A stretch of 49,193 nt of DNA, taken from the IMG/VR virus record IMGVR_UViG_3300045988_148039; one strand, written 5' to 3'. This stretch comes from a virus (Duplodnaviria > Heunggongvirae > Uroviricota > Caudoviricetes). Within the stretch, counting starts at the first letter, position 1. The number at the start of each line of letters is the position of its first letter. This document shows positions 1-49,193 of this stretch, one piece after another. The notes under the pieces are model-generated. The model was not told the DNA's origin and did no database searches. It was given only the letters and a program-made list of their open reading frames with translations. The position numbers and the translations under genes are program-made.

Positions 1-77
1 TAATTTTGAAAACCTTGATGCTTCAAAAGTTATTCCATTGAGCGAAAGCATCCCTTCCTTTATGGAAGCAGATAGCC
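1..77. repeat. Terminal direct duplication: 1..77 is identical to 49117..49193 (circular-closure overlap)
   Basis: Exact 77-nt identity of the two window ends read directly; implies a circular molecule of 49116 bp. Confidence 0.9.
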
Positions 78-618
78 GTATTGGTTTTTCAACCTCGTCA
101 GCAAAGCCAAGCTCAACAGCTTCTTCTGCATTTAGCCATGTTTCCTGATCCATTAGTTCAATTAATTTATCCTCAGAAAGCCCTGTTTTCTCCTTATATG
201 CAGATAAAATACTATTTCGTATCTTATCCATCATCTCAGCAATATCACGCAATTCATCCGCATCCCCCATTGCCCATGTCCACGGATTATGGATCATCAT
301 CATAGCATTAGATGGGATAATAATTTTATCACCCGCCATTGCAATAATAGTTGCAGCCGATGCAGCAATGCCGTCGATATAAACAGTAATATTCGCCTTA
401 TGGCGTTTTAATGATGAAAGAATAGCTTGAGCAGTAAAAACAGAACCGCCATAACTATTAATTTTTACGTTGATAGTATTTGATGAAATATCCTTTAACT
501 TATTCACTATATCAGAAGAAGAAACCTCATCAAATTCGCCAATATATCCGTAGATTAAAAGTTCAGCCGGTGAGTCATCTTCACCCGTGCTATTTTTTAT
601 TTCCCACCAATTAGGCAT
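1..618 (-). CDS. Head maturation protease/scaffold (ClpP/S49-like, lambda gpC-like), N-terminal part; gene continues across the junction into 48670..49116
   Basis: Minus-strand ATG at 618 overlapping the portal stop; my translation MPNWWEIKNSTGEDD...INSYGGSVF...AMAGDKIIIPSNAMMMIHNPW stays open to base 1 and is in frame with ORF 48670..49167 through the duplicated 77 bp. Confidence 0.7.
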   Translation of the reverse strand, partial: MPNWWEIKNSTGEDDSPAELLIYGYIGEFDEVSSSDIVNKLKDISSNTINVKINSYGGSVFTAQAILSSLKRHKANITVYIDGIAASAATIIAMAGDKIIIPSNAMMMIHNPWTWAMGDADELRDIAEMMDKIRNSILSAYKEKTGLSEDKLIELMDQETWLNAEEAVELGFADEVEKPIRLSASIKEGMLSLNGITFEASRFSKL

Positions 619-2185
619 CATCTGTCTCCATATTTTGTTCATTTACCTCAGAAACAGGAGGCGTAATCAGCCCTAATTCACGGCGAGCACTCTCCTCCCT
701 GCCACAAATTTGTGCGGTTTCTTCCCAGTTAAGACCTGACATTTCAGCCGCTTCTTTTTCACGGGTAGAGAATGTTTCTTCAACACGCAGTTTTGCAGCT
801 TTGACTTCTTTAAGGGGATCTAATTGACCTTGTGATGGGCCATACCATTGAGCGCCACTCCATGCAGCGCGATATTCTGGCCCATAAAAAAAACCAGGGG
901 CAATAACACGACCTTTAGCAACAGCTTCAGCCAACCATTCCTCATAGATCGGTTGGCAAAATGACTGAACCATCCAGTCACGTCGCATACGGAACATTTT
1001 CCAGGCTTCAAGTAATGCGGCCCTGCTTGCGCTATAACTTGCTGTAAAATGCTTTACCAAGAGTTCGTAAGGGAGTTCTAAAGCAGCCCCAATTTGACGG
1101 CATATGGCGACAACAAAACCATCAAATGCCGTATTTGGTCGCCCGGGATTTGCTGTATCTATCGACTCACCTTCCCCCAAACTTACTATGGAGCCATTCC
1201 CCATTTCTTGGGTGTTATCATCATGGTTATCGATCTGCTCGTACTGAGGGATACCTGATTCACCTACTGGTCCATCAGGAGCGTCTGTTTTAATAAAAAC
1301 TGTAAACATCCCTGACACAACCGCAGCAACCAATTCAGCATCGGTGTATCGTCCTAACTGCTTCAATGCTTCAATTACAGGAGCAAGGACAGGAACGCCA
1401 CGGCGTTGCCCAGGCCTTTCAAAATCCTGCATAACATGCAGAATATTTCTTCTTCCTGTTTTACTCCCATATGCGGGAATACGTTCCCACTTGCGGGTTA
1501 CAAAACCAGAAGTCCCGGCTGGGTGATGTTTTGCAACCCAGTACGCCACAGGCTCGCTAAATTCACCAACCTCTACGCCACCGTAAAGATTTGGTATAAA
1601 ACGATCCTCTGGATTGCAAACACGATCACCTTCAATTAAATAGACGCACAAATCATATATAACACCCTTACGCTTAATAACTGGTAGCGCAGCAAATATA
1701 TCGCCAGATGTTAACGCAGATATTTGGACCAATGATTGCAATTGTCCAAAAGTACACATTCTTGATGCATCACAATTTGGAGAATCAGCCCATAATCTAA
1801 ACTCACGCTCAACATGCTTTTCCCATGCTCGCGCTTCTTCCTGCGTCATCCCCAAGAAATCGGCATCAATGTTCGCATTTAGTTTTAAACCGGAACCAAC
1901 AACGTTTGTCCTGATAGTTTTTATTGCGCCAACCGATAGCGGGTTTCCCATGAAGAGATCACGAGAACGCTCACGCAATTTATCTATATTTTTAACAATA
2001 TCATCATCAGGAGAACCAGCTTTACTAAACCAACCCCTTAATGATTTTTTATGAGTGCTTGCACCATGACGTGAATATCCAAGGTTATTAATACTTTCAA
2101 GTGCTTCTAACCGTTTTCTTGCCAAAGCTCGATTTAATGCCCTCTGAGGTGAAAACGGTGCAATAACTCGATCAAGAATATTCAT
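611..2185 (-). CDS. Portal protein (lambda gpB family)
   Basis: 524-aa ORF between gpW-like and protease genes; sequence resemblance to lambda B recalled from memory. Confidence 0.8.
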   Translation of the reverse strand: MNILDRVIAPFSPQRALNRALARKRLEALESINNLGYSRHGASTHKKSLRGWFSKAGSPDDDIVKNIDKLRERSRDLFMGNPLSVGAIKTIRTNVVGSGLKLNANIDADFLGMTQEEARAWEKHVEREFRLWADSPNCDASRMCTFGQLQSLVQISALTSGDIFAALPVIKRKGVIYDLCVYLIEGDRVCNPEDRFIPNLYGGVEVGEFSEPVAYWVAKHHPAGTSGFVTRKWERIPAYGSKTGRRNILHVMQDFERPGQRRGVPVLAPVIEALKQLGRYTDAELVAAVVSGMFTVFIKTDAPDGPVGESGIPQYEQIDNHDDNTQEMGNGSIVSLGEGESIDTANPGRPNTAFDGFVVAICRQIGAALELPYELLVKHFTASYSASRAALLEAWKMFRMRRDWMVQSFCQPIYEEWLAEAVAKGRVIAPGFFYGPEYRAAWSGAQWYGPSQGQLDPLKEVKAAKLRVEETFSTREKEAAEMSGLNWEETAQICGREESARRELGLITPPVSEVNEQNMETDDA

Positions 2186-2421
2186 AAATCTCTTATCACC
2201 ACTCGTTTAATTCGTGGGCCTCGGCGTATACCTGCTGATAATCTTTCTACTTCATTACGCCAGTAATCCATCTCTTTTCTGACTTCTGATAAATCCGCAC
2301 GAGTTAACTGCCGCGTGCCAAATTTATATGACTGACCGCCAATAGCAATAGCGCGATATGCTTCCCGCCAGACAGATAACATCTCTCTGGCTTCAGTCAG
2401 AGAAAATGCTTCATTGCTCAT
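2182..2421 (-). CDS. Head-tail joining protein, gpW-like
   Basis: 79-aa ORF between large terminase and portal, the position lambda W occupies; ends in RRGP motif like lambda W. Confidence 0.55.
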   Translation of the reverse strand: MSNEAFSLTEAREMLSVWREAYRAIAIGGQSYKFGTRQLTRADLSEVRKEMDYWRNEVERLSAGIRRGPRIKRVVIRDL

Positions 2422-2432
2422 TTATATTTCCT

Positions 2433-4289
2433 CTATATGGTTACGCCTTTACTTATAACTCTACGGCGTCTTCTACGTATACCTGACGAGTTCTGCACAT
2501 ACACATTACCTCGCATTTCCTGTTCAGCAAGCCAGTCAAAATTAGGGTTCAGAATTTCCATCGCGGCAGTTGCATAGTTACGGCAATCAAGAGGCTCGTT
2601 ACGCTCGTAGACTTTCACCCACTTTTCTTTTGTCTGCCCATTTTTATATTCAAATATTTTTTTCTCTGATAATAGCCCTTTAAAATAATCAGTATCATAT
2701 CCTCTGTCAGAATCTAATGGAAAATGCATATAACCAGGACCAGGATCATGTAGCTTAATTCGTGCCATGATGGTCCCTTTACCATCATCAACCCCCAAAT
2801 TAAACAACATAGCGCCTACACGGTTATTATTGCTTGGCTTTCCTATAAACGGTAAACCTACCCCACCACGACCTCTGATAGAATATATTCGCCTTGATTC
2901 TCGCGGCTTAGTAAAGCGATATACCTCTGTCGTAAAATGCCCACCAGAGTCAATACAAACGGAAGAAATCTGTAATTTTCGACCGTCACGAAATGACCAG
3001 CTACGGAGTAAGTATTCATCAAGTTGTTTCCAGACAACATCTTGTGCGGGATCGCCCGGAAATATTTTATATTCAATCCCCCATGATTCCTTACCTTTTC
3101 CCCAACCGACCAATTCACAAACTAAATACGTGTCCTGTACGTCAACACCAGCACTTAACAATAAAACATCATCTGGTAAAAACTCTTCAAACCTTATTCT
3201 GCGTTGCAACAAGTATTCAGGATCGATATCGTCTTTAGCATCCTCTTTCCATGGCTCACCCAGCTTAAGGTTAATAAACTCCATTAATCCATTTTTATCG
3301 CGGTTTCTGGTTGCTTCCGTAAATTCTTCAACCAGCTCTGACAATGCAACCCACGGGGAGTAAAGACTGTTAATATGAAAACCAACAATACCTTTAACTC
3401 CAGTATGTTCAGCTATCCATACCCCCTTCGCCAACCAATCAACGTCTGGTTTACCAGATCCGCGCATAATCCCGCCGCACTCACAGCACTCATATCTGGC
3501 CGTTTCCGGTAACGCCTCACCTGAATCGCTCTTATCCCATCTGACTTGCGACCATTTCATCACCTGCATGGTGCCACAACATGGGCAAGGAACATGGTAG
3601 TAACGCTGATCGGAGAGCTTAAACCACTTGTGGATTTTGCTCGTTTCCTCCAAAACAGGAGTAGAAACAAAAACTTTCTTACGATTATGAAAGTTGGTAG
3701 TACGCTGAATACCTAGTTTTAGTGGGTCGCCCTCCTGCGTCACACCGTAACGATCAATCTCATCAGCTAACAGTATTCGAATTGGCCTGGATGCAAGACC
3801 TGCTGGGGAATTAGCACCAACAAGTGCTATATATCCACCAGCGTAATGCTTCATACGTATAGTCGTGCTGGACTTTTTGGCTGCACCGCGCCCCTCTTTC
3901 CCTTCATGCAGCTTGTGTTTCAAACCAGGGGAATATTTGAACGTCGGATCAATACGCTCTTTTGAAAAAGCCTCAGCCGCCTCTACCGTTGGATAAATCA
4001 TCAACTGAGGAGATGGCTCCTGATCTGCAAAGTAACCCATAACATTTAGCTGTAATTCGGATTTACCAATTTGCGAGCTACATTGCATCACTACTGTTTC
4101 TGTATCAGCGTCACCAATAACATCCATTGGTTCACGCAAATATGGCACTCGGCTTGTACGCCACGGCCCTGGCTCTGGAGACGTTCCCGGCGCTACATGA
4201 CGATACTTATCAGCCCATTCGGAAACAGTTAGCCGTGATTTAGGGCGAAGCGCACGGAAAAAAGCGGTGCTCCATACTGTTTCGCCCAT
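2433..4289 (-). CDS. Terminase large subunit (lambda gpA-like)
   Basis: 618-aa ORF; N-terminal ...VSEWADKY... and overall layout resemble lambda A; followed by W-like and portal genes. Confidence 0.85.
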   Translation of the reverse strand: MGETVWSTAFFRALRPKSRLTVSEWADKYRHVAPGTSPEPGPWRTSRVPYLREPMDVIGDADTETVVMQCSSQIGKSELQLNVMGYFADQEPSPQLMIYPTVEAAEAFSKERIDPTFKYSPGLKHKLHEGKEGRGAAKKSSTTIRMKHYAGGYIALVGANSPAGLASRPIRILLADEIDRYGVTQEGDPLKLGIQRTTNFHNRKKVFVSTPVLEETSKIHKWFKLSDQRYYHVPCPCCGTMQVMKWSQVRWDKSDSGEALPETARYECCECGGIMRGSGKPDVDWLAKGVWIAEHTGVKGIVGFHINSLYSPWVALSELVEEFTEATRNRDKNGLMEFINLKLGEPWKEDAKDDIDPEYLLQRRIRFEEFLPDDVLLLSAGVDVQDTYLVCELVGWGKGKESWGIEYKIFPGDPAQDVVWKQLDEYLLRSWSFRDGRKLQISSVCIDSGGHFTTEVYRFTKPRESRRIYSIRGRGGVGLPFIGKPSNNNRVGAMLFNLGVDDGKGTIMARIKLHDPGPGYMHFPLDSDRGYDTDYFKGLLSEKKIFEYKNGQTKEKWVKVYERNEPLDCRNYATAAMEILNPNFDWLAEQEMRGNVYVQNSSGIRRRRRRVISKGVTI

Positions 4290-4294
4290 GAGGT

Positions 4295-4855
4295 TTATTC
4301 TTCCTGCTTAATAAATCGGGATTCCTGGAGCGCCTGAAGCGCAAAATTAATCTCGTCTTCAATAATGCGTTCGATCTCCCTGGCTGTTTTGCCTTCACAA
4401 CGGGGAGCTGCTCTTGGAGCAATACTAAATAAGCGGCTACGCAATTCATTAGCTGCCAGAAATGCATCATCCCTGACCGCATCTTTAGCGATGAGAGAGC
4501 CTTCCTTTTCTTCAAATTCAAGGCGTTTCAGCTTTGCCTGATAAATTTTTTCTGCGGTCTTAGCCTTGTTGAATTGCACCGCAACACCGGAAGTACCACC
4601 AGCTAATCCGGCATCATCAGCGGGTAACTCTGGTTGTTCCGAAGATATCCCATGCCCTCTTTTTCCGTTTTCAGCAGATACCTCACGACCAACCTGTCGG
4701 CTCGCTTCATAAGCCGCACTAGCTTTATCAAAATCCAGCTTGCCGCTTTTCAGCACTGGAATACGACCGGAACGACAGAGCTTCGTAACCATTGCCGGAG
4801 AAATACCTTTCCGGCGGGCAAACTCTGACTTACTAACGATGGCCATTACTTGCAA
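4295..4855 (-). CDS. Terminase small subunit (Nu1-like, N-terminal HTH)
   Basis: 186-aa ORF immediately upstream of the large terminase; N-terminal HTH-like segment SKSEFARRKGISPAMVTKLCRSGRIP. Confidence 0.6.
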   Translation of the reverse strand: MQVMAIVSKSEFARRKGISPAMVTKLCRSGRIPVLKSGKLDFDKASAAYEASRQVGREVSAENGKRGHGISSEQPELPADDAGLAGGTSGVAVQFNKAKTAEKIYQAKLKRLEFEEKEGSLIAKDAVRDDAFLAANELRSRLFSIAPRAAPRCEGKTAREIERIIEDEINFALQALQESRFIKQEE

Positions 4856-5436
4856 CCATTAGCAAGATACTGAACAAATCCCTCATGCGTTTCATGCGCG
4901 TCGTGGTACTGACGATAAACATCCAGCAACAATGCAATTTCCATATCCGTCGCGGGAATACGTTCTTTATCAATAGCCAGGTACTTAATTTGAACAACAG
5001 GGGAAGAATTATCGTCTTCTTCCCGCGGCTGTTCATCGCTTAACATTTCGTCAAGCTCTGCATCATTAAACCCAAGCAGATCAATATCAAAATCATCATC
5101 CATTAACTCTTTGACTTCTTCGGCCAGAAGCTGCATATCCCAACCAGCATTTAAGGCCAGCTTGTTATCTGCAATCCTGTAAGCCTTCTTCTGTTTTTCA
5201 GAAAGGTTACTCAACCGAATCGCCGGAACTTTATCCATTTCCAGAATTTCGGCTGCTGCAAGCCGACCATGCCCCGCAATCAGTTCATTCTTTTCATCGA
5301 TCAGCACAGGATTAGTGAAACCGAACTCACGGATACTGTTCACCAACTGTTCAACTTGCTCATCTGAATGAGTCCGTGAATTTTTGGCATATCTGAGCAG
5401 CTTACCGACTGGTAAATATTCGATTTTTAGAGCCAT
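4846..5436 (-). CDS. ParB-like nuclease domain protein (paralog 1)
   Basis: 196 aa; ParB N-terminal-domain-like region (...LIAGHGRLAAA...KKAYRIADNKLALNAGW...); overlaps the small terminase start. Confidence 0.65.
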   Translation of the reverse strand: MALKIEYLPVGKLLRYAKNSRTHSDEQVEQLVNSIREFGFTNPVLIDEKNELIAGHGRLAAAEILEMDKVPAIRLSNLSEKQKKAYRIADNKLALNAGWDMQLLAEEVKELMDDDFDIDLLGFNDAELDEMLSDEQPREEDDNSSPVVQIKYLAIDKERIPATDMEIALLLDVYRQYHDAHETHEGFVQYLANGCK

Positions 5437-5993
5437 TTTTTAACCGCCATAACACAACAGGTTAAAGAAAACTGTTTAACTTATTGATACTAAAAGAGAA
5501 AAATGACGATCTTTTTACTCATAAAAAATCACACAAACCAGCATAATTATCTGATTTTATTAAGTTTTTATAAGTAAAAAGGATCTTGCGATGGTGTTTT
5601 GGTTAAAAGATTGGATGTATTTACATGATTTATAACGATTTTTATCAAAACAACATCACATTGGTTAAAGATCTGCACGTATCTTGATGATCTAAAAGAA
5701 AATTTTCTACTTTCTTTTTACCAGCACAAATACAGCAAAAAATCACATTTTCCCGATATTTTTCAACGAGATGAGTAAATTTCTTTTACCGCAACTTTTA
5801 ACCTAACTTTTTTCACGTTTAGCTAGCCGAACATCGGGGTTCGAATGACCCGCATCCAACGCTTTTGGCCAGAAGGACCCAATTCTGCCGGACGATGAAA
5901 CGATGCTCGTGCTCCCCCACAGACAGCCAGCGAGCGACGCTACAGAACACAGTGAATACACTCTGCATAACAACACCATCAACCACACGATGA

Positions 5994-6713
5994 TTAACGA
6001 GAGAAGGTCTTAGAAAGAATGTCATCAATCGCCTTTGTGACTTCATCAGCAAACGCACCCTCACCAGCACGCAGCGCCACGCCATGCCAATCAAGACGCT
6101 GCGAATAGTTAGGTTGCTGGATAAACGTAAGGATCAACGTAGGACGCCGCCCAACGCGCTGCCAGACGCCTGGTTGAAGCGGGTTACTTGTACCAGGTCG
6201 AACAACAAAAAACTCCGTAGGCTTGCCCTGACGGCGATTTTGATGCGCATCTCGCTGAACTCTTAGGCCAGATAAGACCTGCTGTAATTGCCCCCGCGAA
6301 ATATTCCCGTATTTGTCCAGCTTTGCGCCGGGACCAGGAGCAAGCTGCCAGCCGTTAGGCAAATATCCACCAGCCCTTAGCGCCCCTTCTGAGCGTTTGT
6401 ACTGTCGTTGGCCACCTTCGATTTGCGGAGTCAACGTTACAGGGGCTGGCGTTCCTCCCCATTCACGAGCATACACAATGGCTGTAGGATCACTCTTCTT
6501 TGCGGCCAAAACGTAAGTAGAGTTCTGAATCCACGGCGTGGGCCTGTCAAATACCCGATTAATTTCATTCTTAATCGCAGCCTGAGAAGCCTTTGCCGTT
6601 CTGGTTGCCGCAAGCGCCATTGCGAACGGCAATTCGCGTTCTTCAAGGCGCTGGAGTTGTCGTTGAATATCCTGAGAAGAAAAATCCATCTTTATCTCAA
6701 TTCTGTCAGCCAC
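5994..6713 (-). CDS. Hypothetical protein co-oriented with the ParB-methyltransferase
   Basis: 239-aa ORF, 17 bp downstream of the methyltransferase stop; no family recognised. Confidence 0.45.
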   Translation of the reverse strand: MADRIEIKMDFSSQDIQRQLQRLEERELPFAMALAATRTAKASQAAIKNEINRVFDRPTPWIQNSTYVLAAKKSDPTAIVYAREWGGTPAPVTLTPQIEGGQRQYKRSEGALRAGGYLPNGWQLAPGPGAKLDKYGNISRGQLQQVLSGLRVQRDAHQNRRQGKPTEFFVVRPGTSNPLQPGVWQRVGRRPTLILTFIQQPNYSQRLDWHGVALRAGEGAFADEVTKAIDDILSKTFSR

Positions 6714-6729
6714 CAGCGCCTCCTACACA

Positions 6730-8109
6730 CTACTTAATCAACGGCCGGAAAGCCGCCAGCACATCATCAGATCGTCCGATTGTTGAACCACCAGGCAACG
6801 GCAACTCAAACTCAAAACGAACAGCTTTCTCCAGACTCGCCCAACTAAGGGAATCATCGTTAATGACGTGCAAATACCAGCTCTTACAGTTGAATATTGA
6901 CCGCTTAATCCTGAAACCATGTACACGACACAACTGCTTCACTTCATCATCAGAGTGAAACTTCTGGTAAAACCAGTGCCCCTTCCGGTACAACGCGGTA
7001 AAACCGTTATGATCAATAAAATAAAGCCGGCTTTTGGAACTCGCAGCTTGTGTTTGCTTCAGGACTGTTTCCAGCTCTCCACGGCTACGGCCAGAAAAGA
7101 ATATTGACCCACCAGCTTTACACAAGCCTTTCAGAACCGTCAGAACGGACCATTCAGCCTCGACACTATCGACCGAGTTCAAAACGCTATCGCAAATCAC
7201 GTAGTCGTAACGCCCTCGCGTTTTTAAGTCGTCCACCAGCGTATCAATCATCCGGTTTGTTGCGGTCCTATCCAGAGTGTTTCCAGCGCCCTTACGGCGG
7301 AAAAGCTCGAGATCATGCAGGTTATATCCCTTTGCCCTGAGCATTCGCGCGTAGTCTCCCTGCCCCGAACCAAAATCAATTCCTCTTGGCGTCTTGGCAA
7401 TGATCGGGAGGATCAACGACTCATACAGGTTTGATTTCAGGCTGCCACCATTACGCAACCGCATAAGCTGCGCATACGTCTGGATGTATGTTGTTTTCTC
7501 CAGATGAGAATACTCAAATACACCATAAGTTTTATTCAGATAACTTTGGTATTTTTCCTTCTCAACATCAGGGATCACAAACACCGTTAGCGGTGTGCGC
7601 GTCATCTTCGCTGCTAATGCATACTGAGCACAGTGAATAACCTCGCCAGACTGAGTCGCAACACAACCACCCCACGGACCATACTTGATAACCAGTTCCG
7701 CTATGTTCTTTCGAACATATGCCATTTTCGCGCGCATATTGCCTGAGATCTGGCTTGCCGATACCTGAACAAAACCATGCTTATCTTCCAGACCGGACAC
7801 CCTGCAACGCTCATCTCCGCTATCAAAATCCGTTCCGTTATGCAGTTGGTTAAACCGTACTTCGTCGTATACCGTCGTTTCACAGGGCAACACATACACC
7901 GCAGCACGCGTTATTCCCAACTTACGTAGCGCCTTCGTCCTTTGGTGTCCCGCCACCAGCAAATCGCCGCGCACTATCAATGGCTTCACAAGCCCCAGCT
8001 CCCTGACGCTTTCCGCCAGCCTCGCAAGATCATCTTCACCGATAAAACGCGGGTTATATTCCGCGCCGCGTAGGTGCGTTATGTCGTAATTGAGGTGAAG
8101 CATCAGCAC
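6730..8109 (-). CDS. ParB N-terminal domain fused to a SAM-dependent methyltransferase (probable DNA methyltransferase)
   Basis: 459 aa; N-terminal ParB-like region (LVAGHQRTKAL) and central motif-I-like IDFGSGQGDYARML; overlaps the upstream ParB-like gene by 7 nt. Confidence 0.65.
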   Translation of the reverse strand: MLMLHLNYDITHLRGAEYNPRFIGEDDLARLAESVRELGLVKPLIVRGDLLVAGHQRTKALRKLGITRAAVYVLPCETTVYDEVRFNQLHNGTDFDSGDERCRVSGLEDKHGFVQVSASQISGNMRAKMAYVRKNIAELVIKYGPWGGCVATQSGEVIHCAQYALAAKMTRTPLTVFVIPDVEKEKYQSYLNKTYGVFEYSHLEKTTYIQTYAQLMRLRNGGSLKSNLYESLILPIIAKTPRGIDFGSGQGDYARMLRAKGYNLHDLELFRRKGAGNTLDRTATNRMIDTLVDDLKTRGRYDYVICDSVLNSVDSVEAEWSVLTVLKGLCKAGGSIFFSGRSRGELETVLKQTQAASSKSRLYFIDHNGFTALYRKGHWFYQKFHSDDEVKQLCRVHGFRIKRSIFNCKSWYLHVINDDSLSWASLEKAVRFEFELPLPGGSTIGRSDDVLAAFRPLIK

Positions 8110-8726
8110 ACCTCCCCAGCCAGCAATGCGGATACAAATCCGATATAGCTGCCATTATCATCAACATAACGAGACACCGCGCAGTCAAAACGATCCGCTT
8201 CCTCATCCGTTGCCGGGATTTTATGACCTCCAAATGACAGGTACTGAACTTTTACGCCTGATTTGGCCTCATCCTTCTCAAATGGGATATCCATACCCTC
8301 TGTGTCATCGTAGACCGCCGCACTCAATAAGTTATCCAGTTCGCGCTGAGTAAAACCAATTGAGTCCAGAGCAAAATCATCGGCCGCAAGATCTGCAAGC
8401 TCCGCGCTTAACAACTCTTCATCCCAACCAGCATTCAGCGGAATACGGTTGTCGGCCAGACGATATGCCTTCTTCTGATTCTCCGTTAGCCCAGCCAGAA
8501 CAATGCAGGGAACATCATCCATCCCCAACTGAGTGGCCGCAGCAATTCGACCATGACCAGCAATTACAACGTTGTTCTCGTCTATCAGGATCGGATTAGT
8601 CCATCCGTACTCCTGTATGCTGGCAACAATCTGATCTACCTGCTCCACGGAGTGTGTGCGAGCGTTCTTTTCATAACCAATCAACACAGAAAGTGGTAAA
8701 GAAACCACATTAAGTTGTTTTGTCAT
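8103..8726 (-). CDS. ParB-like nuclease domain protein (paralog 2)
   Basis: 207 aa; alignable along its length with the 4846..5436 product (VEQ...IAGHGR...NQKKAYRLADNRIPLNAGW, IPATDEE). Confidence 0.65.
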   Translation of the reverse strand: MTKQLNVVSLPLSVLIGYEKNARTHSVEQVDQIVASIQEYGWTNPILIDENNVVIAGHGRIAAATQLGMDDVPCIVLAGLTENQKKAYRLADNRIPLNAGWDEELLSAELADLAADDFALDSIGFTQRELDNLLSAAVYDDTEGMDIPFEKDEAKSGVKVQYLSFGGHKIPATDEEADRFDCAVSRYVDDNGSYIGFVSALLAGEVC

Positions 8727-8960
8727 GCCGTTTATCCGCTAAAATCCCCTCGCTTGTGCAAGCAAGTGGGCCTCGGTTTGTATCCACGGCACCCTGTGGG
8801 TATGAATGACTGTCGTCAGGTCGCAACTGACGGCGGTCGCCCACCTTCCAGTAATAAAAAAGCCACCAGCATTAACTCCACAATGAGCTGGAGTTAATGA
8901 GGCAGCTTTGGTTTGCGCATTATCGCAGCCCCTGATAAGCACAAGAGCTGCTGTAATGCG

Positions 8961-9674
8961 TTACTCTGGTATCAAACAGATGTGGCCGTTATTTACCTCA
9001 ATGCGAGAGTATCTCGGCTTACCATCCACGATTCCGGTAATGACAAGTTCGCCATCAGGCGACCATTCTTCTTTGTCGTCTTCAAGTACCGCGCCTTCTG
9101 GCAGATCAATACAAGCAAAAACAGGACAGCCAGGATGACGTTTATCCTCCATCGCAATCAGCATCGACTCACCGAACCACTCTGTAGTAGCACGGCCATC
9201 AGCCGCCTGATAGTGAATCAGATACTGGTTTTCGCCATTTGCATACTGAGCACGGGCTTGAACTTCTCCCCATTCGTCACTGATACGCATTGTTACCAGT
9301 TGGGATAATTCAAACTTAAACGGAACAGCCTCGGCACCAATAGATATCGGTGAGTTTTCTCGCTGCTCTGGACCTTCACGCTTCACAATTTGAACATCTT
9401 TGACGAGCCAATCACCTGTGTTATCTACTTTTCGATACTCATCGGTATCAGGTAACTCAATAACACTCATCCCATCCGGGCAAAGCAACGATACATCTTT
9501 CGAAACACTGCGGATAATGCCGTTATTGTCATACATCATCTTTAAAGTGTGAGGCTGAAATTTCTTCTGCTCCTCATACCAATTTCTTCCGTCTTCAGTA
9601 AAAAGCGGTAGCACATCTGGATGTTTGCCGCGGGGATCAATAAGCGGCACACTGATATTTTTTAAATGCATCAT
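8961..9674 (-). CDS. Tail-fiber-assembly-like protein (Tfa-type N-terminal domain, divergent C-terminal half)
   Basis: Starts MMHLKNI...NWYEEQKKFQP...LKMMYD like the two Tfa proteins in the invertible segment; C-terminal 130 aa unrelated to them. Confidence 0.5.
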   Translation of the reverse strand: MMHLKNISVPLIDPRGKHPDVLPLFTEDGRNWYEEQKKFQPHTLKMMYDNNGIIRSVSKDVSLLCPDGMSVIELPDTDEYRKVDNTGDWLVKDVQIVKREGPEQRENSPISIGAEAVPFKFELSQLVTMRISDEWGEVQARAQYANGENQYLIHYQAADGRATTEWFGESMLIAMEDKRHPGCPVFACIDLPEGAVLEDDKEEWSPDGELVITGIVDGKPRYSRIEVNNGHICLIPE

Positions 9675-9851
9675 ATAAATAACCCTACATCTATCTCATT
9701 GACTTGAATGAAACGCACCCTGACCGCAATTGCTCCCGCTTACGCCGAAAAGCTCTCTGCGCCACTAAGATGCGCCACAGGACACCAGCAATAACCACCA
9801 GCGAGATACAAAAACACACGGCCACAACCATCAGAAAAATGCCAACACCAT

Positions 9852-10058
9852 TCATGAAACTATCCATTCTTCAATGAATATCTCCAGTAATGTCAAGAGA
9901 TACGCCGTCCCCAGCGCGGTTCCTACCGATATAGCTAAGACAAACCTCAAAGATAACGAGGTGTCTTTCGCTTTTCTCCAGACGTAAGCGCCAGCCAGAA
10001 ATACCAACAAATCTCTTATTGGAAGCGGAAACCAGAACAAATCACTCGGCAAGTCCAC
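9852..10058 (-). CDS. Small hydrophobic protein
   Basis: 68-aa ORF with two hydrophobic stretches, co-oriented in the minus-strand operon. Confidence 0.3.
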   Translation of the reverse strand: MDLPSDLFWFPLPIRDLLVFLAGAYVWRKAKDTSLSLRFVLAISVGTALGTAYLLTLLEIFIEEWIVS

Positions 10059-10060
10059 GG

Positions 10061-10516
10061 TTATATCCTTCCATTCATTTTTATCGGATGACCAGATAGC
10101 CTTACGCAGTTGAGCTGTAAAGCTCCGGTATCAACTAAATAATCAACTAACATGATTAGAGATTCATATTCAGCCAGACAGCTAACCTGACGCATTCGAC
10201 CGCCGTTGTTCTCCAGAATGTCGGCCACCTTTGCAGCCAACTCGCTTAGACAGGAGAACTTATTCCCATATATCGTTTTATACTCGCGCTTCTGGCATTC
10301 TTCGGCTTGCGGCTGGTTATCGAGAGCTATCAGCGACCGATAACTATCAAGGAAGTCCACAATCTCATTCAGGCACTCTTTGGCTGCCTCATCGTGACTT
10401 TTTCCGTATGCTTCATGGAGGACTTTCATCCTCATAATTGCTCCGTCACACATAATCGAAAGCGCGTAAAGCACATCACTAATCGCCATTTCTTTTTTGG
10501 TGCTTGTCGAAGGCAT
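10061..10516 (-). CDS. Hypothetical protein
   Basis: 151-aa ORF packed tightly in the minus-strand operon. Confidence 0.45.
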   Translation of the reverse strand: MPSTSTKKEMAISDVLYALSIMCDGAIMRMKVLHEAYGKSHDEAAKECLNEIVDFLDSYRSLIALDNQPQAEECQKREYKTIYGNKFSCLSELAAKVADILENNGGRMRQVSCLAEYESLIMLVDYLVDTGALQLNCVRLSGHPIKMNGRI

Positions 10517-10590
10517 CCCATGTTCTCCTTTGTCTGGATGTAAAAAAGCCCCGGCAATTGCCGAGGCTCGTTGTTCGTTATCGTTACGGT

Positions 10591-10788
10591 TTAATGCTCG
10601 CGTCGTCCGGCGACAACTTCGGATTTGTATTTCAGGTCGCCCAGCAAGAATTGCAGTTTAAGCATCTTTGCCGCCGTGTAGTTCCCTGATTCCACAACCT
10701 CTTTCATGAGGTCATAAACGGCCGCTACATCATCAGCCAGGAACTCTTTGCGTTGCTGCTCAGTCGCACGTTTGAAGGAAATACGCAT
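10591..10788 (-). CDS. Hypothetical protein
   Basis: 65-aa ORF whose start overlaps the stop of the upstream gene by 1 nt. Confidence 0.35.
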   Translation of the reverse strand: MRISFKRATEQQRKEFLADDVAAVYDLMKEVVESGNYTAAKMLKLQFLLGDLKYKSEVVAGRREH

Positions 10789-11057
10789 TACTCATCATCT
10801 CCTGCTGCACATACAACCTCACAAAAAACATCAGCGGAATGTTTCTCCTTGAACGAATGACGCTCAAAACCGCACTCAATATCAGGCGCAAAAACATCCA
10901 CCACATACGGTCTTTCAGAATGTTTGTTTTCCCAACGATAAACCGTAGTGACGTTGAAATGTTTTAACGCTTCACGGAACTCAACGCTGCCCGTCAGGTT
11001 TTTTGAGGTCAGGTATTGCAGGAGGTTTTTTACTACTTCACGGTCTTGTACTTTCAT
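10788..11057 (-). CDS. Hypothetical protein (first gene behind repeat cassette A)
   Basis: 89-aa ORF; ATG preceded by GGAGA inside the conserved leader. Confidence 0.45.
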   Translation of the reverse strand: MKVQDREVVKNLLQYLTSKNLTGSVEFREALKHFNVTTVYRWENKHSERPYVVDVFAPDIECGFERHSFKEKHSADVFCEVVCAAGDDE

Positions 11058-11065
11058 CGGGTTAT

Positions 11066-11173
11066 CTCCGGTTTAACCAGGGCGGGTATCGCTCGGTTTC
11101 GGGTATAACCATAGGAAATTTTTTCCCACCTGTAAAGCACTTTTTATATAAATCTATAATTATATAATTCTAT
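11066..11173 (-). promoter_or_regulatory. Conserved promoter/leader cassette, copy A (AT-rich palindromic motif plus ~75-nt leader ending in the RBS)
   Basis: Near-identical to 18236..18345 and 27641..27750; contains TATAAATCTATAATTATATAA and ends ...CCGGAGA just before the ATG at 11057. Confidence 0.7.
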
Positions 11174-11757
11174 GACATTTGCCAGAGAGCATCATGCAAC
11201 TGGATACCTCCGTTGCACTGGTTGCCCCAGCCATGCCAGCCATCAGGTAAATCACCGCGAGCAAACAGCTCAATACGAGGAACATCGCCTAACAGCTTTA
11301 CCAGCTTGTCACGGACCACATCAGGCTTCCGAGAATGCTCCAGACGAGGCGATGTAAACGACTGAATGATCCCCGCATCAAGACGGGTCGGCAGTTTGCC
11401 TTTTACCGCAAACAAGCAGTCTTCACTGTTTGCACGAGTCATATGCCCCATCCCCATCACCAGCTTATCTGGTTGTCGGCTACCACATTTGTTCCATGTG
11501 AAGCCCTTCATGGTCATCAGCCTGAATCCCCATGCTTTCACCACCAGCAACGCTTCTTCTGGCTGAGTCGGAACCCACCACATGGCCAACAAACACGATT
11601 CAGGATTAGCAAGCTGCCAGACAGGAATACGAGCAATCTCCTCAGCTTTCATCGTTGGATACTTAAAACCAGCTCCACGATTCCCATCCTTACACTTGTC
11701 TTTGTATTCCCAGGGGGGATCTGCATAAATCAGATTAAACAATGCAATTTCCTCCAT
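11170..11757 (-). CDS. MT-A70-family N6-adenine DNA methyltransferase
   Basis: 195 aa with N-terminal catalytic DPPW motif (LIYADPPWEY). Confidence 0.75.
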   Translation of the reverse strand: MEEIALFNLIYADPPWEYKDKCKDGNRGAGFKYPTMKAEEIARIPVWQLANPESCLLAMWWVPTQPEEALLVVKAWGFRLMTMKGFTWNKCGSRQPDKLVMGMGHMTRANSEDCLFAVKGKLPTRLDAGIIQSFTSPRLEHSRKPDVVRDKLVKLLGDVPRIELFARGDLPDGWHGWGNQCNGGIQLHDALWQMS

Positions 11758-12065
11758 GTTAATTGTGCCTCCGGCGCTTATCTCCGGCAGTCATAACGCT
11801 GGCCAGCTCTACAGCAAACACAACGAAAAGGGCACTAACCAGACTGATTAATACCCTTGCCTGTTGTGTGCCGGATATCGCCCGACAACGCTGTTTTGGT
11901 AACACGGCTACAGTTCCGTGCCGCTCCAGCTTTTACCCCTTTGCGGATAACAGGCCCTGCCTGTACTCACTAACCAACGGCTTCCCGAAATGTGCACCAG
12001 GCACGCATAAAGATGAGCACGAAGAAGTAACTCCACCGCGCTTATCTTTATGTGTGAGGGTGAAT

Positions 12066-12141
12066 TGGTGGCCCCTACCGGATTTGAACCGATGACCGTG
12101 CGATTATGAGTCGCCTGCTCTAACCACTAAGCTAAGGGGCC
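12066..12141 (-). tRNA. tRNA, anticodon CAT (Met, or lysidine-modified minor Ile2 given resemblance to E. coli ileX as I recall it)
   Basis: Reverse complement folds as a cloverleaf: 7-bp acceptor stem GGCCCCT/AGGGGCC, T-arm with TTCAAAT loop, anticodon loop CTCATAA, encoded 3' CCA. Confidence 0.8.
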
Positions 12142-12270
12142 ATATTTGATTTGTTTGTCTGGTGTGGCGCCGCGCACGAAAATCCCAGCCAATAAATTCA
12201 GGATTTTTGGGCGCGGCGGCATATCAGACAAACATGGTTGATGCGTGCGCCCATGAGAAAAGCGCATAGA

Positions 12271-12310
12271 ATGTTGTAACTATATATTTATATAATTATA
12301 GAAATATATA
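12271..12310. promoter_or_regulatory. AT-rich palindromic motif copy (TTATATAATTATAGAAAT) just downstream of the lysis genes
   Basis: Same motif family as in cassettes A-C, read directly. Confidence 0.4.
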
Positions 12311-12520
12311 TTACTTTCGGCAGTTGATTTCCCATGCCCTGTTATGAGCCAGAATATCTTTCTTTGTCTGGCGGTCCATAACATCGATGTCGTGATCAGT
12401 CAGGTAGATGGGCTTTACCCAATCACAGGCGGTATCAACCACCACCGGGACGCTTCCACGACTCCCGCAGCTCGCGATCAACATCGTCATCAGCCATATG
12501 GTTAACACTCTGCTGTACAT
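12311..12520 (-). CDS. o-spanin (Rz1-like outer-membrane lipoprotein)
   Basis: 69 aa with lipobox-like LIASC after a hydrophobic N-terminus; overlaps the 3' end of the i-spanin gene in another frame. Confidence 0.55.
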   Translation of the reverse strand: MYSRVLTIWLMTMLIASCGSRGSVPVVVDTACDWVKPIYLTDHDIDVMDRQTKKDILAHNRAWEINCRK

Positions 12521-12713
12521 TACCCACCTCTTTTGTCACTTCTATACGCCGCTCCGCAGTGGCTTTTACGGCGGCTGCATTCTCATTAATGCGCTGCTTT
12601 TCAGCTTCATCTTCGGCCTTTTCTCGCCCTTTCATACGACCAAAACCAAACGCGCCGAATGCAACCAATATAATTGTGCCAATAAATGACAACACGGCCT
12701 TCAAACCAGTCAT
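12435..12713 (-). CDS. i-spanin (Rz-like)
   Basis: 92 aa: N-terminal transmembrane segment then charged helical region; directly downstream of the endolysin. Confidence 0.55.
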   Translation of the reverse strand: MTGLKAVLSFIGTIILVAFGAFGFGRMKGREKAEDEAEKQRINENAAAVKATAERRIEVTKEVGNVQQSVNHMADDDVDRELRESWKRPGGG

Positions 12714-13252
12714 ACCACCACTCGCTCTTTCATCCAGCCGTAGACAAACGACTCATTAGCCTCGCGCTTCTCCGCCAACTCCAGATAGCGTTCGCCCTGC
12801 GTACAGTTCAGCGACGTCAGCATCACCCGTTCGCCGTCTTTTCCCCGATTCCCAAGATAAGCACGCAGCGCATTAATGGTACGTGGACCGATTCGTCCGT
12901 CTGCATCCAAATCGGGATACAGCTTCCCGCGCAGGTTGAACACATTCAGCCAGCGTTGAAGCATTTTTGACGCCACTGTTGGCCCCATGTTCACCCCCGT
13001 GTCACACAGCTCTGCGGCAATATCAGAGGATAATGCGGCCACCTGATCAAAGCGTGGTCCGTACCAGTAATCAGCCTCAAGGATTTCCAGTGCCTGTTCG
13101 CGGGTTAAATCGCGCATATCGCCACGGTATCCATGAGCACGGGCAGTGTTCTGAGTAATGCCCCACTTTGTTGGGCCTCCCTTGTCGTCAGGGTGATCCA
13201 CATAGCCGCCCTCTTTTCCAAGAACGCTGTTAAAAATCTCATCTTTGGTCAT
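12710..13252 (-). CDS. Endolysin (glycoside hydrolase family 108-like with peptidoglycan-binding domain)
   Basis: 180 aa with N-terminal EGGYVDHPDDKGGPTKWGIT motif; sits between holin-like and spanin genes. Confidence 0.8.
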   Translation of the reverse strand: MTKDEIFNSVLGKEGGYVDHPDDKGGPTKWGITQNTARAHGYRGDMRDLTREQALEILEADYWYGPRFDQVAALSSDIAAELCDTGVNMGPTVASKMLQRWLNVFNLRGKLYPDLDADGRIGPRTINALRAYLGNRGKDGERVMLTSLNCTQGERYLELAEKREANESFVYGWMKERVVV

Positions 13253-13535
13253 GATTAAACCCTAATGCGTCAACTATCCGCGCCAGATTGCCCCTGAAAT
13301 ACAGAACAACGATGCAGATAATCAGATTTCCAATAACCACCAGCCAGTGGGATTCTTGATAAAGACCGAACACATAACGGAAGGGAACATTGGCGTATAC
13401 AATGACGTAGATATAAGCCAGAAAGGAAACAAATGGACGATGCCTGGAGTCTTTCCGTCGATAAAGCATCAGCGCCATTACTATTACTGTGCAAAGCACC
13501 GCATTAATCAGTGCTGACGGGTCACTGCTTACCAT
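13239..13535 (-). CDS. Holin-like membrane protein (second membrane protein of the lysis cassette)
   Basis: Internal ATG at 13535 preceded by GGAGGGGG; three predicted hydrophobic helices. Confidence 0.45.
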   Translation of the reverse strand: MVSSDPSALINAVLCTVIVMALMLYRRKDSRHRPFVSFLAYIYVIVYANVPFRYVFGLYQESHWLVVIGNLIICIVVLYFRGNLARIVDALGFNHDQR

Positions 13536-13917
13536 TTGAACCCCCTCCACGTAAGCGGGAAAGCATTCCAAAGATGCTACCGAGATCCTGGCTGTTTACG
13601 AACGTGAGGATTTTAATGGTCAATGCAGCCACAATAACCGCACCAAGCGCATCCAGAGGACGATCGTTGTAGCTGGTCCATTTGGCAAGAAATGAGCCAA
13701 CTAACGGCGCTCCAATCACTCCAACAATGAACGATGTAAAGAAATAGCCAATCAGCTTGAGACGGCTAATATTCACCGCTGTAGCAACATAGAAAACAGC
13801 GCCAGCAAATGCCCCGAATACAACGCCGTAATCAATACCAGTTGCAATACCAAAAACACTGGCACCCATCAGGCCACCAGCAGCAACGGCCGTACCGGAA
13901 ATTGGTTCTGCTGACAT
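13522..13917 (-). CDS. Putative holin
   Basis: Start chosen at internal ATG 13917 with GAGGA RBS; Gly/Ala-rich multi-helix membrane protein upstream of the endolysin. Confidence 0.5.
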   Translation of the reverse strand: MSAEPISGTAVAAGGLMGASVFGIATGIDYGVVFGAFAGAVFYVATAVNISRLKLIGYFFTSFIVGVIGAPLVGSFLAKWTSYNDRPLDALGAVIVAALTIKILTFVNSQDLGSIFGMLSRLRGGGSNGKQ

Positions 13918-14106
13918 TGAAATCCTCGTTAAAAAAAAGCCCCGCCGAAAAGGCAGGGCTTCATAAAGCAACAAATTACGCGGTAATCGCTTAACGCAGT
14001 TTTACTACGTTAAATGAAACACTACACCCAGTTACCACCTAAAACAAGGTTTCTCCATAAAAAAAACCTTCAAAACGTGGTTAATCGATCAATAAAAAAA
14101 CAATAC

Positions 14107-14382
14107 TCACAGTAGTGCAGAAAAGAATAGCGGCTTAACTGCTTTCCTCACCTCACTAGCATACATCCCCGCAGCTATCTCAGTTGTGAACAAACGCCCT
14201 CCAACTAGCCATGCAACAGGTGCAGATGCCAGGGATGCCAATGCAATTTCATCGGTAGCAAGCTCTCTTTCAAGATACTCACGAAATCCGGGGTTAATAG
14301 TTACCGTATCCAACATTCTCTGGCGCGCCACCTTACGTTCACGAATATGGGCGATCAATTGCTCTTTGGTAAAAGTAGCCAC
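14107..14382 (-). CDS. Hypothetical protein
   Basis: 91-aa ORF, co-oriented. Confidence 0.35.
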   Translation of the reverse strand: MATFTKEQLIAHIRERKVARQRMLDTVTINPGFREYLERELATDEIALASLASAPVAWLVGGRLFTTEIAAGMYASEVRKAVKPLFFSALL

Positions 14383-14385
14383 AGG

Positions 14386-14886
14386 TTATCCCTTCCCATC
14401 TTTGACTGTGCGATCAGCTTTTTCGCGTTTATGGCTCTCATAAAACCATCGGTGAAGCTCCATTAGCTCTTTATCAATAGGCTCATATTCACGGTCAAAA
14501 TATGCCTGAGCATCTTTTTCATCTTCACTCGGTAACTCACCAGGACCAAACAAAGTGTTATAAATCCACATCAGTGCATTTTCTGCATTACCAGTTTCTC
14601 TCCATTCAATAATGGCAGCGCGCATAACCAGGAGGTTTTTGCCAAAGAACAGATCGAGTTCTTTAAATCGCTTACGAATATATTCGTTTTCGCCTTCAAG
14701 AGCTGCGATGCGCTTATCTTTGCCTTCCTGCTCGTCCAGTAGTGCCAGCATAGCCTCTGGAGTTGCTAAATCCTGCCAGTTATCTGACGTGTCGCTTGCA
14801 GTTCGCAGCATAATTTCTTCTTCTGCTGCCTCACGTAGCGCCAGTGTGTCGATGTTGCTCATTGTGCCTCCTCGATTTCGTCCCAT
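14386..14886 (-). CDS. Ead/Ea22-like protein (paralog)
   Basis: Shares N-terminal ALREAAE...LLALLDE with 15089..15616; assignment to the lambdoid ea22-like family is from memory. Confidence 0.45.
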   Translation of the reverse strand: MGRNRGGTMSNIDTLALREAAEEEIMLRTASDTSDNWQDLATPEAMLALLDEQEGKDKRIAALEGENEYIRKRFKELDLFFGKNLLVMRAAIIEWRETGNAENALMWIYNTLFGPGELPSEDEKDAQAYFDREYEPIDKELMELHRWFYESHKREKADRTVKDGKG

Positions 14887-15092
14887 TCCACCCAGGCATT
14901 CTCTCCATCAGCATCGATTTCACCTTTGTGACCGCATTTGGAACAGACGGCCTCATCACCCGCCCACAAAGAATCTTTGGTTACCGACCATCCTGTTACC
15001 TTGGCTTTGCCGTGCTGGCACTTAGGGCAATCATCAAGCCATTCGACTTCGACTGTTGAAGGACCAAATCCATGTTCAGTTCGGATGCTCAT
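14859..15092 (-). CDS. Small zinc-ribbon protein
   Basis: 77 aa with CPKC...CSKC cysteine pairs. Confidence 0.4.
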   Translation of the reverse strand: MSIRTEHGFGPSTVEVEWLDDCPKCQHGKAKVTGWSVTKDSLWAGDEAVCSKCGHKGEIDADGENAWVEWDEIEEAQ

Positions 15093-15616
15093 AACTGAAC
15101 TCCTTTGCGAATCTGGGCGGCTAACTCGTCACATATGTGCGTCAAAGAGCAAAGTTTGATTGATGGATGTTCGCGCATCATCTCTACCCCCTGTGCCCGC
15201 ACTTCAGACAGGAAAGCATCAGTGGCTGGAATGGGCTTTTGTGGTGATATAGCAATGCGAATTGTCTCAAGGTCTGGATCTGTTTCCGCTGCTGGCACCT
15301 TGATATAACCCATCTGCACCCCATTCATGATGAACCTGCGACGGTCATCACATATCGCCTTTAGCCCCGCATTCTCCGCCACCAGCGCCGCGAGTTTAGT
15401 CTCAAGCTCTGCAATTCGGCACATTGCATCAATATTTGTGTCCTCCAGCCGCTTAATTTCATCCAGTAGCGCCAGCACAACCTGCGGTGTGACCTTCATA
15501 CGAAACGCAAGCAATTTTTGCGGCGTTGCCACGACTTTTATTGCTTCTGCTGCCTCACGCAGTGCCTGGTAATTAATTTCGCTCACTGGTTGCCTCCTGA
15601 ATACGCTTAAACTCAA
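15089..15616 (-). CDS. Ead/Ea22-like protein (paralog)
   Basis: 175 aa with the same N-terminal motif and a coiled-coil-like middle. Confidence 0.45.
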   Translation of the reverse strand: MSLSVFRRQPVSEINYQALREAAEAIKVVATPQKLLAFRMKVTPQVVLALLDEIKRLEDTNIDAMCRIAELETKLAALVAENAGLKAICDDRRRFIMNGVQMGYIKVPAAETDPDLETIRIAISPQKPIPATDAFLSEVRAQGVEMMREHPSIKLCSLTHICDELAAQIRKGVQL

Positions 15617-16211
15617 TTACCCATACCCACGGGTTAGATAGCCAGTTCTCTTGCCCGTAAATACCGCGCCAGATATCACCAAAGCCAACGCGATAAACAG
15701 CTTCCGGCGGTGTAATCTTGTACGTCGCCGGAAATGCGCCTTCCGCTTTAGCATCTGCCTCGCTCATGTCATGCAGCCGTTCCACACGCACGTCGGTAAT
15801 TTCCAGCAAAATACGCGAAGCCCAGCGCGGCATGTGAATCGACGGGGTCCAGCCCTCAGCTGGCTTGCTACTATCTGAGTAATCAGCCTTGTAATCACAC
15901 AGTTCAGAAGCCAGAGAGACACCATCTTTGATTTCCTGAATGACATCGTTATCCAGCCAAAAAGCGTTGAATGTTTCACGGACCCATATGCGATCACCAA
16001 CGTTACCGAACGGGCATAAACCATGTTCCGGTGCATCCATAACGTGGGTATAGACACCATTGCGTTTCTTTGTCGGTTTACGGATAACCAGGCAGTTATC
16101 GGCCCTGACATTTTTTACAGGTCGGCGAGTCTGCGTTTTCCTTCCTTCGAGGATGGCCCGGACCATCTCATCGTTAAAAATCATGCCGCGCTCTTTCACT
16201 CTCCCTCCCAC
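15573..16211 (-). CDS. Hypothetical phage protein
   Basis: 212-aa ORF, no confident family. Confidence 0.45.
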   Translation of the reverse strand: MGGRVKERGMIFNDEMVRAILEGRKTQTRRPVKNVRADNCLVIRKPTKKRNGVYTHVMDAPEHGLCPFGNVGDRIWVRETFNAFWLDNDVIQEIKDGVSLASELCDYKADYSDSSKPAEGWTPSIHMPRWASRILLEITDVRVERLHDMSEADAKAEGAFPATYKITPPEAVYRVGFGDIWRGIYGQENWLSNPWVWVIEFKRIQEATSERN

Positions 16212-16507
16212 GTTTTCAGACTTTCACCACAAAACGGGCAAAATGAGACTCGAATAGGTGATTTAGAAAACTCACCGGAACGCAACATCACCAAATCAGG
16301 TCCACGGGTTAAACTCTCATTCCAGATTTTGTATAGCAGTAAGCCTTTTCTTACTGAGCATTCAGCATCGTGCTCAAGAGACTTTGCCAATGCAGCACAC
16401 GGCTCTATTCGATTGCCATTAATTCGACAATTTGATCCACTCACTTCAACTCCTCCCGACGACGTTCCTGAAGCTCTAGCATTGCGGCTCGGAAATCCTG
16501 CCACCAT
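16196..16507 (-). CDS. Hypothetical small protein with C-terminal CxxC (start uncertain)
   Basis: Only ORF covering the 16212..16440 gap; overlaps both neighbours, so the true start is probably internal. Confidence 0.25.
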   Translation of the reverse strand: MVAGFPSRNARASGTSSGGVEVSGSNCRINGNRIEPCAALAKSLEHDAECSVRKGLLLYKIWNESLTRGPDLVMLRSGEFSKSPIRVSFCPFCGESLKTWEGE

Positions 16508-16806
16508 TCCTCATCTGCAACGGGGGTGTTCCGCTCCAGCACCTTGTCCGCATCGGCGATCAGGTTTGCCAGACTCTTGTCTGAAATCTTCGTTACCGGA
16601 GTCGTTGGTTGCTCAACCTGCCCGATAGGTTTTATCGTGCTCAAAAGGAGGCGACGGCGGGAAAGTGGTGCCCCACAACGACGGCCATCTTCCTTGCGAT
16701 ATGTTTCTTTCGGACCAACACACCAGGTTGTCGGCGTTTCGCGCAACTTCACTCTTTTCTCACCATCATTGGTAATGATTATTCCGGTATGGGTTTTGAT
16801 GCTCAT
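16441..16806 (-). CDS. Hypothetical protein
   Basis: 121-aa ORF. Confidence 0.4.
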   Translation of the reverse strand: MSIKTHTGIIITNDGEKRVKLRETPTTWCVGPKETYRKEDGRRCGAPLSRRRLLLSTIKPIGQVEQPTTPVTKISDKSLANLIADADKVLERNTPVADEEWWQDFRAAMLELQERRREELK

Positions 16807-17105
16807 GCCACAGCCCCTCTCAACGGCTTAACTTTGGCTAATAAGGTGTTAAACAACATGGAGTTAGGATTCATGCCAAATGGCAATTCCGGTTTAGCGG
16901 AGTAGTACAGGCAACCATTTATTTTCCTGGTTGTTATCTGTCCTTCGGCAACCATGCTTCTCAGTCTGCAACGCATAGAGTTCTGCGACACACCAATGTG
17001 CTCCGCGATTACGTCCACTTTTGAACATGGGTGATCGGTCAGGAAATTAATCACATCTTGGGGGTTAATAATTTTGCGTTTCATTGTCGAGGCGTCCTTA
17101 TACAT
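16803..17105 (-). CDS. Putative winged-helix DNA-binding protein
   Basis: 100-aa ORF with HTH-like middle segment; AT-rich motif copy directly upstream. Confidence 0.45.
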   Translation of the reverse strand: MYKDASTMKRKIINPQDVINFLTDHPCSKVDVIAEHIGVSQNSMRCRLRSMVAEGQITTRKINGCLYYSAKPELPFGMNPNSMLFNTLLAKVKPLRGAVA

Positions 17106-17150
17106 TTATATAAATATATAATTCTATATACGGCGGGAGACATCCCGCCG
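17101..17150. promoter_or_regulatory. AT-rich motif copy plus GC hairpin (CGGCGGGA-gaca-TCCCGCCG)
   Basis: Read directly; lies between the stop of 17162..18229 and the start of 16803..17105. Confidence 0.4.
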
Positions 17151-17161
17151 TAGGCTTACTG

Positions 17162-18229
17162 TCAGGCTTTCAATAGCGATTCTTTCAGATATCGGGCATC
17201 AGCCAGGGCGTTTGGAGTAATCTTGCGAACCCATGCATTACGGGTTGGACTCCACTTAAAGGCGCGTGATTTAAGCAGCGAACGAATGTTTGCCTCTGGT
17301 TTGCCAGGGAAATAAAACAGGATGCGGTTATCCTCTGGATCTATCTCCATAGAAAAGCCGTCGTATTCTTCGCGCTGTGCTCCTGTTACAGACTTGACCG
17401 ATTCAAGCTCTTTAATACGGCTCTGTAGTCGTTTGATTTCGGCGTTATTGTTACTCAGTGAGTATGAAGGAAAGCCAATGTGCCCACAGAAATCTCCGGC
17501 CAGTAACTCTTTGGCTTCGCTTTCTGTAAACCTGAGATCGATTAATGCAGAAAGCTGCTGTAATTGGTCTTTTTTGTATTTGCGAATGACCTTATTTGCG
17601 GCCTTCATTTTGATGTGTGACTTCATGCAGCCTTGCAGCTTACGAAGCAACTTAAATAGCGCATCAGGATCATCAGACGAAACTCCATTACGGCCGACAC
17701 CTGCGGCTTTGCTCTCGTAGTGTGATGCTTTACTTTCGCATTCAACAAACGCTTTTCTGAATAACGCATCAGCTTTAGACAAACGGCGGCGATGGCCTTT
17801 CGCGCTATAATGGTCAACTAAAATCGGCTGGCCTAACGGGATCACATCCAACAGGTCATGCGCTCGCTTATGCGCCACCGCACCTTCTTTTCTGGCTTTT
17901 TCTGCACAAGCAATATATCGGGCAAGACGCGCGTTCTGGCGTTCCTGATAGGTATTTACGTAATCATCTCCGCGCTGCTGCTGTTCAAGCCATGCTTTGC
18001 GCAGCTTTTCTGTTACGTCTACCAACTCCGCAGGGATACAACCTGTTTGGGATTCATAAGAGTGACCATCCTCATAAAGACGTCCATCGTCTTCAACAAA
18101 GAAAAAGGTTTCGTGCTCATCGCTTTTGACCATACGGCCATTAACATGACGTAATCTATAGCCAGTATCAGTGCTTAACAGGCTGTTAGGGTTGTTGATC
18201 CAGTCAGAAATAATTACTTGTTTATTCAT
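17162..18229 (-). CDS. Hypothetical protein (first gene behind repeat cassette B)
   Basis: Start taken at internal ATG 18229 (MNKQVII...) preceded by GGAGA of the conserved leader; the longer ORF to 18283 would run into the leader. Confidence 0.5.
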   Translation of the reverse strand: MNKQVIISDWINNPNSLLSTDTGYRLRHVNGRMVKSDEHETFFFVEDDGRLYEDGHSYESQTGCIPAELVDVTEKLRKAWLEQQQRGDDYVNTYQERQNARLARYIACAEKARKEGAVAHKRAHDLLDVIPLGQPILVDHYSAKGHRRRLSKADALFRKAFVECESKASHYESKAAGVGRNGVSSDDPDALFKLLRKLQGCMKSHIKMKAANKVIRKYKKDQLQQLSALIDLRFTESEAKELLAGDFCGHIGFPSYSLSNNNAEIKRLQSRIKELESVKSVTGAQREEYDGFSMEIDPEDNRILFYFPGKPEANIRSLLKSRAFKWSPTRNAWVRKITPNALADARYLKESLLKA

Positions 18230-18235
18230 CAGATT

Positions 18236-18345
18236 TCTCCGGTTTAACCAGGGCGGGTATCGCTCGGTTTCGGGTATAACCATAGGAAATTTTTTCCCAC
18301 CTGTAAAGCACTTTTTTATATAAATCTATAATTATATATTTATAG
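18236..18345 (-). promoter_or_regulatory. Conserved promoter/leader cassette, copy B
   Basis: Near-identical to copies A and C; its AT-rich part extends into a longer near-palindrome ATCTATAATTATATATTTATAGAT. Confidence 0.7.
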
Positions 18346-18400
18346 ATTTTCCGATGTTCCCGATGTCTACAAATCACTAAAACAGCTCAAAATGACACTT

Positions 18401-18778
18401 TCACTCTCTTCTCTTTTTCAAGTAGTCGACAACATACGCCCTGGCCTTTGCCAGCTTCCGGCGATACTGTCTGAGACTAAGAGAAAGGGCGTGGGCTTTA
18501 TCAATATGCGGTGCATTTATGTCGAGGCCCCGAATCTCCCACGCCCCGTATTCAATTCGGACAACCAGCGCCGCAGTCTCATCAACTACCGTGAGGGCCG
18601 TCACCGCTCCCTCTATACTGGTTTCCAGTGAGTCATTTGGTGCACCGCCCCCTCCGGTAAACTGGCAGCGCGTAACCATCATCATTTCTAACATCGACGC
18701 GAAACCGCTACGGGCGTTGCAGCCATTGCGCACCCACAGCGCCCATAGCTCAAACAAGCTATCCAGATCGCGTCTCAC
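18401..18778 (-). CDS. Hypothetical protein (possible antiterminator Q-like, from position only)
   Basis: 125-aa ORF just upstream of cassette B; functional guess is positional. Confidence 0.3.
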   Translation of the reverse strand: MRRDLDSLFELWALWVRNGCNARSGFASMLEMMMVTRCQFTGGGGAPNDSLETSIEGAVTALTVVDETAALVVRIEYGAWEIRGLDINAPHIDKAHALSLSLRQYRRKLAKARAYVVDYLKKRRE

Positions 18779-18781
18779 TGT

Positions 18782-19114
18782 TCAGATCTCCCGTATCGTG
18801 ACGGGATAAAGCGCCTCTACCTGCTTTTTCTTCATGATGTAGACGTCTGTTCGCACACCTTTAGTGTCGACACAATCAATCGTCCCATCGTCATAAAACA
18901 CCATAAAATCAAGTTTATAAACGACACCACCTGGCAGATGAAAAGGCACCTGCATAAGAAACGTCACAACGCGGCCAGCTTTTCTCAGTAGCTTCAGTTC
19001 GCAGTAGTAATCAGCCTCTTTTTTGCTATCAAAAGCGATATCATCGACAACCGTTTTTTTATTGCCGTATTTGCTTTTCCTTGTCGCTGGTTTGCGAAAG
19101 CCGGTATATCTCAT
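18782..19114 (-). CDS. DUF1064-like phage protein
   Basis: 110 aa with KYGNKKT...FDSKKEADYYCELKLL pattern recalled for that family. Confidence 0.45.
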   Translation of the reverse strand: MRYTGFRKPATRKSKYGNKKTVVDDIAFDSKKEADYYCELKLLRKAGRVVTFLMQVPFHLPGGVVYKLDFMVFYDDGTIDCVDTKGVRTDVYIMKKKQVEALYPVTIREI

Positions 19115-19515
19115 TTGGTATCCCCTGGTACTTCACCAAGACTAAGATCAAACCCAATTTCGTCTTTAACTGACTGCGGCAACAGCTCCCACGTCTGCGC
19201 ACACAAAAACTCATCGGTGCCATAACGCTCAACAAAGCGAGCACAATTACTCAGGGGAGGGTGACGAACGGCAATATGCGGAGGCACGCGCCCACCACCA
19301 GGCACAACACCGCGATGATGTGGTGCGCACAATCCAAAGCTATGGAAGTGGCAATTCTCATCAACGCTGCCGTAATCAGGATCGTGATGCAGCTCCGTCC
19401 ACAGCTCTGGATTCTCAATTTCACGACCATCAATAATGCAAGCTATGCAACCCACGTGAGTGAGCACCGCTTGTATATAAAGTTTCTCTTTCTTCGTTGG
19501 TGTACGTCCGTTCAT
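19111..19515 (-). CDS. Hypothetical Cys/His-rich protein (possible nuclease)
   Basis: 134 aa with His/Cys clusters (CHFHSFGLCAPHHRG). Confidence 0.4.
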   Translation of the reverse strand: MNGRTPTKKEKLYIQAVLTHVGCIACIIDGREIENPELWTELHHDPDYGSVDENCHFHSFGLCAPHHRGVVPGGGRVPPHIAVRHPPLSNCARFVERYGTDEFLCAQTWELLPQSVKDEIGFDLSLGEVPGDTK

Positions 19516-19748
19516 CAGCGCCCCTTACCATTGATAAAGAGGTTGAACTCGTTGATTAACTGGACATACATGCTTCTGGCCGCGTAGTTCTTTGCCAGCT
19601 CTTTACGGGATGAGATCCCGCAAAACTCACGCAGAATCACAGAGGCCTCAGAACTGTTTGAAATGTTCTTCCCTGTTTTACTGGTCAGAAAGCGCCAGAA
19701 TTGGGGATTCTGGCAATGCATCGCAGCACCGCGAACATAACCACTCAT
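19515..19748 (-). CDS. Hypothetical small protein
   Basis: 77-aa ORF, co-oriented. Confidence 0.35.
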   Translation of the reverse strand: MSGYVRGAAMHCQNPQFWRFLTSKTGKNISNSSEASVILREFCGISSRKELAKNYAARSMYVQLINEFNLFINGKGR

Positions 19749-20260
19749 TGATGGCCCCCGTCATTTCTGGTGCTTTTCACCGTGCGGCTGCTTAAAAACC
19801 TGCCATTACGAGAAACAGACACATCTCGTTTACCCAACCTCATTTCACGGCGGTAACATTCAGAAAATGCCTCGTCCGGCAGCATATAAATGCGACGCTT
19901 CGCCTCCGTATCCAGAAGAGAACGGCTTGGGGTTACATATAAAAACGACTCATCAATAGGGATAAAACCACGAGCAAGAATTGCTGGCAGAATGCCAGGA
20001 AGAACGCAGAAAACAGCTCCACGATGCAGCAACATCTTGTACTCCATGACCTCCGTTATCCCCGTGACGACTGTTACGGTGTCACGTCTGTTACGGCTGG
20101 CAACCAGTCGCTGCACACGTCCAATTTTCTGCTCTACAGATAGACGTTTACTATCGTTATCAATATGATCGATAACAAATCCTTTAATCGTTTGATCAAG
20201 GTAGTGCACCACCTGCGATTGAATCTGGTGATTATCACCAAAGAAGGCCAGAATCATCAT
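19745..20260 (-). CDS. Hypothetical protein
   Basis: 171-aa ORF immediately downstream of the Cro-like gene. Confidence 0.4.
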   Translation of the reverse strand: MMILAFFGDNHQIQSQVVHYLDQTIKGFVIDHIDNDSKRLSVEQKIGRVQRLVASRNRRDTVTVVTGITEVMEYKMLLHRGAVFCVLPGILPAILARGFIPIDESFLYVTPSRSLLDTEAKRRIYMLPDEAFSECYRREMRLGKRDVSVSRNGRFLSSRTVKSTRNDGGHQ

Positions 20261-20751
20261 TCCTCAAGCCTCCCAAGTGCTGAACGCCGGGCGTTGCTAA
20301 TCTCCTTATGAATCAGCTCGATATCGCTGGAATCTTTATTCTTAAACTCCAGCACGGCAATCGCATCACGAACCTCTGAAACGGTTACGTGTGAGTGTTT
20401 CCAGCGAGCAATGAATCGCGGACCGCGTAGATTGCAACGCTCCGCAGGCATCCCCAGCTCAGAGAAAACCGCTTTCAGCCTTGATAAGCAGTTAACAGGG
20501 AGATTCCCTTTGATCTTGTTCTGCCGAACCGATGTGCCATCGCTACGCTGGCGCTGACGTTCGGCAAAATCTGCCGCCCATTGCTGGACGTTAATCCGGC
20601 CTTCCGAATACGCCACCAGCAGCGTCAGGTTATCCGCACGAGGGAATCTCTCGAAGCGATACCAGGCACCAATCAGTGATGACGTAAAGCCAAACTTTCT
20701 GGCAACACCAATTTGGCCTCCATTTTCGTCAACCCACTCCTGAAAGGTCAT
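20257..20751 (-). CDS. Cro/CI-type HTH regulator, divergent from the cI-like repressor
   Basis: 164 aa; N-terminal HTH-like segment; transcribed divergently across the operator region. Confidence 0.55.
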   Translation of the reverse strand: MTFQEWVDENGGQIGVARKFGFTSSLIGAWYRFERFPRADNLTLLVAYSEGRINVQQWAADFAERQRQRSDGTSVRQNKIKGNLPVNCLSRLKAVFSELGMPAERCNLRGPRFIARWKHSHVTVSEVRDAIAVLEFKNKDSSDIELIHKEISNARRSALGRLEE

Positions 20752-20770
20752 TTAACGAACTCCAGTTAAA

Positions 20771-20888
20771 ACCACGATATGTGGTATTAAAACCACATAT
20801 CGTGAGTTTTTCAATGGGCGAAACAAAAAATAACCTTCTATTTGTGGTCCACCTCTCGTCTTACCATGTGAAAACCACTAAATGTGGT
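20771..20888. promoter_or_regulatory. Immunity operator region with ACCAC-N5-GTGGT palindromes
   Basis: ACCACGATATGTGGT (20771..20785), a 13-bp perfect inverted repeat CACGATATGTGGT/ACCACATATCGTG with 6-bp spacer (20773..20804), and ACCACTAAATGTGGT (20874..20888). Confidence 0.6.
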
Positions 20889-20925
20889 AATGTATAAATA
20901 ACCCACCATTCACGATTGATGAGAC

Positions 20926-21582
20926 ATGAAAAGCAACGACGAGAACATCAAGAAAGAAATAGGTCTGCGCATTCAGACTCTACGGAAACAATCCGGCATG
21001 ACTGCCGGAGATCTCCAGCAAGTCACTGGAATAGGCTTAAGCACCTTGCAGAACTATGAGGCCGGATTAAGACAACCATCTATACCTGCCATCAAGAAAA
21101 TCGCGCACGCCCTGAAAGCATCAGCGCCTTATATCGCGTGCTTAACAGATAACCCGTTCCTACCCCAGAATACTAACGCTCCTGTTATTCCTGGGCTTGT
21201 AGCTATAAAAAATGACATAGCATCGCACGCCGGAGAAAAGCCAGTGCTGGCGATAGAACAGGAGATTCTACGAAGCAAGAACATCAACCCATCGTCTCTG
21301 TCAGTTCTCCAGAGCAACGATGAGTTAATGTCACCAACAATATCCCCTGGCTCCCAAGTCCTGATTAATACAGACGATACAGAGATTCATGAGGGGATCT
21401 ATGCCCTTGAAGACAGAAATGGCCTGGTTGTTTTGAGGCACTGTAGAGTCATACCGGGTGACAATGCTGTTATGCTGTCAACCGAAAGGGATGCTGAAAT
21501 GAACACTAAGCATCTGAATAACGAGGAATTTAAGCGTTATAAAGTTCTTGGCCGCGTAGTTAGTGTTGTCAACTGGTTATGA
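20926..21582 (+). CDS. cI-like repressor (N-terminal XRE HTH, C-terminal LexA/S24-like autocleavage domain)
   Basis: 218 aa; HTH segment GMTAGDLQQVTGIGLSTLQNYEAG; S24-like C-terminal region with candidate Ser (ELMSPT) and Lys (KRYKVLGRV). Confidence 0.75.
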   Translation: MKSNDENIKKEIGLRIQTLRKQSGMTAGDLQQVTGIGLSTLQNYEAGLRQPSIPAIKKIAHALKASAPYIACLTDNPFLPQNTNAPVIPGLVAIKNDIASHAGEKPVLAIEQEILRSKNINPSSLSVLQSNDELMSPTISPGSQVLINTDDTEIHEGIYALEDRNGLVVLRHCRVIPGDNAVMLSTERDAEMNTKHLNNEEFKRYKVLGRVVSVVNWL

Positions 21583-21624
21583 TACACAGCACGGCGAAAG
21601 CCGTGCATTTCTACGCTCAAAAAA

Positions 21625-21639
21625 ACCACATTTTGTGGT
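21625..21639. promoter_or_regulatory. Additional ACCACATTTTGTGGT operator next to a TTGACA -35 element
   Basis: Read directly, downstream of a CACGGC-gaaa-GCCGTG hairpin that follows the cI stop. Confidence 0.5.
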
Positions 21640-21674
21640 TTTGACAACATGTAAAAGTATAAAAGAGGCTACGC

Positions 21675-22049
21675 ATGGAATTACATACAGCCAATAAAAA
21701 CGAAACTCTGATCACTGCTGGAATCGAAATCCAAGCGTTGAACATAGCGATTGAGTGTATGTTATGCCAAATCATTGATAATGAAAAAGATATCGACTGG
21801 ATAGAATCTATCCTTCATCTGGCATCAGAACAAAAAGTCTGCCTCAAAACGGCCTTACAATACGATGTGCCAGCGGTATCGAAGCTGTGCCAGCCATTGA
21901 TGGCATATAACAGGGCTATTATTTCTGTATGCCTCATGATTCTTGATGAAAACACCCCTCTTAGCGACCGCTCAGAAGCTGCTCTAACACTCTCACGTAA
22001 ACAGCGACAGCTAGCAAATCAACTGATATCAACGATAGCTGACCTCTGA
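21675..22049 (+). CDS. Hypothetical protein downstream of cI
   Basis: 124-aa ORF with an AGAGG RBS. Confidence 0.4.
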   Translation: MELHTANKNETLITAGIEIQALNIAIECMLCQIIDNEKDIDWIESILHLASEQKVCLKTALQYDVPAVSKLCQPLMAYNRAIISVCLMILDENTPLSDRSEAALTLSRKQRQLANQLISTIADL

Positions 22050-22075
22050 CTGAAAGCGGGCTAACGCCCGCTTAT

Positions 22076-22180
22076 ATGATTATAGATTTATATAATTATA
22101 TAAAACGCTTTTCATCCGCCAAAAAGTTGGTTATGCTTACCTCGTTCTATAAATATAGATTTATAGAATTATATAACCAA
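22076..22180. promoter_or_regulatory. Two AT-rich palindromic motif copies upstream of the ParA-type gene (candidate centromere/operator)
   Basis: TTATAGATTTATATAATTATATAA and TCTATAAATATAGATTTATAGAATTATATAA read directly. Confidence 0.5.
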
Positions 22181-22184
22181 ACAC

Positions 22185-22853
22185 ATGGAGTCTCGACAAA
22201 TGACTATCTCTGTAGGTATTTTCAACGGAAAAGGCGGCGTAACCAAATCAACAATTGCCCGTGCTTTAGCAGTTGCTTATGCAAAGGCCGGCTGGAATGT
22301 ATGCCTGATCGATATGGATGTGCTTAACGGAACGGTAACGCGTTGGGTACAACGCAGAATGGCCAACAATATCGAACCTGCAATCGCGGCGCAGCCGTGC
22401 GGCACGCCATCACAAGTCCAGAAAATCATCGAATCAGAAGTATACGACCTGGTTATCGTCGATGGCGGTGCCTACGCATCTGAATCAGTACCGAAGCTCT
22501 CTGAATTTCTGGATATGGTTATTTTGCCAACCAGATTCTCTACCGATGACCTGGAAACCACCGTTAACACAGCTCATGGCATCGTTAAAAAGGGTGTGCC
22601 AATCAAGAAAATTTGCATGGTGTTCTCAGGCGCGGCTGAAAACGAAGCCGACTACATTGAAGCCCAAGAGTACCTGGCTAATACGCCATACTTTGTTGTC
22701 GATAAGTACATTCCCCACAAGCCAGCTCTGAGCAAAGCTCAGGATAAGGGCTTAAGCCTCATTGAATGCTCATACGTTGCGCCACGCAAAAAGGCAGACG
22801 ACGTTATTCAGGGGATTATCAACCAGCTTGAGGCTCTGACTACTGCCGCGTAA
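22185..22853 (+). CDS. ParA/ParF-type partition ATPase
   Basis: 222 aa with deviant Walker A NGKGGVTKST. Confidence 0.75.
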   Translation: MESRQMTISVGIFNGKGGVTKSTIARALAVAYAKAGWNVCLIDMDVLNGTVTRWVQRRMANNIEPAIAAQPCGTPSQVQKIIESEVYDLVIVDGGAYASESVPKLSEFLDMVILPTRFSTDDLETTVNTAHGIVKKGVPIKKICMVFSGAAENEADYIEAQEYLANTPYFVVDKYIPHKPALSKAQDKGLSLIECSYVAPRKKADDVIQGIINQLEALTTAA

Positions 22854-22854
22854 T

Positions 22855-22893
22855 ATATAATTATAGTTTTATAGATTTATATAAGAGGGGATA
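22855..22893. promoter_or_regulatory. AT-rich palindromic motif copy between the ParA-type and RHH genes
   Basis: TAATATATAATTATAGTTTTATAGATTTATATAA read directly. Confidence 0.45.
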
Positions 22894-22896
22894 CAC

Positions 22897-23145
22897 ATGG
22901 CCGCACCATCAAAACCACCAAAGAAGAACAGCAAAGGCGTACCGCCATCGATCGAACAACCGCAGGTTTTCGACCCGACTGAAACGCCAGCCAGAACCAA
23001 ATCAGGTGGGGCACAAATGGCGTTTAACGTCGACCCTGAATTTAAACGCGAGTACAAAACGTTCGCCAGCTCAATGGATATGTCATTGAAAGAAGTGCTG
23101 ACAAAATCTTTTGAGTTACTCAAGGCTCAATACAACCAGAAGTAA
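22897..23145 (+). CDS. Ribbon-helix-helix DNA-binding protein (ParG-like partner of the ATPase)
   Basis: 82 aa: Lys/Pro-rich N-terminal tail then RHH-like C-terminus; immediately downstream of the ATPase gene. Confidence 0.5.
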   Translation: MAAPSKPPKKNSKGVPPSIEQPQVFDPTETPARTKSGGAQMAFNVDPEFKREYKTFASSMDMSLKEVLTKSFELLKAQYNQK

Positions 23146-23174
23146 GAGAAGGTGACGGCCTCCAGCGCCAACTG

Positions 23175-23357
23175 TTGGCCGTCGCGACACAACAAGGGGA
23201 ATTTGTTATGTCCGAGCAACAATATACACGGTTACTGAAAACTCGTCTAACCGACCTCAAACGGCTGCAAGCTGGTCGCTTATTTGCCCTGCTATCCACC
23301 AGGCCAGAATGGGTACGTGAAGCAGTTCTGAAAGGCTTAATGCGCTCCAGCGTTTAA
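23175..23357 (+). CDS. Hypothetical small protein
   Basis: 60-aa ORF. Confidence 0.3.
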   Translation: MAVATQQGEFVMSEQQYTRLLKTRLTDLKRLQAGRLFALLSTRPEWVREAVLKGLMRSSV

Positions 23358-23366
23358 ATTCAACCA

Positions 23367-23389
23367 TAAAAAAGGCCCCCGAAGGGGCC
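23367..23389 (-). terminator. Rho-independent terminator (GGCCCC-GAA-GGGGCC with run of T on the minus strand)
   Basis: Perfect GC hairpin preceded on the plus strand by AAAAAAA; read directly. Confidence 0.6.
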
Positions 23390-23395
23390 TAATCG

Positions 23396-23518
23396 CTACT
23401 TGCTGCTAATGTTTATCGTCACATTCAGAGCGTTATCAGTAATCTTCCAACCCTCCCCATGTGGCGTAAACAAAGCTCCAGTAACAACGATAAAAATACA
23501 CATACAGTATTTTTTCAT
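23396..23518 (-). CDS. Small hydrophobic peptide (about 40 aa)
   Basis: Internal ATG at 23518 gives MKKYCMCIFIVVTGALFTPHGEGWKITDNALNVTINISSK; terminator immediately downstream. Confidence 0.3.
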   Translation of the reverse strand: MKKYCMCIFIVVTGALFTPHGEGWKITDNALNVTINISSK

Positions 23519-23916
23519 TGTATGGCCCTTACAGGCCGTTTCACGGCATCCCCACCGACGAAAACAACGCGAGAGCAAGCACGGCTGCTTGTGCTTGCAT
23601 GTACGGCAACGGAGAATCCTCCCCTAAAGTCGGTGCCCGGGTGCGAATCGGCGGGAAGGTCCACAGGTATTTTACGATTATTTTAAGATTAGTAATAGGA
23701 AAGAAATTAAACGAAAAAACTCGTTTATTTTCACAAAATCAGTAACCTACCCACAATCTGTGAGTTTGCAGGCACAACAAGAACCACAATTTTTTGAAGC
23801 ATAATAGTGGACTATTATTACCTTTTGGGTAAAATTAACTTGCTGCTTGTGCTTGCGTGGTTGTTTATACAACAACGTAATGCTGAAAGGACCGCGAATC
23901 CGATCAGCACGAAAGA

Positions 23917-23943
23917 ACCGTCCTCAATAGGGCGGTTTTTTTG
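23917..23943 (+). terminator. Rho-independent terminator-like hairpin (ACCGTCCT-caat-AGGGCGGT then T7)
   Basis: Read directly in an ORF-poor region upstream of the antirepressor. Confidence 0.45.
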
Positions 23944-24034
23944 TTTCTGCCTACCAATAAACCCACGCTATGTGGTTGTCTCTGTTAAAATCCCGCCGTA
24001 TTGACATGAATGCGCCATTGGTGGACACTTTCCG

Positions 24035-24110
24035 AGCCGTAGCAAAATCTACGGTCGGGATTAGCCTCCTGAATAACACGATGGCGCATACCGCGTTAGC
24101 GGTTTTTTTA
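24035..24110 (+). ncRNA. Candidate small antisense RNA (immI/C4-like position upstream of the antirepressor)
   Basis: TTGACA at 24001..24006; about 75 nt with hairpin CCGTAG-caaaatc-TACGG and a 3' hairpin plus T-run at 24090..24109; GATTAGCCTC at 24058 recurs at 24224 next to the following ORF. Confidence 0.3.
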
Positions 24111-24235
24111 TGCGTAGAGCACTGTTACGCCCAAATTATGGTGGGTCGTACAGGGGCGGAGAAATCCGCGCCGGTTCGTCATTGTGTCCGGTAAGGCTAA
24201 CCCTGTACGGCTCACCACCATTTGATTAGCCTCGA

Positions 24236-24463
24236 ATGGCGGTGATAGTTCCATATACTGGAGATATCACAATGACAAACCTACCCCATGACTATTACGT
24301 CAACCTCGTAAAGATCCTTCTCAAGAAAGCCTCATACGCCGATAAATTCCGCCTGGCTGAAATCATCGAGCGCGAAGCTATGCGCATCGCCAGCAACGAT
24401 AACGCTGTTTCTGACGCAAAAATCTCCCTCGTAACCAAAGTAGTTATGGGAGGTGCAAAATGA
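24236..24463 (+). CDS. Small protein upstream of and overlapping the antirepressor start
   Basis: 75-aa ORF; stop overlaps the antirepressor ATG. Confidence 0.35.
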   Translation: MAVIVPYTGDITMTNLPHDYYVNLVKILLKKASYADKFRLAEIIEREAMRIASNDNAVSDAKISLVTKVVMGGAK

Positions 24464-25611
24464 AAACGCTTCGGACCGTTAACACCCTACAGCCTATCCT
24501 GCATAATCAGATTCCAGTAATCACAACTGAGCTACTCGCCCGCCTTTATGGAACAGAAGCAATCCGTATACAGCAAAATCACCATGAAAATAAAACTCGG
24601 TTCATTGAGGGGAAGCACTTCTTTAAAGCTGTTGGTGATGAACTCAAAAATTTGCGACTAGTTTTAAACGAGTCACAAAATGAGGTACAAATTTCCCCCA
24701 AAACTCGCTCTCTCATCCTCTGGACAGAACGTGGGGCTGCACGTCACGCTAAAATGCTCGAAACCGATCAGGCGTGGGATGTGTTCGAACGTCTGGAAGA
24801 CTGCTATTTCAGCCAGAACGCGCAAACGGCCGCGACCGTAACCGTCTCACCAAACAATGCTCGTGAGGTTGTCGATACGCTCAACGCCAAACCAATGTAT
24901 TACGTTAAGGTGTGCAACAACGAGCCACTCACAACCTCAGCCGATGTTGCCCAAGCATTCAGCACCACAAACAATTCCATCGTTATGGCCATCGATGCGT
25001 TACGCATTCCTCGCACGGCTGCGGCGCGTCACTTCTTTAAAGAACAACGACCGCTGGAAGGAAGCGACCGCGAAATAACAATCTATCGCATGACAAAAGA
25101 CGGATTTACCTTGCTCATGGAGAGTATCGACGGTCCAGGCGTGAAAGATATCAAGCTGGCCTACATTGAAGCCTTTAACGCTATCAGCAGCGTGTTAAAA
25201 ACACAGTACGAGCGTGATCTGGCTAAACGACTGTACCAGGAAAAAACGATTATCCGCGCGGCAACAGAGCATAATCGGCTATTAACGGAACCGAACTACA
25301 GGAAGGAACTAATAAAGGAGTTTGACAAGGCAACAGGGAAAACCAAAGCGGCGCTAAATCTGCCAGCAATGACTCAGGAAAATGTGATATCAGCCTTACT
25401 TCTTGATCTGCTCAGAAACGCCAGAGCACTTATCAGCTTTGACGAAAATCTGAACCCTCAGCTCAAACTACTACCACCGACAGGCAAAGTAGTCGACCAA
25501 GCTGATCACAACAGCATACTCAGCGTACTGGATGCAAACCTGCCAGCCAAGACACTACAGGAACTGATAAAAATATCTGCGGATAAACTGGCCGCAGGTG
25601 CAAAACCATAA
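24460..25611 (+). CDS. Antirepressor-like protein
   Basis: 383 aa; domain assignment (KilA-N/ORF6N-like N-terminus, Rha-like middle) is from memory of those families. Confidence 0.6.
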   Translation: MKTLRTVNTLQPILHNQIPVITTELLARLYGTEAIRIQQNHHENKTRFIEGKHFFKAVGDELKNLRLVLNESQNEVQISPKTRSLILWTERGAARHAKMLETDQAWDVFERLEDCYFSQNAQTAATVTVSPNNAREVVDTLNAKPMYYVKVCNNEPLTTSADVAQAFSTTNNSIVMAIDALRIPRTAAARHFFKEQRPLEGSDREITIYRMTKDGFTLLMESIDGPGVKDIKLAYIEAFNAISSVLKTQYERDLAKRLYQEKTIIRAATEHNRLLTEPNYRKELIKEFDKATGKTKAALNLPAMTQENVISALLLDLLRNARALISFDENLNPQLKLLPPTGKVVDQADHNSILSVLDANLPAKTLQELIKISADKLAAGAKP

Positions 25612-25645
25612 AACAAAGCGCCCGATTTGGGCGCTTCTTCAATTC

Positions 25646-26281
25646 TTAATATTTCGGTGTAATCAGTAGCGATACATGCCCTGATTTGTCACGAGAAACG
25701 TAATACTCGCCTCTCTTAGTCTTGAACTCAGCTTTCTGCATATCAGATTTAACAATCTGCTCTAACTGCGCAATCACGGTGTCTCTTTCACTTGACGCAT
25801 CCAAGACTTCAACTGCTACGGCCATAGAAAGCAAGGAATCAGAGTTAGGCTTGGATACTCGCCATAATAACTCAGAAATCTTTCCATCCTTATCAACTCT
25901 AGCCCGACCGTTAACAGATGAGTTGATGGCAAATTCAACGGTGTTGTTACCTTGTTTAACAGACTTAATTCTTATAGTGGAGGTGGCTTTTCCTGATGTA
26001 GCGATGCCTTCAAGGTCATCATTATATAACTGCTTAAACTTATCTACGGTCACACCATCAAAAGCAGCTCCGGTGGTAGCCGTAGTGCTGGAGTCTTCTG
26101 GGATCAAGGTCACAGCCGCAAGAGTATTAACAACTACAAAAGTAGCAATCCCGAGAAAGCCACTCACTAAAACAGCTTTGAACCTACTACCAGAAGACGA
26201 GGCACATTGTTTCCGATATGCGCCACGAACTACGAAGAAACACAAAATCAGGCTAATAATAAACGCCACCAGCATCCCCAT
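25646..26281 (-). CDS. Membrane protein with two N-terminal transmembrane helices
   Basis: 211 aa; hydrophobic segments LVAFIISLILCFFVV and GFLGIATFVVVNTLAAVTLI, then a Ser/Thr-rich soluble domain. Confidence 0.5.
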   Translation of the reverse strand: MGMLVAFIISLILCFFVVRGAYRKQCASSSGSRFKAVLVSGFLGIATFVVVNTLAAVTLIPEDSSTTATTGAAFDGVTVDKFKQLYNDDLEGIATSGKATSTIRIKSVKQGNNTVEFAINSSVNGRARVDKDGKISELLWRVSKPNSDSLLSMAVAVEVLDASSERDTVIAQLEQIVKSDMQKAEFKTKRGEYYVSRDKSGHVSLLITPKY

Positions 26282-26343
26282 AGAAATCTCCTTTTAGATA
26301 TAAGGGTAAAGCAATATCGTATTAGATCTTCCTTTAGACACAA

Positions 26344-26357
26344 CCCCCCCTCCCCCC
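26344..26357. repeat. Homopolymeric tract CCCCCCCTCCCCCC
   Basis: Read directly, 63 to 76 bp upstream of the membrane-protein start codon. Confidence 0.8.
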
Positions 26358-26841
26358 ATACAGGGTGCCCTTTACCGGAGTTCCGGCCCCTTCTCAAAAG
26401 CATCAAAAAAAGCTCGAGATCGAGTACCGGAACTCATGCCACCAGATAGCTCCACATCGTTTCCAATGCTTCGCCGCCGTGTGCGCCCTGTGGCCCACAA
26501 TCATGCCATTGGTCGTCTGATATACCTTCTTCTGCTCATTGAGCACAGGCGAGTTGTCGCACTCCTGCCTTTCTCAGACTCGACTTAGTTTAGATCGCTG
26601 TTCCTGGCTTGCGTCAGCACACTTCCCCCTTGTACGCATACCCGCGCGCCACTTCGCCCAAAAACACCGAACCCAACGAAGTGGCAAAGACAACGACGCG
26701 AGCGTGAGTCTGAAATGGGCACCAGTAAAAAAGGGGTTGCAGGCGCAAAAAGATTTGATTATCTTTAGACGCAAGAAAGCCGCCCCAATCAAGAGGTGTC
26801 TTTTTAAATCCAGCCTACCAAGCAAGATTTAAATTTCAGAC

Positions 26842-26866
26842 TGAAAACCGCCCGGCAAGGCGGTTT
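26842..26866. terminator. Bidirectional terminator-like hairpin (AAAACCGCC-cggcaa-GGCGGTTTT)
   Basis: Perfect 9-bp stem flanked by an A-run and a T-run; downstream of the HTH gene. Confidence 0.6.
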
Positions 26867-26916
26867 TTGTCTTTCTGGCGCTTACATTACACCACCATAA
26901 AACGATCCGTAAAGGA

Positions 26917-27189
26917 TCATTTGATCCCTTGTTCCAATTCTGACGACACTTTAACCTTTTCCCATACAAGGGTTTGCAGCCTTAACAGAATCGCATCTTT
27001 ATCAAGGTGTGAAAGATCCTTAACCATATCGTCAAACGACAGAACGCGAATGGCCATCTCAATGACCCTCGGCGGCTCCCCCTTCTCATATCGCTTATAT
27101 GTAGCCAACGATATCCCAAATTCTTCGGCGGCTCGCTCCTGCGTCCAGTTCATCCCACGACGCCATAATTTCAATTCATAACCCGTCAT
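26917..27189 (-). CDS. XRE-family HTH regulator
   Basis: Start at ATG 27189 with GGAGG RBS; HTH segment WTQERAAEEFGISLATYKRYEKGE. Confidence 0.55.
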   Translation of the reverse strand: MTGYELKLWRRGMNWTQERAAEEFGISLATYKRYEKGEPPRVIEMAIRVLSFDDMVKDLSHLDKDAILLRLQTLVWEKVKVSSELEQGIK

Positions 27190-27218
27190 AGCATCCTCCG
27201 CGCACAATATTAACACTC

Positions 27219-27243
27219 GCAAAGTGTCAAAATGACACTTTGC
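27219..27243. promoter_or_regulatory. Perfect 11-bp inverted repeat GCAAAGTGTCA-aaa-TGACACTTTGC (candidate operator)
   Basis: Read directly about 30 bp upstream of the HTH gene start. Confidence 0.55.
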
Positions 27244-27252
27244 GCATTGTGT

Positions 27253-27633
27253 TTACTTAACGAGGAATAAAAATGGTTTATTGTTAGGCGGTGTAATCGG
27301 GGCTGGCTCGCTTTTGCTCATGCGATCAGTGTACCAGGCCAGCTCCTTGTCAAAGTAAGCCTGATTAAAATAGGCCATGAATGTAGTTTCAAATCCATAA
27401 CGACCGCTAATACGCAGCATCTGATTGCCGTTCTCTGTTTCCAGATATACCTGGGCACGTTCCTGATTCTCCTTCAGCCAGGTTAAAGCCTCGTCGCACG
27501 AGGACACACGATACTCATCATCGTAGCCGTCATCGATGCGGCTTGAAGAAGAACGGCAAATCACGCCAACAGAACCAGCCAGGATAGTTTGAATTTTAAG
27601 GAAAGCGTTTTTGCGGATTTTGATCATGCTCAT
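27253..27633 (-). CDS. Hypothetical protein (first gene behind repeat cassette C)
   Basis: 126-aa ORF; ATG preceded by GGAGA of the conserved leader. Confidence 0.45.
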   Translation of the reverse strand: MSMIKIRKNAFLKIQTILAGSVGVICRSSSSRIDDGYDDEYRVSSCDEALTWLKENQERAQVYLETENGNQMLRISGRYGFETTFMAYFNQAYFDKELAWYTDRMSKSEPAPITPPNNKPFLFLVK

Positions 27634-27640
27634 CGGGTTT

Positions 27641-27750
27641 TCTCCGGTTTAACCAGGGCGACTATCGCTCGGTTTCGGGTATAACCTTAGGAAATTTTTT
27701 CCCACCTGTAAAGCAGTTTTTATATAAATCTATAATTATATAATTCTATG
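27641..27750 (-). promoter_or_regulatory. Conserved promoter/leader cassette, copy C
   Basis: Differs from copy A at a handful of positions over about 105 bp; read directly. Confidence 0.7.
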
Positions 27751-27796
27751 AGCACAAAAAAGCCCCTTTGCAACAGGGGCTTATCATTCGTTCTGA

Positions 27797-28096
27797 TCAG
27801 ATGTTAAACGCTATTCGTTTTCCTGTGGGAAGCTCAACATCCAGGCTTAATTTGCCTCCCATAGATTCAACGTAACGCTTTAATGTCGCCAGCTTTAAAT
27901 CATTTCCGCGCTGCTCCAGCTTTGTTACTGCTGGCTGGCTTATACCCATCGCCTCAGCAACCTGTTTTTGTGATAACTGGAGTTCTTCACGCATCATCTG
28001 CAAGCCGACCTCAAGAATCATCTCATCTGCCATTTCTTTAATTCGCGCCTGGCTTTCAGGTGAACGGCTGGCAATCGCCTCATCTAATGTTCTCAT
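27797..28096 (-). CDS. HigA-like HTH antitoxin
   Basis: 99-aa HTH protein immediately downstream of the toxin-like gene. Confidence 0.6.
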   Translation of the reverse strand: MRTLDEAIASRSPESQARIKEMADEMILEVGLQMMREELQLSQKQVAEAMGISQPAVTKLEQRGNDLKLATLKRYVESMGGKLSLDVELPTGKRIAFNI

Positions 28097-28449
28097 TACT
28101 TGCTCTCCAGTGTGTTCAGATGTGCTGCAAACTCATCCTCAGCTATACGCACCAGTTTTTCATAAAACCGTTTATCGTTACTTTTGTCTCCTGCACAAAG
28201 AACGATGGCCCGGCGAATCGGATCGAACGCATAAAAGGCTCTTATCGGACGGCCAGAAAACTGAACGCGAAGCTCTTTCATATTTTTGTACCGAGAACCT
28301 TTTACGGTATCGGCATATGGCCTGGGTAACTCAGGTCCGTAAACCTGTAGCTTTTTCAAATCAGCCAAAACCTTTTCCTGAAGAGCGTCTTCTTGCTCAT
28401 TTAGCCAGTCGTCAAATCGCTGGCTAAAAAGTACCGTCCACATGCTCAA
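28096..28449 (-). CDS. HigB/RelE-family toxin-like protein
   Basis: 117 aa; toxin-upstream order as in HigBA; stop overlaps the antitoxin start. Confidence 0.6.
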   Translation of the reverse strand: MSMWTVLFSQRFDDWLNEQEDALQEKVLADLKKLQVYGPELPRPYADTVKGSRYKNMKELRVQFSGRPIRAFYAFDPIRRAIVLCAGDKSNDKRFYEKLVRIAEDEFAAHLNTLESK

Positions 28450-28687
28450 TCCTATAACCTGTAGTTTATATCACTAACTATATAACCTGTGAGTTATAAT
28501 TTCAAGAAAAACGGGGCTATTTAACATAATGGACGTTATCGGCACCACCGGATCACCGTTCGTTGTCGGATCTAAAAAATCCGCTCAAAAGATCATGTTT
28601 TCCTGGGCGTTTTCCACCGTTTTTTATGTTGCTTATTTGTTAATGAAATCTCGTTTCCAGTTTCGCCTCATTTTCGACGCGAAAGCC

Positions 28688-28978
28688 CTATTTTTGTGAC
28701 TTTACTCCTGGCATATGGACTTCCCAGCGCCGAATCCCCATAGCTGCGCAAAAATCAGCCACATAATTCAATCCCGCCCATTCGCGGATACCACCACGGG
28801 CTTTTTCAATGAAAACGGCAATCCCTTTTTTATTGAGAGCAAAAAGCCGCCAGCTTTTTGTCACTTCGTCCTGGGTAGCCACAACACAAGTGAAAGCGCC
28901 CATGCGATACAGGTCCAAGAACTCTTTGCGTGTTTTGCGTACAAGTTCCATAACAAACCTCATATTTGCATGTTTCAA
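28688..28978 (-). CDS. Hypothetical protein
   Basis: 96-aa ORF translationally coupled to 28975..29274. Confidence 0.4.
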   Translation of the reverse strand: MKHANMRFVMELVRKTRKEFLDLYRMGAFTCVVATQDEVTKSWRLFALNKKGIAVFIEKARGGIREWAGLNYVADFCAAMGIRRWEVHMPGVKSQK

Positions 28979-29274
28979 ACATCTGTTTTGTCATCAATGA
29001 AGATTAACCCTAACCCAGCGAAGTAACACAGCAGCGCCCAGGCTGCATACGGAATGCTGGATCTGGATGTGGACTCCTTTAACATCTGCCAGTTGCGAAC
29101 ATTGCGACTATCTTTTAAGCCAAGTTTTTTGGCCAACTGCGAGCCGCTCATTCCGGTCAGGCCAATGACTGCCCGAACTTCTCCACATGTAGGAGATTCC
29201 CATTCATCCGCTTTTTTTAAACAAGCCGGATTCAACATTTTTAAAACAGTATCTTTATCCATAACCATCTCCAT
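28975..29274 (-). CDS. HTH protein with C-terminal hydrophobic segment
   Basis: 99 aa; HTH-like MSGSQLAKKLGLKDSRNVRNWQ and C-terminal IPYAAWALLCYFAGLGLIFI. Confidence 0.4.
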   Translation of the reverse strand: MEMVMDKDTVLKMLNPACLKKADEWESPTCGEVRAVIGLTGMSGSQLAKKLGLKDSRNVRNWQMLKESTSRSSIPYAAWALLCYFAGLGLIFIDDKTDV

Positions 29275-29504
29275 TTATTACATCTACGATGGTAGGAAAT
29301 CTTTTCCTATGTGGCAATAGAAATTTACCACATTTCGTATAAGACAAGTTTTCTATACCTAATAGGAAATCATGATTCTTACGTTTTATCGCGTTCTGAT
29401 GGCTACTGTGTGCGTATTTATCGACGTTTATTGATAAGGCTCGCCCTTTCCTCCTGCAAAGCCTGGCCGTAGGCCTTATTTCGGCCTTATATAAATTGAT
29501 TTTG

Positions 29505-29625
29505 TATAGTTCGAAACGCGCCGTTTCGAAAAGGATGATCAGGCTGCTCCATGCCTCCGGCAAGTGCCGGAGGAGGTATATTTGAGCGTAGCGACTCGAA
29601 CCGGCGCGAGCTTTAGCTCGCTGCA
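29505..29625. other. Cluster of perfect hairpins/palindromes
   Basis: TTCGAAACG-cgc-CGTTTCGAA, CCTCCGGCA-ag-TGCCGGAGG and GCGAGC-ttta-GCTCGC read directly. Confidence 0.6.
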
Positions 29626-29639
29626 AGGGCGAACATATT

Positions 29640-29905
29640 CACAGGCAAAGCCTGCGTAAGTTAAATAAAGAAAGTCTTAATAAAAGAAAGTGATTTTGCA
29701 TTTATTTGTTTAGTGCATCTATTATAAAAAACCATTTGCATATACATATCAAAACTGTGGACAACTTAATTAGCCGATGCCTGTAAAGGCGATATTTACG
29801 CTGTGTTCAGGTTTAGAGAAAATTAATTTAGCTTGTTTTTTGAACAGATATTTTATTGCGACGTAGATAATCCTCCGGTAAAACCGGATTCATCATTCAG
29901 GTGGG
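29640..29905. other. AT-rich region downstream of repA with DnaA-box-like TGTGGACAA (candidate origin)
   Basis: AT-rich 260 bp directly 3' of the RepA stop; TGTGGACAA at 29756..29764. Confidence 0.4.
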
Positions 29906-30886
29906 TTAATGTTGGAGTGATTTCCAGGTCTTTCTTAGCCTGTTATAACGCTGCTCAACGAGGGAGCGTAAATATGCAAGGTCAGCTCCAGGATACATGC
30001 CATCAGCAAATTCCTGGCTAACCTCTCTAGTGATTTGATGACGAAGTTCGGCCTCTCCCTTTTCCCGAACAAGACGCGCAGCTCTCTCCGCTGCTTTCTG
30101 TTTTGCCTTTATCTCTCTGGCCGTCTTCCTCTGACGCCATACATTCTCCATCTGCTCCTGAATAACAATACGCTTATAATCAGCCTCCGTTATCGCTTTT
30201 TTAAGCCGTTCGCTATTCTTCGCATTGAAGTAATTAAGTTTCTGGCTAACCGCACGTCTCCATGCTTGTTCAGTAATACCAACGGTTTCCAGCAGTTGAT
30301 CACGAATCTCTATTTTCGCTGGCCAATACTGTTTATTCACCCGATCCCAGCGACGTTCATAATCAATAAAACCTAACGCTTTCAGTTGCGACAACGCCCT
30401 TGTACAGCGCGTTATAGACTTGTTCCCAGCTTCGGATACGGTAGACAGGCCGCAAAAATCAGCCAACGCCTCAGCACTAGCCAGAACCCGCTTAGAAATG
30501 ATGTTTACATGGTGCAAAATCGCAGCGATCACAGCATTAATCGCCCGACGACGATGCTCGTTTATCCGGCGCTTCCGCTCTGACGGTTGATTAACGTAGA
30601 ACGCAACCTCACACGTAAGATCACGCCCATTAATGCGCTGTAAAGCATCAGATAACACCAGCGGCAGCTTGTGCGTATGGTGCTTTGGAGGCTGGAACTC
30701 CGGCGACAAATTACAAACGTAAGCTGAACGTAGAGACGGCATTGGTCTATCCATATGTTCGCTCTTGCGTCCACGGAAAACCAACGTATAATGGGAGTTG
30801 TCGAGGCGCCCATGGATTGTTGTTGTTGGTTTTCCGTGGATGTCGCAAGAAGCCCGCAGATTTATCTGCGGGCTTTTTGTTTCCAT
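29906..30886 (-). CDS. repA: Plasmid replication initiator RepA (IncFII/RepFIIA-type); true start possibly internal (MDRPMPS, about 30754)
   Basis: Central segment NKSITRCTRALSQLKALGFIDYERRWD resembles R100/R1 RepA1 KLSITRATRALTFLSELGLITYQTEYD as I recall it; basic C-terminal half; length about 280 aa from the internal start. Confidence 0.7.
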   Translation of the reverse strand: METKSPQINLRASCDIHGKPTTTIHGRLDNSHYTLVFRGRKSEHMDRPMPSLRSAYVCNLSPEFQPPKHHTHKLPLVLSDALQRINGRDLTCEVAFYVNQPSERKRRINEHRRRAINAVIAAILHHVNIISKRVLASAEALADFCGLSTVSEAGNKSITRCTRALSQLKALGFIDYERRWDRVNKQYWPAKIEIRDQLLETVGITEQAWRRAVSQKLNYFNAKNSERLKKAITEADYKRIVIQEQMENVWRQRKTAREIKAKQKAAERAARLVREKGEAELRHQITREVSQEFADGMYPGADLAYLRSLVEQRYNRLRKTWKSLQH

Positions 30887-31067
30887 ATCTGGTCACTTTC
30901 CAACCAGACACCCACAATCATAACCACGTTACGTGGTTTTAAGAGAACTCTACCACAACACTTTCGGTCATGCACGAAGTCTCTCACTGATCGAACGATA
31001 ATCCACCAGTAAAAGGATCTAAATTGGATCTCGTTTTGCGAGCATCATACTACTGGCCTAACTCCAG

Positions 31068-31622
31068 TCAATGATTCCCAGCCGGAAACCTGCGGTAAAG
31101 CGTGGATAAGGTAACATCGAAGATAATCGCTATCTGCTTACGTGAAACACCATTCGCAATAAGCCTTCCGATCTGTTCCCATTGCTCTGGTGCCAATTTT
31201 GAGCGGCGTCCTCCTATCCTGCCGTTAGCCCTTGCCACCGCCAATCCTGCACGCGTTCTTTCAATCATATTTTCCCGCTCCATCTCTGCGACTGCACTCA
31301 GCATCGTGTAGGCAAAGCGGCCAATTGAAGTGCTAATTTTTATCCCTTCCGTAATCGAAATAAACTCAATGTTGTTTGATAAAAAATAATTAAGTAAATC
31401 AACAAGATGAATCAGAGAGCGCCCCATTCGGTCCAGCTTCCAGACAATAACCGTATCGCCCGGCCGTAACACCTTCAGTAGCTTATCAAGTCCTGGTCGT
31501 TTTGATTTAGCACCGGATATTTTATCTTCAAAAATCCGGTCACATCCTGAACTCCTGAGCGCCTCCAGTTGTAATTCCAAATTCTGGTCAAAAGTTGACA
31601 CCCTCGCATAACCATATTGCAT
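31068..31622 (-). CDS. Serine recombinase, Gin/Hin/Pin/Cin-family DNA invertase
   Basis: 184 aa; MQYGYARVSTFDQNLELQ, VWKLDRMGRS and C-terminal HTH closely parallel Gin as I recall it. Confidence 0.9.
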   Translation of the reverse strand: MQYGYARVSTFDQNLELQLEALRSSGCDRIFEDKISGAKSKRPGLDKLLKVLRPGDTVIVWKLDRMGRSLIHLVDLLNYFLSNNIEFISITEGIKISTSIGRFAYTMLSAVAEMERENMIERTRAGLAVARANGRIGGRRSKLAPEQWEQIGRLIANGVSRKQIAIIFDVTLSTLYRRFPAGNH

Positions 31623-31693
31623 ACTTTCTAAACCGCGATTGTTGCTAAAAGCGGGAAAAAATATCGTTCAGACGACACAGAGGCAATTCGCAA

Positions 31694-31720
31694 AAACCTC
31701 GGTTTACAGGAAACGGTAAA
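31694..31720. repeat. Invertase crossover site, left copy (AAACCTCGGTTTACAGGAAACGGTAAA)
   Basis: Inverted copy of 34751..34775 with one mismatch in the shared core; encodes ...LGLQETVN... in both fiber reading frames. Confidence 0.8.
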
Positions 31721-32720
31721 CAGGGCTGGTAACGCCGTGCAAAAAAATGGCGATACTTTGTCCGGTGGGCTTACTTTTGAAAATGACTCAATCCTTGCCT
31801 GGATTCGAAATACTGACTGGGCGAAGATTGGATTTAAAAATGATGCCGATGGTGACACTGATTCATACATGTGGTTTGAAACAGGCGACAACGGCAATGA
31901 ATATTTCAAATGGAGAAGCAAACAAAGCACCACAACAAAAGACCTGATGAATCTTAAATGGGATGCTTTGTCTGTTCTTGTTAAAGCCCTTTTCAGCAGT
32001 GAAGTAAAAATATCGACAGTCAATGCACTGAGGATATTTAATTCATCTTTTGGTGCCATTTTTCGCCGTTCTGAAGAATGCCTGCATATCATCCCTACAC
32101 GAGAGAACGAGGGAGAAAATGGTGATATAGGGCCACTACGCCCCTTTACGCTTAATCTTAGAACTGGTCGGATAAGCATGGGGCATGGTCTTGATGTTAC
32201 AGGGGATATATTTGCAAACCGTTTTGCAATTAACAGTAGTACCGGCATGTGGATTCATATGCGTGACCAGAATGTTATTTTGGGACGCAATGCGGTATCC
32301 ACCGATGGTGCGCAGGCATTACTTCGTCAGGACCATGCTGATCGCAAATTTATGATTGGTGGGCTGGGAAATAAGCAATTTGGCATCTACATGATTAATA
32401 ACTCAAGGACAGCCAATGGCACCGATGGTCAGGCGTACATGGATAATAACGGGAACTGGCTTTGCGGTGCGCAAGTTATTCCCGGCAACTATGGCAATTT
32501 TGATTCCAGATATGTGAAAGATGTTCGACTTGGTTCACAGCAATATTATGGAGTGAACAACTGGCAAACATGGAATTTCCAGTGCCCGTCAGGTCATGTA
32601 TTGTCTGGTATTAATGTTCAGGATACAGGGTCCAACTCTGCCGATAATATAGCGGGCGTTTATTACAGACCCGTTCAAAAGTATATAAATGGCACCTGGT
32701 ATAATGTAGCGAGCGTTTAA
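31694..32720 (+). CDS. Alternative tail-fiber C-terminal segment (no own start; fused to the constant part after inversion)
   Basis: Frame open upstream to the crossover site with no start codon; C-terminus ...[11 protein letters not shown] matches the current fiber's ...INGTWYNAGSI. Confidence 0.7.
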
Positions 32721-32721
32721 T

Positions 32722-33249
32722 ATGATGCACTTAAAGAACATAAAAGCGGGTAACGCTAAAACACTGGAGCAGTATGAGTTAACAAAGAAGCACGGAGTCA
32801 TCTGGCTTTACTCTGAGGACGAAAAAAACTGGTATGAGGAAGTGAAAAACTTTCAGCCAGACACAATAAAGATTGTTTACGATGAAAATAATATTATTGT
32901 CGCCATCACCAAAGATGCATCCACGCTTAACCCTGAAGGTTTTAGCGTCGTTGAGGTTCCCGATATAACGGCCAATCGTCGGGCCGATGATTCCGGTAAG
33001 TGGATGTTTAAGGACGGAGCTGTGGTTAAACGGATTTATACGGCAGACGAACAGGAACAACAGGCCGAATCACAAAAGGCCGCGTTACTTTCCGAAGCAG
33101 AAAGCATTATTCAGCCACTGGAACGCGCTGTCAGGCTGAATATGGCGACGGATGAGGAACGCGCACGACTGGAGTCATGGGAACGCTACAGCGTTCTGGT
33201 CAGCCGTGTGGATACAGCAAAGCCCGAATGGCCACAAAAGCCTGAGTAA
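32722..33249 (+). CDS. Tail fiber assembly chaperone (for the alternative fiber tip)
   Basis: 175 aa starting MMHLKNI; paralog of 33278..33811. Confidence 0.75.
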
Positions 33250-33277
33250 AAATTAAGGCCCAATATCGGGCCTTCTC

Positions 33278-33811
33278 TCATTCTGGTTGTTCGGGAAACG
33301 TTACTGGCAGGCTGGAGGTGTCTGTGGATTCGACTTTCTGCGCGTAAAGCATCCACTCGGTTAATTTTTGTTTATTCTCGTCGGAAATGATGCCCAGCCG
33401 TAGCTGTGAGTCCCATAGCTGGGTTTTATCCCTGACAAGTTGCAACAGGCTTTGCTTTTCATTCTCTGCCTGCTGCCTCTGTTCCTCCTCGGTATAAGTT
33501 CGCTTTATCACTACGCCATCTTTGAACATCCATTTACCCGAAATATCAGCCCGGCGATTTGCTGTAATATCAGGAACCTCAACGACGCTTGCGCCTTCTG
33601 GATTAATTGCTGAAACATCCTTTTCAATACAAATAATAACGTCGTTGTGGTCATAGACCATTTTCAACGTATCAGGCTGAAAGTTCTTTTGTTCCTCATA
33701 CCAGTTTTTCCCATCCTCTGTATAAAGCCATTTGATGTTAAATTGTTTCGTTAGCTGGTATTGCTCTTTTGTTTTAGGGTTGCCAGCAGTAATATTTTTT
33801 AAGTGCATCAT
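33278..33811 (-). CDS. Tail fiber assembly chaperone (for the currently expressed fiber tip)
   Basis: 177 aa starting MMHLKNI; immediately downstream of the fiber gene. Confidence 0.75.
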   Translation of the reverse strand: MMHLKNITAGNPKTKEQYQLTKQFNIKWLYTEDGKNWYEEQKNFQPDTLKMVYDHNDVIICIEKDVSAINPEGASVVEVPDITANRRADISGKWMFKDGVVIKRTYTEEEQRQQAENEKQSLLQLVRDKTQLWDSQLRLGIISDENKQKLTEWMLYAQKVESTDTSSLPVTFPEQPE

Positions 33812-33813
33812 AA

Positions 33814-36132
33814 TTAAATACTCCCCGCGTTATACCACGTTCCATTAATGCAATACTGAATTGGCCTTGCCTGAGTTGTATCAATTAATTCATCACGGTT
33901 TCCGTTAACTGAACCAGTAACGACATAACCTGACCTGTCAGACCAGCCGGGACCATTCCATGTCTGAACAGATGACAGACCGCCAAGGCGAATACCTGTA
34001 ATAAATCTTGAGTTACATTCTGCCTGCGTGTATGCACCAACATCTCCCGCAGAGGGTTTGCGGGTTGTGGTGTAAAACTCTGACCAGTCAGCTTCAAAGC
34101 CATAACCATCACGCGCTGAACGATAAAAGATACCGCCATTTCTGTAATTCACGCGGAACTGTACAGCAGGGCTGCTCCCCGTATTCATATTGAAGTGGAG
34201 GATTAATGTCGATGCGCCACCAATATTTGCGTTATAGACCCCGCTATTCCAGTTCCAGCCAACAGCTTTATCATTTCCGACAGTGCTTCCTGTCTGCCCT
34301 AAAGCAAATGCAGGCTGCTGGTTTTTCGTATTGTAGTCTCGTCGCCAGCCAGGAGCATAAGCATCACCATGATTAATATAAGTGAATTGAGCGTTAGTAA
34401 TTCCGCCACCGCTGGACGTGCTCGGCGTGGTAACGCGTATGGTCATTGCGCCGCGAGTGCCAATAACTTCTACCACAGCACCTGCAAGACAAATATTTCC
34501 GCAACCTGTATCTGTAATGACCTTATTATTTGCATAAGCCCATGAGCCTTTGCACATCCAGTAAGGATGGTTAAATGCCCCCTGACTCTCCAGCCACGAA
34601 ATGAATTGTGCGGTTGTCCAGGCCTGACTATCGCCACCAATATTCAGCCATGAGCTATATGCGCGGCAGGCCCCAATATTTTTGGTGAAGGTATCTTTTC
34701 CCGGAATATCTGCGCCGTTCTGGTTTTTCTGTAATGCGCCAGAAGCCTGATTTACCGTTTCCTGCAAACCGAGGTATTCGATAACGGCGGCAACGGTAGA
34801 TTTCGCAAGAATATCCCGCCCGACTTTTGTCAGAGTTGCCAGGCTGGCGACATCATTCCCCGTAAAATACGGAAACCTGTCTGCCGCAGTAGCAAGCCCG
34901 GCCAGCGCCGTCAGGGTGGCATCTTTCGGTTGCTTACCCGCAAGCGCGTTAGTCATGGTGGTCGCAAAATTCGGGTCGTTGCCCAACGCCGCAGCCAGCT
35001 CGTTCAGCGTATTCAGTGCGTCAGGCGACGAGTCCACGAGGGCAGCGATCGCAGCCATAACATAAGCCGTGCTTGCGATCTGAGTATTGTTAGTACCTTT
35101 TGGCGCAGTTGGTGTTGTTGGTGTTCCGGTCAGCGCCGGACTGTTCAGGGGCGCTTTCTTGTTCGTTTCATCCATTACCACCTTTACAGCTTTCGATGTC
35201 GCGGCCAGTGTTTCAGACGTGCTGTTGGTGGCACTACTGAGCTGAGTTATTCCCCTTACAGTCAGTGAAGCTACAGGCACATTTGTTATCTGCTCCCACG
35301 AATGCGTGTGATTGGACGGAGCCTTTCCGGCCGCAAGATCATACGCTGCCTTAACAGCCTTTGGTGTTGCTGCTAGCGTTTCAGACGTGCTGTTGGTGGC
35401 ACTACTGAGCTGAACAATCCCTTTTCGCGCTGTGGTAGCGTCCTGTGCGGTGTATTTGGCATTAGCCAGGTCATATGCTGCCTTAACAGCCTTAGGCGTC
35501 GCAGCAAGCGTTTCAGACGTGCTATTGGTGGCGCTGCTAAGTTGAACAAAGCCTTTTGAGGTTAAAGTTGCATCAGGATGATTACGTGATTGTTCATGTT
35601 TCACAATGGCTTGCTTAAGCCGCTTTGCTGAAACAGCAAGGGAATCATCTGTACCGTCATCAATTTCTTGTTCATTGGCAAATCTTGCAACCCCAACAAC
35701 AGTTTCGGTTGCGGGAGGATTAATAAACTCAATATCACCAAATGTAATATTTTTAGTATCAAGAGTCTTGATTGCTATGTCACTTGATATTAAAGCAATA
35801 GTAGATGATGCTTTATTTATTATTGCTTGTTCTTGCGAGTATACAGCAAACAACGTTCCCTTATTTGTATACAATCCTATTGTATGGACAACATACTCAT
35901 CTTTACTATCATCCTTCGCCGTTACATGAATTGTATCAGGGGAAACAACTTTGCCACCTATTGTGGTAAGTCGCTTTATTTCGTTTGTTATATTTGTTTG
36001 TGAGGTTGACGTGACATAATATCTACTACCTAAACCAACAGAAACAATCTCAACTTTATTTGTTCCTGTTTTATTGGCATTAACCAGCTCCTGACGCCCG
36101 GCGTCAGTCATCGTAAATAATAATTTACTCAC
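33814..36132 (-). CDS. Tail fiber protein (constant N-terminal part fused to one of two variable C-terminal parts)
   Basis: 772 aa with three tandem ~30-aa repeats QLSSATNSTSETLAATPKAVK; crossover site lies inside at residues ~454-461. Confidence 0.85.
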   Translation of the reverse strand: MSKLLFTMTDAGRQELVNANKTGTNKVEIVSVGLGSRYYVTSTSQTNITNEIKRLTTIGGKVVSPDTIHVTAKDDSKDEYVVHTIGLYTNKGTLFAVYSQEQAIINKASSTIALISSDIAIKTLDTKNITFGDIEFINPPATETVVGVARFANEQEIDDGTDDSLAVSAKRLKQAIVKHEQSRNHPDATLTSKGFVQLSSATNSTSETLAATPKAVKAAYDLANAKYTAQDATTARKGIVQLSSATNSTSETLAATPKAVKAAYDLAAGKAPSNHTHSWEQITNVPVASLTVRGITQLSSATNSTSETLAATSKAVKVVMDETNKKAPLNSPALTGTPTTPTAPKGTNNTQIASTAYVMAAIAALVDSSPDALNTLNELAAALGNDPNFATTMTNALAGKQPKDATLTALAGLATAADRFPYFTGNDVASLATLTKVGRDILAKSTVAAVIEYLGLQETVNQASGALQKNQNGADIPGKDTFTKNIGACRAYSSWLNIGGDSQAWTTAQFISWLESQGAFNHPYWMCKGSWAYANNKVITDTGCGNICLAGAVVEVIGTRGAMTIRVTTPSTSSGGGITNAQFTYINHGDAYAPGWRRDYNTKNQQPAFALGQTGSTVGNDKAVGWNWNSGVYNANIGGASTLILHFNMNTGSSPAVQFRVNYRNGGIFYRSARDGYGFEADWSEFYTTTRKPSAGDVGAYTQAECNSRFITGIRLGGLSSVQTWNGPGWSDRSGYVVTGSVNGNRDELIDTTQARPIQYCINGTWYNAGSI
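34751..34775. repeat. Invertase crossover site, right copy (TTTACCGTTTCCTGCAAACCGAGGT)
   Basis: Inverted copy of the left site, located inside the fiber gene. Confidence 0.8.
35173..35559. repeat. Three tandem ~75-nt direct repeats encoding the fiber repeat motif
   Basis: Repeated nucleotide blocks (GTTTCAGACGTGCTGTTGGTGGCACTACTGAGCTGA and variants) read directly. Confidence 0.7.
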
Positions 36133-36162
36133 GCTTAATTCCTTGAATAAACAAATTGCGAA

Positions 36163-36744
36163 TTAGCACTCGCCAATTAATCGTATATAAGACACAGGCT
36201 GACAAGCACCAACAATACCGACACCACCAGAAACATTGGCTGCTTGCGAAAATGTAAATAATGTTCTTGCCGACTTTGCGCTCTTGATACTTCTTAACGT
36301 ATCTTCCAACATCTCTTTCGAAGGAACGGCACCATCAAAAGAGTTAATCGAAGCAACAATTGAGGCTGTATATGGTTCGCCAGGTGGTGATGTTTCAAAC
36401 CATTCTGTTATGTTTACCTCTCCACCCAAGCTATTTACTACATCTTCAACCGCTGCCCTTGTACCCTTTATTCGCTTTGTTCGTATTATTGATTTGAAAA
36501 CAGAACGCTTTAACGATACAGGCCAACTATCCCTCCATGTATCAGCATTCCATTGCCAAGCTAAATGATCGAGAACAACTGAGTCAAGGTTATCAACAAC
36601 GCTATATATTTCTGTCTTATATATTAAATTGTTAATTGCTTGTAGTTCATCATCAATAGCTTTCGACATAGCTATCACGTTGGGATCGCTAGCTAAGTTA
36701 GGAGGTAAAACATCCAACAAGCTAACATTAAAGATATCAGCCAT
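36163..36744 (-). CDS. Tail protein, P2 gpI-like (baseplate)
   Basis: 193-aa ORF between the J-like gene and the fiber gene; positional and size match. Confidence 0.6.
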   Translation of the reverse strand: MADIFNVSLLDVLPPNLASDPNVIAMSKAIDDELQAINNLIYKTEIYSVVDNLDSVVLDHLAWQWNADTWRDSWPVSLKRSVFKSIIRTKRIKGTRAAVEDVVNSLGGEVNITEWFETSPPGEPYTASIVASINSFDGAVPSKEMLEDTLRSIKSAKSARTLFTFSQAANVSGGVGIVGACQPVSYIRLIGEC

Positions 36745-37861
36745 CCTCTAACCCCGCATACTGGCAATTTATATTTCTCTCTCTGGCGACCTGTGTCTCT
36801 CCAACCACAGTAAATACAGGACTTGATATTTCTAATCTTTTAGCTCCAGCATTTTTTAAACGTTGAATAATTTCATCTGGATTTATATCTCTTCCCATAA
36901 CTGAACGTTGCCATTGTTTATACTCATCAATAGCTTTCTCAACCTCACCTTGAATTAAAGTTGTTCTGTTTTTGTCCGATGAGTTAATCCAGTATTTAAT
37001 TATTATATCGTATTCAATGCTCTCTGGTTTCTTAACAAGAACTTTATCTGTGAATGGTCGAATATTAGTTGCAGAGAGAACGCTATTTATCTGCTCTAAT
37101 AGTTCATCAGAAGGTATATCTCCGTTCTCTAACAAAGAACGGATTTCTACAGTTCCGGGCGATGGTGTATATACATTCACATCTTTTATATTCTGATTGG
37201 CTGTTCTTGTCCAATATTTATAAGAATCCTCCGGCCCTGCTGTAGACAGTTTTTCCGGCGACAGTTTTATTCTTTCAGCATAATTATCATCTGACTCTGT
37301 ATCAGCACCAGAATTAGATGTTGTTAGATTCCTTACGCTGGAAACATACGGCAACGGAGTCACCAACTCGTTTATTTGCCCAGGTAAAAAGCCATTCCCC
37401 GATAAGCCAGGTATAACAGCATATCCTGAGACTGTACCAACTGTTTTCCCAGCTGGTATTTCCAACAAAACATCTGTTTGGAAAATAACACTATTTCCAG
37501 TTGAAATTTGAGTGCCAGCAGGTATTGTATATATCCCCGATAATTTTGTTGACAGATTAAACTCAAATGTAGTCAAGGCAGATTGAGCTTCCAGCCTAGG
37601 CGTATCCGTCAGATAGCCTATATGGTCGAGATATTCACCTTCACCATATGTAAGAAGGTTTTGTTTTGCAGAAAAATCTATAGCTTTTCTTTGCTGTATA
37701 ATAATCTCACACAATGATAAGATGAATAATCTACGTGGATCAGCAGGTGCTAATGTTTCACCTGTTATACTCTCAAAAGCCCTGATTGAACGAGTTGTTA
37801 TATCAGTCGGGTTAGAATCTGCGAAAGTAATATCTGGCAAACCACCACGCGGCAACGTCAT
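36737..37861 (-). CDS. Baseplate protein, gpJ-like
   Basis: 374 aa, downstream of the W-like gene. Confidence 0.7.
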   Translation of the reverse strand: MTLPRGGLPDITFADSNPTDITTRSIRAFESITGETLAPADPRRLFILSLCEIIIQQRKAIDFSAKQNLLTYGEGEYLDHIGYLTDTPRLEAQSALTTFEFNLSTKLSGIYTIPAGTQISTGNSVIFQTDVLLEIPAGKTVGTVSGYAVIPGLSGNGFLPGQINELVTPLPYVSSVRNLTTSNSGADTESDDNYAERIKLSPEKLSTAGPEDSYKYWTRTANQNIKDVNVYTPSPGTVEIRSLLENGDIPSDELLEQINSVLSATNIRPFTDKVLVKKPESIEYDIIIKYWINSSDKNRTTLIQGEVEKAIDEYKQWQRSVMGRDINPDEIIQRLKNAGAKRLEISSPVFTVVGETQVARERNINCQYAGLEDG

Positions 37862-38178
37862 TCTCTAACTCCTATCACAATTTTTGGCCTAATAAAACCA
37901 TCAGAAACGTCCGTTCTTTCAAAAGTAACAGAATGGATAATCGCTCTAGGCTCAAACTCACTAATTTTTTGAATTATTTCTCGTGTTGCTGTAGCAATAA
38001 AAATTGGACTGGGGCTATCAACAAGACTTGAATTAACTCCTAATTTTCTGGCATATGGTACAGTGCCAATCTGAGTATTAATAATAGTAGAGACATTTTG
38101 CAAAACTTCTTCTACAACTGTTTTGGGCGACCAATCAATCGAGTAAGAAGGTGATGATATGGTAAACGTATTATTCAT
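37858..38178 (-). CDS. Baseplate protein, gpW/gp25-like
   Basis: 106-aa ORF of W size in the W position. Confidence 0.6.
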   Translation of the reverse strand: MNNTFTISSPSYSIDWSPKTVVEEVLQNVSTIINTQIGTVPYARKLGVNSSLVDSPSPIFIATATREIIQKISEFEPRAIIHSVTFERTDVSDGFIRPKIVIGVRE

Positions 38179-38642
38179 AATAATTTACCTAACGCACTTC
38201 TAGTTTTTGACTCTATATTGCCAGCAATATCAACTAATGCTTCTTTCAGAGAGGTCTGTCCGACTTCCTGTAATTTAATGCCGACGATAATCACTCGCGG
38301 ATTCCCAGTTGGACCGAAATAAGTCCATGATTCCTCTATATCTGTAATTATAAAATTACCAAAATACTGAATACCAATTACAACAGGATTTACTTCCTGA
38401 ATTGATTGCATTGTCCTAAGTAATGAAAGCGCAGCCAATGGAACAATGCCAAGTGTTGTATCCAACCGCATATTAAAACTAACTTCATCCAGATCTGGGC
38501 CTATATCCTCCAGAACAGGTTTAAGCCCAATAACATCATGGCGCGCTACACGACGCTTTGACGTCCTTTTAAAATTGTTGAACGTATTCACCACTATTGA
38601 TGAGGCAACAAAAGGCATTGTACCAAGCATACCCACAATCAT
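38175..38642 (-). CDS. Hypothetical baseplate-associated protein
   Basis: 155-aa ORF between the V-like and W-like genes. Confidence 0.4.
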   Translation of the reverse strand: MIVGMLGTMPFVASSIVVNTFNNFKRTSKRRVARHDVIGLKPVLEDIGPDLDEVSFNMRLDTTLGIVPLAALSLLRTMQSIQEVNPVVIGIQYFGNFIITDIEESWTYFGPTGNPRVIIVGIKLQEVGQTSLKEALVDIAGNIESKTRSALGKLL

Positions 38643-39259
38643 GCCTGAGCCTCCGTTGTCGGAGCGTATTCCCCCTGAGCTGTGTGATGGTGGCCTTTAG
38701 ATTTAATCCCATCAACATCTATATCACCACCAACAACCTTAACATCCCCAGAAATTGTAGCTGCAACACCTCCAGCAGAAGATCCTTTCATTCCACCTTT
38801 GAAGGTTAGTAATCCTTCAACTGTAGCATTTCCGGTAATGATGGTTTCTGGAGCATCAATAGTTACGGTTCCTGTGGCCTTAACGGTTACATCTCCGATA
38901 GCATCAACAAGGAGTAAATTAGATTCTCTGTCTATCTCAATACGAGTTCCGTTATTAAATCTAATGACGCGTTTATTAACAGTATTAGATGGCGGCTTCT
39001 GTGTTTCATCATAAAAACTACCAAGAATAAAACCTTGTTGCGGCCCTGCGGGATGAAAGATACACAAAACTTGCTCACCAATATCTGGCATCCAGTAATC
39101 AGCATTCTTATCTGTATTTTTCACAATAACTGATAACTTTGCCGAAGTGACGTTATCCTGATCATCGAAAGTAACTCTTGCTGTAACATCACCATCATCA
39201 ATATCAGAAACAACGCCAACTCTTATAGTCTGACGTAATAATGTTTCTAAATCATTCAT
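38639..39259 (-). CDS. Baseplate spike protein, gpV-like
   Basis: 206 aa with GEQVL and Gly-rich C-terminal region typical of P2 V-type spikes as recalled. Confidence 0.7.
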   Translation of the reverse strand: MNDLETLLRQTIRVGVVSDIDDGDVTARVTFDDQDNVTSAKLSVIVKNTDKNADYWMPDIGEQVLCIFHPAGPQQGFILGSFYDETQKPPSNTVNKRVIRFNNGTRIEIDRESNLLLVDAIGDVTVKATGTVTIDAPETIITGNATVEGLLTFKGGMKGSSAGGVAATISGDVKVVGGDIDVDGIKSKGHHHTAQGEYAPTTEAQA

Positions 39260-39261
39260 AA

Positions 39262-40263
39262 TTAATACCCATTAATTACTCTTCGGACCTCAATCGAGGT
39301 GGTATAACCACTAGCCCCAATTGAATGCACAGCTTTCGATATAAGATATTTTCCAGAAAATGAACCGAATCCGTCCAGATTTATAGTTACACCAGCTACC
39401 AATCTGGTGTCTCCAACCAATACTAAAGATCCGGTATTTTGATATCTATTTTTAAGCCGCAAAGCAGCCTTTGCCTTACGTTTTGCTTCATCTAAATTAG
39501 CGACCAGTTTTCTTATCTTAAGATTCGACCCTTCTTCTACGGATGGATCTACCCAAGTATACGAAAGCGACTTTCTTTTTTTAGGTACGCGATATTTGCA
39601 TGTGCAACTTTTATATAAATCAGTAGATTGTGTGCTAAAGCTATATCTGATTATCTCATCAATACCTAACGTAAGCGTAGCGATAGGATCTTTTTGCTCA
39701 AACATCTCTTGAGCAAATATTATTAATTGGCTATCAGTGACCTTTAACGACAACCCTTCGTCCTGGCAAAGTCGATGGAGAAATTTTAAATCGCTTTCCT
39801 CCATTTGATCTTCACGCGCATAATATGGATTACTATCACCATCAATAAGAAACAACAGCTCAAGGTTAGCTAATTTAGCTATAGAAGTTGCTATATCTTT
39901 AAGAGTTGTTTTCTCCCATGCATTACTTTTTAAATCACGTCTAATGCCTGATGAAACAGGAACAGAAACAGCAGTCACCTCAACAACAGAAGGTGGTCCA
40001 GAGCAAGTTATGCCATCTACCTGGAATTTCCCGCACTCAAGAACGATTTGATTTATAGGCTTAAAGCTCAAATCAATAAAATCACCCTTTTTAGGTGTCC
40101 AGTCTCCAGACCATTTCCCATCATCATTTTTTAATATGATAGAAATATCATCGACCTGACCATCTTCATTATCTGTATAAGACATTGACAAAACATCAGG
40201 TGACATATGAGCGGTAATATTTACATTCTGATATATAACATCAAAAAGCGTTTTACGTAACAC
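39262..40263 (-). CDS. Tail protein, P2 gpD-like
   Basis: 333-aa ORF after the X-like gene; family assignment by position and memory. Confidence 0.6.
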   Translation of the reverse strand: MLRKTLFDVIYQNVNITAHMSPDVLSMSYTDNEDGQVDDISIILKNDDGKWSGDWTPKKGDFIDLSFKPINQIVLECGKFQVDGITCSGPPSVVEVTAVSVPVSSGIRRDLKSNAWEKTTLKDIATSIAKLANLELLFLIDGDSNPYYAREDQMEESDLKFLHRLCQDEGLSLKVTDSQLIIFAQEMFEQKDPIATLTLGIDEIIRYSFSTQSTDLYKSCTCKYRVPKKRKSLSYTWVDPSVEEGSNLKIRKLVANLDEAKRKAKAALRLKNRYQNTGSLVLVGDTRLVAGVTINLDGFGSFSGKYLISKAVHSIGASGYTTSIEVRRVINGY

Positions 40264-40471
40264 TATTGCGTCTCCACGGAGGCAAATTGTTTACTGATAT
40301 TGGCATAACCGGAGCATCAGGAACTTTAAGAATAATTCCCGCAGAAAAAAGCACCGTAAAGCGGTGCTCAGTATTAGCATCAATAAGAAGATAAGACAGG
40401 TACTCATTACCATACAACTTTAACGCGATGCTATCCCATGAGTCCCCTTGAACCGTTCTATAATCATCCAA
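40253..40471 (-). CDS. Tail protein X-like (LysM-like)
   Basis: 72 aa; QGDSWDSIALKLYG...ILKVPD parallels P2 X as recalled. Confidence 0.55.
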   Translation of the reverse strand: MDDYRTVQGDSWDSIALKLYGNEYLSYLLIDANTEHRFTVLFSAGIILKVPDAPVMPISVNNLPPWRRNSVT

Positions 40472-43256
40472 AACTTAATCTCCGTTGTTGGAACATATGA
40501 GCACTCAATTTCTTCTCAAAATCAGAATATCCCGCATCTAATGCTCTTTTAGCTGCCGCCTCAGTTTCCTTTGGTGAGCCAGCCGGAAGATTGATTACAG
40601 GCGAATAGGTTATCCCACCAGTCACTGCGTTAACGTTCTGGCGAGGTCCAGAACTCCCGGCAGCAGAGATCCCGTGAGGTGATAAATTTGATTGCCCGAA
40701 CTGGGTTGCGATTGCATTCTGTAAGCTGTTATTTCTGCTAACACCAGATGCCAGAGTAGTCATTATTGCCCCACCTGACTTTGTTAGCTGTGAGAATGGA
40801 CCTTTTTTCGCATCAGAGAACGGCAAATACTCACGTACAGAAGAAAAAACGCCTTTTACTTCATTGATTAAAGCATTTGCTTTTGATTTTATCCCTGTGA
40901 TTAACGTCTCAATTATTTTTGCACCTGACTCTCTCCAGTTTATTCCAGACAAATAAGCTGTTACAGATTGAAATGCTCTTATAAAGAGTCCAACTGGTGA
41001 AAAACGCATAAAAACAGATACCAGCGTATCTATGATTTTCTTTCCTGTTTCGCTCCAGTTAATGCCAGAAAGGTAATTTGTTGTAAGTTTAAACGCTTTA
41101 ATTAATAACGGAAGCGGAGACATCCATTTAAAAGCACTAATTAATGTATTGTAAATTCTTACTCCTGCCGAACTCCAGTTTATATTGGAAAGATAATTCC
41201 ATGCTTTACCAAACATGGATATAATCCATCCATTGAGATCAAAGTTTAAGATAAAGTTTTTTATAGCCTCAAAAGACTTAACAGTGTACTCCTTAATAGC
41301 AGGCCAAACTTTTGATGCACATTCTTTTATTTTATCCCAATTCTGATACAACAATATCCCCAACGCCACAATGGCTGATATGGCCATCTGAATCCAACCG
41401 AAAGGGGTTAGCTTTGTCGCTACAGATAAAGCCAACATAGCTACCCTACACGCTATAACCACACTTTTCATGGTTAGAAACGCACCTGCCGTCATCACAA
41501 TCTGAGACACAAAATTGGGGTTGTTAGCTACAAATTCACTGATTTTTGTAATTAGCGGAACCAGAACACTAAGCGCGGCATTTAAAGCAGGTTGCAAGGC
41601 CTGACCAAAACTTAATGATGCATTGCTAGCCTGAATACGTAATTGTTTCAATCGCTCCGCATTATCTTTCGTTATGTTGGCAAAATCGCGGTCAATAACA
41701 GCACTTCCAGCACCAAGAGATGTTGCTTTGATTCTCTGGTATTCCTTCCAGTTTTGAATCATCGGACGAACAAAGTTCTGAACCTGCATATCGCCAAATA
41801 GTTCACCAAGTAACTTCTGATCTCCGTTCTTAGTCATTTTCATGACAGAATGCATTGCAGCTTCGAATGGATTCTTCCCTTTTTTCTGCGCTGTTGTGAC
41901 AATTTTATATAAATCTACACCGAAATTTTTCTTTGCTTTTTTCAGGGTTTCAGGGGAAAGTATTTTCGCCAAAAAGTTGTTCATATTATTAGCAGCTTCA
42001 TCCGAAGTTGCGGAACCCTTGCGAGCTATCTGCAAAGCTGCCCCCATCGTCGCGGCGGCTTCTTTACCTCCCATTTTTAATGCCTGGAACTGAGCACCAA
42101 GCACAGGAAGATTTTTGGCCATATCTTTAAATTCAAAGTTTCCCTCTTTCCCTGCCTGAACCAGAATCCCCATTGCAGACTTCATTTGAGATGGATCAAT
42201 CTTCAATGAGTCACTTAATGTAAATGATGCTTTCGATACATCGAGGATATCAGAGCCAGTAGCTGTAGCTGTTCGCCCAATAGTCAGCAGATTCGCCTGA
42301 GCCTCTTTATAATCCTGCCCCGCAGCGACCAGAAACCCCTGAGCGGCCTGAATATCAGATGCAAACTGGTTGGTAGCCGCCCCGGTAACAAGCATCGCCT
42401 GCCCCATCGCCTGAACTTCCTCCGGCTTCATATCTGCCGTAAGACCAATCATTTTGTTTTCACGATTAAAATTTGCTGCATTATTAGCAGCAGCAAATGC
42501 ACCAGCCGCTACAGCACCAGTTTGTAATCCTGACCTTACAAGTTGACTCTTTGCCTCACCAAGATGCTCTCGCTTCAATTCACGTTGCCTTTCCAACGCG
42601 CGGTTTAACTCCTCCTGAGCACGTTTTACTGCAAGAACATTTTTCCGTGCTTCAGCCAACGCATTTTTATAGCTGTTAATTTTATCAATACGTTGTTTTT
42701 CTAATGCCCGGTTAAGTTCCTCCTGCTGTTTTTTCACTTGCTGAACATTTGCTCTGGCTAAAGCCAAAGCCGTTCTGTAGCGGTTAACCTGCTCAACGCT
42801 ACGGACCTGAGCCTCACGATTACGATCAATGCTGGCTTTAAGCTCTTTCTCTCTTGAGGCCAAAGCTCTGGCAGATGTATCAGCTCCCTGATAGGCAGAC
42901 TTTAAAGCGGCCAGTTCTTCACGCTGAGAACGTAGTGATGCTCGTAAATTCGATGAATGTGTTTTTGCCTTCTCAAAGTCACGAAGCATCGCTCTGGTTG
43001 GATTGGCCGTGTTTTTTATTTGCTTCTGTAACTCTTCAACGCGAGCGGCAGCTTTATGATATTCGAGGGCAGTCTGTCCAACCTTTACTTTTACAGATTG
43101 TAGCTTTTGAATTTCCCCATGTTCTTTCGTTAATCCAGCAAGCTCGGCATTTAATTTAGCAACAGCCTGATTAGCTGCAGTAAAACTTTTGGGGAGAGAG
43201 GCGGCAACTTTGCCGCCAATTTCAAAAGCCAGCTTAAAGTTCTTATTGCTGGCCAT
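40464..43256 (-). CDS. Tail tape measure protein
   Basis: 930 aa, coiled-coil-rich with internal tandem repeats (...EELNRALE(K/R)QR...), between chaperone and baseplate genes. Confidence 0.85.
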   Translation of the reverse strand: MASNKNFKLAFEIGGKVAASLPKSFTAANQAVAKLNAELAGLTKEHGEIQKLQSVKVKVGQTALEYHKAAARVEELQKQIKNTANPTRAMLRDFEKAKTHSSNLRASLRSQREELAALKSAYQGADTSARALASREKELKASIDRNREAQVRSVEQVNRYRTALALARANVQQVKKQQEELNRALEKQRIDKINSYKNALAEARKNVLAVKRAQEELNRALERQRELKREHLGEAKSQLVRSGLQTGAVAAGAFAAANNAANFNRENKMIGLTADMKPEEVQAMGQAMLVTGAATNQFASDIQAAQGFLVAAGQDYKEAQANLLTIGRTATATGSDILDVSKASFTLSDSLKIDPSQMKSAMGILVQAGKEGNFEFKDMAKNLPVLGAQFQALKMGGKEAAATMGAALQIARKGSATSDEAANNMNNFLAKILSPETLKKAKKNFGVDLYKIVTTAQKKGKNPFEAAMHSVMKMTKNGDQKLLGELFGDMQVQNFVRPMIQNWKEYQRIKATSLGAGSAVIDRDFANITKDNAERLKQLRIQASNASLSFGQALQPALNAALSVLVPLITKISEFVANNPNFVSQIVMTAGAFLTMKSVVIACRVAMLALSVATKLTPFGWIQMAISAIVALGILLYQNWDKIKECASKVWPAIKEYTVKSFEAIKNFILNFDLNGWIISMFGKAWNYLSNINWSSAGVRIYNTLISAFKWMSPLPLLIKAFKLTTNYLSGINWSETGKKIIDTLVSVFMRFSPVGLFIRAFQSVTAYLSGINWRESGAKIIETLITGIKSKANALINEVKGVFSSVREYLPFSDAKKGPFSQLTKSGGAIMTTLASGVSRNNSLQNAIATQFGQSNLSPHGISAAGSSGPRQNVNAVTGGITYSPVINLPAGSPKETEAAAKRALDAGYSDFEKKLSAHMFQQRRLSFG

Positions 43257-43261
43257 TAGTA

Positions 43262-43444
43262 TTAATCCTCATTAAACACATCAATCCATGCGACGATTCG
43301 CCTCAACCGAAGCGAAAGCCAGTAGGATATAGGTGTTGATTGAGATGATTGAGATAGAGAACTCGCGGCCCTCATTATTTGCTTATCAATAGGTTTTTGC
43401 TCATCAAAACCTACGAGAGCAAAAAATTCTGTACCTTTTGACAA
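43262..43444 (-). other. Minus-1 frame extension of the tail assembly chaperone (frameshift product)
   Basis: No ATG start; opens at the slippery site and runs to the stop at 43262. Confidence 0.45.
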
Positions 43445-43692
43445 ACTTTAACAAAGTCTTTCGCTGGCAATCCATTCAGATACTCTATTGGACGACCAAT
43501 ACAGCGAGCAGCCAAGGCTGCATGGACTTTATTATCAAGTGATGTTTGAACTGAAACATACCCTTGAGATTGCAGTAAGTCCGATACCTCTAAAATATCA
43601 CTGCCTTTTAGGTTGTCTAAATCAAGGTTGAGTTCAGTCACCGGCTCAAAGTCTTCAAAACGATATTCTTTACTTAATTTAACGGTTTCCAT
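43411..43692 (-). CDS. Tail assembly chaperone (gpE-like)
   Basis: 93-aa ORF between tube and tape measure genes; ends just after T TTT TTG. Confidence 0.55.
   Translation of the reverse strand: METVKLSKEYRFEDFEPVTELNLDLDNLKGSDILEVSDLLQSQGYVSVQTSLDNKVHAALAARCIGRPIEYLNGLPAKDFVKVCQKVQNFLLS
43420..43426 (-). other. Candidate -1 slippery heptamer T TTT TTG
   Basis: Read directly; in-frame position near the 3' end of the chaperone ORF. Confidence 0.45.
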
Positions 43693-43701
43693 TTTGTCAC
43701 C

Positions 43702-44223
43702 TTATAAACCTAAATCATCACGAACGCTTTTTAATATATCTTCACCATCAAAGATACAAATAAAGTTCAACTTATCAATTTCCAGGACTTCTTTTCCATC
43801 AATAAATAATTTGATATAGAGAACTTCAAATTCATTCTCTGAATCAGTAGCCTTTGCCACCTGTAGCGAACCTAAATCCAGTTTTTTAGGGTTTAGCTTC
43901 ATTGAAGCCCGAATAGGAACCGTTTTATATTTTCCTGTTCCTGCATCATAAACCTGCTGGCTACCGCGAAAATCTACCTGATGAGATGAGGATAGAAATA
44001 ATTTTGTACCAGCAGAGGTCAGAGTTCGCCATTTAAGAGAGACAGTCATTGGTTTGAAATGCCCCAGCGTTCCGCTCTCAAGCTCTCCAGCGATACCTGC
44101 ACCACTAACAGTTTCTGTCATCATCTCAATTGATGGCAGCTTTGCGTCAGCAACACCGATAATACGGTTTCCCTCACCGTATACTGTAAAGTTAATAAGT
44201 CTCTCAGGAATTTGATTGCTCAA
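43702..44223 (-). CDS. Tail tube protein
   Basis: 173-aa ORF immediately downstream of the sheath gene. Confidence 0.7.
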   Translation of the reverse strand: MSNQIPERLINFTVYGEGNRIIGVADAKLPSIEMMTETVSGAGIAGELESGTLGHFKPMTVSLKWRTLTSAGTKLFLSSSHQVDFRGSQQVYDAGTGKYKTVPIRASMKLNPKKLDLGSLQVAKATDSENEFEVLYIKLFIDGKEVLEIDKLNFICIFDGEDILKSVRDDLGL

Positions 44224-44239
44224 AGCAACCTCCTATTAT

Positions 44240-45703
44240 TTATTCAGAAAACAAGTTCAGCAGATAATCAGGATTATATTCCATGACGAACTCTATATCT
44301 CTGGCAGGTGAGAACGGTGTCATTTTTACATGGAATTTAACAATCCCGTCCATTAATGACGTAATCGTGTTTTCTGACTGATCAAAGGTAACAACACCAC
44401 CTGCAATATCCTGATTACCTGTGAGGCCGTTAAGCCAAATATTCGCACTTGTAACAATCGATTCAATTAATCGACGGTTTGCAGGATTGTCTATTTTTGA
44501 CCAATGCGAAAGAATTAACGTATTACCCACCCAGTTAAACATACGTCGGCAAACACGAAATGCGTCTTTGGGGTCTGTAGATGTTGGATAAATAGCATTA
44601 CGGTTTCCCCATGATTTCCAACCATCAAAATTAAGGCTTGTTACAATCCCCTGTCCATTTAAGTAGTTTGCCTGGCTAATGTTAAGCCATACTTCACTGC
44701 CATCTTTACGTACAGCACCGTCCATCTGTAGTTTTATATTTGACGGAGAACGTGATGGAATATCACCATACTGACTATCCAGCAAGCATGTTGCGGCCGC
44801 TAAATGGGTTGAGTGATGGTAAATATTGTCACCAAGTTTCACCATCGGCCAGCACACTGTCTGGTTAGCGGCCATGTGATTATTGTTCTGTTTCCATTCA
44901 GGAACAGCCGAGTAATCACTGATAGTAGATTTATCGGTCGGCGCATCCGTTATAGCTTCTGCTTTGAACAATTCACTAATCAGCGCGGCTTTAGCCGCCA
45001 TTAGCTGACCAACTTCACTATCAGAACTAAATCCAGGTGCAATCACTTGTCCAGGAACTAACTTGAAGCGGGGATACACATCTGACAGTAACTCAAGCCC
45101 TGTATTGGCTTTAGTGTTGGAATCCACACCACCGATAATGTCATTTTTAGTTACGGCACCGGGATCAAGATGCGTATAACTAACCTTAAGAGTAGCGTCT
45201 TTTTCGGTAATTTTTCCTCCGCTAATAGCTGTAATGACCGTATAGCCATTATCATCCAGCGCCAGCACATAATCGGTATCAACCGTTAACCCAGGTGAAT
45301 CACCATCTGCTTTTTTCACAACAACAGATTTATATAAGACACCATCGTTAGAGAGCGTACCTTTCCCGCCAGAAAGTTTTACTAACTCATCAGTAACGTC
45401 TTTCTTATGCTTTGCTGGATCAAGCACATTGATAAATACAACTGGCGCAACACCATATATTCCAAATGCGACTTTAATTACTTCGCTTAAAGTATATTTC
45501 TCGAAGTTTGTGCTATATCCTATTTTAGATACGGCCTCTGCGTATGTATAAGCAATGATAGGTTTATTTACCGCTGAGGCTGGATCTTCTAACTGATTAA
45601 CAGGAGCCGTACCAAATGCGACAATCAACCCAGCACTAACTTGCACTGGAGGAGTTATAGATGTAGCCAGCTCAGATATATAAATACCGTGGCGATATCC
45701 CAT
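44240..45703 (-). CDS. Tail sheath protein
   Basis: 487 aa; N-terminus MGYRHGIYISE resembles the conserved start of P2 FI-type sheaths. Confidence 0.8.
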   Translation of the reverse strand: MGYRHGIYISELATSITPPVQVSAGLIVAFGTAPVNQLEDPASAVNKPIIAYTYAEAVSKIGYSTNFEKYTLSEVIKVAFGIYGVAPVVFINVLDPAKHKKDVTDELVKLSGGKGTLSNDGVLYKSVVVKKADGDSPGLTVDTDYVLALDDNGYTVITAISGGKITEKDATLKVSYTHLDPGAVTKNDIIGGVDSNTKANTGLELLSDVYPRFKLVPGQVIAPGFSSDSEVGQLMAAKAALISELFKAEAITDAPTDKSTISDYSAVPEWKQNNNHMAANQTVCWPMVKLGDNIYHHSTHLAAATCLLDSQYGDIPSRSPSNIKLQMDGAVRKDGSEVWLNISQANYLNGQGIVTSLNFDGWKSWGNRNAIYPTSTDPKDAFRVCRRMFNWVGNTLILSHWSKIDNPANRRLIESIVTSANIWLNGLTGNQDIAGGVVTFDQSENTITSLMDGIVKFHVKMTPFSPARDIEFVMEYNPDYLLNLFSE

Positions 45704-45993
45704 TATTTAATCTCCATGATAGAAGAAGAAACTCTAGAGTACATTACATACTCGACACTGGTTTTATCAGAAAGTCTTTTTTCTGCATCTGCAAAATCAC
45801 TGGTTGCCACAAACAAACACTTTGCACCAGGAATATGTGATATTAATTTTTCACACTCTGGAGATAAGCCATTCTTAAATAGTTTATGCTTCAAAATTGA
45901 GAGTTGAGGGATTGTTGGTCCTATATATACAAATGTTTGAGCAACATCTTCCTTCTTTTCTATATCTTCTTTACTACTTTTCTTATTAGCCAT
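45703..45993 (-). CDS. Hypothetical protein (head-tail region)
   Basis: 96-aa ORF. Confidence 0.35.
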   Translation of the reverse strand: MANKKSSKEDIEKKEDVAQTFVYIGPTIPQLSILKHKLFKNGLSPECEKLISHIPGAKCLFVATSDFADAEKRLSDKTSVEYVMYSRVSSSIMEIK

Positions 45994-46479
45994 TTAGATA
46001 AACTCCTGAGACTGAATATTCTGAGGCTTTAATACTAGCCACGTTCCAGTTGCTTCCGTTATCCAATATGGATATGGTTGATCATCAAACATTCGCCATC
46101 TGATATCACCCTGAAAGAGAAATTTCTCTTCAAGTAAAGGCTTCTCCTGAAAATGAAACATCATCCTTTCAAGAAGAGCCATTACCCATTCATATCCAGT
46201 ATGGTCCTCACAAAAACCACCTAAAAGAAACTTAACCTTAACTTCATCCGTTTCAGGCTGCATTCCTCCTTCCGTGGGCCTGATAATCACATGAGGAAAT
46301 TCTGGCGGTTTATCTGGAGATGGTTGTGATTTAGGAGGCAAGTACCCTTTAAATATTGTTGGAACAAACAATTTAATATCGCTGTCTGTTTCATCATAAG
46401 GAGGCCCCTGCACTAATAAATCATGGAAAACCTCATGTTCCAACCGATTTTTTATTGCATCTATCAAAAGATTAATCAA
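45994..46479 (-). CDS. Hypothetical protein (possible tail completion/neck)
   Basis: 161-aa ORF between capsid and sheath genes. Confidence 0.4.
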   Translation of the reverse strand: MINLLIDAIKNRLEHEVFHDLLVQGPPYDETDSDIKLFVPTIFKGYLPPKSQPSPDKPPEFPHVIIRPTEGGMQPETDEVKVKFLLGGFCEDHTGYEWVMALLERMMFHFQEKPLLEEKFLFQGDIRWRMFDDQPYPYWITEATGTWLVLKPQNIQSQEFI

Positions 46480-46820
46480 ATCGGCATTCCTCTGTTAGTA
46501 TTAACAGTGAGAGTTATTTCCAATACACCAACATTATCTGATACTTCATCAACAATATAATTTTTACCGTTGATTTTCATTGACTGGTCTTTGACAGGGA
46601 GAACAGGAAAATCTTTTCTTGAAACAAATAATATTATTTGCCCTTGATTTATTCCCTCTGCAAACTCAGCATATGAGCGTTTATTCCGCTCATGAATAAG
46701 GTCTGTATCAATAACGGCAAGGATATCCTTGCCGTCTATGTTATATGTATCGGCAAACTCTTTTTCATTGAGGAATATTGCAGAAATATCTTGCGCTATA
46801 ACCTCTTTGAAGGAGTTCAT
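46476..46820 (-). CDS. Hypothetical protein (possible head-tail connector)
   Basis: 114-aa ORF, positional inference. Confidence 0.4.
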   Translation of the reverse strand: MNSFKEVIAQDISAIFLNEKEFADTYNIDGKDILAVIDTDLIHERNKRSYAEFAEGINQGQIILFVSRKDFPVLPVKDQSMKINGKNYIVDEVSDNVGVLEITLTVNTNRGMPI

Positions 46821-47212
46821 TACTTCTTATTACCTTTTTTTTGCGTTGATTTTTTCGCATTACTGGTATCAGAAGTAGCTACAGATTCAGATGAATCATC
46901 AGCAACCGTTTCCTCATTGCCGCCATCATCCTCAAACTCAACCTCGAATACACAGCTACCCGCCTCCGTTCGCGTAATCAACCCCGCGTCCACAGCATCA
47001 TTAACAGCAGATGCGTATCCATGCTCAAAAGCTAACTTAGCAGCATCATAGCCCCCAGCCGCTGCCAAATCACCATCCTCTTCGGTGGCAATAGCATGTC
47101 CTGACGCAATCAGTTCGGCAATCCTGGAGTTATCCATTAGCCCATTAAGCAAACGGCCCGCTTTTAGCGAGCCGTGGCTTATCGTATCAATGTTTTTAAC
47201 CAGTCTGGCCAT
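46820..47212 (-). CDS. Hypothetical protein with acidic middle and Lys-rich C-terminus
   Basis: 130-aa ORF immediately downstream of the major capsid gene. Confidence 0.4.
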   Translation of the reverse strand: MARLVKNIDTISHGSLKAGRLLNGLMDNSRIAELIASGHAIATEEDGDLAAAGGYDAAKLAFEHGYASAVNDAVDAGLITRTEAGSCVFEVEFEDDGGNEETVADDSSESVATSDTSNAKKSTQKKGNKK

Positions 47213-48256
47213 TTAAACCACCTTAGCCACCAGATAGGCGTCAGCTACACCAGGATTAGGCAGTGGAGATGACTTCATAGCAACATAACGGCCTCCCGCC
47301 TTACGAGATACCCAGGCGTCTGGAACTCGTGGTGACTCAACAATCGTCAGAGACTTTTCAACCTCATCTACAAGTTCTACAGCTCCATACAGCATCGTTC
47401 CCCGCCCCGGAGAGCCAAGGAGAATCTTATCCTCCGGCACTAATGGTTCTGGCTTTCCTGTTTTATCACTGAGAATAAGCTCGTCGTAACCATAAAAATC
47501 GAGTCCCTCAACATTACCATAATGAGTTACGCCTTCTTCTAAGTCCTCTGGCTTAATATACCCAAACTCTTTTCGGCGATTATCAAGATATTTAGTTACT
47601 GCTTCATTTTTAACGAATGCATCAACAACTTTTGCCCCCATTACGGCAACACGAGGAGTAAAACCTGAAGTTAGTGATACACGACGTTTCCAGTTGCGAA
47701 CATTGACCAACGGATCTGATTTTGCTGCACTCCATAAATCATCACCTGTCAGTTCAAGATATGGTTTATCTCCTTCCTCTTCAGGCCAAAAATAAACTGT
47801 GTTATCCACTCCTTCACCAACAATATCAACCTGCCCCGTAAACAAGACTTGTGCACACATCCATTCTTCACGGCGGTTAACCATTTCATCAAGCTCAAGC
47901 AAATCTTTACCTAATTGCTCGGCGGCTCGTTCTGCTGGCGATTTTGCGTTGTAAATATTCTCACCCGGAAGCCTGTTTAAAAGCAGCTCTGCTGTTGTTA
48001 CCAAATCAGGTGCAACAAGTGGTGGCTCCAGAGTTCTCGTTACAAAGCCGCGTCGCTCAACGGTTTTTGAGCCAAAACCTTTACCAACAAACGGAGCCAT
48101 AGTACGGCCACCGCGAACAAAATCCAGATCAACTTTCTTTGAATTAAAGGTCTGAACACCAGGAAAAAAAGTACGAAGAAGAAAACGACGAGCCTTGAAA
48201 TTCTGAATAACAGGCTCAAGCATTGTACGTCGTTCAAAAATATCAATATTCGGCAT
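47213..48256 (-). CDS. Major capsid protein (lambda gpE-like)
   Basis: 347 aa; N-terminal ...RFLLRTFFPG... parallels lambda E ...LFLRLFF...; follows the decoration-like gene. Confidence 0.75.
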   Translation of the reverse strand: MPNIDIFERRTMLEPVIQNFKARRFLLRTFFPGVQTFNSKKVDLDFVRGGRTMAPFVGKGFGSKTVERRGFVTRTLEPPLVAPDLVTTAELLLNRLPGENIYNAKSPAERAAEQLGKDLLELDEMVNRREEWMCAQVLFTGQVDIVGEGVDNTVYFWPEEEGDKPYLELTGDDLWSAAKSDPLVNVRNWKRRVSLTSGFTPRVAVMGAKVVDAFVKNEAVTKYLDNRRKEFGYIKPEDLEEGVTHYGNVEGLDFYGYDELILSDKTGKPEPLVPEDKILLGSPGRGTMLYGAVELVDEVEKSLTIVESPRVPDAWVSRKAGGRYVAMKSSPLPNPGVADAYLVAKVV

Positions 48257-48276
48257 AAAAATACGACCTCTTTATA

Positions 48277-48660
48277 TTATGCAGATGGATTTTGTTGTGC
48301 GGTATTAAGGAATATTCCAACCTTCCGGCAAGCCAGATATACATCGGCAACCTTTGCTGATTCAGGAAGGATAACCGCACGTGCATTGAACATTCCGGTC
48401 AACCATGCTGTTCCTACTTGCGCTGAATCAGTCGCATCAATACTGTGTTGAGCAATACAATACGGTTCTTTTGCCACTCCCTCTCCAGAGAGATTTATCG
48501 GAGCCACAGTGACAACATTTGTTGTCTGATCAATACTGACAAAAGCAAGTAACTCACCTCGTTTTACTTTACCGCTGGCAAGTTTAATACTTGTTGAAAT
48601 TGCTGGCATACCACCAGAAATAATCAGATTATCTGGTTCAAATGAAAAAGACTCTCGCAT
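48277..48660 (-). CDS. Head decoration protein (gpD-like)
   Basis: 127-aa ORF between protease/scaffold and major capsid genes. Confidence 0.55.
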   Translation of the reverse strand: MRESFSFEPDNLIISGGMPAISTSIKLASGKVKRGELLAFVSIDQTTNVVTVAPINLSGEGVAKEPYCIAQHSIDATDSAQVGTAWLTGMFNARAVILPESAKVADVYLACRKVGIFLNTAQQNPSA

Positions 48661-48669
48661 AAACTCACC

Positions 48670-49193
48670 TTAATTTTTATCGCGGTTTTTAAATACTGAT
48701 CCAATAACATTTTTTACTGCTTCAGCTTGTTTATCGCCGTTGTTTTCTGGTTGATTAACATCAACTGAATCATTCACCTCATTTGCGTCTTCTTGACGTT
48801 GATTAAGAAAGTTTTTGTTACGCGCTCGCTCTGCATTCATAATTTCCAAAGCAAGTTCAGCAGCAGAAACACCCGTTTTGAATTTTGCATTCTTAACTAG
48901 GTCGTCATGACCTGGAATCACGCTATTCTCGATTGTCTCAATGCGCTCGCGCTCTGATTTAACGCCCTCGTCTTTACCAGCATTAAAAACCTGATTGTAT
49001 AATTCTGGATGTTTATTCTTTAATTCATCAAGAGTCACAACATCGTCCTCATTTTGTTCATTTAATTCAGTAGATAATTCATTTTTATTTTGTGGCAACT
49101 TTGCGAGCGAATCAGGTAATTTTGAAAACCTTGATGCTTCAAAAGTTATTCCATTGAGCGAAAGCATCCCTTCCTTTATGGAAGCAGATAGCC
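48670..49193 (-). CDS. Head protease/scaffold, C-terminal part of the junction-spanning gene
   Basis: Same frame as the 1..618 fragment through the 77-bp duplication; charged C-terminal half typical of a scaffold region. Confidence 0.65.
   Translation of the reverse strand, partial: LSASIKEGMLSLNGITFEASRFSKLPDSLAKLPQNKNELSTELNEQNEDDVVTLDELKNKHPELYNQVFNAGKDEGVKSERERIETIENSVIPGHDDLVKNAKFKTGVSAAELALEIMNAERARNKNFLNQRQEDANEVNDSVDVNQPENNGDKQAEAVKNVIGSVFKNRDKN
49117..49193. repeat. Terminal direct duplication (copy of 1..77)
   Basis: Exact identity with the window start. Confidence 0.9.

What the first reader, a model, noticed from the sequence alone, without database searches (positions are those of the whole stretch)
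29400..31067. IncFII-type replicon with GATC cluster upstream and hairpin cluster downstream
The RepA ORF is followed by an AT-rich stretch with a DnaA-box-like TGTGGACAA and then three perfect palindromes (29505..29625). Upstream, between repA and the invertase, are three GATC sites within 42 bp (30989..31030) and an AACCACG-tta-CGTGGTT palindrome. This fits an IncFII-like arrangement of origin downstream and antisense/methylation control upstream, but none of it is verified.
Basis: partly seen in the sequence, partly recalled or inferred. Interest (0 to 1): 0.55.

Follow-up and report, generated by a model that had tools for sequence, protein, structure and literature searches.

The report
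Phage-plasmid replicon with antisense-RNA control
This stretch is the plasmid-type replication module of a ~49-kb E. coli phage-plasmid: a distant IncFII/IncL-M-family initiator gene with its own small antisense control RNA and a phased GATC array upstream, and downstream an origin with DnaA boxes plus a conserved hairpin and primase-start module. It is an uncatalogued variant of a well-known kind, not a new kind of system.

Summary
RepA belongs to the broad IncFII/IncL-M initiator family (Pfam 1.3e-43; NCBIfam NF040977 232 bits). It fails the strict IncFII model (79 bits against a 447 cutoff) and is 24% identical to R1-type RepA. There is no CopA (Rfam negative, positive controls found), no copB, no conserved Tap-like leader and no I-complex pseudoknot. 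Instead a ~90-nt countertranscript is predicted on the + strand (~30795-30884). It has a conserved promoter, an invariant 5' tail complementary to the apical loop of a long repA-leader hairpin, and covariation support. Its model finds untrained relatives. The GATC triplet alone is not statistically remarkable. However, 2-3 GATCs at exact 11-bp spacing next to the upstream promoter recur in nine diverged replicons, which suggests Dam/SeqA control (inferred). Downstream lie two inverted DnaA boxes around a 25%-GC stretch, then hairpins with compensatory changes. One hairpin element recurs in ~2,550 plasmids, including pCD1 and IncFII(K). A 19-mer matches the alpha3/St-1/G4 primer-start core at 17/19. 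The annotated 326-aa RepA is probably over-extended. Verdict: a real replicon, a new variant of a known kind, of moderate interest.

The parts
31044..31071 (-). Promoter P1 for the repA leader: TTGACT-16 nt-TATGAT. The -35 hexamer overlaps the stop codon of the invertase gene.
   Evidence: Promoter scan, 10/12 matches. TTGAC / GAGTA(G/T)AAT-type hexamers are conserved across diverged replicons.
31016..31030 (.). Phased GATC pair (GATCCAATTTAGATC, 11 bp start to start), about +8 to +22 of the P1 transcript. Candidate Dam/SeqA target.
   Evidence: There are 2-3 GATCs at exactly 11-bp spacing in all nine distinct family replicons; in L047 the pair lies upstream of the -35.
30989..30992 (.). It is not conserved at this exact position; relatives have a GATC about 16 nt further on, next to the TGCA motif upstream of P2.
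30947..30957 (-). Candidate second promoter P2: extended -10, TGTGgTAGAGT.
   Evidence: TGTGnTAGAGT is conserved in 8 of 9 family replicons. It has no -35 and was not flagged by the scan. Inference only.
30922..30938 (.). Perfect 17-bp palindrome AACCACGTAACGTGGTT, at about +2 to +18 of a P2 transcript. It could be a 5' RNA hairpin or an operator.
   Evidence: I20. The half-sites AACCAC/GTGGTT are kept in Salmonella and L052; they change on both sides to CTAC/GTAG in L018/L025/L038/L040.
30765..30792 (+). Promoter of the antisense RNA: TTGCGT-16 nt-TATAAT, lying inside the 3' half of the leader hairpin.
   Evidence: Read from the sequence. TTGC(G/A/T)T and TA(T/G)(A/T)AT are conserved at 16-18 nt spacing in all family members.
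30795..30884 (+). Predicted countertranscript of about 85-90 nt: a single-stranded 5' tail GAGUUGUCGAGG, stem-loop 1 with a hypervariable loop, then a Rho-independent terminator (30846-30879 plus a U tract).
   Evidence: Fold -41.1 kcal/mol, z -5.6. Terminator-like Rfam partial hits. 11 of 26 pairs carry compensatory changes, 0/500 shuffles. Model R1 finds the untrained relatives L018, L038 and L040 at 56-66 bits, and nothing in IncFII or IncL/M-type controls.
30763..30848 (-). Long repA-leader hairpin: a 16-bp perfect stem (30840-30825 with 30785-70) extended by CUUGCG/CGCAAG. The apical loop CGCCUCGACAACUCC is invariant in relatives and complementary to the antisense 5' tail.
   Evidence: (I2). 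Loop invariance. Compensatory changes in the stem in Salmonella, L003 and L047.
29906..30754 (-). repA coding sequence. The probable start is ATG 30742 (278 aa) or ATG 30754 (282 aa). The 326-aa ORF reaching 30886 is probably over-extended.
   Evidence: Pfam match starts at residue 53. NCBIfam NF040977 scores 232 bits. The Salmonella homologue is annotated at 277 aa. A natural leader variant 2 nt longer is annotated from the ATG equivalent to 30754. ATG 30886 is absent from Salmonella and L052.
29874..29888 (-). Hairpin just after the repA stop codon (TCCGGT-nnn-ACCGGA, then GG), at the position of the IncFII 'CIS' region.
   Evidence: The AATCCGG..CCGGAGG block is conserved in the window, Salmonella and the canonical IncFII loci L005, L113, L114 and L116.
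29756..29764 (-). DnaA box 1 (TTGTCCACA on the repA strand, 8/9 to TTATNCACA).
   Evidence: Aligned position holds TTATCCACA in L045, L052, L038, L018 and L003, and TTATTCACA in Salmonella.
29657..29755 (.). AT-rich origin core (GC 0.25) with direct repeats 29661-29675 / 29677-29691 and conserved ATGCAAA-type motifs. Presumed RepA-binding and unwinding region.
   Evidence: (D2). The role is inferred by collinearity with R1-type oriR.
29635..29643 (+). DnaA box 2 (ATATTCACA, 8/9), inverted relative to box 1 and overlapping the 3' arm of hairpin H0 (29640-29656).
   Evidence: perfect TGTGGATAA in L025, 8/9 in L038, L006, L003 and L047, at a fixed distance from site A.
29597..29631 (+). 'Site A': invariant flanks CGAACCGGCGCG and CTGCAAGGGCG around hairpin H1 (29606-29621).
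   Evidence: All three variable stem pairs change on both sides, 98.7% of cells pair, and slid controls give zero double changes. The element occurs in about 2,550 PLSDB records including pCD1 and IncFII(K), always just beyond the origin.
29510..29573 (+). Hairpins H3 (29510-29530) and H2 (29554-29573).
   Evidence: I9, I11. Compensatory variants by inspection: CCTCCAGC/GCTGGAGG and ACAAAAC/GTTTTGT in L047, CCCGGC/GCCGGG in L018/L025/L038. The + strand folds more stably in 14 of 16 loci.
29445..29463 (+). 'Site B': G4-type primase start core CCTTTCCTCCTGCAAAGCC. Candidate leading-strand start, with CTG at 29454-29456.
   Evidence: 17/19 to the alpha3/St-1 oric core and 10/10 (CTGCAAAGCC) to the G4 primer start. 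Chance is about 0.01 per window at 3 or fewer mismatches. CCTGCWAAGC recurs on the non-rep strand downstream of rep in R1-like, pCD1 and IncL/M-like loci.

Best explanation
The segment 29445-31071 is the plasmid-maintenance (theta-type) replicon of a ~49-kb myovirus-like phage-plasmid. It is a diverged member of the IncFII/IncL-M RepA superfamily with its own control module.

Shown at sequence or comparative level:
- repA (29906 to 30742 or 30754, - strand) encodes the initiator.
- A conserved gene for a ~90-nt countertranscript (+ strand, ~30795-30884) lies in the repA leader.
- The origin lies 140-270 bp downstream of repA, between two inverted DnaA boxes flanking a 25%-GC stretch.
- Beyond it lies a conserved structured module (H0-H3, sites A and B).

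Inferred steps:
1. The invariant single-stranded 5' tail of the antisense RNA docks on the invariant apical loop of the long leader hairpin. It then zips along the 5' arm and lowers RepA synthesis, giving negative copy-number control. In this subgroup, thermodynamic modelling suggests that the freed 3' arm re-pairs with the start region of ATG 30742. Blocking of the start at 30886, which lies 2 nt from the target, or RNase III decay are alternatives.
2. The 11-bp-phased GATC array at +8 to +22 of promoter P1 is bound by SeqA when hemimethylated. This would briefly shut off repA transcription after each replication.
3. RepA with DnaA opens the AT-rich core. DnaB moves away from repA and exposes the + strand. 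The hairpins fold there, and primase starts the leading strand at a G4-type CTG site (site B, possibly also site A), as described for the R1 G site.
For: Family: Pfam PF02387 at 1.3e-43; NCBIfam NF040977 at 232 bits against a cutoff of 70.

Context: more than 98% identical replicons occur in about 60 circular 46-52-kb E. coli, Salmonella and Klebsiella plasmids and in three Yersinia phages. RepA is the only annotated initiator on the complete element.

Antisense RNA: conserved promoter and terminator. Fold z -5.6. Covariation: 11 of 26 pairs, 0/500 shuffles, slid controls low. The model finds untrained relatives at 56-66 bits and nothing in controls. The hypervariable segment among near-identical plasmids is the loop of stem-loop 1.

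Refolding: the unpaired probability of AUG 30742 drops from 0.95 to 0.02 when the target is masked. The initiation region drops from 0.58 to 0.20 in the window, 0.58 to 0.23 in L052 and 0.61 to 0.41 in Salmonella (structures).

GATC phasing: nine replicons.

Origin: conserved DnaA boxes and a post-stop hairpin shared with canonical IncFII; AT-rich core.

Hairpins: covariation and a + strand stability bias in 14 of 16 loci.

G4-type core.
Against: There is no experimental or transcriptome evidence for the RNA, the promoters, the origin or priming.

The refolding model is not general. Masking the target does not lower start-site accessibility in the distant members L003, L025 and L047. For the alternative start ATG 30754 the effect goes the opposite way. 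Fold z-scores for the alternative hairpin are not significant (-1.8 and -1.2).

The GATC pair is self-complementary and transcribed, so a 5' RNA hairpin or a protein operator would fit equally well. In L047 the pair lies upstream of the promoter.

Site B lacks a stem-loop on its 5' side, unlike G4. Site A has the stem-loops but a weaker core match. R1-type plasmids lack site A altogether, so it cannot be universally essential. The position of the R1 G site (380-400 bp beyond oriR) is taken from memory, not from a paper read here.
Confidence: 0.7

Rival explanations
1. It is a classical IncFII (R1/R100-type) replicon, controlled by CopA antisense RNA, the CopB repressor and the Tap leader peptide.
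For: RepA is in Pfam IncFII_repA. The repA-to-origin layout is collinear with R1-type loci.
Against: Rfam CopA scores 82-106 bits in control IncFII loci but gives no hit in the window or its family at E<=1 and E<=0.1 respectively. TIGR03474 scores 79 bits against a 447 cutoff. Identity to R1-type RepA is 24%. There is no ORF for CopB in the 181-bp spacer. No conserved short ORF ends at the RepA start.
Confidence: 0.03
2. Control is of the I-complex / IncL-M type: a leader peptide whose translation opens the RepA ribosome-binding site, plus an activating pseudoknot between the target loop and a site next to the RepA start. The antisense RNA would block both.
For: The nearest named relatives of RepA (37-38%; L006, pKPC_UVA01-like) hit Rfam PK-repBA and have a 17-codon leader ORF overlapping the RepA start. 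The invariant loop suggests a constraint beyond antisense pairing. L052 has an ORF ending in an ATGA overlap with the RepA ATG. In the free leader, the CGCAAGAG region is buried in the hairpin base.
Against: No PK-repBA or PK-repZ hit in the window family. Candidate leader ORFs differ in frame and end point among close relatives and are absent in Salmonella. No consistent complement to the loop was found near the RepA start by inspection of alignment A4.
Confidence: 0.12
3. The GATC array is not a methylation or SeqA switch. It is either a 5'-terminal stem-loop stabilising the P1 transcript, or an operator (GATCC-N6-GATCC) for RepA or a host protein.
For: GATC is self-complementary and the pair folds as a small hairpin in the leader model. 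The conserved motif extends beyond GATC, as GATCC(T/A)TT. The triplet is not statistically unusual in the window.
Against: A hairpin under selection would be expected to covary, yet both arms stay GATC in nine replicons. Some members carry three copies in strict 11-bp register, which suits same-face protein binding to DNA. No GATCC motif occurs in the origin where RepA should bind. In L047 the pair is upstream of the -35 and so is not transcribed from P1.
Confidence: 0.3
4. The downstream hairpin cluster is not a primase (G4-type) start signal. It could be a PriA-type primosome assembly site, a DnaA-box-hairpin (ABC-primosome-like) loading site, or simply an insulator or terminator block between the origin and the next operon.
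For: H0 overlaps a DnaA box. H2 is flagged as terminator-like on the + strand. Site A is absent from R1-type plasmids, which still replicate. Site B lacks an adjacent 5' stem-loop.
Against: No + strand gene reads into H2. The hairpins are conserved with invariant single-stranded flanks at a fixed distance from the origin in about 2,550 plasmids of different gene context. The 17/19 match to phage oric cores lies on the strand predicted to be the leading-strand template.
Confidence: 0.3

Closest known systems
IncFII basic replicon of R1/R100 (copB-copA-tap-repA-CIS-oriR-G site)
   Same: Same initiator superfamily and same order of parts. An antisense RNA gene sits in the repA leader, a hairpin follows the stop codon, and a DnaA box and AT-rich origin lie downstream of repA. 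Further downstream, a G4-type core (CCTGCWAAGC) lies on the non-rep strand.
   Different: RepA is 24% identical and fails TIGR03474. There is no CopA (Rfam), no copB and no conserved tap. The antisense RNA is predicted to use a single-stranded 5' tail against a target loop. A phased GATC array sits at the upstream promoter. A second, inverted DnaA box and site A/H1 are present here but missing in R1-type. No Tus ter core lies near the origin.
I-complex / IncL-M replicons (ColIb-P9 repZ, pMU720, pMU604 repBA; Rfam PK-repZ, PK-repBA)
   Same: RepA falls under the same NCBIfam equivalog (NF040977 RepA_IncFII_LM). The nearest named relatives (37-38%) have this control type. The antisense target is a stem-loop upstream of a poorly exposed RepA start.
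   Different: No Rfam pseudoknot hit, no conserved leader peptide and no identifiable distal pseudoknot partner.
G4-type single-strand initiation signals (oric of phages G4, alpha3 and St-1; the R1 'G site')
   Same: A CTG start embedded in a CCTTTCCTCCTGCAAAGCC core (17/19 to alpha3/St-1, 10/10 to G4). It lies on the predicted leading-strand template downstream of the origin, with three stem-loops on that strand.
   Different: In the phages, stem-loop I lies immediately 5' of the CTG and contributes the pyrimidine tract. Here the best core (site B) has no adjacent 5' stem-loop, and the three hairpins lie 3' of it, in front of a second, weaker CTGCAAGGGCG (site A). Primase dependence is untested.
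SeqA/Dam sequestration of oriC and the dnaA promoter; Dam-sensitive promoters such as IS10 pIN
   Same: Two or three GATCs one helical turn apart, overlapping the start of an initiator-gene transcript.
   Different: It sits at a plasmid repA promoter of the IncFII superfamily. No such control was found in the literature searched. Binding and effect are untested.
Loop-to-tail antisense systems (for example hok/sok, IS10 RNA-IN/RNA-OUT); comparison from general knowledge
   Same: Predicted first contact between a single-stranded end of one RNA and a hairpin loop of the other. The loop contains a YUNR-like CUCG.
   Different: Here the tail belongs to the antisense RNA and the loop to a replication-initiator mRNA. 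There is no homology; the analogy is functional only.

Membership tests
IncFII/IncL-M RepA superfamily (Pfam PF02387; NCBIfam NF040977) | Profile match above the curated cutoff over the full domain | tested here: met
   PF02387 at 149.8 bits (cutoff 22.9), profile positions 2-272 of 275. NF040977 at 232.2 bits (cutoff 70).
IncFII sensu stricto (R1/R100-type) | RepA reaches the equivalog cutoff of TIGR03474 incFII_RepA | tested here: not met
   79.2 bits against a cutoff of 446.9. The control R1-like RepA scores 581.5. Identity is 24%.
IncFII sensu stricto (R1/R100-type) | CopA-like antisense RNA (Rfam RF00042) in the leader | tested here: not met
   No hit at E<=1 in window 27000-33000 or at E<=0.1 in family loci. 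Controls L005, L113 and L114 score 82-106 bits.
IncFII sensu stricto (R1/R100-type) | copB (repA2) repressor gene upstream of repA | tested here: not met
   The 181-bp spacer between the invertase stop (31068) and the annotated repA start contains no plausible ORF. Annotation of relatives shows none, whereas the control loci show a 'replication regulatory protein RepA'.
IncFII sensu stricto (R1/R100-type) | Short Tap leader peptide ending at the RepA start (translational coupling) | tested here: inconclusive
   No ORF is conserved in frame and end point across the family. In the window, a TTG/GTG-initiated frame ends at TAG 30747-49, and ATG 30886 is in frame with RepA. L052 has an ATGA overlap. 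Salmonella has none.
I-complex / IncL-M control (PK-repZ RF01087, PK-repBA RF01089) | Leader pseudoknot model match plus leader peptide | tested here: not met
   No hit in the window or its family. L006 (37% RepA identity) scores 56.7 bits against a gathering score of 45.
Countertranscript-controlled replicon (general class) | Constitutive-looking promoter and intrinsic terminator antisense to the rep leader, with a conserved structure | tested here: met
   Promoter TTGCGT-16-TATAAT and the terminator are conserved. Covariation. Model search. Expression not testable here.
R1-type origin (oriR) | DnaA box and AT-rich region downstream of repA, after a CIS spacer | tested here: met
   (sequence level only).
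R1-type origin (oriR) | RepA- and DnaA-dependent initiation, acting in cis | not testable with these tools
   Needs in vivo or in vitro replication assays.
G4-type ssi (primase-only priming signal) | CTG start in the conserved oric core sequence, on the template strand | tested here: met
   29445-29463 (+) matches the alpha3/St-1 core at 17/19 and G4 at 10/10. Chance is about 0.01 per window.
G4-type ssi (primase-only priming signal) | Stem-loops I-III immediately 5' of the CTG on the same strand | tested here: inconclusive
   Met for site A (H3-H2-H1 then CTG 29621-23). Not met for site B.
G4-type ssi (primase-only priming signal) | Priming by DnaG plus SSB alone | not testable with these tools
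   Biochemical assay needed.
SeqA-sequestered locus | At least two GATC sites about one helical turn apart | tested here: met
   31016 and 31027 are 11 bp apart. The same spacing holds in nine replicons.
SeqA-sequestered locus | SeqA binding to the hemimethylated sites and delayed remethylation | not testable with these tools
   Needs footprinting, ChIP or methylation kinetics.

The most novel reading that the evidence does not exclude
This replicon clade (found in phage-plasmids and several enterobacterial plasmids) may combine three uncharacterised control layers:
1. A new countertranscript family whose invariant 5' tail attacks an invariant mRNA loop and flips an anti-start-codon switch, instead of using Tap or pseudoknot logic.
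2. SeqA/Dam sequestration of the initiator promoter through an 11-bp-phased GATC array, giving a post-replication eclipse.
3. An origin-adjacent ssDNA element (site A/H1, about 2,550 plasmids including pCD1 and IncFII(K)) that acts as a previously unrecognised priming or helicase-entry signal distinct from the R1 G site.
Probability: 0.25. Interest if true: 0.6.

Novelty: new variant of a known kind. Interest (0 to 1): 0.4.

Why it matters
The ~48-kb phage-plasmids carrying this replicon are common in E. coli, including the reference strain ATCC 25922. They also occur in Salmonella and Klebsiella and as infectious Yersinia phages. Their replicon nevertheless receives no type in the MOB-suite typing shown by PLSDB.

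Defining the initiator start, the control RNA (whose loop looks like an incompatibility determinant), the origin and the priming site would allow replicon typing, compatibility prediction and minimal-vector construction.

The phased GATC array offers a directly testable case of methylation-coupled plasmid copy control. The site A hairpin is a strongly conserved but unannotated element next to the origins of thousands of clinically important IncFII-like plasmids.

Tried and rejected
- CopA, PK-repZ, PK-repBA and every other Rfam family were searched over the leader. Only terminator-like partial hits (Thr_leader, CsrC) appeared.
- A conserved leader peptide was sought in all frames. None is shared. 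My first guess, that the +2-nt natural variant would shift the ATG-30886 ORF into the TAG-terminated frame, was wrong.
- A pseudoknot partner for the invariant loop near the RepA start was looked for by inspection. Only a split, non-conserved match inside the coding region was found (alignment A4).
- A general 'anti-anti-SD' switch was tested. The first accessibility test gave the opposite sign for ATG 30754. Re-analysis supports the model only for the ATG-30742 start and only in the window subgroup.
- The GATC triplet was tested as a statistical outlier and is not significant on its own.
- Tus ter sites were sought near the origin and are absent.
- Long-range pairing of CGCCCTT (site B flank) with AAGGGCG (site A flank) is seen in the DNA fold. 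It is conserved rather than covarying, so it is left open.
- Literature: no open paper was found on this phage-plasmid's replicon, on Dam control of IncFII-type repA, or giving the R1 G-site sequence. The 1998 MMBR review is not held. The vB_YpM_HQ103 paper has no RepA or IncF information.
- The genome-contig scan with the RepA alignment returned only 9 loci.
- PDB sequence search gave no relevant structure.
Full report
**What the element is.** The window is essentially a complete ~49-kb phage-plasmid. The region 29300-31100 is 98-99.9% identical to about 60 circular, non-mobilizable 46-52-kb plasmids. These come from E. coli (including ATCC 25922), E. fergusonii, E. albertii and Klebsiella aerogenes, and three Salmonella plasmids are 74% identical. 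It is also 98-99% identical to Yersinia phages vB_YpM_39/41/44. The annotated relative pHN68-3 carries a full set of myovirus head, tail and lysis genes, ParA and ParB-like genes, a RelE/HTH pair, an MT-A70 methyltransferase, and a single replication initiator, this RepA. PLSDB/MOB-suite gives these plasmids no replicon type.

**Check of the observation.**
- The RepA ORF is 29906-30886 (-).
- TGTGGACAA is at 29756-29764, beside the GC minimum of 0.25 at 29650-29749.
- Perfect palindromes lie at 29510-29530, 29554-29573 and 29606-29621.
- GATC sites are at 30989, 31016 and 31027.
- The 17-bp palindrome is at 30922-30938.

The GATC triplet alone is not remarkable. The window has 134 sites, and random placement yields such a triplet in 46% of trials. 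For this 180-bp spacer P is about 0.014.

**RepA.** Pfam IncFII_repA matches at 1.3e-43 from residue 53. NCBIfam NF040977 (RepA_IncFII_LM) scores 232 bits against a cutoff of 70. The strict TIGR03474 incFII_RepA scores 79 against 447, whereas an R1-like control scores 581. Identity is 24% to R1-type RepA, 38% to a pKPC_UVA01-like Klebsiella RepA, 29% to a Serratia plasmid RepA and 86% to the Salmonella homologue.

The 326-aa ORF is probably over-extended, for five reasons:
- The Pfam and NCBIfam matches start after residue 45.
- The Salmonella homologue is annotated at 277 aa.
- A natural variant with a leader 2 nt longer is annotated from the ATG equivalent to 30754.
- ATG 30886 does not exist in Salmonella or L052.
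- The extra codons coincide with RNA structure that is conserved at the nucleotide level but not in frame.

**Comparators.** Scanning IMG/VR with two conserved DNA motifs, plus plasmid searches, gave a graded series of relatives. Their RepA identities to the window are 99, 86, 81, 59, 37, 34, 30 and 29%. Canonical IncFII loci were added as controls: R1-like L005, pCD1 L113, IncFII(K) L114 and Enterobacter L116.

**Upstream control region.**
- Promoter P1 (TTGACT-16-TATGAT, 31071-31044, - strand) is conserved.
- Immediately downstream, every one of nine distinct family replicons has two or three GATCs at exactly 11-bp start-to-start spacing. The window has GATCCAATTTAGATC; L018, L038 and L040 have three in register. 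In L047 the pair lies upstream of the -35.
- A conserved extended -10 (TGTGnTAGAGT, 30957-30947) may be a second promoter. The 17-bp palindrome would then form the 5' end of its transcript. Its half-sites are kept in close relatives and change on both sides (CTAC/GTAG) in others.
- There is no copB ORF.

**Antisense RNA.** On the + strand, TTGCGT (30765-70), 16 nt and TATAAT (30787-92) precede a transcript ending at a strong terminator (30846-30879 plus a T run). Rfam picks that terminator up only as partial look-alikes.

The ~90-nt RNA folds into a 10-12-nt single-stranded 5' tail (GAGUUGUCGAGG), stem-loop 1 and the terminator, at -41.1 kcal/mol and z -5.6. The same architecture and promoter occur in all family members.

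Covariation is good. Eleven of 26 pairs have changes on both sides (0/500 shuffles on the six-sequence alignment A5, 5/500 on the 13-sequence alignment A9), and the slid controls give 0-5. A covariance model built from six sequences finds the untrained relatives L018, L038 and L040 at 56-66 bits. It finds nothing in R1-like, pCD1, IncFII(K) or IncL/M-like loci.

Rfam CopA is found in three control loci (82-106 bits) and PK-repBA in L006, but neither is found in this family. Among near-identical E. coli plasmids, the only hypervariable segment is the loop of stem-loop 1. That is what an incompatibility determinant would look like.

**Target and mechanism.** The repA leader forms a long hairpin, with a 16-bp perfect stem (30840-25 with 30785-70) extended by CUUGCG/CGCAAG. 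Its apical loop CGCCUCGACAACUCC is invariant down to 29-30% RepA identity and is complementary to the antisense tail.

Masking the antisense target in a partition-function model drops the unpaired probability of AUG 30742 from 0.95 to 0.02. The initiation region drops from 0.58 to 0.20. The corresponding drops are 0.58 to 0.23 in L052 and 0.61 to 0.41 in Salmonella. The cause is that the freed 3' arm pairs with the start region.

This does not hold for the distant members. It also reverses for ATG 30754. The refolding model is therefore a subgroup-level inference. No conserved leader peptide or pseudoknot partner was found.

**Origin.** The layout is collinear with canonical IncFII. A hairpin follows the stop codon (AATCCGG..CCGGAGG, shared with the R1-like, pCD1 and IncFII(K) loci). 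Next come DnaA box 1 (the window has one mismatch; relatives have perfect TTATCCACA), conserved ATGCAAA-type motifs and direct repeats in the 25%-GC stretch, and then a second, inverted DnaA box. That box is 8/9 in the window (29635-43) and a perfect TGTGGATAA in L025. It overlaps hairpin H0.

**Hairpin cluster.** H1 lies between invariant flanks (CGAACCGGCGCG ... CTGCAAGGGCG on the + strand). Across 13 replicons its three variable pairs all change on both sides. 98.7% of cells pair, and slid controls give zero double changes. H2 and H3 show compensatory variants by inspection.

This 'site A' element is found in about 2,550 PLSDB records, mostly Klebsiella. Every example fetched (pCD1, IncFII(K), an Enterobacter IncFII and a Morganella plasmid) has it 360-400 bp past the repA stop. 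R1-type plasmids have a ~55-nt deletion there. The + strand of the H1-H3 region folds more stably than its complement in 14 of 16 loci. This fits function as single-stranded DNA on the strand that would be the leading-strand template for replication away from repA.

**Primase start core.** 29445-29463 (+), CCTTTCCTCCTGCAAAGCC, matches the complementary-strand origin core of phages alpha3 and St-1 at 17/19. It contains G4's CTGCAAAGCC, where the G4 record annotates the primer start. The chance expectation is 0.01 per window.

The core CCTGCWAAGC recurs on the non-rep strand 450-700 nt downstream of rep in R1-like, pCD1, IncL/M-like and family loci. In the R1-like locus it lies about 382 bp beyond oriR. 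That agrees with my recollection of the R1 'G site', which I could not check against a paper here.

Site A also has a CTG (29621-23) directly 3' of three stem-loops, the G4 arrangement, but a weaker core match. Which of the two sites is used, if either, cannot be decided computationally.

**Verdict.** This is a genuine and probably functional replicon. It belongs to the IncFII/IncL-M superfamily by initiator and origin layout, but it is not IncFII in the strict sense. Its control module (countertranscript family, phased GATC array, no CopB or Tap) is not represented in Rfam or in the PLSDB/MOB-suite typing. I rate it a new variant of a known kind, of moderate interest.

Noticed in passing
window 26904-26926 and 28551-28594: There are two further GATC clusters. 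One has three sites in 23 bp, the first pair 11 bp apart, at the 5' end of an HTH-regulator ORF (26917-27222, -). The other has three sites in 44 bp, upstream of the RelE/HTH pair. Together with the repA cluster, all three triplets within 50 bp lie in the 26.9-31.0 kb regulatory region.
   Followed up: partly
window 29906-30886 (-): The PGAP-style 326-aa RepA annotation carried by most relatives probably starts 44-48 codons too early. The extra codons overlap the antisense RNA gene and the leader hairpin. Indel variants break the frame.
   Followed up: yes
window ~30808-30826; L120, L121, L016: Among plasmids that are otherwise more than 98% identical, the only indel-rich segment is the loop of antisense stem-loop 1: AACAACAACAA versus GGAAAACCAACAACTAA versus CAACAACTAA. 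It looks like an incompatibility-determining loop.
   Followed up: partly
L038 3124-3760; L018 11299-11950: In relatives with 59% RepA identity, the antisense RNA gene lies about 520 nt upstream of RepA. An extra ORF of about 95-125 codons fills the gap, resembles the N-terminal winged-helix part of RepA, and ends 10 nt into repA.
   Followed up: no
L025 5590-5788: A viral contig with the same replicon type carries a P1-type C4 antisense RNA and isrK (Rfam 77 and 69 bits). This replicon clade therefore also serves other phage-like elements.
   Followed up: no
window 31068-33811: A Cin/Hin-type invertase (184 aa; Resolvase plus HTH_7) lies directly upstream of repA on the same strand, beside an invertible tail-fibre segment with opposed tail-fibre-assembly genes. 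Promoter P1's -35 overlaps the invertase stop codon, so read-through from the invertase gene into repA is possible.
   Followed up: no
whole element (L119 = pHN68-3, 45547-46134): The element encodes an MT-A70 family adenine methyltransferase of unknown specificity. This may be relevant to the GATC arrays.
   Followed up: no
L005 ~1815-1830 and ~1950-1965; L113, L114, L116: Canonical IncFII loci have two inverted Tus-ter-like cores (GTTGTAAC) between oriR and the G4-type core. The window has none near its origin; its only copy is at 12273.
   Followed up: partly
window 29440-29448 and 29626-29634 (+): CTCGCCCTT next to site B is complementary to AAGGGCGA(A) next to site A. The ssDNA fold closes the whole 190-nt H1-H3 domain with this stem. 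The tracts are conserved rather than covarying, so the pairing is unproven.
   Followed up: partly

Follow-up and report, generated by a model that had tools for sequence, protein, structure and literature searches.

The window, by which we mean the whole stretch of 49,193 nt analysed here, represents a circular phage-plasmid of 49.1 kb, whose head genes are of lambda type and whose contractile tail is of P2 type. It carries a DNA invertase gene, two crossover sites and, between these sites, two sets of fibre-tip and chaperone genes. The features referred to below are as follows.

4846-5436, 6730-8109 and 8103-8726: three open reading frames (ORFs) with a ParB_N domain, directly upstream of the terminase gene
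22185-22853: ParA-type ATPase
29906-30886: IncFII-type RepA, adjoining the invertase gene
31068..31622, minus strand: gene for a 184-aa DNA invertase, which belongs to the small serine recombinases (Gin/Hin/Cin group)
31533..31604: candidate recombinational enhancer (coding nt 19-90 of the invertase gene), proposed from homology to P1 cin
31687..31712, plus strand: left gix-like crossover site (26 bp), TTCGCAAAAACC-TC-GGTTTACAGGAA; alignment with Mu gixL/gixR puts the central TC at 31699-31700
31700..34771: invertible segment of 3,072 bp; 31693-34787 is 89-96% identical in nt sequence to the Mu G segment
31700..32720, plus strand: silent fibre tip (Sv'), which lacks a start codon and presumably a promoter; Pfam Gp34_trimer
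32722..33249, plus strand: silent fibre assembly chaperone, Mu U-like; Pfam Caudo_TAP
33255..33274: GC-rich, terminator-like hairpin between the two convergent chaperone genes, a consensus match only (minus-strand scan)
33278..33811, minus strand: chaperone of the pair expressed at present, Mu U'-like (98.9% aa identical to Mu U'); Pfam Caudo_TAP
33814..34771, minus strand: fibre tip (Sv) expressed at present, Mu S'-like (97.5% aa identical to the Mu S' variable part)
33814..36132, minus strand: whole fibre ORF, 772 aa in the sequenced orientation
34759..34784, minus strand: right 26-bp crossover site, within the fibre ORF; minus-strand sequence TTATCGAATACC-TC-GGTTTGCAGGAA, central TC at 34772-34771
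34772..36132, minus strand: constant fibre N-terminus (Sc) of about 454 codons, outside the segment; three Pfam Phage_fiber_2 domains

The initial annotation had placed a Gin-like invertase beside a segment of about 3.1 kb, and the ORF, the segment length, the domains and the structural match all bear this out. The predicted protein contains the Pfam domains Resolvase (residues 3-135; 3.3e-44) and HTH_7 (residues 138-181; 2e-14), its best PDB match is Gin (3UJ3/4M6F, E=4.5e-62, residues 2-181 aligned), and it is 56% identical to Gin and equally so to Cin. The ORF is intact, and Ser9, Asp64, Arg65 and Arg68 are all kept in the alignment, these residues being present in 117-118 of the 118 aligned homologues. 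Judging from its domains, catalytic residues, crossover sites and Fis-contact residues, the enzyme appears to belong to the Fis/enhancer-dependent subclass (Gin/Hin/Cin/Pin). RefSeq annotates in this phage-plasmid family a "recombinase family protein" and a "tail fiber protein", and nothing more.

The two 26-bp sites are inverted relative to each other, have the same asymmetric 2-bp core (TC), and match Mu gix at 22/26 and 21/26 positions. Inverted sites of about 25 bp had been recognized before at 31694-31720 and 34751-34775; the inverted match itself is confirmed (24/25 positions), but the functional 26-bp sites lie 7-9 bp further out, and the shared 25-nt stretch is composed of the site core and of shared coding sequence (LGLQETVN). 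An inverted match of 25 nt with at most one mismatch was found in none of 200 shuffles of 30000-37500. A larger inverted repeat surrounds both (31693-31747 and 34724-34778; 55 nt, 76%), and the longest exact runs common to its two arms are 10 and 14 nt. The 18-nt site core occurs only twice in the whole window, and a search of the 49 kb allowing up to three mismatches gave no crossover site beyond the two. As there are just two sites and two cassettes, we regard the locus as a simple binary switch, not as a multi-site shufflon of the p15B Min type.

Within the segment, the ORF map contains the two fibre C-terminal parts and the two oppositely oriented chaperone genes that had been described, arranged as two convergent pairs of tip and chaperone. 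The silent tip has 70% aa identity to the Mu S variable part and matches PDB 5YVQ_A (E=3.9e-151), and the silent chaperone has 90.9% aa identity to Mu U and matches 5YVQ_B (E=2.6e-102), while the expressed fibre matches PDB 8JU3 over aa 450-772 (E=1.2e-224); these entries are solved structures of Mu S-U and S'. The hairpin between the chaperone genes, AAGGCCCGATATTGGGCCTT, is followed by a T-rich tail; it is a consensus match in a terminator scan. Sc comes after the P2-I/baseplate-J genes and contains 93-nt direct repeats at 35165-35557. The positions of the sites agree with the earlier reading that the left one lies in an open frame without a start and the right one inside the fibre gene: the right site falls at codon 454, and the plus-strand frame through the left site, which ends at 32720, is open from 31632, its first possible start being a GTG at 31737 within the segment. 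When the segment is inverted in silico, an in-frame fibre of 793 aa is formed, whose residues 1-461 are common with the present 772-aa fibre, and the chaperone is exchanged together with the tip, as had been anticipated for the tip.

We compared the window with related public sequences for the orientation of the segment. In pHN68-3, whose invertase protein is identical to that of the window (184/184), the segment is inverted with colinear flanks, and the predicted inverted left junction is present with 100% identity over 601 nt. Between two assemblies of Escherichia coli ATCC 25922, CP009073 and CP158444, colinearity is 99.9% apart from one block of 3,071 bp, which is 99.97% identical and inverted; such 48,488-bp assemblies are of high quality and equal length, and the inversion is their sole difference. 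The tandem record CP032086 contains one copy in each orientation, 48,488 bp apart, and both orientations are common among the assemblies of this one strain. The sibling enzyme that is found with the two orientations in a single strain, and within a single record too, is identical to that of the window at 181/184 positions, and its sites are identical. Virion DNA of the Yersinia phage vB_YpM_44, with an invertase identical at 182/184 positions, has the site pairing opposite to that of the window. Inversion of the segment thus occurs in siblings with a 98-100% identical enzyme and identical sites. In pHN68-3, in the ATCC 25922 assemblies and in the tandem record, the inner half-site changes place together with the segment, while the outer one keeps to its flank. 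An A/G difference located 6 bp inside the core travels with the segment in both ATCC 25922 comparisons, and the outer half-sites remain with the flanks, which places the crossover inside the 10-bp ACC-TC-GGTTT. Detection of one orientation only had been named beforehand as a finding that would speak against a switch; the siblings and the single-strain assemblies hold both, with breakpoints at the site centres, and the switch of the window is real and, on this sibling evidence, almost certainly active.

We consider it highly probable that the locus is a two-state site-specific inversion switch of the Gin/G-segment type, by which a temperate myovirus that persists as a plasmid controls its host range. 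The fibre gene starts in Sc, outside the segment and presumably with its promoter there, and reads over the right site into the adjoining tip; in the present state the product is the 772-aa fibre with the Mu S'-type tip, followed by the Mu U'-type chaperone. By analogy with the enzyme family, invertase dimers would bind both inverted sites and pair them in a supercoil-dependent complex, with host Fis probably bound at the candidate enhancer; this complex would cut both sites at the central TC/GA, turn one half by 180 degrees and religate. Flipping of 31700-34771 fuses Sc in frame to the other tip, giving the 793-aa fibre with a Mu S-like tip and a Mu U-type chaperone directly behind it, while the former pair is left with no start codon and presumably no promoter. 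The accompanying change in receptor specificity is an extrapolation from Mu.

Two other explanations deny that the window carries a working invertase switch or that the database orientations reflect one. The locus might be a frozen relic, its sites and cassettes being the remains of an ancestral switch that has stopped working through loss of invertase or site function; the window, being a single sequence, shows one orientation only, its invertase departs from the classical enzymes at the regulatory positions Asp46 and Thr106, and no clear promoter stands upstream of the invertase gene, the scan of 30800-36400 having yielded no sigma-70-like promoter for it above chance (fewer matches than in shuffled sequence). 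We give this explanation very little credence. The invertase ORF has kept every catalytic residue, the identical protein adjoins an inverted segment in pHN68-3, nearly the same enzyme with the same sites is accompanied by both orientations in ATCC 25922, and the clade with Asp46 and Thr106 always adjoins fibre cassettes, whose arrangements differ between contigs. That the orientations in the databases are assembly errors, or products of RecA-dependent homologous recombination across the inverted repeat, is scarcely credible. The repeat does have real homology over its 55 nt, and one ATCC 25922 record, CP037450, is a poor assembly with many frameshifts; but exact runs of 10 and 14 nt are, in our judgement, below the usual assembler k-mers and the length for efficient RecA exchange, and the good 48,488-bp assemblies differ by the inversion alone. 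Furthermore, the A/G difference accompanies the segment in all of the compared pairs, so that the exchange falls in the 10 bp around the TC core, outside the longer identical run of 14 nt further in.

A different question is how the inversion switch is controlled. In Hin, Gln151, Arg154 and Leu155 in helix 1 of the DNA-binding domain contact Fis and are uniquely conserved in the invertase subclass; helix B contacts the enhancer, and its position 47 is an invariant Lys in 15 aligned invertases, with Lys or Arg at 48 and 51 (PMC3798978). The corresponding Gln150, Arg153 and Leu154 are kept in the window and in 113-114 of the 118 homologues (about 96%), and helix B of the window enzyme has, in Gin numbering, Asp46, Lys47 and Lys50, i.e., two of the three basic residues. 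Enzymes with at least 69% identity to that of the window form a large, unnamed enterobacterial clade, which occurs on phage-plasmids of 48 kb and of 90-100 kb and in P2-like prophages of Citrobacter. Its members have Asp or Asn at the position of Gin Lys46, the single exception being P0019 with Lys, and Thr at the position of Gin His106 (Hin 107). These substitutions suggest that control of the reaction may differ from that in Gin and Hin.

The switch could therefore be the same but under a different control, the clade having lost or relaxed its dependence on Fis and the enhancer and flipping more freely than Gin. In favour of this are the Thr at the site where the H107Y substitution makes Hin Fis-independent (PMC3798978), the acidic or amide residue in place of the invariant Lys that contacts the enhancer, and the frequency of both states among single-strain assemblies. 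We regard such a control as unlikely, since the Fis-contact patch and most of the basic residues of helix B remain, and single helix-B substitutions in Hin have no more than modest effects (PMC3798978). The candidate enhancer points in the same direction: cores of the form G-N13-C at coding nt 22-36 and 71-85 (31587-31601 and 31538-31552, the candidate Fis cores) lie in the gin register and within the region that corresponds to the annotated P1 cin enhancer, which is weak evidence, and synonymous codon identity is raised in codons 7-30 (0.57, versus 0.42 in the rest of the gene), which is a modest signal. Strict matching to the Fis consensus is too degenerate to decide. It is decidedly improbable that the whole clade flips with relaxed or no Fis dependence as a natural counterpart of the laboratory "hyperactive" invertases; if it did, relaxed Fis control could account for the frequent finding of plasmid-borne copies in both orientations.

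Returning to the two-state switch of the Gin type, we next describe the element that carries it. The virion had been portrayed as a mosaic with a lambda-type head, and the portal (lambda family), the terminase (gpA type) and the capsid protein (E type) support this. The additional statement of the initial annotation that the element is free of ParB does not hold, as the aforementioned three ParB_N-domain ORFs and the ParA-type ATPase attest, and the description as a Mu-type switch on a mosaic virion, which is correct for the switch, has to be extended, because the element is also a phage-plasmid with an IncFII-type RepA. Membership in the pSLy3 phage-plasmid group was considered and rejected because the literature places pSLy3 in the SSU5 supergroup of about 100 kb, and the "pseudolysogenic" Yersinia phage HQ103, a 32-kb P2-like phage, proved not relevant as a description of the family. 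Our literature search found no specific description of the 48-kb family or of its switch; programmed inversions in fibre genes have been catalogued in general (PMC9881135), and D6-like plasmid prophages have been described with their tail-fibre inversions (PMC6799933).

The mechanism has long been known, and this switch adds an ordinary example, which changes nothing in it. Its usefulness lies in the fact that the phage-plasmid family is widespread in E. coli and occurs also in the reference strain ATCC 25922: the switch explains the 3.1-kb inversion differences between assemblies of the same plasmid and the occasional pseudogene label on the fibre gene. These elements are predicted to release virions of two host-range types. 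Fibre-tip cassettes have long been thought to travel between unrelated phages as mobile modules, and this old idea is consistent with the finding that the DNA similarity to Mu stops at the crossover sites, no Mu-like similarity being found past 34787.

Among known systems, the Mu G segment with Gin has the identical layout, with Sc outside the segment, Sv-U and U'-Sv' convergent inside, and the invertase gene just past the far site and transcribed away from the segment. The TC core is equal and the inner half-sites are identical or one base apart, whereas the outer half-sites differ (TTCGCAAAAACC and TTATCGAATACC in the window, TTATCCAAAACC in Mu). Mu is a transposable phage and the window a plasmid prophage with a lambda-type head; Sc, the baseplate and the whole element are unrelated. 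P1/P7, with the C segment and Cin, and the D6-like plasmid prophages are also phage-plasmids with an invertible fibre-tip segment, and they share about 88-92% DNA identity with the window over much of the cassettes. The annotated enhancer of P1 cin occupies the 5' part of that gene, where the candidate enhancer of the window is also placed. Unlike the window, P1 has cin directed towards the segment with cixL at its 3' end, its C segment is longer (4.2 kb), and its virion and replicon modules differ; the gix-like core pattern of the window has no match in the P1 locus. Hin of the Salmonella H segment shares the enzyme class, the 26-bp sites with a 2-bp core and the Fis-contact residues, but flips a promoter, whereas the window flips a coding cassette, and the window enzyme lacks Lys47 and His107 of Hin in the alignment. 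Pin of e14 is a classical Fis-dependent DNA invertase of the same class and 26-bp site design. In p15B Min and other multi-site fibre shufflons, as in the window, a serine invertase rearranges fibre C-termini on a phage-plasmid, and relatives of the window invertase adjoin multi-fragment arrays, whereas the window has two sites and two cassettes.

Two 26-bp gix-like sites were seen when both ends of the segment were aligned with the boundaries of the Mu G segment, and the region is organized as follows.

31068-31622, minus strand: invertase ORF, 184 aa (ORF list; Pfam Resolvase and HTH_7)
31687-31712: left site, TTCGCAAAAACC-TC-GGTTTACAGGAA (alignment with Mu boundaries)
31737-32720, plus strand: mechanical ORF of the silent tip, 327 aa (Pfam fibre trimerisation domain)
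32722-33249, plus strand: chaperone ORF, one of a facing pair of 175/177 aa (Pfam Caudo_TAP)
33255-33274: GC-rich hairpin and T-rich tail, separating the convergent chaperone genes (scan)
33278-33811, minus strand: chaperone ORF, the other of the 175/177-aa pair (Pfam Caudo_TAP)
33814-36132, minus strand: fibre ORF, 772 aa (ORF list; three Pfam Phage_fiber_2 repeats)
34759-34784: right site, minus strand reading TTATCGAATACC-TC-GGTTTGCAGGAA (alignment with Mu boundaries)

Between the central dinucleotides lies a segment of 3,072 bp (31700-34771), and both gix sites of Mu read TTATCCAAAACC-TC-GGTTTACAGGAA. The inverted sites of about 25 bp that the initial annotation had marked at 31694-31720 and 34751-34775 do agree at 24 of 25 positions; these stretches hold the site core, but the rest of them is shared coding sequence giving LGLQETVN on both sides. 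A repeat finder reports the inverted repeat as 55 nt long with 76% identity (31693-31747 and 34724-34778). Because none of 200 shuffles of the region yielded a match like the 25-nt pair, and the 18-nt site core occurs in the window only twice, both times at these sites, the observation is real and not due to chance.

The cassette resembles the Mu G segment with DNA identity of 89-96% over 31693-34787, so the similarity ends at the outer site edges. The expressed tip, which in the window's orientation is joined to the constant part of the fibre, shares 97.5% identity with the variable part of Mu S' and has a match in the S' structure 8JU3; the chaperone that accompanies it shares 98.9% identity with U'. 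The silent tip and its chaperone are 70% and 90.9% identical to Mu S and U, respectively, and match the solved S-U complex 5YVQ. On translation, the silent-tip frame is open back to 31632, and its earliest start codon is a GTG at 31737. When 31700-34771 was inverted in silico, an open fibre of 793 aa was obtained that has residues 1-461 in common with the 772-aa form, with the other chaperone directly downstream; inversion would thus swap the tip, as had been proposed from the sequence, together with its chaperone.

In the constant part of the fibre, three 93-nt direct repeats (35165-35557) code for the Phage_fiber_2 units. Fibre lengths among relatives vary (744, 772 and 802/816 aa), probably through the repeat number of these units. 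For several relatives, both the fibre gene and the silent tip bear pseudogene or fragment labels in RefSeq, e.g. at 21643-25372 of plasmid pHN68-3; the silent tip is so labelled because the switch architecture leaves this cassette without a start codon, and such labels in the relative plasmid CP037450 arise because its assembly is frameshift-rich.

The proposed flipping is borne out by sibling elements carrying the segment in both orientations. The junctions that inversion would create were constructed, and 5,426 complete E. coli genomes were searched for them and for the window-type junction; the latter was found at full length in 9 genomes and the predicted inverted junction in 12. In pHN68-3, which encodes an invertase protein identical to the window's, the inverted junction is 100% identical over 601 nt, and the flanks are colinear while the segment between them is inverted. 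The clearest case is the 48,488-bp plasmid of E. coli ATCC 25922, whose invertase is identical to the window's at 181 of 184 residues and whose sites are identical to the window's. Its records CP009073 and CP158444 are 99.9% colinear save for a block of 3,071 bp, which is 99.97% identical but inverted, and CP032086 is a tandem assembly whose two copies, 48,488 bp apart, have opposite orientations. Virion DNA of Yersinia phage vB_YpM_44 (invertase 182/184 identical) likewise has the site pairing opposite to the window's.

In both ATCC 25922 comparisons, an A/G difference 6 bp inside the core accompanies the segment, whereas the outer half-sites remain with the flanks; the exchange therefore lies within ACC-TC-GGTTT, the position expected for a serine invertase. 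Homologous recombination could in principle invert the segment, but it would favour the longer identical run, that of 14 nt further in, and the position of the exchange argues against it. Misassembly is also argued against by the shortness of the exact shared runs, 10 and 14 nt. Inversion at the site core by the invertase is thus preferred to both.

The invertase shares 56% identity with each of Gin and Cin, and Gin is its closest solved structure (E=4.5e-62). Mu has the same layout, with the invertase gene just past the far site and pointing away from the segment, whereas cin of P1 points towards the segment. In the P1 record, coding nt 19-90 are annotated as the Cin enhancer, and the homologous stretch of the window, 31533-31604, contains G-N13-C cores in the gin register; among six invertase genes, synonymous identity is 0.57 in codons 7-30 versus 0.42 elsewhere in the gene. 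These two features are suggestive of a candidate enhancer at 31533-31604.

In Hin, McLean et al. described Gln151, Arg154 and Leu155 as Fis contacts uniquely conserved in the invertase subclass, basic residues 47/48/51 as enhancer contacts, and H107Y as a change conferring Fis independence (PMC3798978). The window's invertase retains all three Fis-contact residues, but Asp replaces the "always Lys" residue and Thr replaces the His of H107Y. In an alignment of 118 homologues, Thr106 combined with either Asp46 or Asn46 characterizes almost the entire clade at ≥69% identity; at the positions of Gin His106 and Lys46, the more distant relatives as well as Gin and Cin have His and, mostly, Lys, and the Fis contacts Q150/R153/L154 persist throughout. 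These paired substitutions at regulatory positions, which may alter the control of inversion, are the sole mildly unusual point of the switch.

Clade members always adjoin fibre cassettes, in P1/D6-like plasmids and P2-like Citrobacter prophages, and some adjoin multi-fragment arrays whose order differs between contigs with the same invertase. Two contig pairs (L012 and L013 at 1300-4900; L014 and L015 at 1-5000) carry several tip fragments and chaperones differing in order and orientation. Such contigs represent multi-site, shufflon-like forms of the switch, in both kinds of element.

The ends of the window overlap by 77 nt (1-77 identical to 49117-49193); the contig is therefore circular, with a length of 49,116 bp, and represents a whole phage-plasmid. 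The overlap itself resembles an assembler k-mer overlap. An IncFII-type RepA gene adjoins the invertase gene, and the window also encodes a ParA-type ATPase, a lambda-family portal, a gpA-type terminase, an E-type capsid protein, a tape-measure protein and P2-type baseplate J and I; sheath and tube genes are annotated in pHN68-3. The initial annotation had called this element ParB-free, wrongly, since three ORFs with ParB_N domains sit immediately upstream of the terminase gene, one of them fused to a methyltransferase domain. Close relatives are plasmids of ~48-50 kb in E. coli, E. albertii, E. fergusonii and Klebsiella, plus one isolated phage. Other features are listed here.

4846-5436, 6730-8109 and 8103-8726, minus strand: ParB_N-domain ORFs, upstream of the lambda-gpA-type terminase gene
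12066-12141, minus strand: tRNA, anticodon CAT (Met by ARAGORN; tRNA-Ile in RefSeq on the pHN68-3 counterpart)
23368-23664, minus strand: ryfA sRNA family, full-length match (142 bits; gathering score 80)
24036-24109: isrK (Rfam)
24134-24222: C4 antisense RNA (Rfam)
24460-25611: ORF6N and Rha-domain ORF, after isrK and the C4 antisense RNA

The stretch 24036-25611 resembles an antisense-RNA/antirepressor immunity module of the P1 ImmI type, here carried by a non-P1 element. An element of ~115 nt occurs in three near-identical copies (11053-11180, 18225-18344 and 27630-27755), each finishing on the minus strand with GGAGA-N-ATG at a gene start (10788-11057, 17162-18229 and 27253-27633), and looks like a repeated promoter/leader cassette for three separate operons.

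P1, P7 and D6 are phage-plasmids with long-known invertible fibre segments, as is p15B. Systematic surveys have already placed fibre genes among programmed inversions (PMC9881135; PMC6799933), and our literature search found no paper on this particular 48-kb phage-plasmid family or its switch. The switch works like Mu G/Gin, every testable feature of which is present, and differs from it in its divergent invertase, its outer half-sites and its host element. Given this Mu G/Gin-like function and the long-known fibre inversions of phage-plasmids, the mechanism is therefore already known and the example is new.

What the first reader, a model, noticed from the sequence alone, without database searches (positions are those of the whole stretch)
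33814..49193. Mosaic virion: lambda-type head genes joined to P2/Mu-type contractile tail genes
Small and large terminase, W, portal, protease/scaffold, decoration and capsid genes follow lambda order, while the tail genes (sheath, tube, frameshifted chaperone, tape measure, X, D, V, W, J, I, fiber with invertible tip) follow the myovirus pattern. The junction between the two modules falls in four small unassigned genes at 45703..47212.
Basis: partly seen in the sequence, partly recalled or inferred. Interest (0 to 1): 0.35.

Follow-up and report, generated by a model that had tools for sequence, protein, structure and literature searches.

The report
Lambda-like head, contractile tail phage-plasmid
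The genes are real and correctly read, but they are the ordinary virion gene block of a common, already sequenced E. coli/Yersinia phage-plasmid whose head-plus-contractile-tail combination is ancient and widespread, not a fresh mosaic.

Summary
The window is a complete 49,116-bp circular phage-plasmid (77-bp assembly overlap; IncFII RepA). It is about 98% identical to Yersinia phages vB_YpM_39/41/44 and to the 48.5-kb plasmid of E. coli ATCC 25922.

However, terminase, the W-slot gene and portal lie at 611-4855, outside the stated span. A gpU-like gene (38175-38642) was overlooked.

The head is lambda-like only in part. Large terminase, portal and capsid belong to lambda's Pfam families. Small terminase and decoration protein share lambda's PHROG families. 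The W-slot protein (DUF6148) and the protease (ClpP type, not S49) do not.

The tail proteins match P2 families but stand in Mu order. The -1 frameshift site T-TTT-TTG and a Mu-type invertible fibre segment are confirmed.

Of the four "unassigned" genes, one is gpFII-like, one has the tail-terminator fold, one is a conserved unknown, and one is unassigned.

The same 20-odd-gene block is collinear in Vibrio, Acinetobacter, Pararheinheimera and Paenibacillus myoviruses. The join is therefore old and co-inherited. The only comparator with a different head subtype (KLER1-1) places the exchange point just after the capsid gene. Lambda/P2 chimeras have been described in the literature for years. The finding is ordinary.

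The parts
4846..5436 (-). ParB-like nuclease immediately upstream of the small terminase
   Evidence: PF02195 3.5e-8; phrog_620 9e-75. It is 59-62% identical to the gene at the same place in Vibrio X29 and vB_VpaM_XM1.
4295..4855 (-). Small terminase subunit, Nu1-type at PHROG level
   Evidence: phrog_57 7e-42; lambda Nu1 falls in the same phrog_57. No BLAST hit to lambda. Relatives annotate the start at 4846.
2433..4289 (-). Large terminase, lambda gpA family (ATPase plus nuclease)
   Evidence: PF05876 7e-76 and PF20454 2e-84. 28% identity to lambda A over 97% of the length, 3e-59.
2182..2421 (-). Head-tail adaptor in the lambda W position, but of a different family (DUF6148)
   Evidence: PF19645 9e-16; phrog_118 'head-tail adaptor' 1e-28. 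Lambda W is phrog_75. No PDB sequence match.
611..2185 (-). Portal protein, lambda family
   Evidence: PF05136 7e-101. 27% identity to lambda B, 3e-43.
1..642 (-). 5' part of the prohead protease/scaffold gene (bases 1-77 repeat 49117-49193)
   Evidence: Circularising the window gives one ORF of up to 362 aa. PF00574 ClpP 1e-31 covers residues 41-185; the C-terminal half is presumed scaffold.
48670..49193 (-). 3' part of the ClpP-type prohead protease/scaffold gene
   Evidence: RefSeq relatives name it 'head maturation protease, ClpP-related'.
48277..48660 (-). Head decoration protein, gpD-type at PHROG level
   Evidence: phrog_49 1e-24; lambda D is also phrog_49. No Pfam hit and no PDB sequence hit.
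47213..48256 (-). Major capsid protein, lambda gpE family
   Evidence: PF03864 2e-50. 46% identity to the Vibrio X29 capsid. No BLAST hit to lambda E.
46820..47212 (-). 130-aa protein of unknown role in the variable slot after the capsid gene (lambda FI position)
   Evidence: phrog_5541, unknown function. Conserved N-terminal ~100 aa and a disordered, charged tail. AlphaFold pLDDT 62 and no Foldseek match. No homologue in X29, XM1, KLER1-1, HFM1 or Lily.
46476..46820 (-). 114-aa gpFII-like head-tail attachment (head closure) protein
   Evidence: phrog_2551 3e-45, plus a weak phrog_82 hit (lambda FII's family) at 3.6e-5. 18 of 54 family members hit PF05354 Phage_attach. Conserved in all relatives examined.
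45994..46479 (-). 161-aa tail terminator
   Evidence: AlphaFold pLDDT 79. Foldseek against PDB returns tail terminators: lambda gpU, T5 p142, T4 gp15, Mu gp37 (TM 0.56) and the R2 pyocin collar. phrog_2581.
45703..45993 (-). 96-aa conserved protein of unknown role just upstream of the sheath gene
   Evidence: phrog_4089 2e-40. A homologue sits at the same place in X29, XM1, KLER1-1, HFM1 and Lily. No Pfam or PDB hit.
44240..45703 (-). Contractile tail sheath
   Evidence: phrog_23 8e-96. R2 pyocin sheath PA0622 5e-15. P2 FI 28% over 30% of the length. No Pfam hit at E 0.01.
43702..44223 (-). Tail tube, P2 FII family
   Evidence: PF04985 4e-44. 28% identity to P2 FII.
43262..43692 (-). Tail assembly chaperone pair made by a -1 frameshift (E: 43411-43692; E' extension to 43262)
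   Evidence: PF10109 3e-5. The slippery heptamer T-TTT-TTG at 43426-43420 lies 2 codons before the 0-frame stop, and the -1 frame stays open to the TAA at 43264-43262.
40464..43256 (-). Tape measure protein
   Evidence: PF10145 9e-21.
40253..40471 (-). gpX-like small baseplate protein
   Evidence: PF05489 2e-4, just below the curated cut-off. P2 X 25% identity, 8e-3; X29 homologue 46%.
39262..40263 (-). Baseplate hub, gpD family
   Evidence: PF05954 2e-9. P2 D 28% identity, 2e-14.
38639..39259 (-). Central spike, gpV family
   Evidence: PF04717 3e-7 and PF18715 4e-7. P2 V 27% identity, 7e-16.
   Evidence: PF06995 2e-22; phrog_76 4e-40. Same position in X29, KLER1-1, HFM1 and Lily.
37858..38178 (-). 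gpW/gp25-like baseplate wedge protein
   Evidence: PF04965 6e-5, below the curated cut-off. P2 W 26% identity, 2e-3.
36737..37861 (-). Baseplate wedge, gpJ family
   Evidence: PF04865 5e-55.
36163..36744 (-). Baseplate wedge, gpI family
   Evidence: PF09684 4e-27.
33814..36132 (-). Tail fibre: constant part about 34779-36132, exchangeable tip 33814 to about 34778
   Evidence: PF03406 1e-58. P2 H 46% identity over 80% of the length; tip 97-98% identical to Mu S'.
33278..33811 (-). Tail fibre assembly protein in the expressed orientation
   Evidence: PF02413 2e-36. 99% identical to Mu U'.
31692..33249 (+). Silent alternative fibre tip (to 32720) and its assembly protein (32722-33249)
   Evidence: 70% identity to the Mu S C-terminal part and 91% to Mu U; PF02413 6e-36.
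31693..31747 (.). Left inverted repeat with a gix-type crossover core
   Evidence: It aligns with Mu gixL/gixR; shared core AAACCTCGGTTTACAGGAAACGGTAAA.
34724..34778 (.). Right inverted repeat with a gix-type crossover core, inside the fibre gene
31068..31622 (-). Serine DNA invertase
   Evidence: PF00239 3e-44 and PF02796 2e-14. 56% identical to Mu Gin.

Best explanation
The region is the complete late (virion) gene block of a temperate myovirus that is maintained as a plasmid. It is not a recent splice of a lambda head onto a P2 or Mu tail.

It belongs to an old, widespread lineage of contractile-tailed phages that carry a lambda-superfamily packaging and head set: a gpA-type terminase, a lambda-family portal, a gpE-type capsid and a gpD-type decoration protein. 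This sub-lineage additionally has a ClpP-type protease/scaffold and a DUF6148 adaptor.

Inferred assembly pathway:
1. The terminase packages DNA into a prohead that the ClpP-type protease matures and the decoration protein stabilises.
2. The W-slot adaptor and the gpFII-like protein close the portal.
3. The tail is built separately. A hub forms from gpD, gpV, gpX and the gpU-like protein, with wedges of gpW, gpJ and gpI.
4. The tape measure, with the E/E+E' chaperones made by a -1 frameshift, sets the tube length. Tube and sheath polymerise and are capped by the 161-aa terminator.
5. The capped tail docks on the gpFII-like ring.

Host range is switched by a Mu-type invertible fibre segment.

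Shown here: gene identities, gene order, the frameshift signal, the recombination sites and co-inheritance of the block. Inferred from homologous systems: the assembly order and the contacts between proteins.
For: Identity of the element:
- Exact 77-bp terminal overlap, so the sequence is a circle.
- IncFII RepA at 29906-30886.
- About 98% nucleotide identity to Yersinia phages vB_YpM_39/41/44.
- 98.4% identity to the 48,488-bp plasmid of E. coli ATCC 25922. The element is in 72 of 5,426 complete E. coli genomes, and 87 of 88 places are on plasmids.

Gene families.

Co-inheritance of head and tail:
- tblastn with the capsid and with the sheath returns largely the same phages: Vibrio X29, phi 2, Rostov 7, XM1 and PVP-XSN, then HFM1, EalM-137, Lily, phiERICV, Saumur, and Faecalibacterium, Fusobacterium and Roseburia phages.
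- Capsid and sheath identities correlate across 21 shared records (Spearman 0.77; 0.59 for 13 less redundant ones).
- All genes from small terminase to gpI are collinear with X29 and XM1 at 24-66% identity, with no step across 45703-47212.
- The same order holds in KLER1-1, HFM1 and Lily.
- Close relatives are 99.3-99.7% identical across 44001-47000, so there is no recent breakpoint there.

Other support:
- vB_VpaM_XM1 has a contractile tail by electron microscopy (PMC11432961).
- Frameshift heptamer.
- gix sites aligned with those of Mu.
Against: - No particle of this exact element was examined here. Myovirus morphology rests on the names of near-identical isolates and on a relative with 46-54% identity.
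- The neck lacks the gpZ/Ne1-type gene that every more distant relative examined has, so assembly may differ in detail.
- Two of the four small genes (130 aa and 96 aa) have no assigned role.
- At 27-30% identity the capsid family also occurs in siphoviruses (Xylella Sano and Salvo, BcepNazgul). At great depth, therefore, heads and tails of these families have been recombined.
Confidence: 0.85

Rival explanations
1. The element is a mosaic formed by joining a lambda-derived head module to a P2/Mu-derived tail module, with the recombination joint somewhere in the four small genes 45703-47212.
For: - Lambda gives BLAST hits only to head genes (TerL, portal), and P2 only to tail genes.
- G+C content is 0.38-0.41 over the tail and 0.42-0.43 over the head.
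- In Pararheinheimera phage KLER1-1 the same tail (sheath 49%, tube 55%, J 46%) sits behind a different, truly lambda-type head: gpW, an S49 protease and the gpD family. Its TerL and portal are only 35% identical and its capsid 28%. Head sub-types have therefore been exchanged on this tail.
- The slot after the capsid gene differs in every relative.
Against: - The join is not specific to this element. The same head-neck-tail block is collinear in phages of several bacterial phyla.
- Identity to X29 runs smoothly across the supposed junction: capsid 46%, s114 43%, s161 35%, s96 33%, sheath 54%.
- Three of the four genes are conserved neck genes found with this sheath in all relatives, including KLER1-1.
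- Similarity to lambda and P2 is only 25-31%, so neither is a donor.
Confidence: 0.25
2. The block is a decayed prophage remnant, or a tailocin-like particle cluster, carried by a plasmid. It no longer builds infectious virions.
For: PLSDB lists such records simply as non-mobilizable plasmids. A gpZ/Ne1-type neck gene is missing.
Against: - Every virion ORF is intact, with overlapping start/stop junctions.
- A full packaging and head set is present, which a tailocin lacks.
- About 98% identical genomes are deposited as complete genomes of phages isolated on Yersinia pestis EV76.
Confidence: 0.05

Closest known systems
Yersinia phages vB_YpM_39/41/44 (OR545053-55), E. coli vB_EcoM-613R2/473R2, and the 48,488-bp plasmid of E. 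coli ATCC 25922 / Seattle 1946 (e.g. NZ_CP117232, NZ_CP149501)
   Same: Same element: 97-98% nucleotide identity over the virion block, with the same gene order including the four small genes, the invertase and RepA.
   Different: - Fibre region and alternative tip are only 88-92% identical or partly unaligned.
- The capsid/protease segment is about 95% identical, against more than 99% in the neck and sheath.
- Accessory genes differ.
Vibrio phages X29, phi 2, Rostov 7 and vB_VpaM_XM1 (proposed family 'Weiviridae', PMC11432961)
   Same: Collinear block from the ParB-like nuclease through gpI at 24-66% amino-acid identity. They share the DUF6148-slot adaptor, the ClpP-type protease, and the neck genes phrog_2551, phrog_2581 and phrog_4089. 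XM1 is a myovirus by electron microscopy.
   Different: - They carry a gpZ/Ne1 gene (phrog_27) between the gpFII-like gene and the terminator. The window does not.
- A different gene sits after the capsid gene.
- Their fibres are unrelated and there is no invertible segment.
- They carry integrases rather than RepA-based plasmid maintenance.
Pararheinheimera phage vB_PsoM_KLER1-1
   Same: Same tail and the same neck trio, in the same order.
   Different: Its head is of the strict lambda type: gpW PF02831, an S49 protease and gpD PF02924. Its head genes are far more diverged from the window, with TerL and portal at 35% and capsid at 28%.
Phage lambda head genes (Nu1-A-W-B-C/Nu3-D-E-FI-FII-Z-U)
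   Same: - Same order.
- gpA, portal and gpE Pfam families.
- Nu1 and gpD PHROG families.
- A gpFII-like protein and a gpU-fold terminator in the corresponding slots.
   Different: - W-slot protein of another family.
- ClpP-type instead of S49 protease.
- No FI homologue and no Z homologue.
- Only TerL and portal are detectable by BLAST, at 27-28%.
Phage P2 tail genes and the R2 pyocin
   Same: - Sheath, tube, tape measure, X, D, V, W, J and I give 25-31% BLAST hits to P2; gpU matches by Pfam.
- Same T-TTT-TTG frameshift heptamer as reported for P2 E/E+E' (the P2 heptamer is from my own knowledge).
- The sheath matches pyocin PA0622.
   Different: - P2 splits these genes into the V-W-J-I-H-G and FI-FII-E-T-U-D operons, with X, R and S elsewhere. 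Here they form one run, sheath first.
- No gpR or gpS homologue was detected.
Phage Mu tail order and G segment; lambda/P2 chimeric phages (Wolbachia WO, Xylella XfP1/XfP2; PMC3235987)
   Same: - Sheath-first order ending in a fibre, an assembly protein, an invertible segment and an invertase.
- gix cores align with those of Mu.
- The expressed tip and assembly protein are 97-99% identical to Mu S'/U'.
- WO phages were described as lambda-like packaging and head genes joined to P2-like baseplate genes.
   Different: - Apart from the fibre tip, only gpJ gives a weak hit to Mu.
- The invertase is 56% identical to Gin.
- The constant fibre part is about 450 aa and P2 H-like.

Membership tests
Lambda-type packaging/head module | Large terminase of the gpA family (ATPase plus nuclease domains) | tested here: met
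   PF05876 7e-76 and PF20454 2e-84. 28% identity to lambda A.
Lambda-type packaging/head module | Nu1-type small terminase | tested here: met
   The window protein and lambda Nu1 both fall in phrog_57 (7e-42 and 1e-76). There is no Pfam Nu1 hit and no BLAST hit, so this holds at remote-homology level only.
Lambda-type packaging/head module | gpW-family head-tail joining protein between terminase and portal | tested here: not met
   The position is kept, but the family is DUF6148/phrog_118. Lambda W is phrog_75, and KLER1-1 has PF02831. The fold was not tested.
Lambda-type packaging/head module | Portal of the lambda family | tested here: met
   PF05136 7e-101.
Lambda-type packaging/head module | gpC-type S49 protease with nested scaffold (Nu3) | tested here: not met
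   The best family is ClpP PF00574 (1e-31). S49 scores 24.4 bits against a cut-off of 24.9. Lambda C is phrog_53. No BLAST hit to lambda C. An internal scaffold start was not tested.
Lambda-type packaging/head module | gpD-type decoration protein and gpE-type capsid protein | tested here: met
   Capsid PF03864 2e-50. The decoration protein is in phrog_49, as is lambda D, but it does not hit the Pfam HDPD model.
P2-type contractile tail | Sheath, tube, tape measure and baseplate proteins X, D, V, U, W, J, I of the P2 families | tested here: met
   Pfam hits. BLAST hits to nine P2 proteins. The sheath is supported by phrog_23 and pyocin PA0622. X, W and the chaperone score just below Pfam's curated cut-offs.
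P2-type contractile tail | E/E+E' chaperone pair made by a -1 frameshift | tested here: met
   T-TTT-TTG at 43426-43420, with the -1 frame open to 43262. This is sequence evidence only; translation was not tested.
P2-type contractile tail | P2 operon layout, and the gpR/gpS tail completion proteins | tested here: not met
   The genes form a single sheath-first run. There are no tblastn hits for P2 R or S. The terminator is a phrog_2581 protein.
Mu-type tail | Gene order sheath-tube-chaperone-tape measure-hub-spike-wedge-fibre-assembly protein | tested here: met
   Compare with the Mu table.
Mu-type tail | Sequence relatedness to the Mu tail proteins L, M, gp43-48 | tested here: not met
   Only the gpJ/gp47 pair gives a weak hit (28% over 41% of the length, 1e-3). 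Sheath, tube, hub and spike are not significant.
Mu/P1-type invertible fibre (G/C) segment | Two oppositely oriented tip-plus-assembly-protein cassettes between inverted gix sites, next to a serine invertase | tested here: met
   Inverted repeats at 31693-31747 and 34724-34778 align with Mu gixL/gixR. Cassettes are 70-99% identical to Mu S, U, S' and U'. The invertase is 56% identical to Gin. Inversion itself was not observed.
X29/XM1-like myoviruses ('Weiviridae', proposed) | Shared collinear virion block with detectable identity in nearly every gene | tested here: met
   22 of 25 virion proteins give significant, collinear hits at 24-66% identity.
X29/XM1-like myoviruses ('Weiviridae', proposed) | Genome-wide relatedness at family level (replication and lysogeny modules) | not tested
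   Only the virion block was compared. X29 and XM1 carry integrases, whereas the window carries RepA.

The most novel reading that the evidence does not exclude
This enterobacterial phage-plasmid lineage has lost the gpZ/Ne1-type neck gene. The five more distant relatives examined (Vibrio X29 and vB_VpaM_XM1, Pararheinheimera KLER1-1, Acinetobacter HFM1, Paenibacillus phage Lily) all keep it between the gpFII-like gene and the terminator. The lineage nevertheless still forms infectious myovirus particles. Either Ne1 is dispensable for this neck, or its role has passed to a lineage-specific protein: the 130-aa protein in the variable slot after the capsid gene, or the conserved uncharacterised 96-aa phrog_4089 protein next to the sheath gene.
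Probability: 0.25. Interest if true: 0.3.

Novelty: already known. Interest (0 to 1): 0.12.

Why it matters
It matters little as a discovery. The element has been sequenced many times. It is even the 48.5-kb plasmid of the quality-control strain E. coli ATCC 25922. Lambda-like head genes combined with P2-like contractile-tail genes have been described in the literature for Wolbachia WO and Xylella prophages.

The practical value is better annotation. Most of these genes are 'hypothetical protein' in the deposited Yersinia phage records, and in RefSeq the four neck genes are still 'hypothetical'. Two of the four can now be named: a gpFII-like head closure protein and a tail terminator.

The comparison also shows that this head-tail combination is a stable, ancient lineage. 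Head sub-types appear to be swapped just downstream of the capsid gene.

Tried and rejected
- **Single-sequence PDB searches.** Searches with the four small proteins, the W-slot protein and the decoration protein gave only chance-level hits.
- **Profile searches for the 114-aa family.** A profile of the family against PDB sequences gave nothing significant; Gifsy-2 2pp6 scored only E 0.36. hhalign of that profile against lambda FII alone was weak, at probability 6.6%. The gpFII assignment therefore rests on Pfam hits in 18 of 54 family members and on a weak PHROG hit.
- **The 130-aa protein.** The AlphaFold model was poor (pLDDT 62, pTM 0.31) and Foldseek found nothing. It stays unassigned.
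- **The pSLy3/SSU5 phage-plasmid groups.** I considered whether the element belongs there. Those are SSU5-related elements, so this was rejected.
- **Yersinia phage HQ103.** It turned out to be an unrelated Peduoviridae phage.
- **The structurally solved 'XM1' (PMC10457771).** Its gene numbering and its 479-aa tape measure do not fit vB_VpaM_XM1 (PP580404). I used it only for general neck architecture.
- **Literature on this phage-plasmid.** Searches for a paper describing this particular group found none.

Full report
**What the window is.** The first and last 77 bases are identical, so the window is a circular assembly of 49,116 bp cut inside one gene. That gene is the prohead protease. It runs on the minus strand from about 642 down to 1 and continues at 49193 down to 48670.

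The element carries an IncFII-type RepA at 29906-30886, several ParB-domain genes and a tRNA-Met. It is about 98% identical to the complete genomes of Yersinia phages vB_YpM_39, 41 and 44, and to the partial E. coli prophage records vB_EcoM-613R2 and 473R2.

In PLSDB, 374 plasmid records match, many of them E. coli plasmids of about 48 kb. Among complete E. coli genomes, 72 of 5,426 carry it, and 87 of 88 places are on plasmids. These include the 48,488-bp plasmid of ATCC 25922 / Seattle 1946 at 98.4% identity. The window is therefore a known, fairly common enterobacterial phage-plasmid.

Head side:
- Small terminase 4295-4855 (phrog_57).
- Large terminase 2433-4289 (gpA ATPase and nuclease domains, E 7e-76 and 2e-84).
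- A 79-aa gene in the W position, 2182-2421.
- Portal 611-2185 (lambda family, 7e-101).
- Protease/scaffold across the window ends.
- Decoration protein 48277-48660 (phrog_49).
- Capsid 47213-48256 (Phage_cap_E, 2e-50).

These rest.

Tail side:
- Sheath 44240-45703. It has no Pfam hit, but matches phrog_23 at 8e-96 and the R2 pyocin sheath at 5e-15.
- Tube, chaperone, tape measure, X, D, V, W/gp25, J, I, fibre and assembly protein.

These rest.

Three corrections are needed:
1. Terminase, the W-slot gene and portal lie outside the stated span 33814-49193.
2. A gpU-like gene at 38175-38642 was missed (PF06995, 2e-22).
3. The invertible fibre segment and its invertase reach down to 31068.

**Frameshift and invertible tip.** The chaperone ORF ends ...AAT TTT TTG CTC TCG TAG. 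The heptamer T-TTT-TTG (43426-43420) is a classic -1 slippery site. From my own knowledge, it is the heptamer reported for P2 E/E+E'. After a -1 slip the frame stays open to the TAA at 43264-43262, giving a product of about 142 aa.

Inverted repeats at 31693-31747 and 34724-34778 flank about 3.0 kb. They align with Mu gixL and gixR and share the core AAACCTCGGTTTACAGGAAACGGTAAA. Inside lie two opposed cassettes:
- The expressed tip and assembly protein are 97% and 99% identical to Mu S' and U'.
- The silent pair is 70% and 91% identical to Mu S and U.

The neighbouring serine invertase is 56% identical to Gin. This fibre tip has a G+C content of 0.48, against 0.38-0.41 for the rest of the tail. 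It is the one clearly recent mosaic piece in the region.

**How lambda-like is the head?** Against lambda itself, only TerL (28%) and portal (27%) give BLAST hits. At family level:
- The capsid is gpE-type.
- Lambda Nu1 and the window's small terminase share phrog_57.
- Lambda D and the window's decoration protein share phrog_49.
- The W-slot protein is DUF6148/phrog_118, whereas lambda W is phrog_75.
- The protease is ClpP-type, not the S49 type of gpC.

So the order is lambda's and five of the seven core proteins are of lambda's families. Two are positional analogues only.

**How P2- or Mu-like is the tail?** Sheath, tube, tape measure, X, D, V, W, J and I all give 25-31% hits to P2. Mu gives only one weak hit, to gp47, apart from the fibre tip.

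The order is sheath, tube, chaperone, tape measure, hub proteins, wedge proteins, fibre. That is Mu's order, not P2's split operons. No P2 gpR or gpS homologue was found.

**The four small genes.**
- *114 aa, 46476-46820.* It is phrog_2551 with a weak hit to phrog_82, lambda FII's family. Its family has 739 cluster representatives. Of 54 aligned members, 18 hit Pfam Phage_attach (the gpFII family) and 3 hit Gifsy-2. I call it a gpFII-like head closure protein. Direct profile comparisons to lambda FII and to PDB sequences were weak.
- *161 aa, 45994-46479.* It was modelled at pLDDT 79. Foldseek returns tail terminators almost exclusively: lambda gpU, T5 p142, T4 gp15, Mu gp37 (TM 0.56) and the R2 pyocin collar. 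I call it the tail terminator. Its conserved but poorly ordered C-terminal residues fit the sheath-binding extension described for myophage terminators (PMC11915804). That last point is inference.
- *96 aa, 45703-45993.* It is phrog_4089, with no known fold or function. It sits just before the sheath gene, as Mu gp38 does; gp38 was not resolved in the Mu structure.
- *130 aa, 46820-47212.* It has a conserved N-terminal part and a disordered, charged tail. It gave a poor model with no structural match. It occupies lambda FI's position, but I found no evidence of relatedness.

**Is it a mosaic, and where is the joint?** tblastn with the capsid and with the sheath retrieves largely the same phages:
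- Vibrio X29, phi 2, Rostov 7, vB_VpaM_XM1 and PVP-XSN (capsid 45-46%, sheath 50-54%).
- Then Acinetobacter HFM1, Exiguobacterium EalM-137, Paenibacillus Lily and phiERICV, and Clostridium Saumur.
- Then Faecalibacterium, Fusobacterium and Roseburia phages.

Capsid and sheath identities correlate across the shared records, with Spearman 0.77 for 21 records and 0.59 for 13 less redundant ones.

Gene-by-gene comparison shows the block from small terminase to gpI is collinear in X29 and XM1 at 24-66% identity, with no step across the neck: capsid 46%, 114-aa 43%, 161-aa 35-39%, 96-aa 33%, sheath 50-54%. HFM1 and the Firmicute phage Lily show the same order. Close relatives are 99.3-99.7% identical across 44001-47000.

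The head-tail combination is therefore ancient and co-inherited, not a feature of this element. vB_VpaM_XM1 has a contractile tail by electron microscopy (PMC11432961).

One relative is informative about exchange. Pararheinheimera phage KLER1-1 has the same tail (sheath 49%, tube 55%, J 46%) and the same neck trio (phrog_2551, phrog_2581, phrog_4089). Its head, however, is of the strict lambda type: gpW PF02831, an S49 protease and gpD PF02924. Its head genes are much further from the window, with TerL and portal at 35% and capsid at 28%.

Head sub-types have therefore been swapped on this tail, upstream of the neck trio. The slot right after the capsid gene holds a different gene in every relative. 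I infer that any module boundary lies at the 130-aa slot and the 5' end of the gpFII-like gene, not across all four genes. This rests on a single comparator, so my confidence is moderate.

**A difference from all distant relatives.** X29, XM1, KLER1-1, HFM1 and Lily each carry a gpZ/Ne1-type gene (phrog_27 or Pfam Minor_tail_Z) between the gpFII-like gene and the terminator. The window and its close relatives have none, and tblastn finds none elsewhere in the window.

**Comparison with what is known.** Lambda-like packaging and head genes joined to P2-like tail genes were described for Wolbachia phage WO, and noted for Xylella XfP1 and XfP2 (PMC3235987). WO records also appear among the sheath hits.

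The finding is a correct reading of an ordinary, already sequenced phage-plasmid. The 'mosaic' is the normal architecture of a large, old phage lineage.

**Verdict.** Novelty: already known. Interest: low.

Noticed in passing
window 1-77 and 49117-49193; 29906-30886: The window is a whole circular replicon (exact 77-bp terminal overlap, 49,116 bp) with an IncFII-type RepA. It is a phage-plasmid, 98.4% identical over the tail and neck genes to the 48,488-bp plasmid of E. coli ATCC 25922. It is present in 72 of 5,426 complete E. coli genomes, almost always as a plasmid.
   Followed up: partly
window 45994-46820 (junction of the 114-aa and 161-aa genes): The gpZ/Ne1-type neck gene (phrog_27 or Minor_tail_Z) is missing here. 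Vibrio X29 and XM1, KLER1-1, HFM1 and Lily all carry one between the gpFII-like gene and the terminator. tblastn finds none anywhere in the window.
   Followed up: partly
window 8961-9674 (minus strand): A 237-aa ORF far from the tail genes has an N-terminal ~145 aa that are 42-45% identical to the Mu U/U' tail-fibre assembly proteins (partial Pfam Caudo_TAP hit). RefSeq relatives call it ead/Ea22-like.
   Followed up: no
window 4846-5436, 6730-8109, 8103-8726: There are three ParB N-terminal-domain proteins. One sits directly upstream of the small terminase and is conserved at that place in Vibrio X29 and XM1. One is fused to a methyltransferase domain.
   Followed up: no
window 12066-12141 (minus strand): A tRNA-Met gene (anticodon CAT). 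It is also annotated in the related Yersinia phages.
   Followed up: no
window 33814-34791 and 33278-33811, versus 31692-33249: The expressed fibre tip and assembly protein are 97-99% identical to Mu S'/U'. The silent cassette is only 70-91% identical to Mu S/U, and the invertase only 56% identical to Gin. The two halves of the invertible segment therefore have different recent histories. G+C here is 0.48, against 0.38-0.41 in the rest of the tail.
   Followed up: partly
window 47001-48000 and 1-1000: The capsid/protease segment is 94.6-95.3% identical to the ATCC 25922-type plasmid and to vB_YpM_39. The adjacent neck and sheath region (44001-47000) is 99.3-99.7% identical. This is a local allelic replacement within the head genes.
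   Followed up: no
L009 (Pararheinheimera phage KLER1-1) 4024-8571 versus 8770-19532: KLER1-1 joins a strict lambda-type head (gpW, S49 protease, gpD, gpE) to the same neck trio and tail as the window. This is evidence that head sub-types are exchanged on this tail lineage.
   Followed up: partly
window 44240-45703: The sheath protein matches no Pfam-A model at E 0.01, although it is clearly a sheath by PHROG, PDB and BLAST evidence. RefSeq relatives label it only 'phage tail protein' in some records.
   Followed up: yes

What the first reader, a model, noticed from the sequence alone, without database searches (positions are those of the whole stretch)
43262..43692. Candidate -1 programmed frameshift in the tail assembly chaperone
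The chaperone ORF ends shortly after T TTT TTG, and the overlapping -1 frame has no start codon but continues for about 55 codons to just before the tape measure gene. This matches the conserved two-product chaperone arrangement of tailed phages.
Basis: partly seen in the sequence, partly recalled or inferred. Interest (0 to 1): 0.4.

Follow-up and report, generated by a model that had tools for sequence, protein, structure and literature searches.

The report
Tail chaperone -1 frameshift site
This is the ordinary, widely conserved ribosomal frameshift that lets a tailed phage make a short and a long tail-assembly chaperone from one gene; it is real here, uses the same slippery sequence as phage P2, and is simply missing from the public annotations of this phage-plasmid family.

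Summary
All the genes lie on the minus strand. A 93-codon chaperone ORF (43692..43411) sits between the tail tube gene and the tape measure gene. It contains an in-phase U UUU UUG heptamer (43426..43420) two codons before its UAG stop. From that heptamer the -1 frame stays open for 52 codons, to a TAA at 43264..43262, five bases before the tape measure ATG (43256).

One genome alone proves little: the heptamer occurs 19 times in the window against about 23 expected. The comparative evidence is decisive:
- Every intact relative examined (26-99% identity) has T TTT TTN in the same phase.
- Each also has a 52-63 codon -1 extension ending next to the tape measure start.
- The extension peptides align, sharing TP.xYWL..L.EL..W.
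- dN/dS in the -1 frame is 0.09-0.23.
- Most relatives have no possible start codon for the extension.

Phage P2 E/E+E' uses the same TTTTTTG, gives the same product sizes (91/142 aa against 93/143 aa) and has the same gene order. Homologous Vibrio phage X29 is already annotated with the joined CDS.

The verdict is a new, unannotated member of a well-known kind, of low interest. A modest hairpin 5 nt downstream may stimulate the shift, but this is not established.

The parts
43411..43692 (-). Zero-frame tail assembly chaperone ORF ('G'-like short product, 93 aa, ATG 43692, UAG 43413..43411). Its own Shine-Dalgarno sequence AAGGTGA lies at 43703..43697.
   Evidence: ORF and codon table. PF10109 Phage_TAC_7, 24.2 bits; phrog_3140 'tail assembly chaperone', E=3.7e-42. 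RefSeq names the identical gene 'phage tail assembly protein'.
43420..43426 (-). Slippery heptamer U UUU UUG in X XXY YYZ phase (codons AAU UUU UUG = N89 F90 L91).
   Evidence: It is conserved as T TTT TT(G/A/C) in phase in all 24 relatives analysed. The probability of spelling it from synonymous codon choice is 0.0004-0.23 per sequence, with a product of about 1e-28. P2 has the identical heptamer at its annotated shift site.
43262..43420 (-). The -1 frame extension ('T'-like domain): 52 codons from GCU (43420..43418) to GAU (43267..43265), then TAA 43264..43262. The predicted fusion product is 143 aa (91 + 52).
   Evidence: phrog_30074, E=1.7e-31. dN/dS 0.09-0.23; variable columns by codon position 28/16/43. 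Periodicity is already present in codons 1-15. The aligned motif is R.G(L/F)...TP.xYWL..L.EL..W.
43389..43414 (-). Candidate stimulatory hairpin: 9-bp stem GUAGGUUUU / AAAACCUAU with an 8-nt loop. It starts 5 nt after the heptamer, and its 5' arm contains the zero-frame UAG.
   Evidence: -9.1 kcal/mol, z=-4.5 for the chosen 28 nt, but only z=-0.95 to -1.5 for 86-90 nt stretches. It is kept in the relative L009 (95% aa identity), which has a change in the loop. Across the family, downstream structure is enriched but not universal. Function is inferred, not shown.
40464..43256 (-). Tape measure protein gene (930 aa). Its Shine-Dalgarno sequence GAGGA (43270..43266) lies inside the last codons of the extension.
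   Evidence: PF10145, E=9e-21; phrog_28, E=1.6e-108. Sequence read.
43702..44223 (-). Tail tube gene (173 aa), immediately upstream of the chaperone.
   Evidence: PF04985 Phage_tube (FII), E=3.5e-44.
44240..45703 (-). Tail sheath gene (487 aa).
   Evidence: phrog_23 tail sheath, E=7.9e-96. RefSeq annotates it as 'phage tail sheath family protein'.

Best explanation
This is a programmed -1 ribosomal frameshift of the lambda G/GT and P2 E/E+E' type, in the tail assembly chaperone gene of a contractile-tail phage-plasmid.

Proposed mechanism:
1. Ribosomes start at the chaperone ATG (43692). Most terminate at UAG (43413..43411), giving a 93-aa chaperone.
2. A minority slip back one base. This happens when tRNA-Phe on UUU is in the P site and tRNA-Leu on UUG is in the A site of U UUU UUG (43426..43420).
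3. After the slip, the tRNAs re-pair with UUU UUU, and decoding continues with GCU.
4. Translation runs on for 52 codons to TAA (43264..43262), giving a 143-aa fusion with the junction ...VQNFL|ALVGF....
5. A 9-bp hairpin 5 nt downstream may raise the shift frequency.

By analogy with lambda and P2, both products bind the tape measure protein. The extension then recruits the tube protein, so that the tail polymerises to the right length. A fixed short:long ratio is set by the shift efficiency.

What is shown here: the anatomy, homology, conservation, and coding selection on the -1 frame. What is inferred: the slip itself, its efficiency, the role of the hairpin, and the protein functions.
For: - Anatomy.
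- Gene identities and the order sheath-tube-chaperone-TMP.
- The fusion matches phrog_3140 across the junction, and the extension matches phrog_30074.
- 43 viral loci plus 6 contigs were fetched. Every intact relative analysed has an in-phase T TTT TTN 10-37 nt before the stop, and a 52-63 codon -1 extension ending between -26 and +31 nt from the TMP start.
- Synonymous sites spell the heptamer even in a GC-rich relative (L034) where P(TTT|Phe)=0.13 and P(TTR|Leu)=0.02.
- dN/dS in the -1 frame is 0.09-0.23, with third-position excess from the first codons after the heptamer.
- 17 of 22 relatives have no ATG, GTG or TTG in the -1 frame between the upstream stop and 12 nt past the heptamer.
- P2 has an annotated '-1 translational frameshift' at GGT TTT TTG, giving E 91 aa and E+E' 142 aa (PMC3091744).
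- X29 has a RefSeq joined CDS labelled 'lambda gpGT analog' at the same heptamer.
- Function of G/GT and the higher efficiency in P2: review PMC5009743.
Against: - There is no protein, ribosome-profiling or reporter evidence for this element or its close relatives.
- U UUU UUG alone is not rare in the window.
- The extension does not match Pfam PF06528 (P2 E'), and profile similarity to P2 E+E' is weak (E=0.03 and 0.011).
- The chaperone falls 0.8 bits short of the PF10109 gathering score.
- The downstream hairpin is weak and not conserved across the family.
- Sequence alone cannot separate ribosomal slippage from RNA polymerase slippage on the T6 run.
Confidence: 0.88

Rival explanations
1. 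Transcriptional slippage. RNA polymerase adds one extra U on the T6 run, and ordinary translation of that minority of mRNAs yields the long product. The junction would then read ...NFFALVGF... instead of ...NFLALVGF....
For: A homopolymeric T6 run is present and conserved. Sequence data cannot tell the two mechanisms apart. Polymerase slippage on A/T runs is known in bacteria (PMC5009743).
Against: The review describes efficient bacterial slippage on runs of 9 A or T, whereas the run here is exactly 6. It stays at 6 in all 24 relatives, because the seventh base is G, A or C, never T. The same TTTTTTG in P2 is recorded and cited as a translational frameshift (PMC3091744). Several relatives have strong hairpins at the spacing typical of ribosomal stimulators.
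Confidence: 0.06
2. The -1 ORF is a separate small gene. It would be translated from its own start, either TTG 43444 (60 aa) or the internal AUG at about 43375..43373 (37 aa), and no fusion protein is made.
For: the ORF listing reports a 60-aa TTG ORF at 43262..43444. A Met at extension residue 16 is conserved among the enterobacterial relatives. KLER1-1 annotators called a 41-aa ORF in the equivalent place.
Against: No Shine-Dalgarno-like sequence precedes the TTG, and 17 of 22 relatives have no start codon there at all. In X29, L033 and L046 the -1 frame opens only 3 nt before the heptamer. The Met is replaced by R or K in most distant relatives. Residues before it (R.G(L/F)) are conserved and show coding periodicity. 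The heptamer's synonymous conservation would be unexplained.
Confidence: 0.03
3. Nothing functional is here. The 154-nt stretch between the chaperone stop and the tape measure start is a non-coding spacer that happens to be open in one frame.
For: This is how all close relatives are annotated. In a single genome neither the heptamer nor the open frame is statistically unusual.
Against: dN/dS is 0.09-0.23 and third-position variation dominates in exactly the -1 frame. A peptide motif is conserved to 26% identity. The extension hits phrog_30074 at E=1.7e-31.
Confidence: 0.01

Closest known systems
Bacteriophage P2 genes E and E+E' (Christie et al. 2002, J Bacteriol 184:6522; annotated in NC_001895)
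   Same: - Identical heptamer T TTT TTG in the same phase.
[quoted passage not shown]
- Products of 91/142 aa in P2 against 93/143 aa here.
- Gene order sheath (FI), tube (FII), E, E', tape measure (T).
- The extension ends at the tape measure start.
- The N-terminal domain belongs to the same Pfam family, PF10109.
- Both extensions end in an L.EL..W motif.

   Different: - Sequence identity is too low for BLAST-level matching.
- The extension here is not a PF06528 (Phage_P2_GpE) member.
- P2 has 5 zero-frame codons after the heptamer before its stop; here there are 2.
- P2 has no downstream structure (z about -0.4; PMC3091744). Here there is a 9-bp hairpin 5 nt downstream.
- The rest of the element is a phage-plasmid, not a P2-like integrating prophage.
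Vibrio phage X29 tail assembly chaperone pair (NC_024369.2; YP_009043921.1 'lambda gpG analog' and YP_009091831.1 'lambda gpGT analog', joined CDS)
   Same: It is a true homologue: 45% identity over residues 1-91. It has the same AAT TTT TTG, a stop two codons later, and a 57-codon extension with TPIPYWMTMPLVEL. It sits in the same position between tube and tape measure. The frameshift is already annotated.
   Different: X29 has a much stronger downstream hairpin (-31 kcal/mol, z=-7.2). That hairpin shares the 5' arm UAGGUUU but uses a 3' arm about 30 nt further on. The host and the genome backbone also differ.
Bacteriophage lambda G / GT (Levin, Hendrix & Casjens 1993; Xu, Hendrix & Duda 2004, 2013, 2014)
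   Same: The logic is the same. There are two overlapping ORFs between the major tail gene and the tape measure gene. A -1 shift near the end of the first ORF gives a short:long ratio fixed by shift efficiency. Neither product is in the virion. The functional model is G binding the tape measure and T binding the tube protein (PMC5009743).
   Different: The slippery site differs (G GGA AAG in lambda, from my own knowledge). Lambda has a non-contractile tail. No sequence similarity was detected. Efficiency is about 1:30 in lambda and 2-3 fold higher in P2-type phages; it is unknown here.
Bacteriophage Mu gp41 (Mup41, PF10109)
   Same: It belongs to the same chaperone Pfam family and has the same position between tube (M) and tape measure (gp42). 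A peptide ...GPEWALSLPLSRFF..., resembling the YWLSLPL.EL motif, lies downstream of its stop (hhalign E=0.001).
   Different: In Mu that peptide is in the +1 (= -2) frame, not the -1 frame. Mu has no T6N heptamer, gp41 is longer (144 aa), and no frameshift product is annotated in the record.

Membership tests
G/GT-type tail assembly chaperone frameshift (Xu, Hendrix & Duda 2004 definition) | Two overlapping ORFs located between the major tail (tube) gene and the tape measure gene | tested here: met
   Tube 43702..44223, chaperone 43411..43692, -1 ORF to 43262, TMP from 43256, all on the minus strand.
G/GT-type tail assembly chaperone frameshift (Xu, Hendrix & Duda 2004 definition) | A slippery sequence in the correct phase within the overlap, allowing tRNA re-pairing in the new frame | tested here: met
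   U UUU UUG at 43426..43420 in X XXY YYZ phase. It is the only such in-phase heptamer in the last 120 nt of the ORF.
G/GT-type tail assembly chaperone frameshift (Xu, Hendrix & Duda 2004 definition) | The downstream ORF lacks its own initiation signals | tested here: met
   There is no ATG. The only candidate is a TTG with no SD-like sequence upstream. 17 of 22 relatives have no candidate start at all.
G/GT-type tail assembly chaperone frameshift (Xu, Hendrix & Duda 2004 definition) | The arrangement is conserved in relatives although the sequences have diverged | tested here: met
   All intact relatives from 26% to 99% identity keep the heptamer, its phase and the extension. dN/dS is 0.09-0.23.
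G/GT-type tail assembly chaperone frameshift (Xu, Hendrix & Duda 2004 definition) | Both the short and the frameshifted long protein are made, in a fixed ratio, and both are needed for tail assembly | not testable with these tools
   This needs mass spectrometry, reporter assays and genetics. No paper was found on the closest phages.
Pfam PF10109 Phage_TAC_7 (P2 E / Mu gp41 / gp14 chaperones) | Score at or above the curated gathering threshold (25 bits) against the family HMM | tested here: inconclusive
   The window protein scores 24.2 bits (E=3.4e-5) over profile positions 1-78 of 79, just below the cut-off. 14 of 18 relatives match at E<=0.01, with a best E of 1.3e-9. Cluster representatives at 95% identity carry a precomputed PF10109 hit. 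P2 E+E' scores 47.5 bits.
Pfam PF06528 Phage_P2_GpE (the E' extension of P2) | The extension peptide matches the family HMM | tested here: not met
   There is no hit even at E<=10 for the window, X29 or KLER1-1 extensions, while P2 E' scores 78.7 bits. hhalign of the extension profile against P2 E' covers only 14 columns at E=0.011.
PHROG phrog_3140 (tail assembly chaperone) and phrog_30074 | Significant HMM match | tested here: met
   Short product E=3.7e-42. Fusion E=1.2e-46, with the match running through the junction to residue 137. Extension alone against phrog_30074 E=1.7e-31.
dnaX/IS-type bacterial -1 frameshift cassette (SD stimulator + heptamer + 3' stem-loop) | An internal Shine-Dalgarno-like sequence 9-14 nt 5' of the shift site | tested here: not met
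   The only SD-like element is AAGGU, with 6-7 nt to the heptamer. That is shorter than the 9-14 nt stated in PMC5009743 section 36.
dnaX/IS-type bacterial -1 frameshift cassette (SD stimulator + heptamer + 3' stem-loop) | A stable stem-loop or pseudoknot 5-9 nt 3' of the heptamer | tested here: inconclusive
   There is a 9-bp, -9.1 kcal/mol hairpin with a 5-nt spacer. Its regional z-score is only -0.95 to -1.5. Across 19 lineages the enrichment has p=0.015, but many have no structure.

The most novel reading that the evidence does not exclude
The shift efficiency, and so the short:long chaperone ratio, may be tuned lineage by lineage through RNA elements laid over the coding sequence.

- A downstream hairpin may act as a stimulator. 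Its 5' arm (UAGGUUU, covering the zero-frame stop and the conserved -1 frame I/V-G-L/F codons) is fixed by protein constraints. Its 3' arm has been recruited independently at different distances: 8-nt loop here, about 45 nt of inserted helix in Vibrio phage X29.
- There is also a synonymous-site 'GG' 7 nt upstream of the heptamer. It is present in 19 of 24 relatives although the amino acid at that codon varies. It may act as an unusually close anti-SD-pairing or E-site-context stimulator.
Probability: 0.25. Interest if true: 0.3.

Novelty: new member of a known kind. Interest (0 to 1): 0.15.

Why it matters
The main value is for annotation. About 60-77 sequenced E. coli plasmids, three Yersinia phages and two Escherichia phages of this family list a 93-aa 'hypothetical' or 'tail assembly' protein followed by an unexplained 154-nt gap. 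That gap in fact encodes the C-terminal domain of a second, probably essential, tail assembly protein.

The site also adds a well-supported lineage to the set of PF10109 chaperones that use the P2-type U UUU UUG site. In this lineage the extension domain has no Pfam model. It changes no concept: the mechanism and its role in tail length determination have been known since 1993-2004.

Tried and rejected
- **Single-genome statistics.** The heptamer count (19 against 23 expected) and the length of -1 extensions past stops (38% of ORFs reach 149 nt or more because neighbouring genes overlap) are uninformative. They were dropped in favour of comparative tests.
- **Structure prediction.** The single-sequence AlphaFold model of the fusion has mean pLDDT 40.6, too poor for a fold search, so none was run.
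- **Database searches with no useful result.** There was no PDB relative by profile search (best E=0.44). NCBIfam gave no hit for either this protein or P2 E+E'. Rfam gave only a chance sub-threshold mir-2 hit.
- **Christie et al. 2002 (PMC135442).** The paper is not held. P2 facts are taken from the GenBank record and from PMC3091744 and PMC5009743.
- **pSLy3 guess.** My recollection that the element belongs to the 'pSLy3' phage-plasmid group was checked and dropped. pSLy3 is part of the SSU5 supergroup, and there is no evidence linking it to this element.
- **SD-type upstream stimulator.** It was considered, but the spacing does not fit.
- **Second candidate heptamer.** An in-phase TTTTTTC at 31661 (-) lies in a spurious antisense ORF.
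- **First hairpin test.** The first family-wide test, with 50-nt windows, was not significant (p=0.07). A redesigned test with 35, 55 and 80-nt windows gave p=0.015. Because of that redesign I treat the enrichment as suggestive only.

Full report
**1. The observation**

The region was read on both strands and translated in all frames. All the genes lie on the minus strand:
- Tail sheath: 45703..44240 (487 aa).
- Tail tube: 44223..43702 (173 aa).
- A 93-codon ORF: 43692..43411.
- The 930-aa tape measure gene, starting at 43256.

The 93-codon ORF ends ...CAG AAU UUU UUG CUC UCG UAG. The heptamer U UUU UUG (43426..43420) is therefore in the X XXY YYZ phase needed for tandem -1 slippage, and the stop follows two codons later.

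Re-reading the final G in the -1 frame gives GCU CUC GUA GGU.... This translates to ALVGFDEQKPIDKQIMRAASSLSQSSQSTPISYWLSLRLRRIVAWIDVFNED, which is 52 codons. It stops at TAA 43264..43262, 5 nt before the tape measure ATG. The tape measure's GAGGA ribosome-binding site (43270..43266) lies inside the last codons of the extension.

That TTG has no Shine-Dalgarno-like sequence before it.

**2. Is it more than chance?**

Within this one sequence it is not. TTTTTTG occurs 19 times in the window against 23.0 +/- 3.7 in shuffles. A -1 frame that stays open for 149 nt or more past a stop is seen for 38% of ORFs of at least 90 aa, because neighbouring genes overlap. The case has to rest on homology and conservation.

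**3. What the genes are**

- Tube: PF04985, E=3.5e-44.
- Tape measure: PF10145, E=9e-21; phrog_28, E=1.6e-108.
- Sheath: phrog_23, E=8e-96.
- The 93-aa ORF: phrog_3140 'tail assembly chaperone', E=3.7e-42. It also aligns end to end with Pfam PF10109 (Phage_TAC_7, 'E, or 41 or 14') at 24.2 bits, just under the 25-bit cut-off.

The conceptual 143-aa fusion matches phrog_3140 through the junction (residues 1-137, E=1.2e-46). The 52-aa extension alone matches phrog_30074 (E=1.7e-31). Both halves are therefore recognisable phage protein families.

**4. Relatives**

*Near-identical DNA (97-99.6%).* It occurs in Yersinia phages vB_YpM_39/41/44, in Escherichia phages vB_EcoM-613R2 and -473R2, and in 59 PLSDB plasmids. 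In complete E. coli genomes there are 77 places, all on plasmids of roughly 46-52 kb and none on a chromosome. None of these records annotates the extension. RefSeq calls the ORF 'phage tail assembly protein' and leaves a 154-nt gap.

*More distant relatives.* A pattern scan of IMG/VR returned 43 loci, and six contigs were fetched for database homologues at 69-77% identity. Every intact relative analysed, from 99% down to 26% identity, shows the same three features:
- T TTT TT(G/A/C) in the same phase, 10-37 nt before the zero-frame stop.
- A -1 extension of 52-63 codons.
- An extension stop lying between -26 and +31 nt from the tape measure start.

*Exceptions.* These are contig ends, disrupted copies and one rearranged copy. 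The rearranged copy, L010, has a truncated extension and no tape measure gene follows it.

**5. Tests of coding and of the heptamer**

(a) The extension peptides align across the whole set. The conserved positions are R.G(L/F) directly after the junction and TP.xYWL..(P)L.EL..W near the C-terminus.

(b) Between the window and seven enterobacterial relatives, dN/dS in the -1 frame is 0.09-0.23, comparable with the upstream chaperone domain (0.05-0.12 where dS was not saturated). Variable columns fall 28/16/43 on codon positions 1/2/3. The same periodicity holds for the first 15 codons after the heptamer (pairwise differences 120/81/194). Translation in this frame therefore begins at the heptamer, not at the internal AUG.

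(c) Given the encoded amino acids, I computed the chance that synonymous choices spell xxT TTT TT(G/A), using each locus's own codon usage. It is 0.0004-0.23 per sequence, and the product over 24 (not fully independent) sequences is about 1e-28. A GC-rich relative (L034), with P(TTT|Phe)=0.13 and P(TTR|Leu)=0.02, still has AAT TTT TTG.

(d) In 17 of 22 relatives the -1 frame has no ATG, GTG or TTG between its upstream stop and 12 nt past the heptamer. In three of them the frame opens only 3 nt before the heptamer. Independent initiation is therefore not a general option.

**6. Comparison with characterised systems**

*Phage P2.* The P2 record (NC_001895) annotates E (91 aa), E+E' (142 aa, joined CDS) and a 'site of -1 translational frameshift'. 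The sequence there is GGT TTT TTG, the same heptamer in the same phase, between tube gene FII and tape measure gene T. PMC3091744 describes this TTTTTTG site, its conservation in P2-like Burkholderia phages, and the absence of a downstream hairpin in P2.

*Lambda.* The review PMC5009743 summarises the lambda G/GT model. G and the G part of GT bind the tape measure, the T part recruits the tube protein, and the ratio is about 30:1. It also states that the efficiency in P2 and its relatives is 2-3 fold higher.

*Vibrio phage X29.* It is 45% identical to the window protein and carries a RefSeq joined CDS labelled 'lambda gpGT analog' at the same AAT TTT TTG. The length of that CDS equals my predicted fusion of 147 aa.

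*Differences.*
- The extension here does not match Pfam PF06528 (P2 GpE'), whereas P2's does at 78.7 bits.
- Profile comparison with P2 E+E' is weak, although it aligns the FL junction and the L.EL..W motif (E=0.03 and 0.011).
- A similar motif (GPEWALSLPLSRFF) lies after Mu gp41, but in the +1 frame.

**7. Possible stimulators**

*Downstream hairpin.* Five nucleotides after the heptamer there is a 9-bp hairpin (GUAGGUUUU, 8-nt loop, AAAACCUAU; 43414..43389). Its energy is -9.1 kcal/mol. The z-score is -4.5 for the selected 28 nt but only -0.95 to -1.5 for 86-90 nt stretches. It survives in L009, a relative with 95% aa identity that has a substitution in the loop.

X29 pairs the same 5' arm (UAGGUUU, which encodes the conserved I-G-L) with a 3' arm about 30 nt further downstream, giving a -31 kcal/mol structure (z=-7.2).

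Across 19 lineages, structure downstream of the heptamer is stronger than in control windows from the same loci (Mann-Whitney p=0.015; z<-3 in 32% against 9%, Fisher p=0.012). An earlier 50-nt version of the test gave p=0.07. P2 and many other relatives have no such structure. I therefore call the hairpin a plausible but unproven enhancer.

*Upstream GG.* The codon three positions before the heptamer codon ends in G in 19 of 24 relatives, against a background third-position G frequency of about 0.25, even though the amino acid varies. This creates a GG 7 nt upstream of the heptamer. That spacing is shorter than the 9-14 nt reported for Shine-Dalgarno stimulators of -1 shifting, so I leave it unexplained.

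*Other checks.* Rfam has no matching family, and no promoter or terminator signal separates the chaperone from the tape measure gene.

**8. Rival explanations**

- **RNA polymerase slippage on the T6 run.** Sequence cannot exclude it. However, the run is short, it is never extended to T7 in any relative, and the identical site in P2 is documented as translational (confidence about 0.06).
- **A separately initiated small gene.** The findings in 5(b) to 5(d) argue against it (about 0.03).
- **A non-coding spacer.** The findings in 5(a) and 5(b) and the PHROG match exclude it (about 0.01).

**9. Verdict**

It is a textbook G/GT-type (specifically P2 E/E+E'-type) -1 programmed frameshift, in the tail chaperone gene of an E. 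coli phage-plasmid with a contractile tail. It is not annotated in this family's public records, so it is a new member of a known kind and useful for annotation, but it would not surprise a specialist.

Four things were not shown here: the fusion protein, the shift efficiency, the role of the hairpin, and the binding partners.

Noticed in passing
window 31068..31622 (-) and 31737..32720 (+): A 184-aa serine recombinase / DNA invertase-like ORF (MQYGYARVSTFDQNLELQ...) lies next to a 327-aa tail-fibre-like ORF. That ORF is on the opposite strand to the rest of the tail module. This looks like an invertible host-range segment of the Mu Gin/G or P1 Cin/C type. The in-phase TTTTTTC heptamer at 31661 (-), flagged by my scan, sits in a spurious antisense ORF there and is a false positive.
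   Followed up: partly
whole window (49,193 bp): The element appears to be a phage-plasmid. Near-identical tail-module DNA was found at 77 places in 71 complete E. coli genomes, all on plasmids (roughly 46-52 kb where complete) and none on chromosomes. The same DNA occurs in 59 PLSDB plasmids, all typed non-mobilizable, and in Yersinia phages vB_YpM_39/41/44 (49 kb, circular). Partition genes are annotated in Escherichia phage vB_EcoM-613R2.
   Followed up: partly
window 12066..12141 (-): A tRNA-Met gene (anticodon CAT) is carried by the element. It is also annotated in the Yersinia phage relatives.
   Followed up: no
window 43437..43432 (-) (AAG GUA, 7 nt 5' of the heptamer) and the equivalent position in loci L003-L056: The third position of the codon three before the heptamer codon is G in 19 of 24 relatives (background about 0.25), although the amino acid varies (K, A, R, L, S, G, V). 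Together with the next codon (mostly GUN) it gives a conserved GG(U). It is SD-like, but its spacing is shorter than the 9-14 nt known for -1 stimulators.
   Followed up: partly
L003 (Vibrio phage X29) 2770..2835, compared with window 43414..43389 (-): Both use the 5' arm UAGGUUU (the zero-frame stop plus the conserved G-L/F codons of the -1 frame) for a hairpin just after the heptamer. They pair it with non-homologous 3' arms: an 8-nt loop here, and an inserted 10-bp helix with a -31 kcal/mol total in X29. This suggests the stimulatory structure arose repeatedly and independently.
   Followed up: partly
L049 (phage Mu, NC_000929) about 3990..4130: After the gp41 stop, the +1 frame encodes ...GPEWALSLPLSRFF.... 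This resembles the YWLSLPL.EL motif of the extension family studied here (hhalign E=0.001). No frameshift product is annotated in the Mu record.
   Followed up: partly
L010 (IMGVR_UViG_2824588292_000004) 1780..2100: This relative keeps the chaperone and the heptamer, but its extension stops after 16 codons and no tape measure gene follows. It is a rearranged or defective copy rather than a counter-example.
   Followed up: yes
database proteins P0014 and P0018: Two database 'homologues' of the chaperone (116 aa and 83 aa) switch into other reading frames midway. They are probably products of assembly indels in the source records, not alternative natural products.
   Followed up: no
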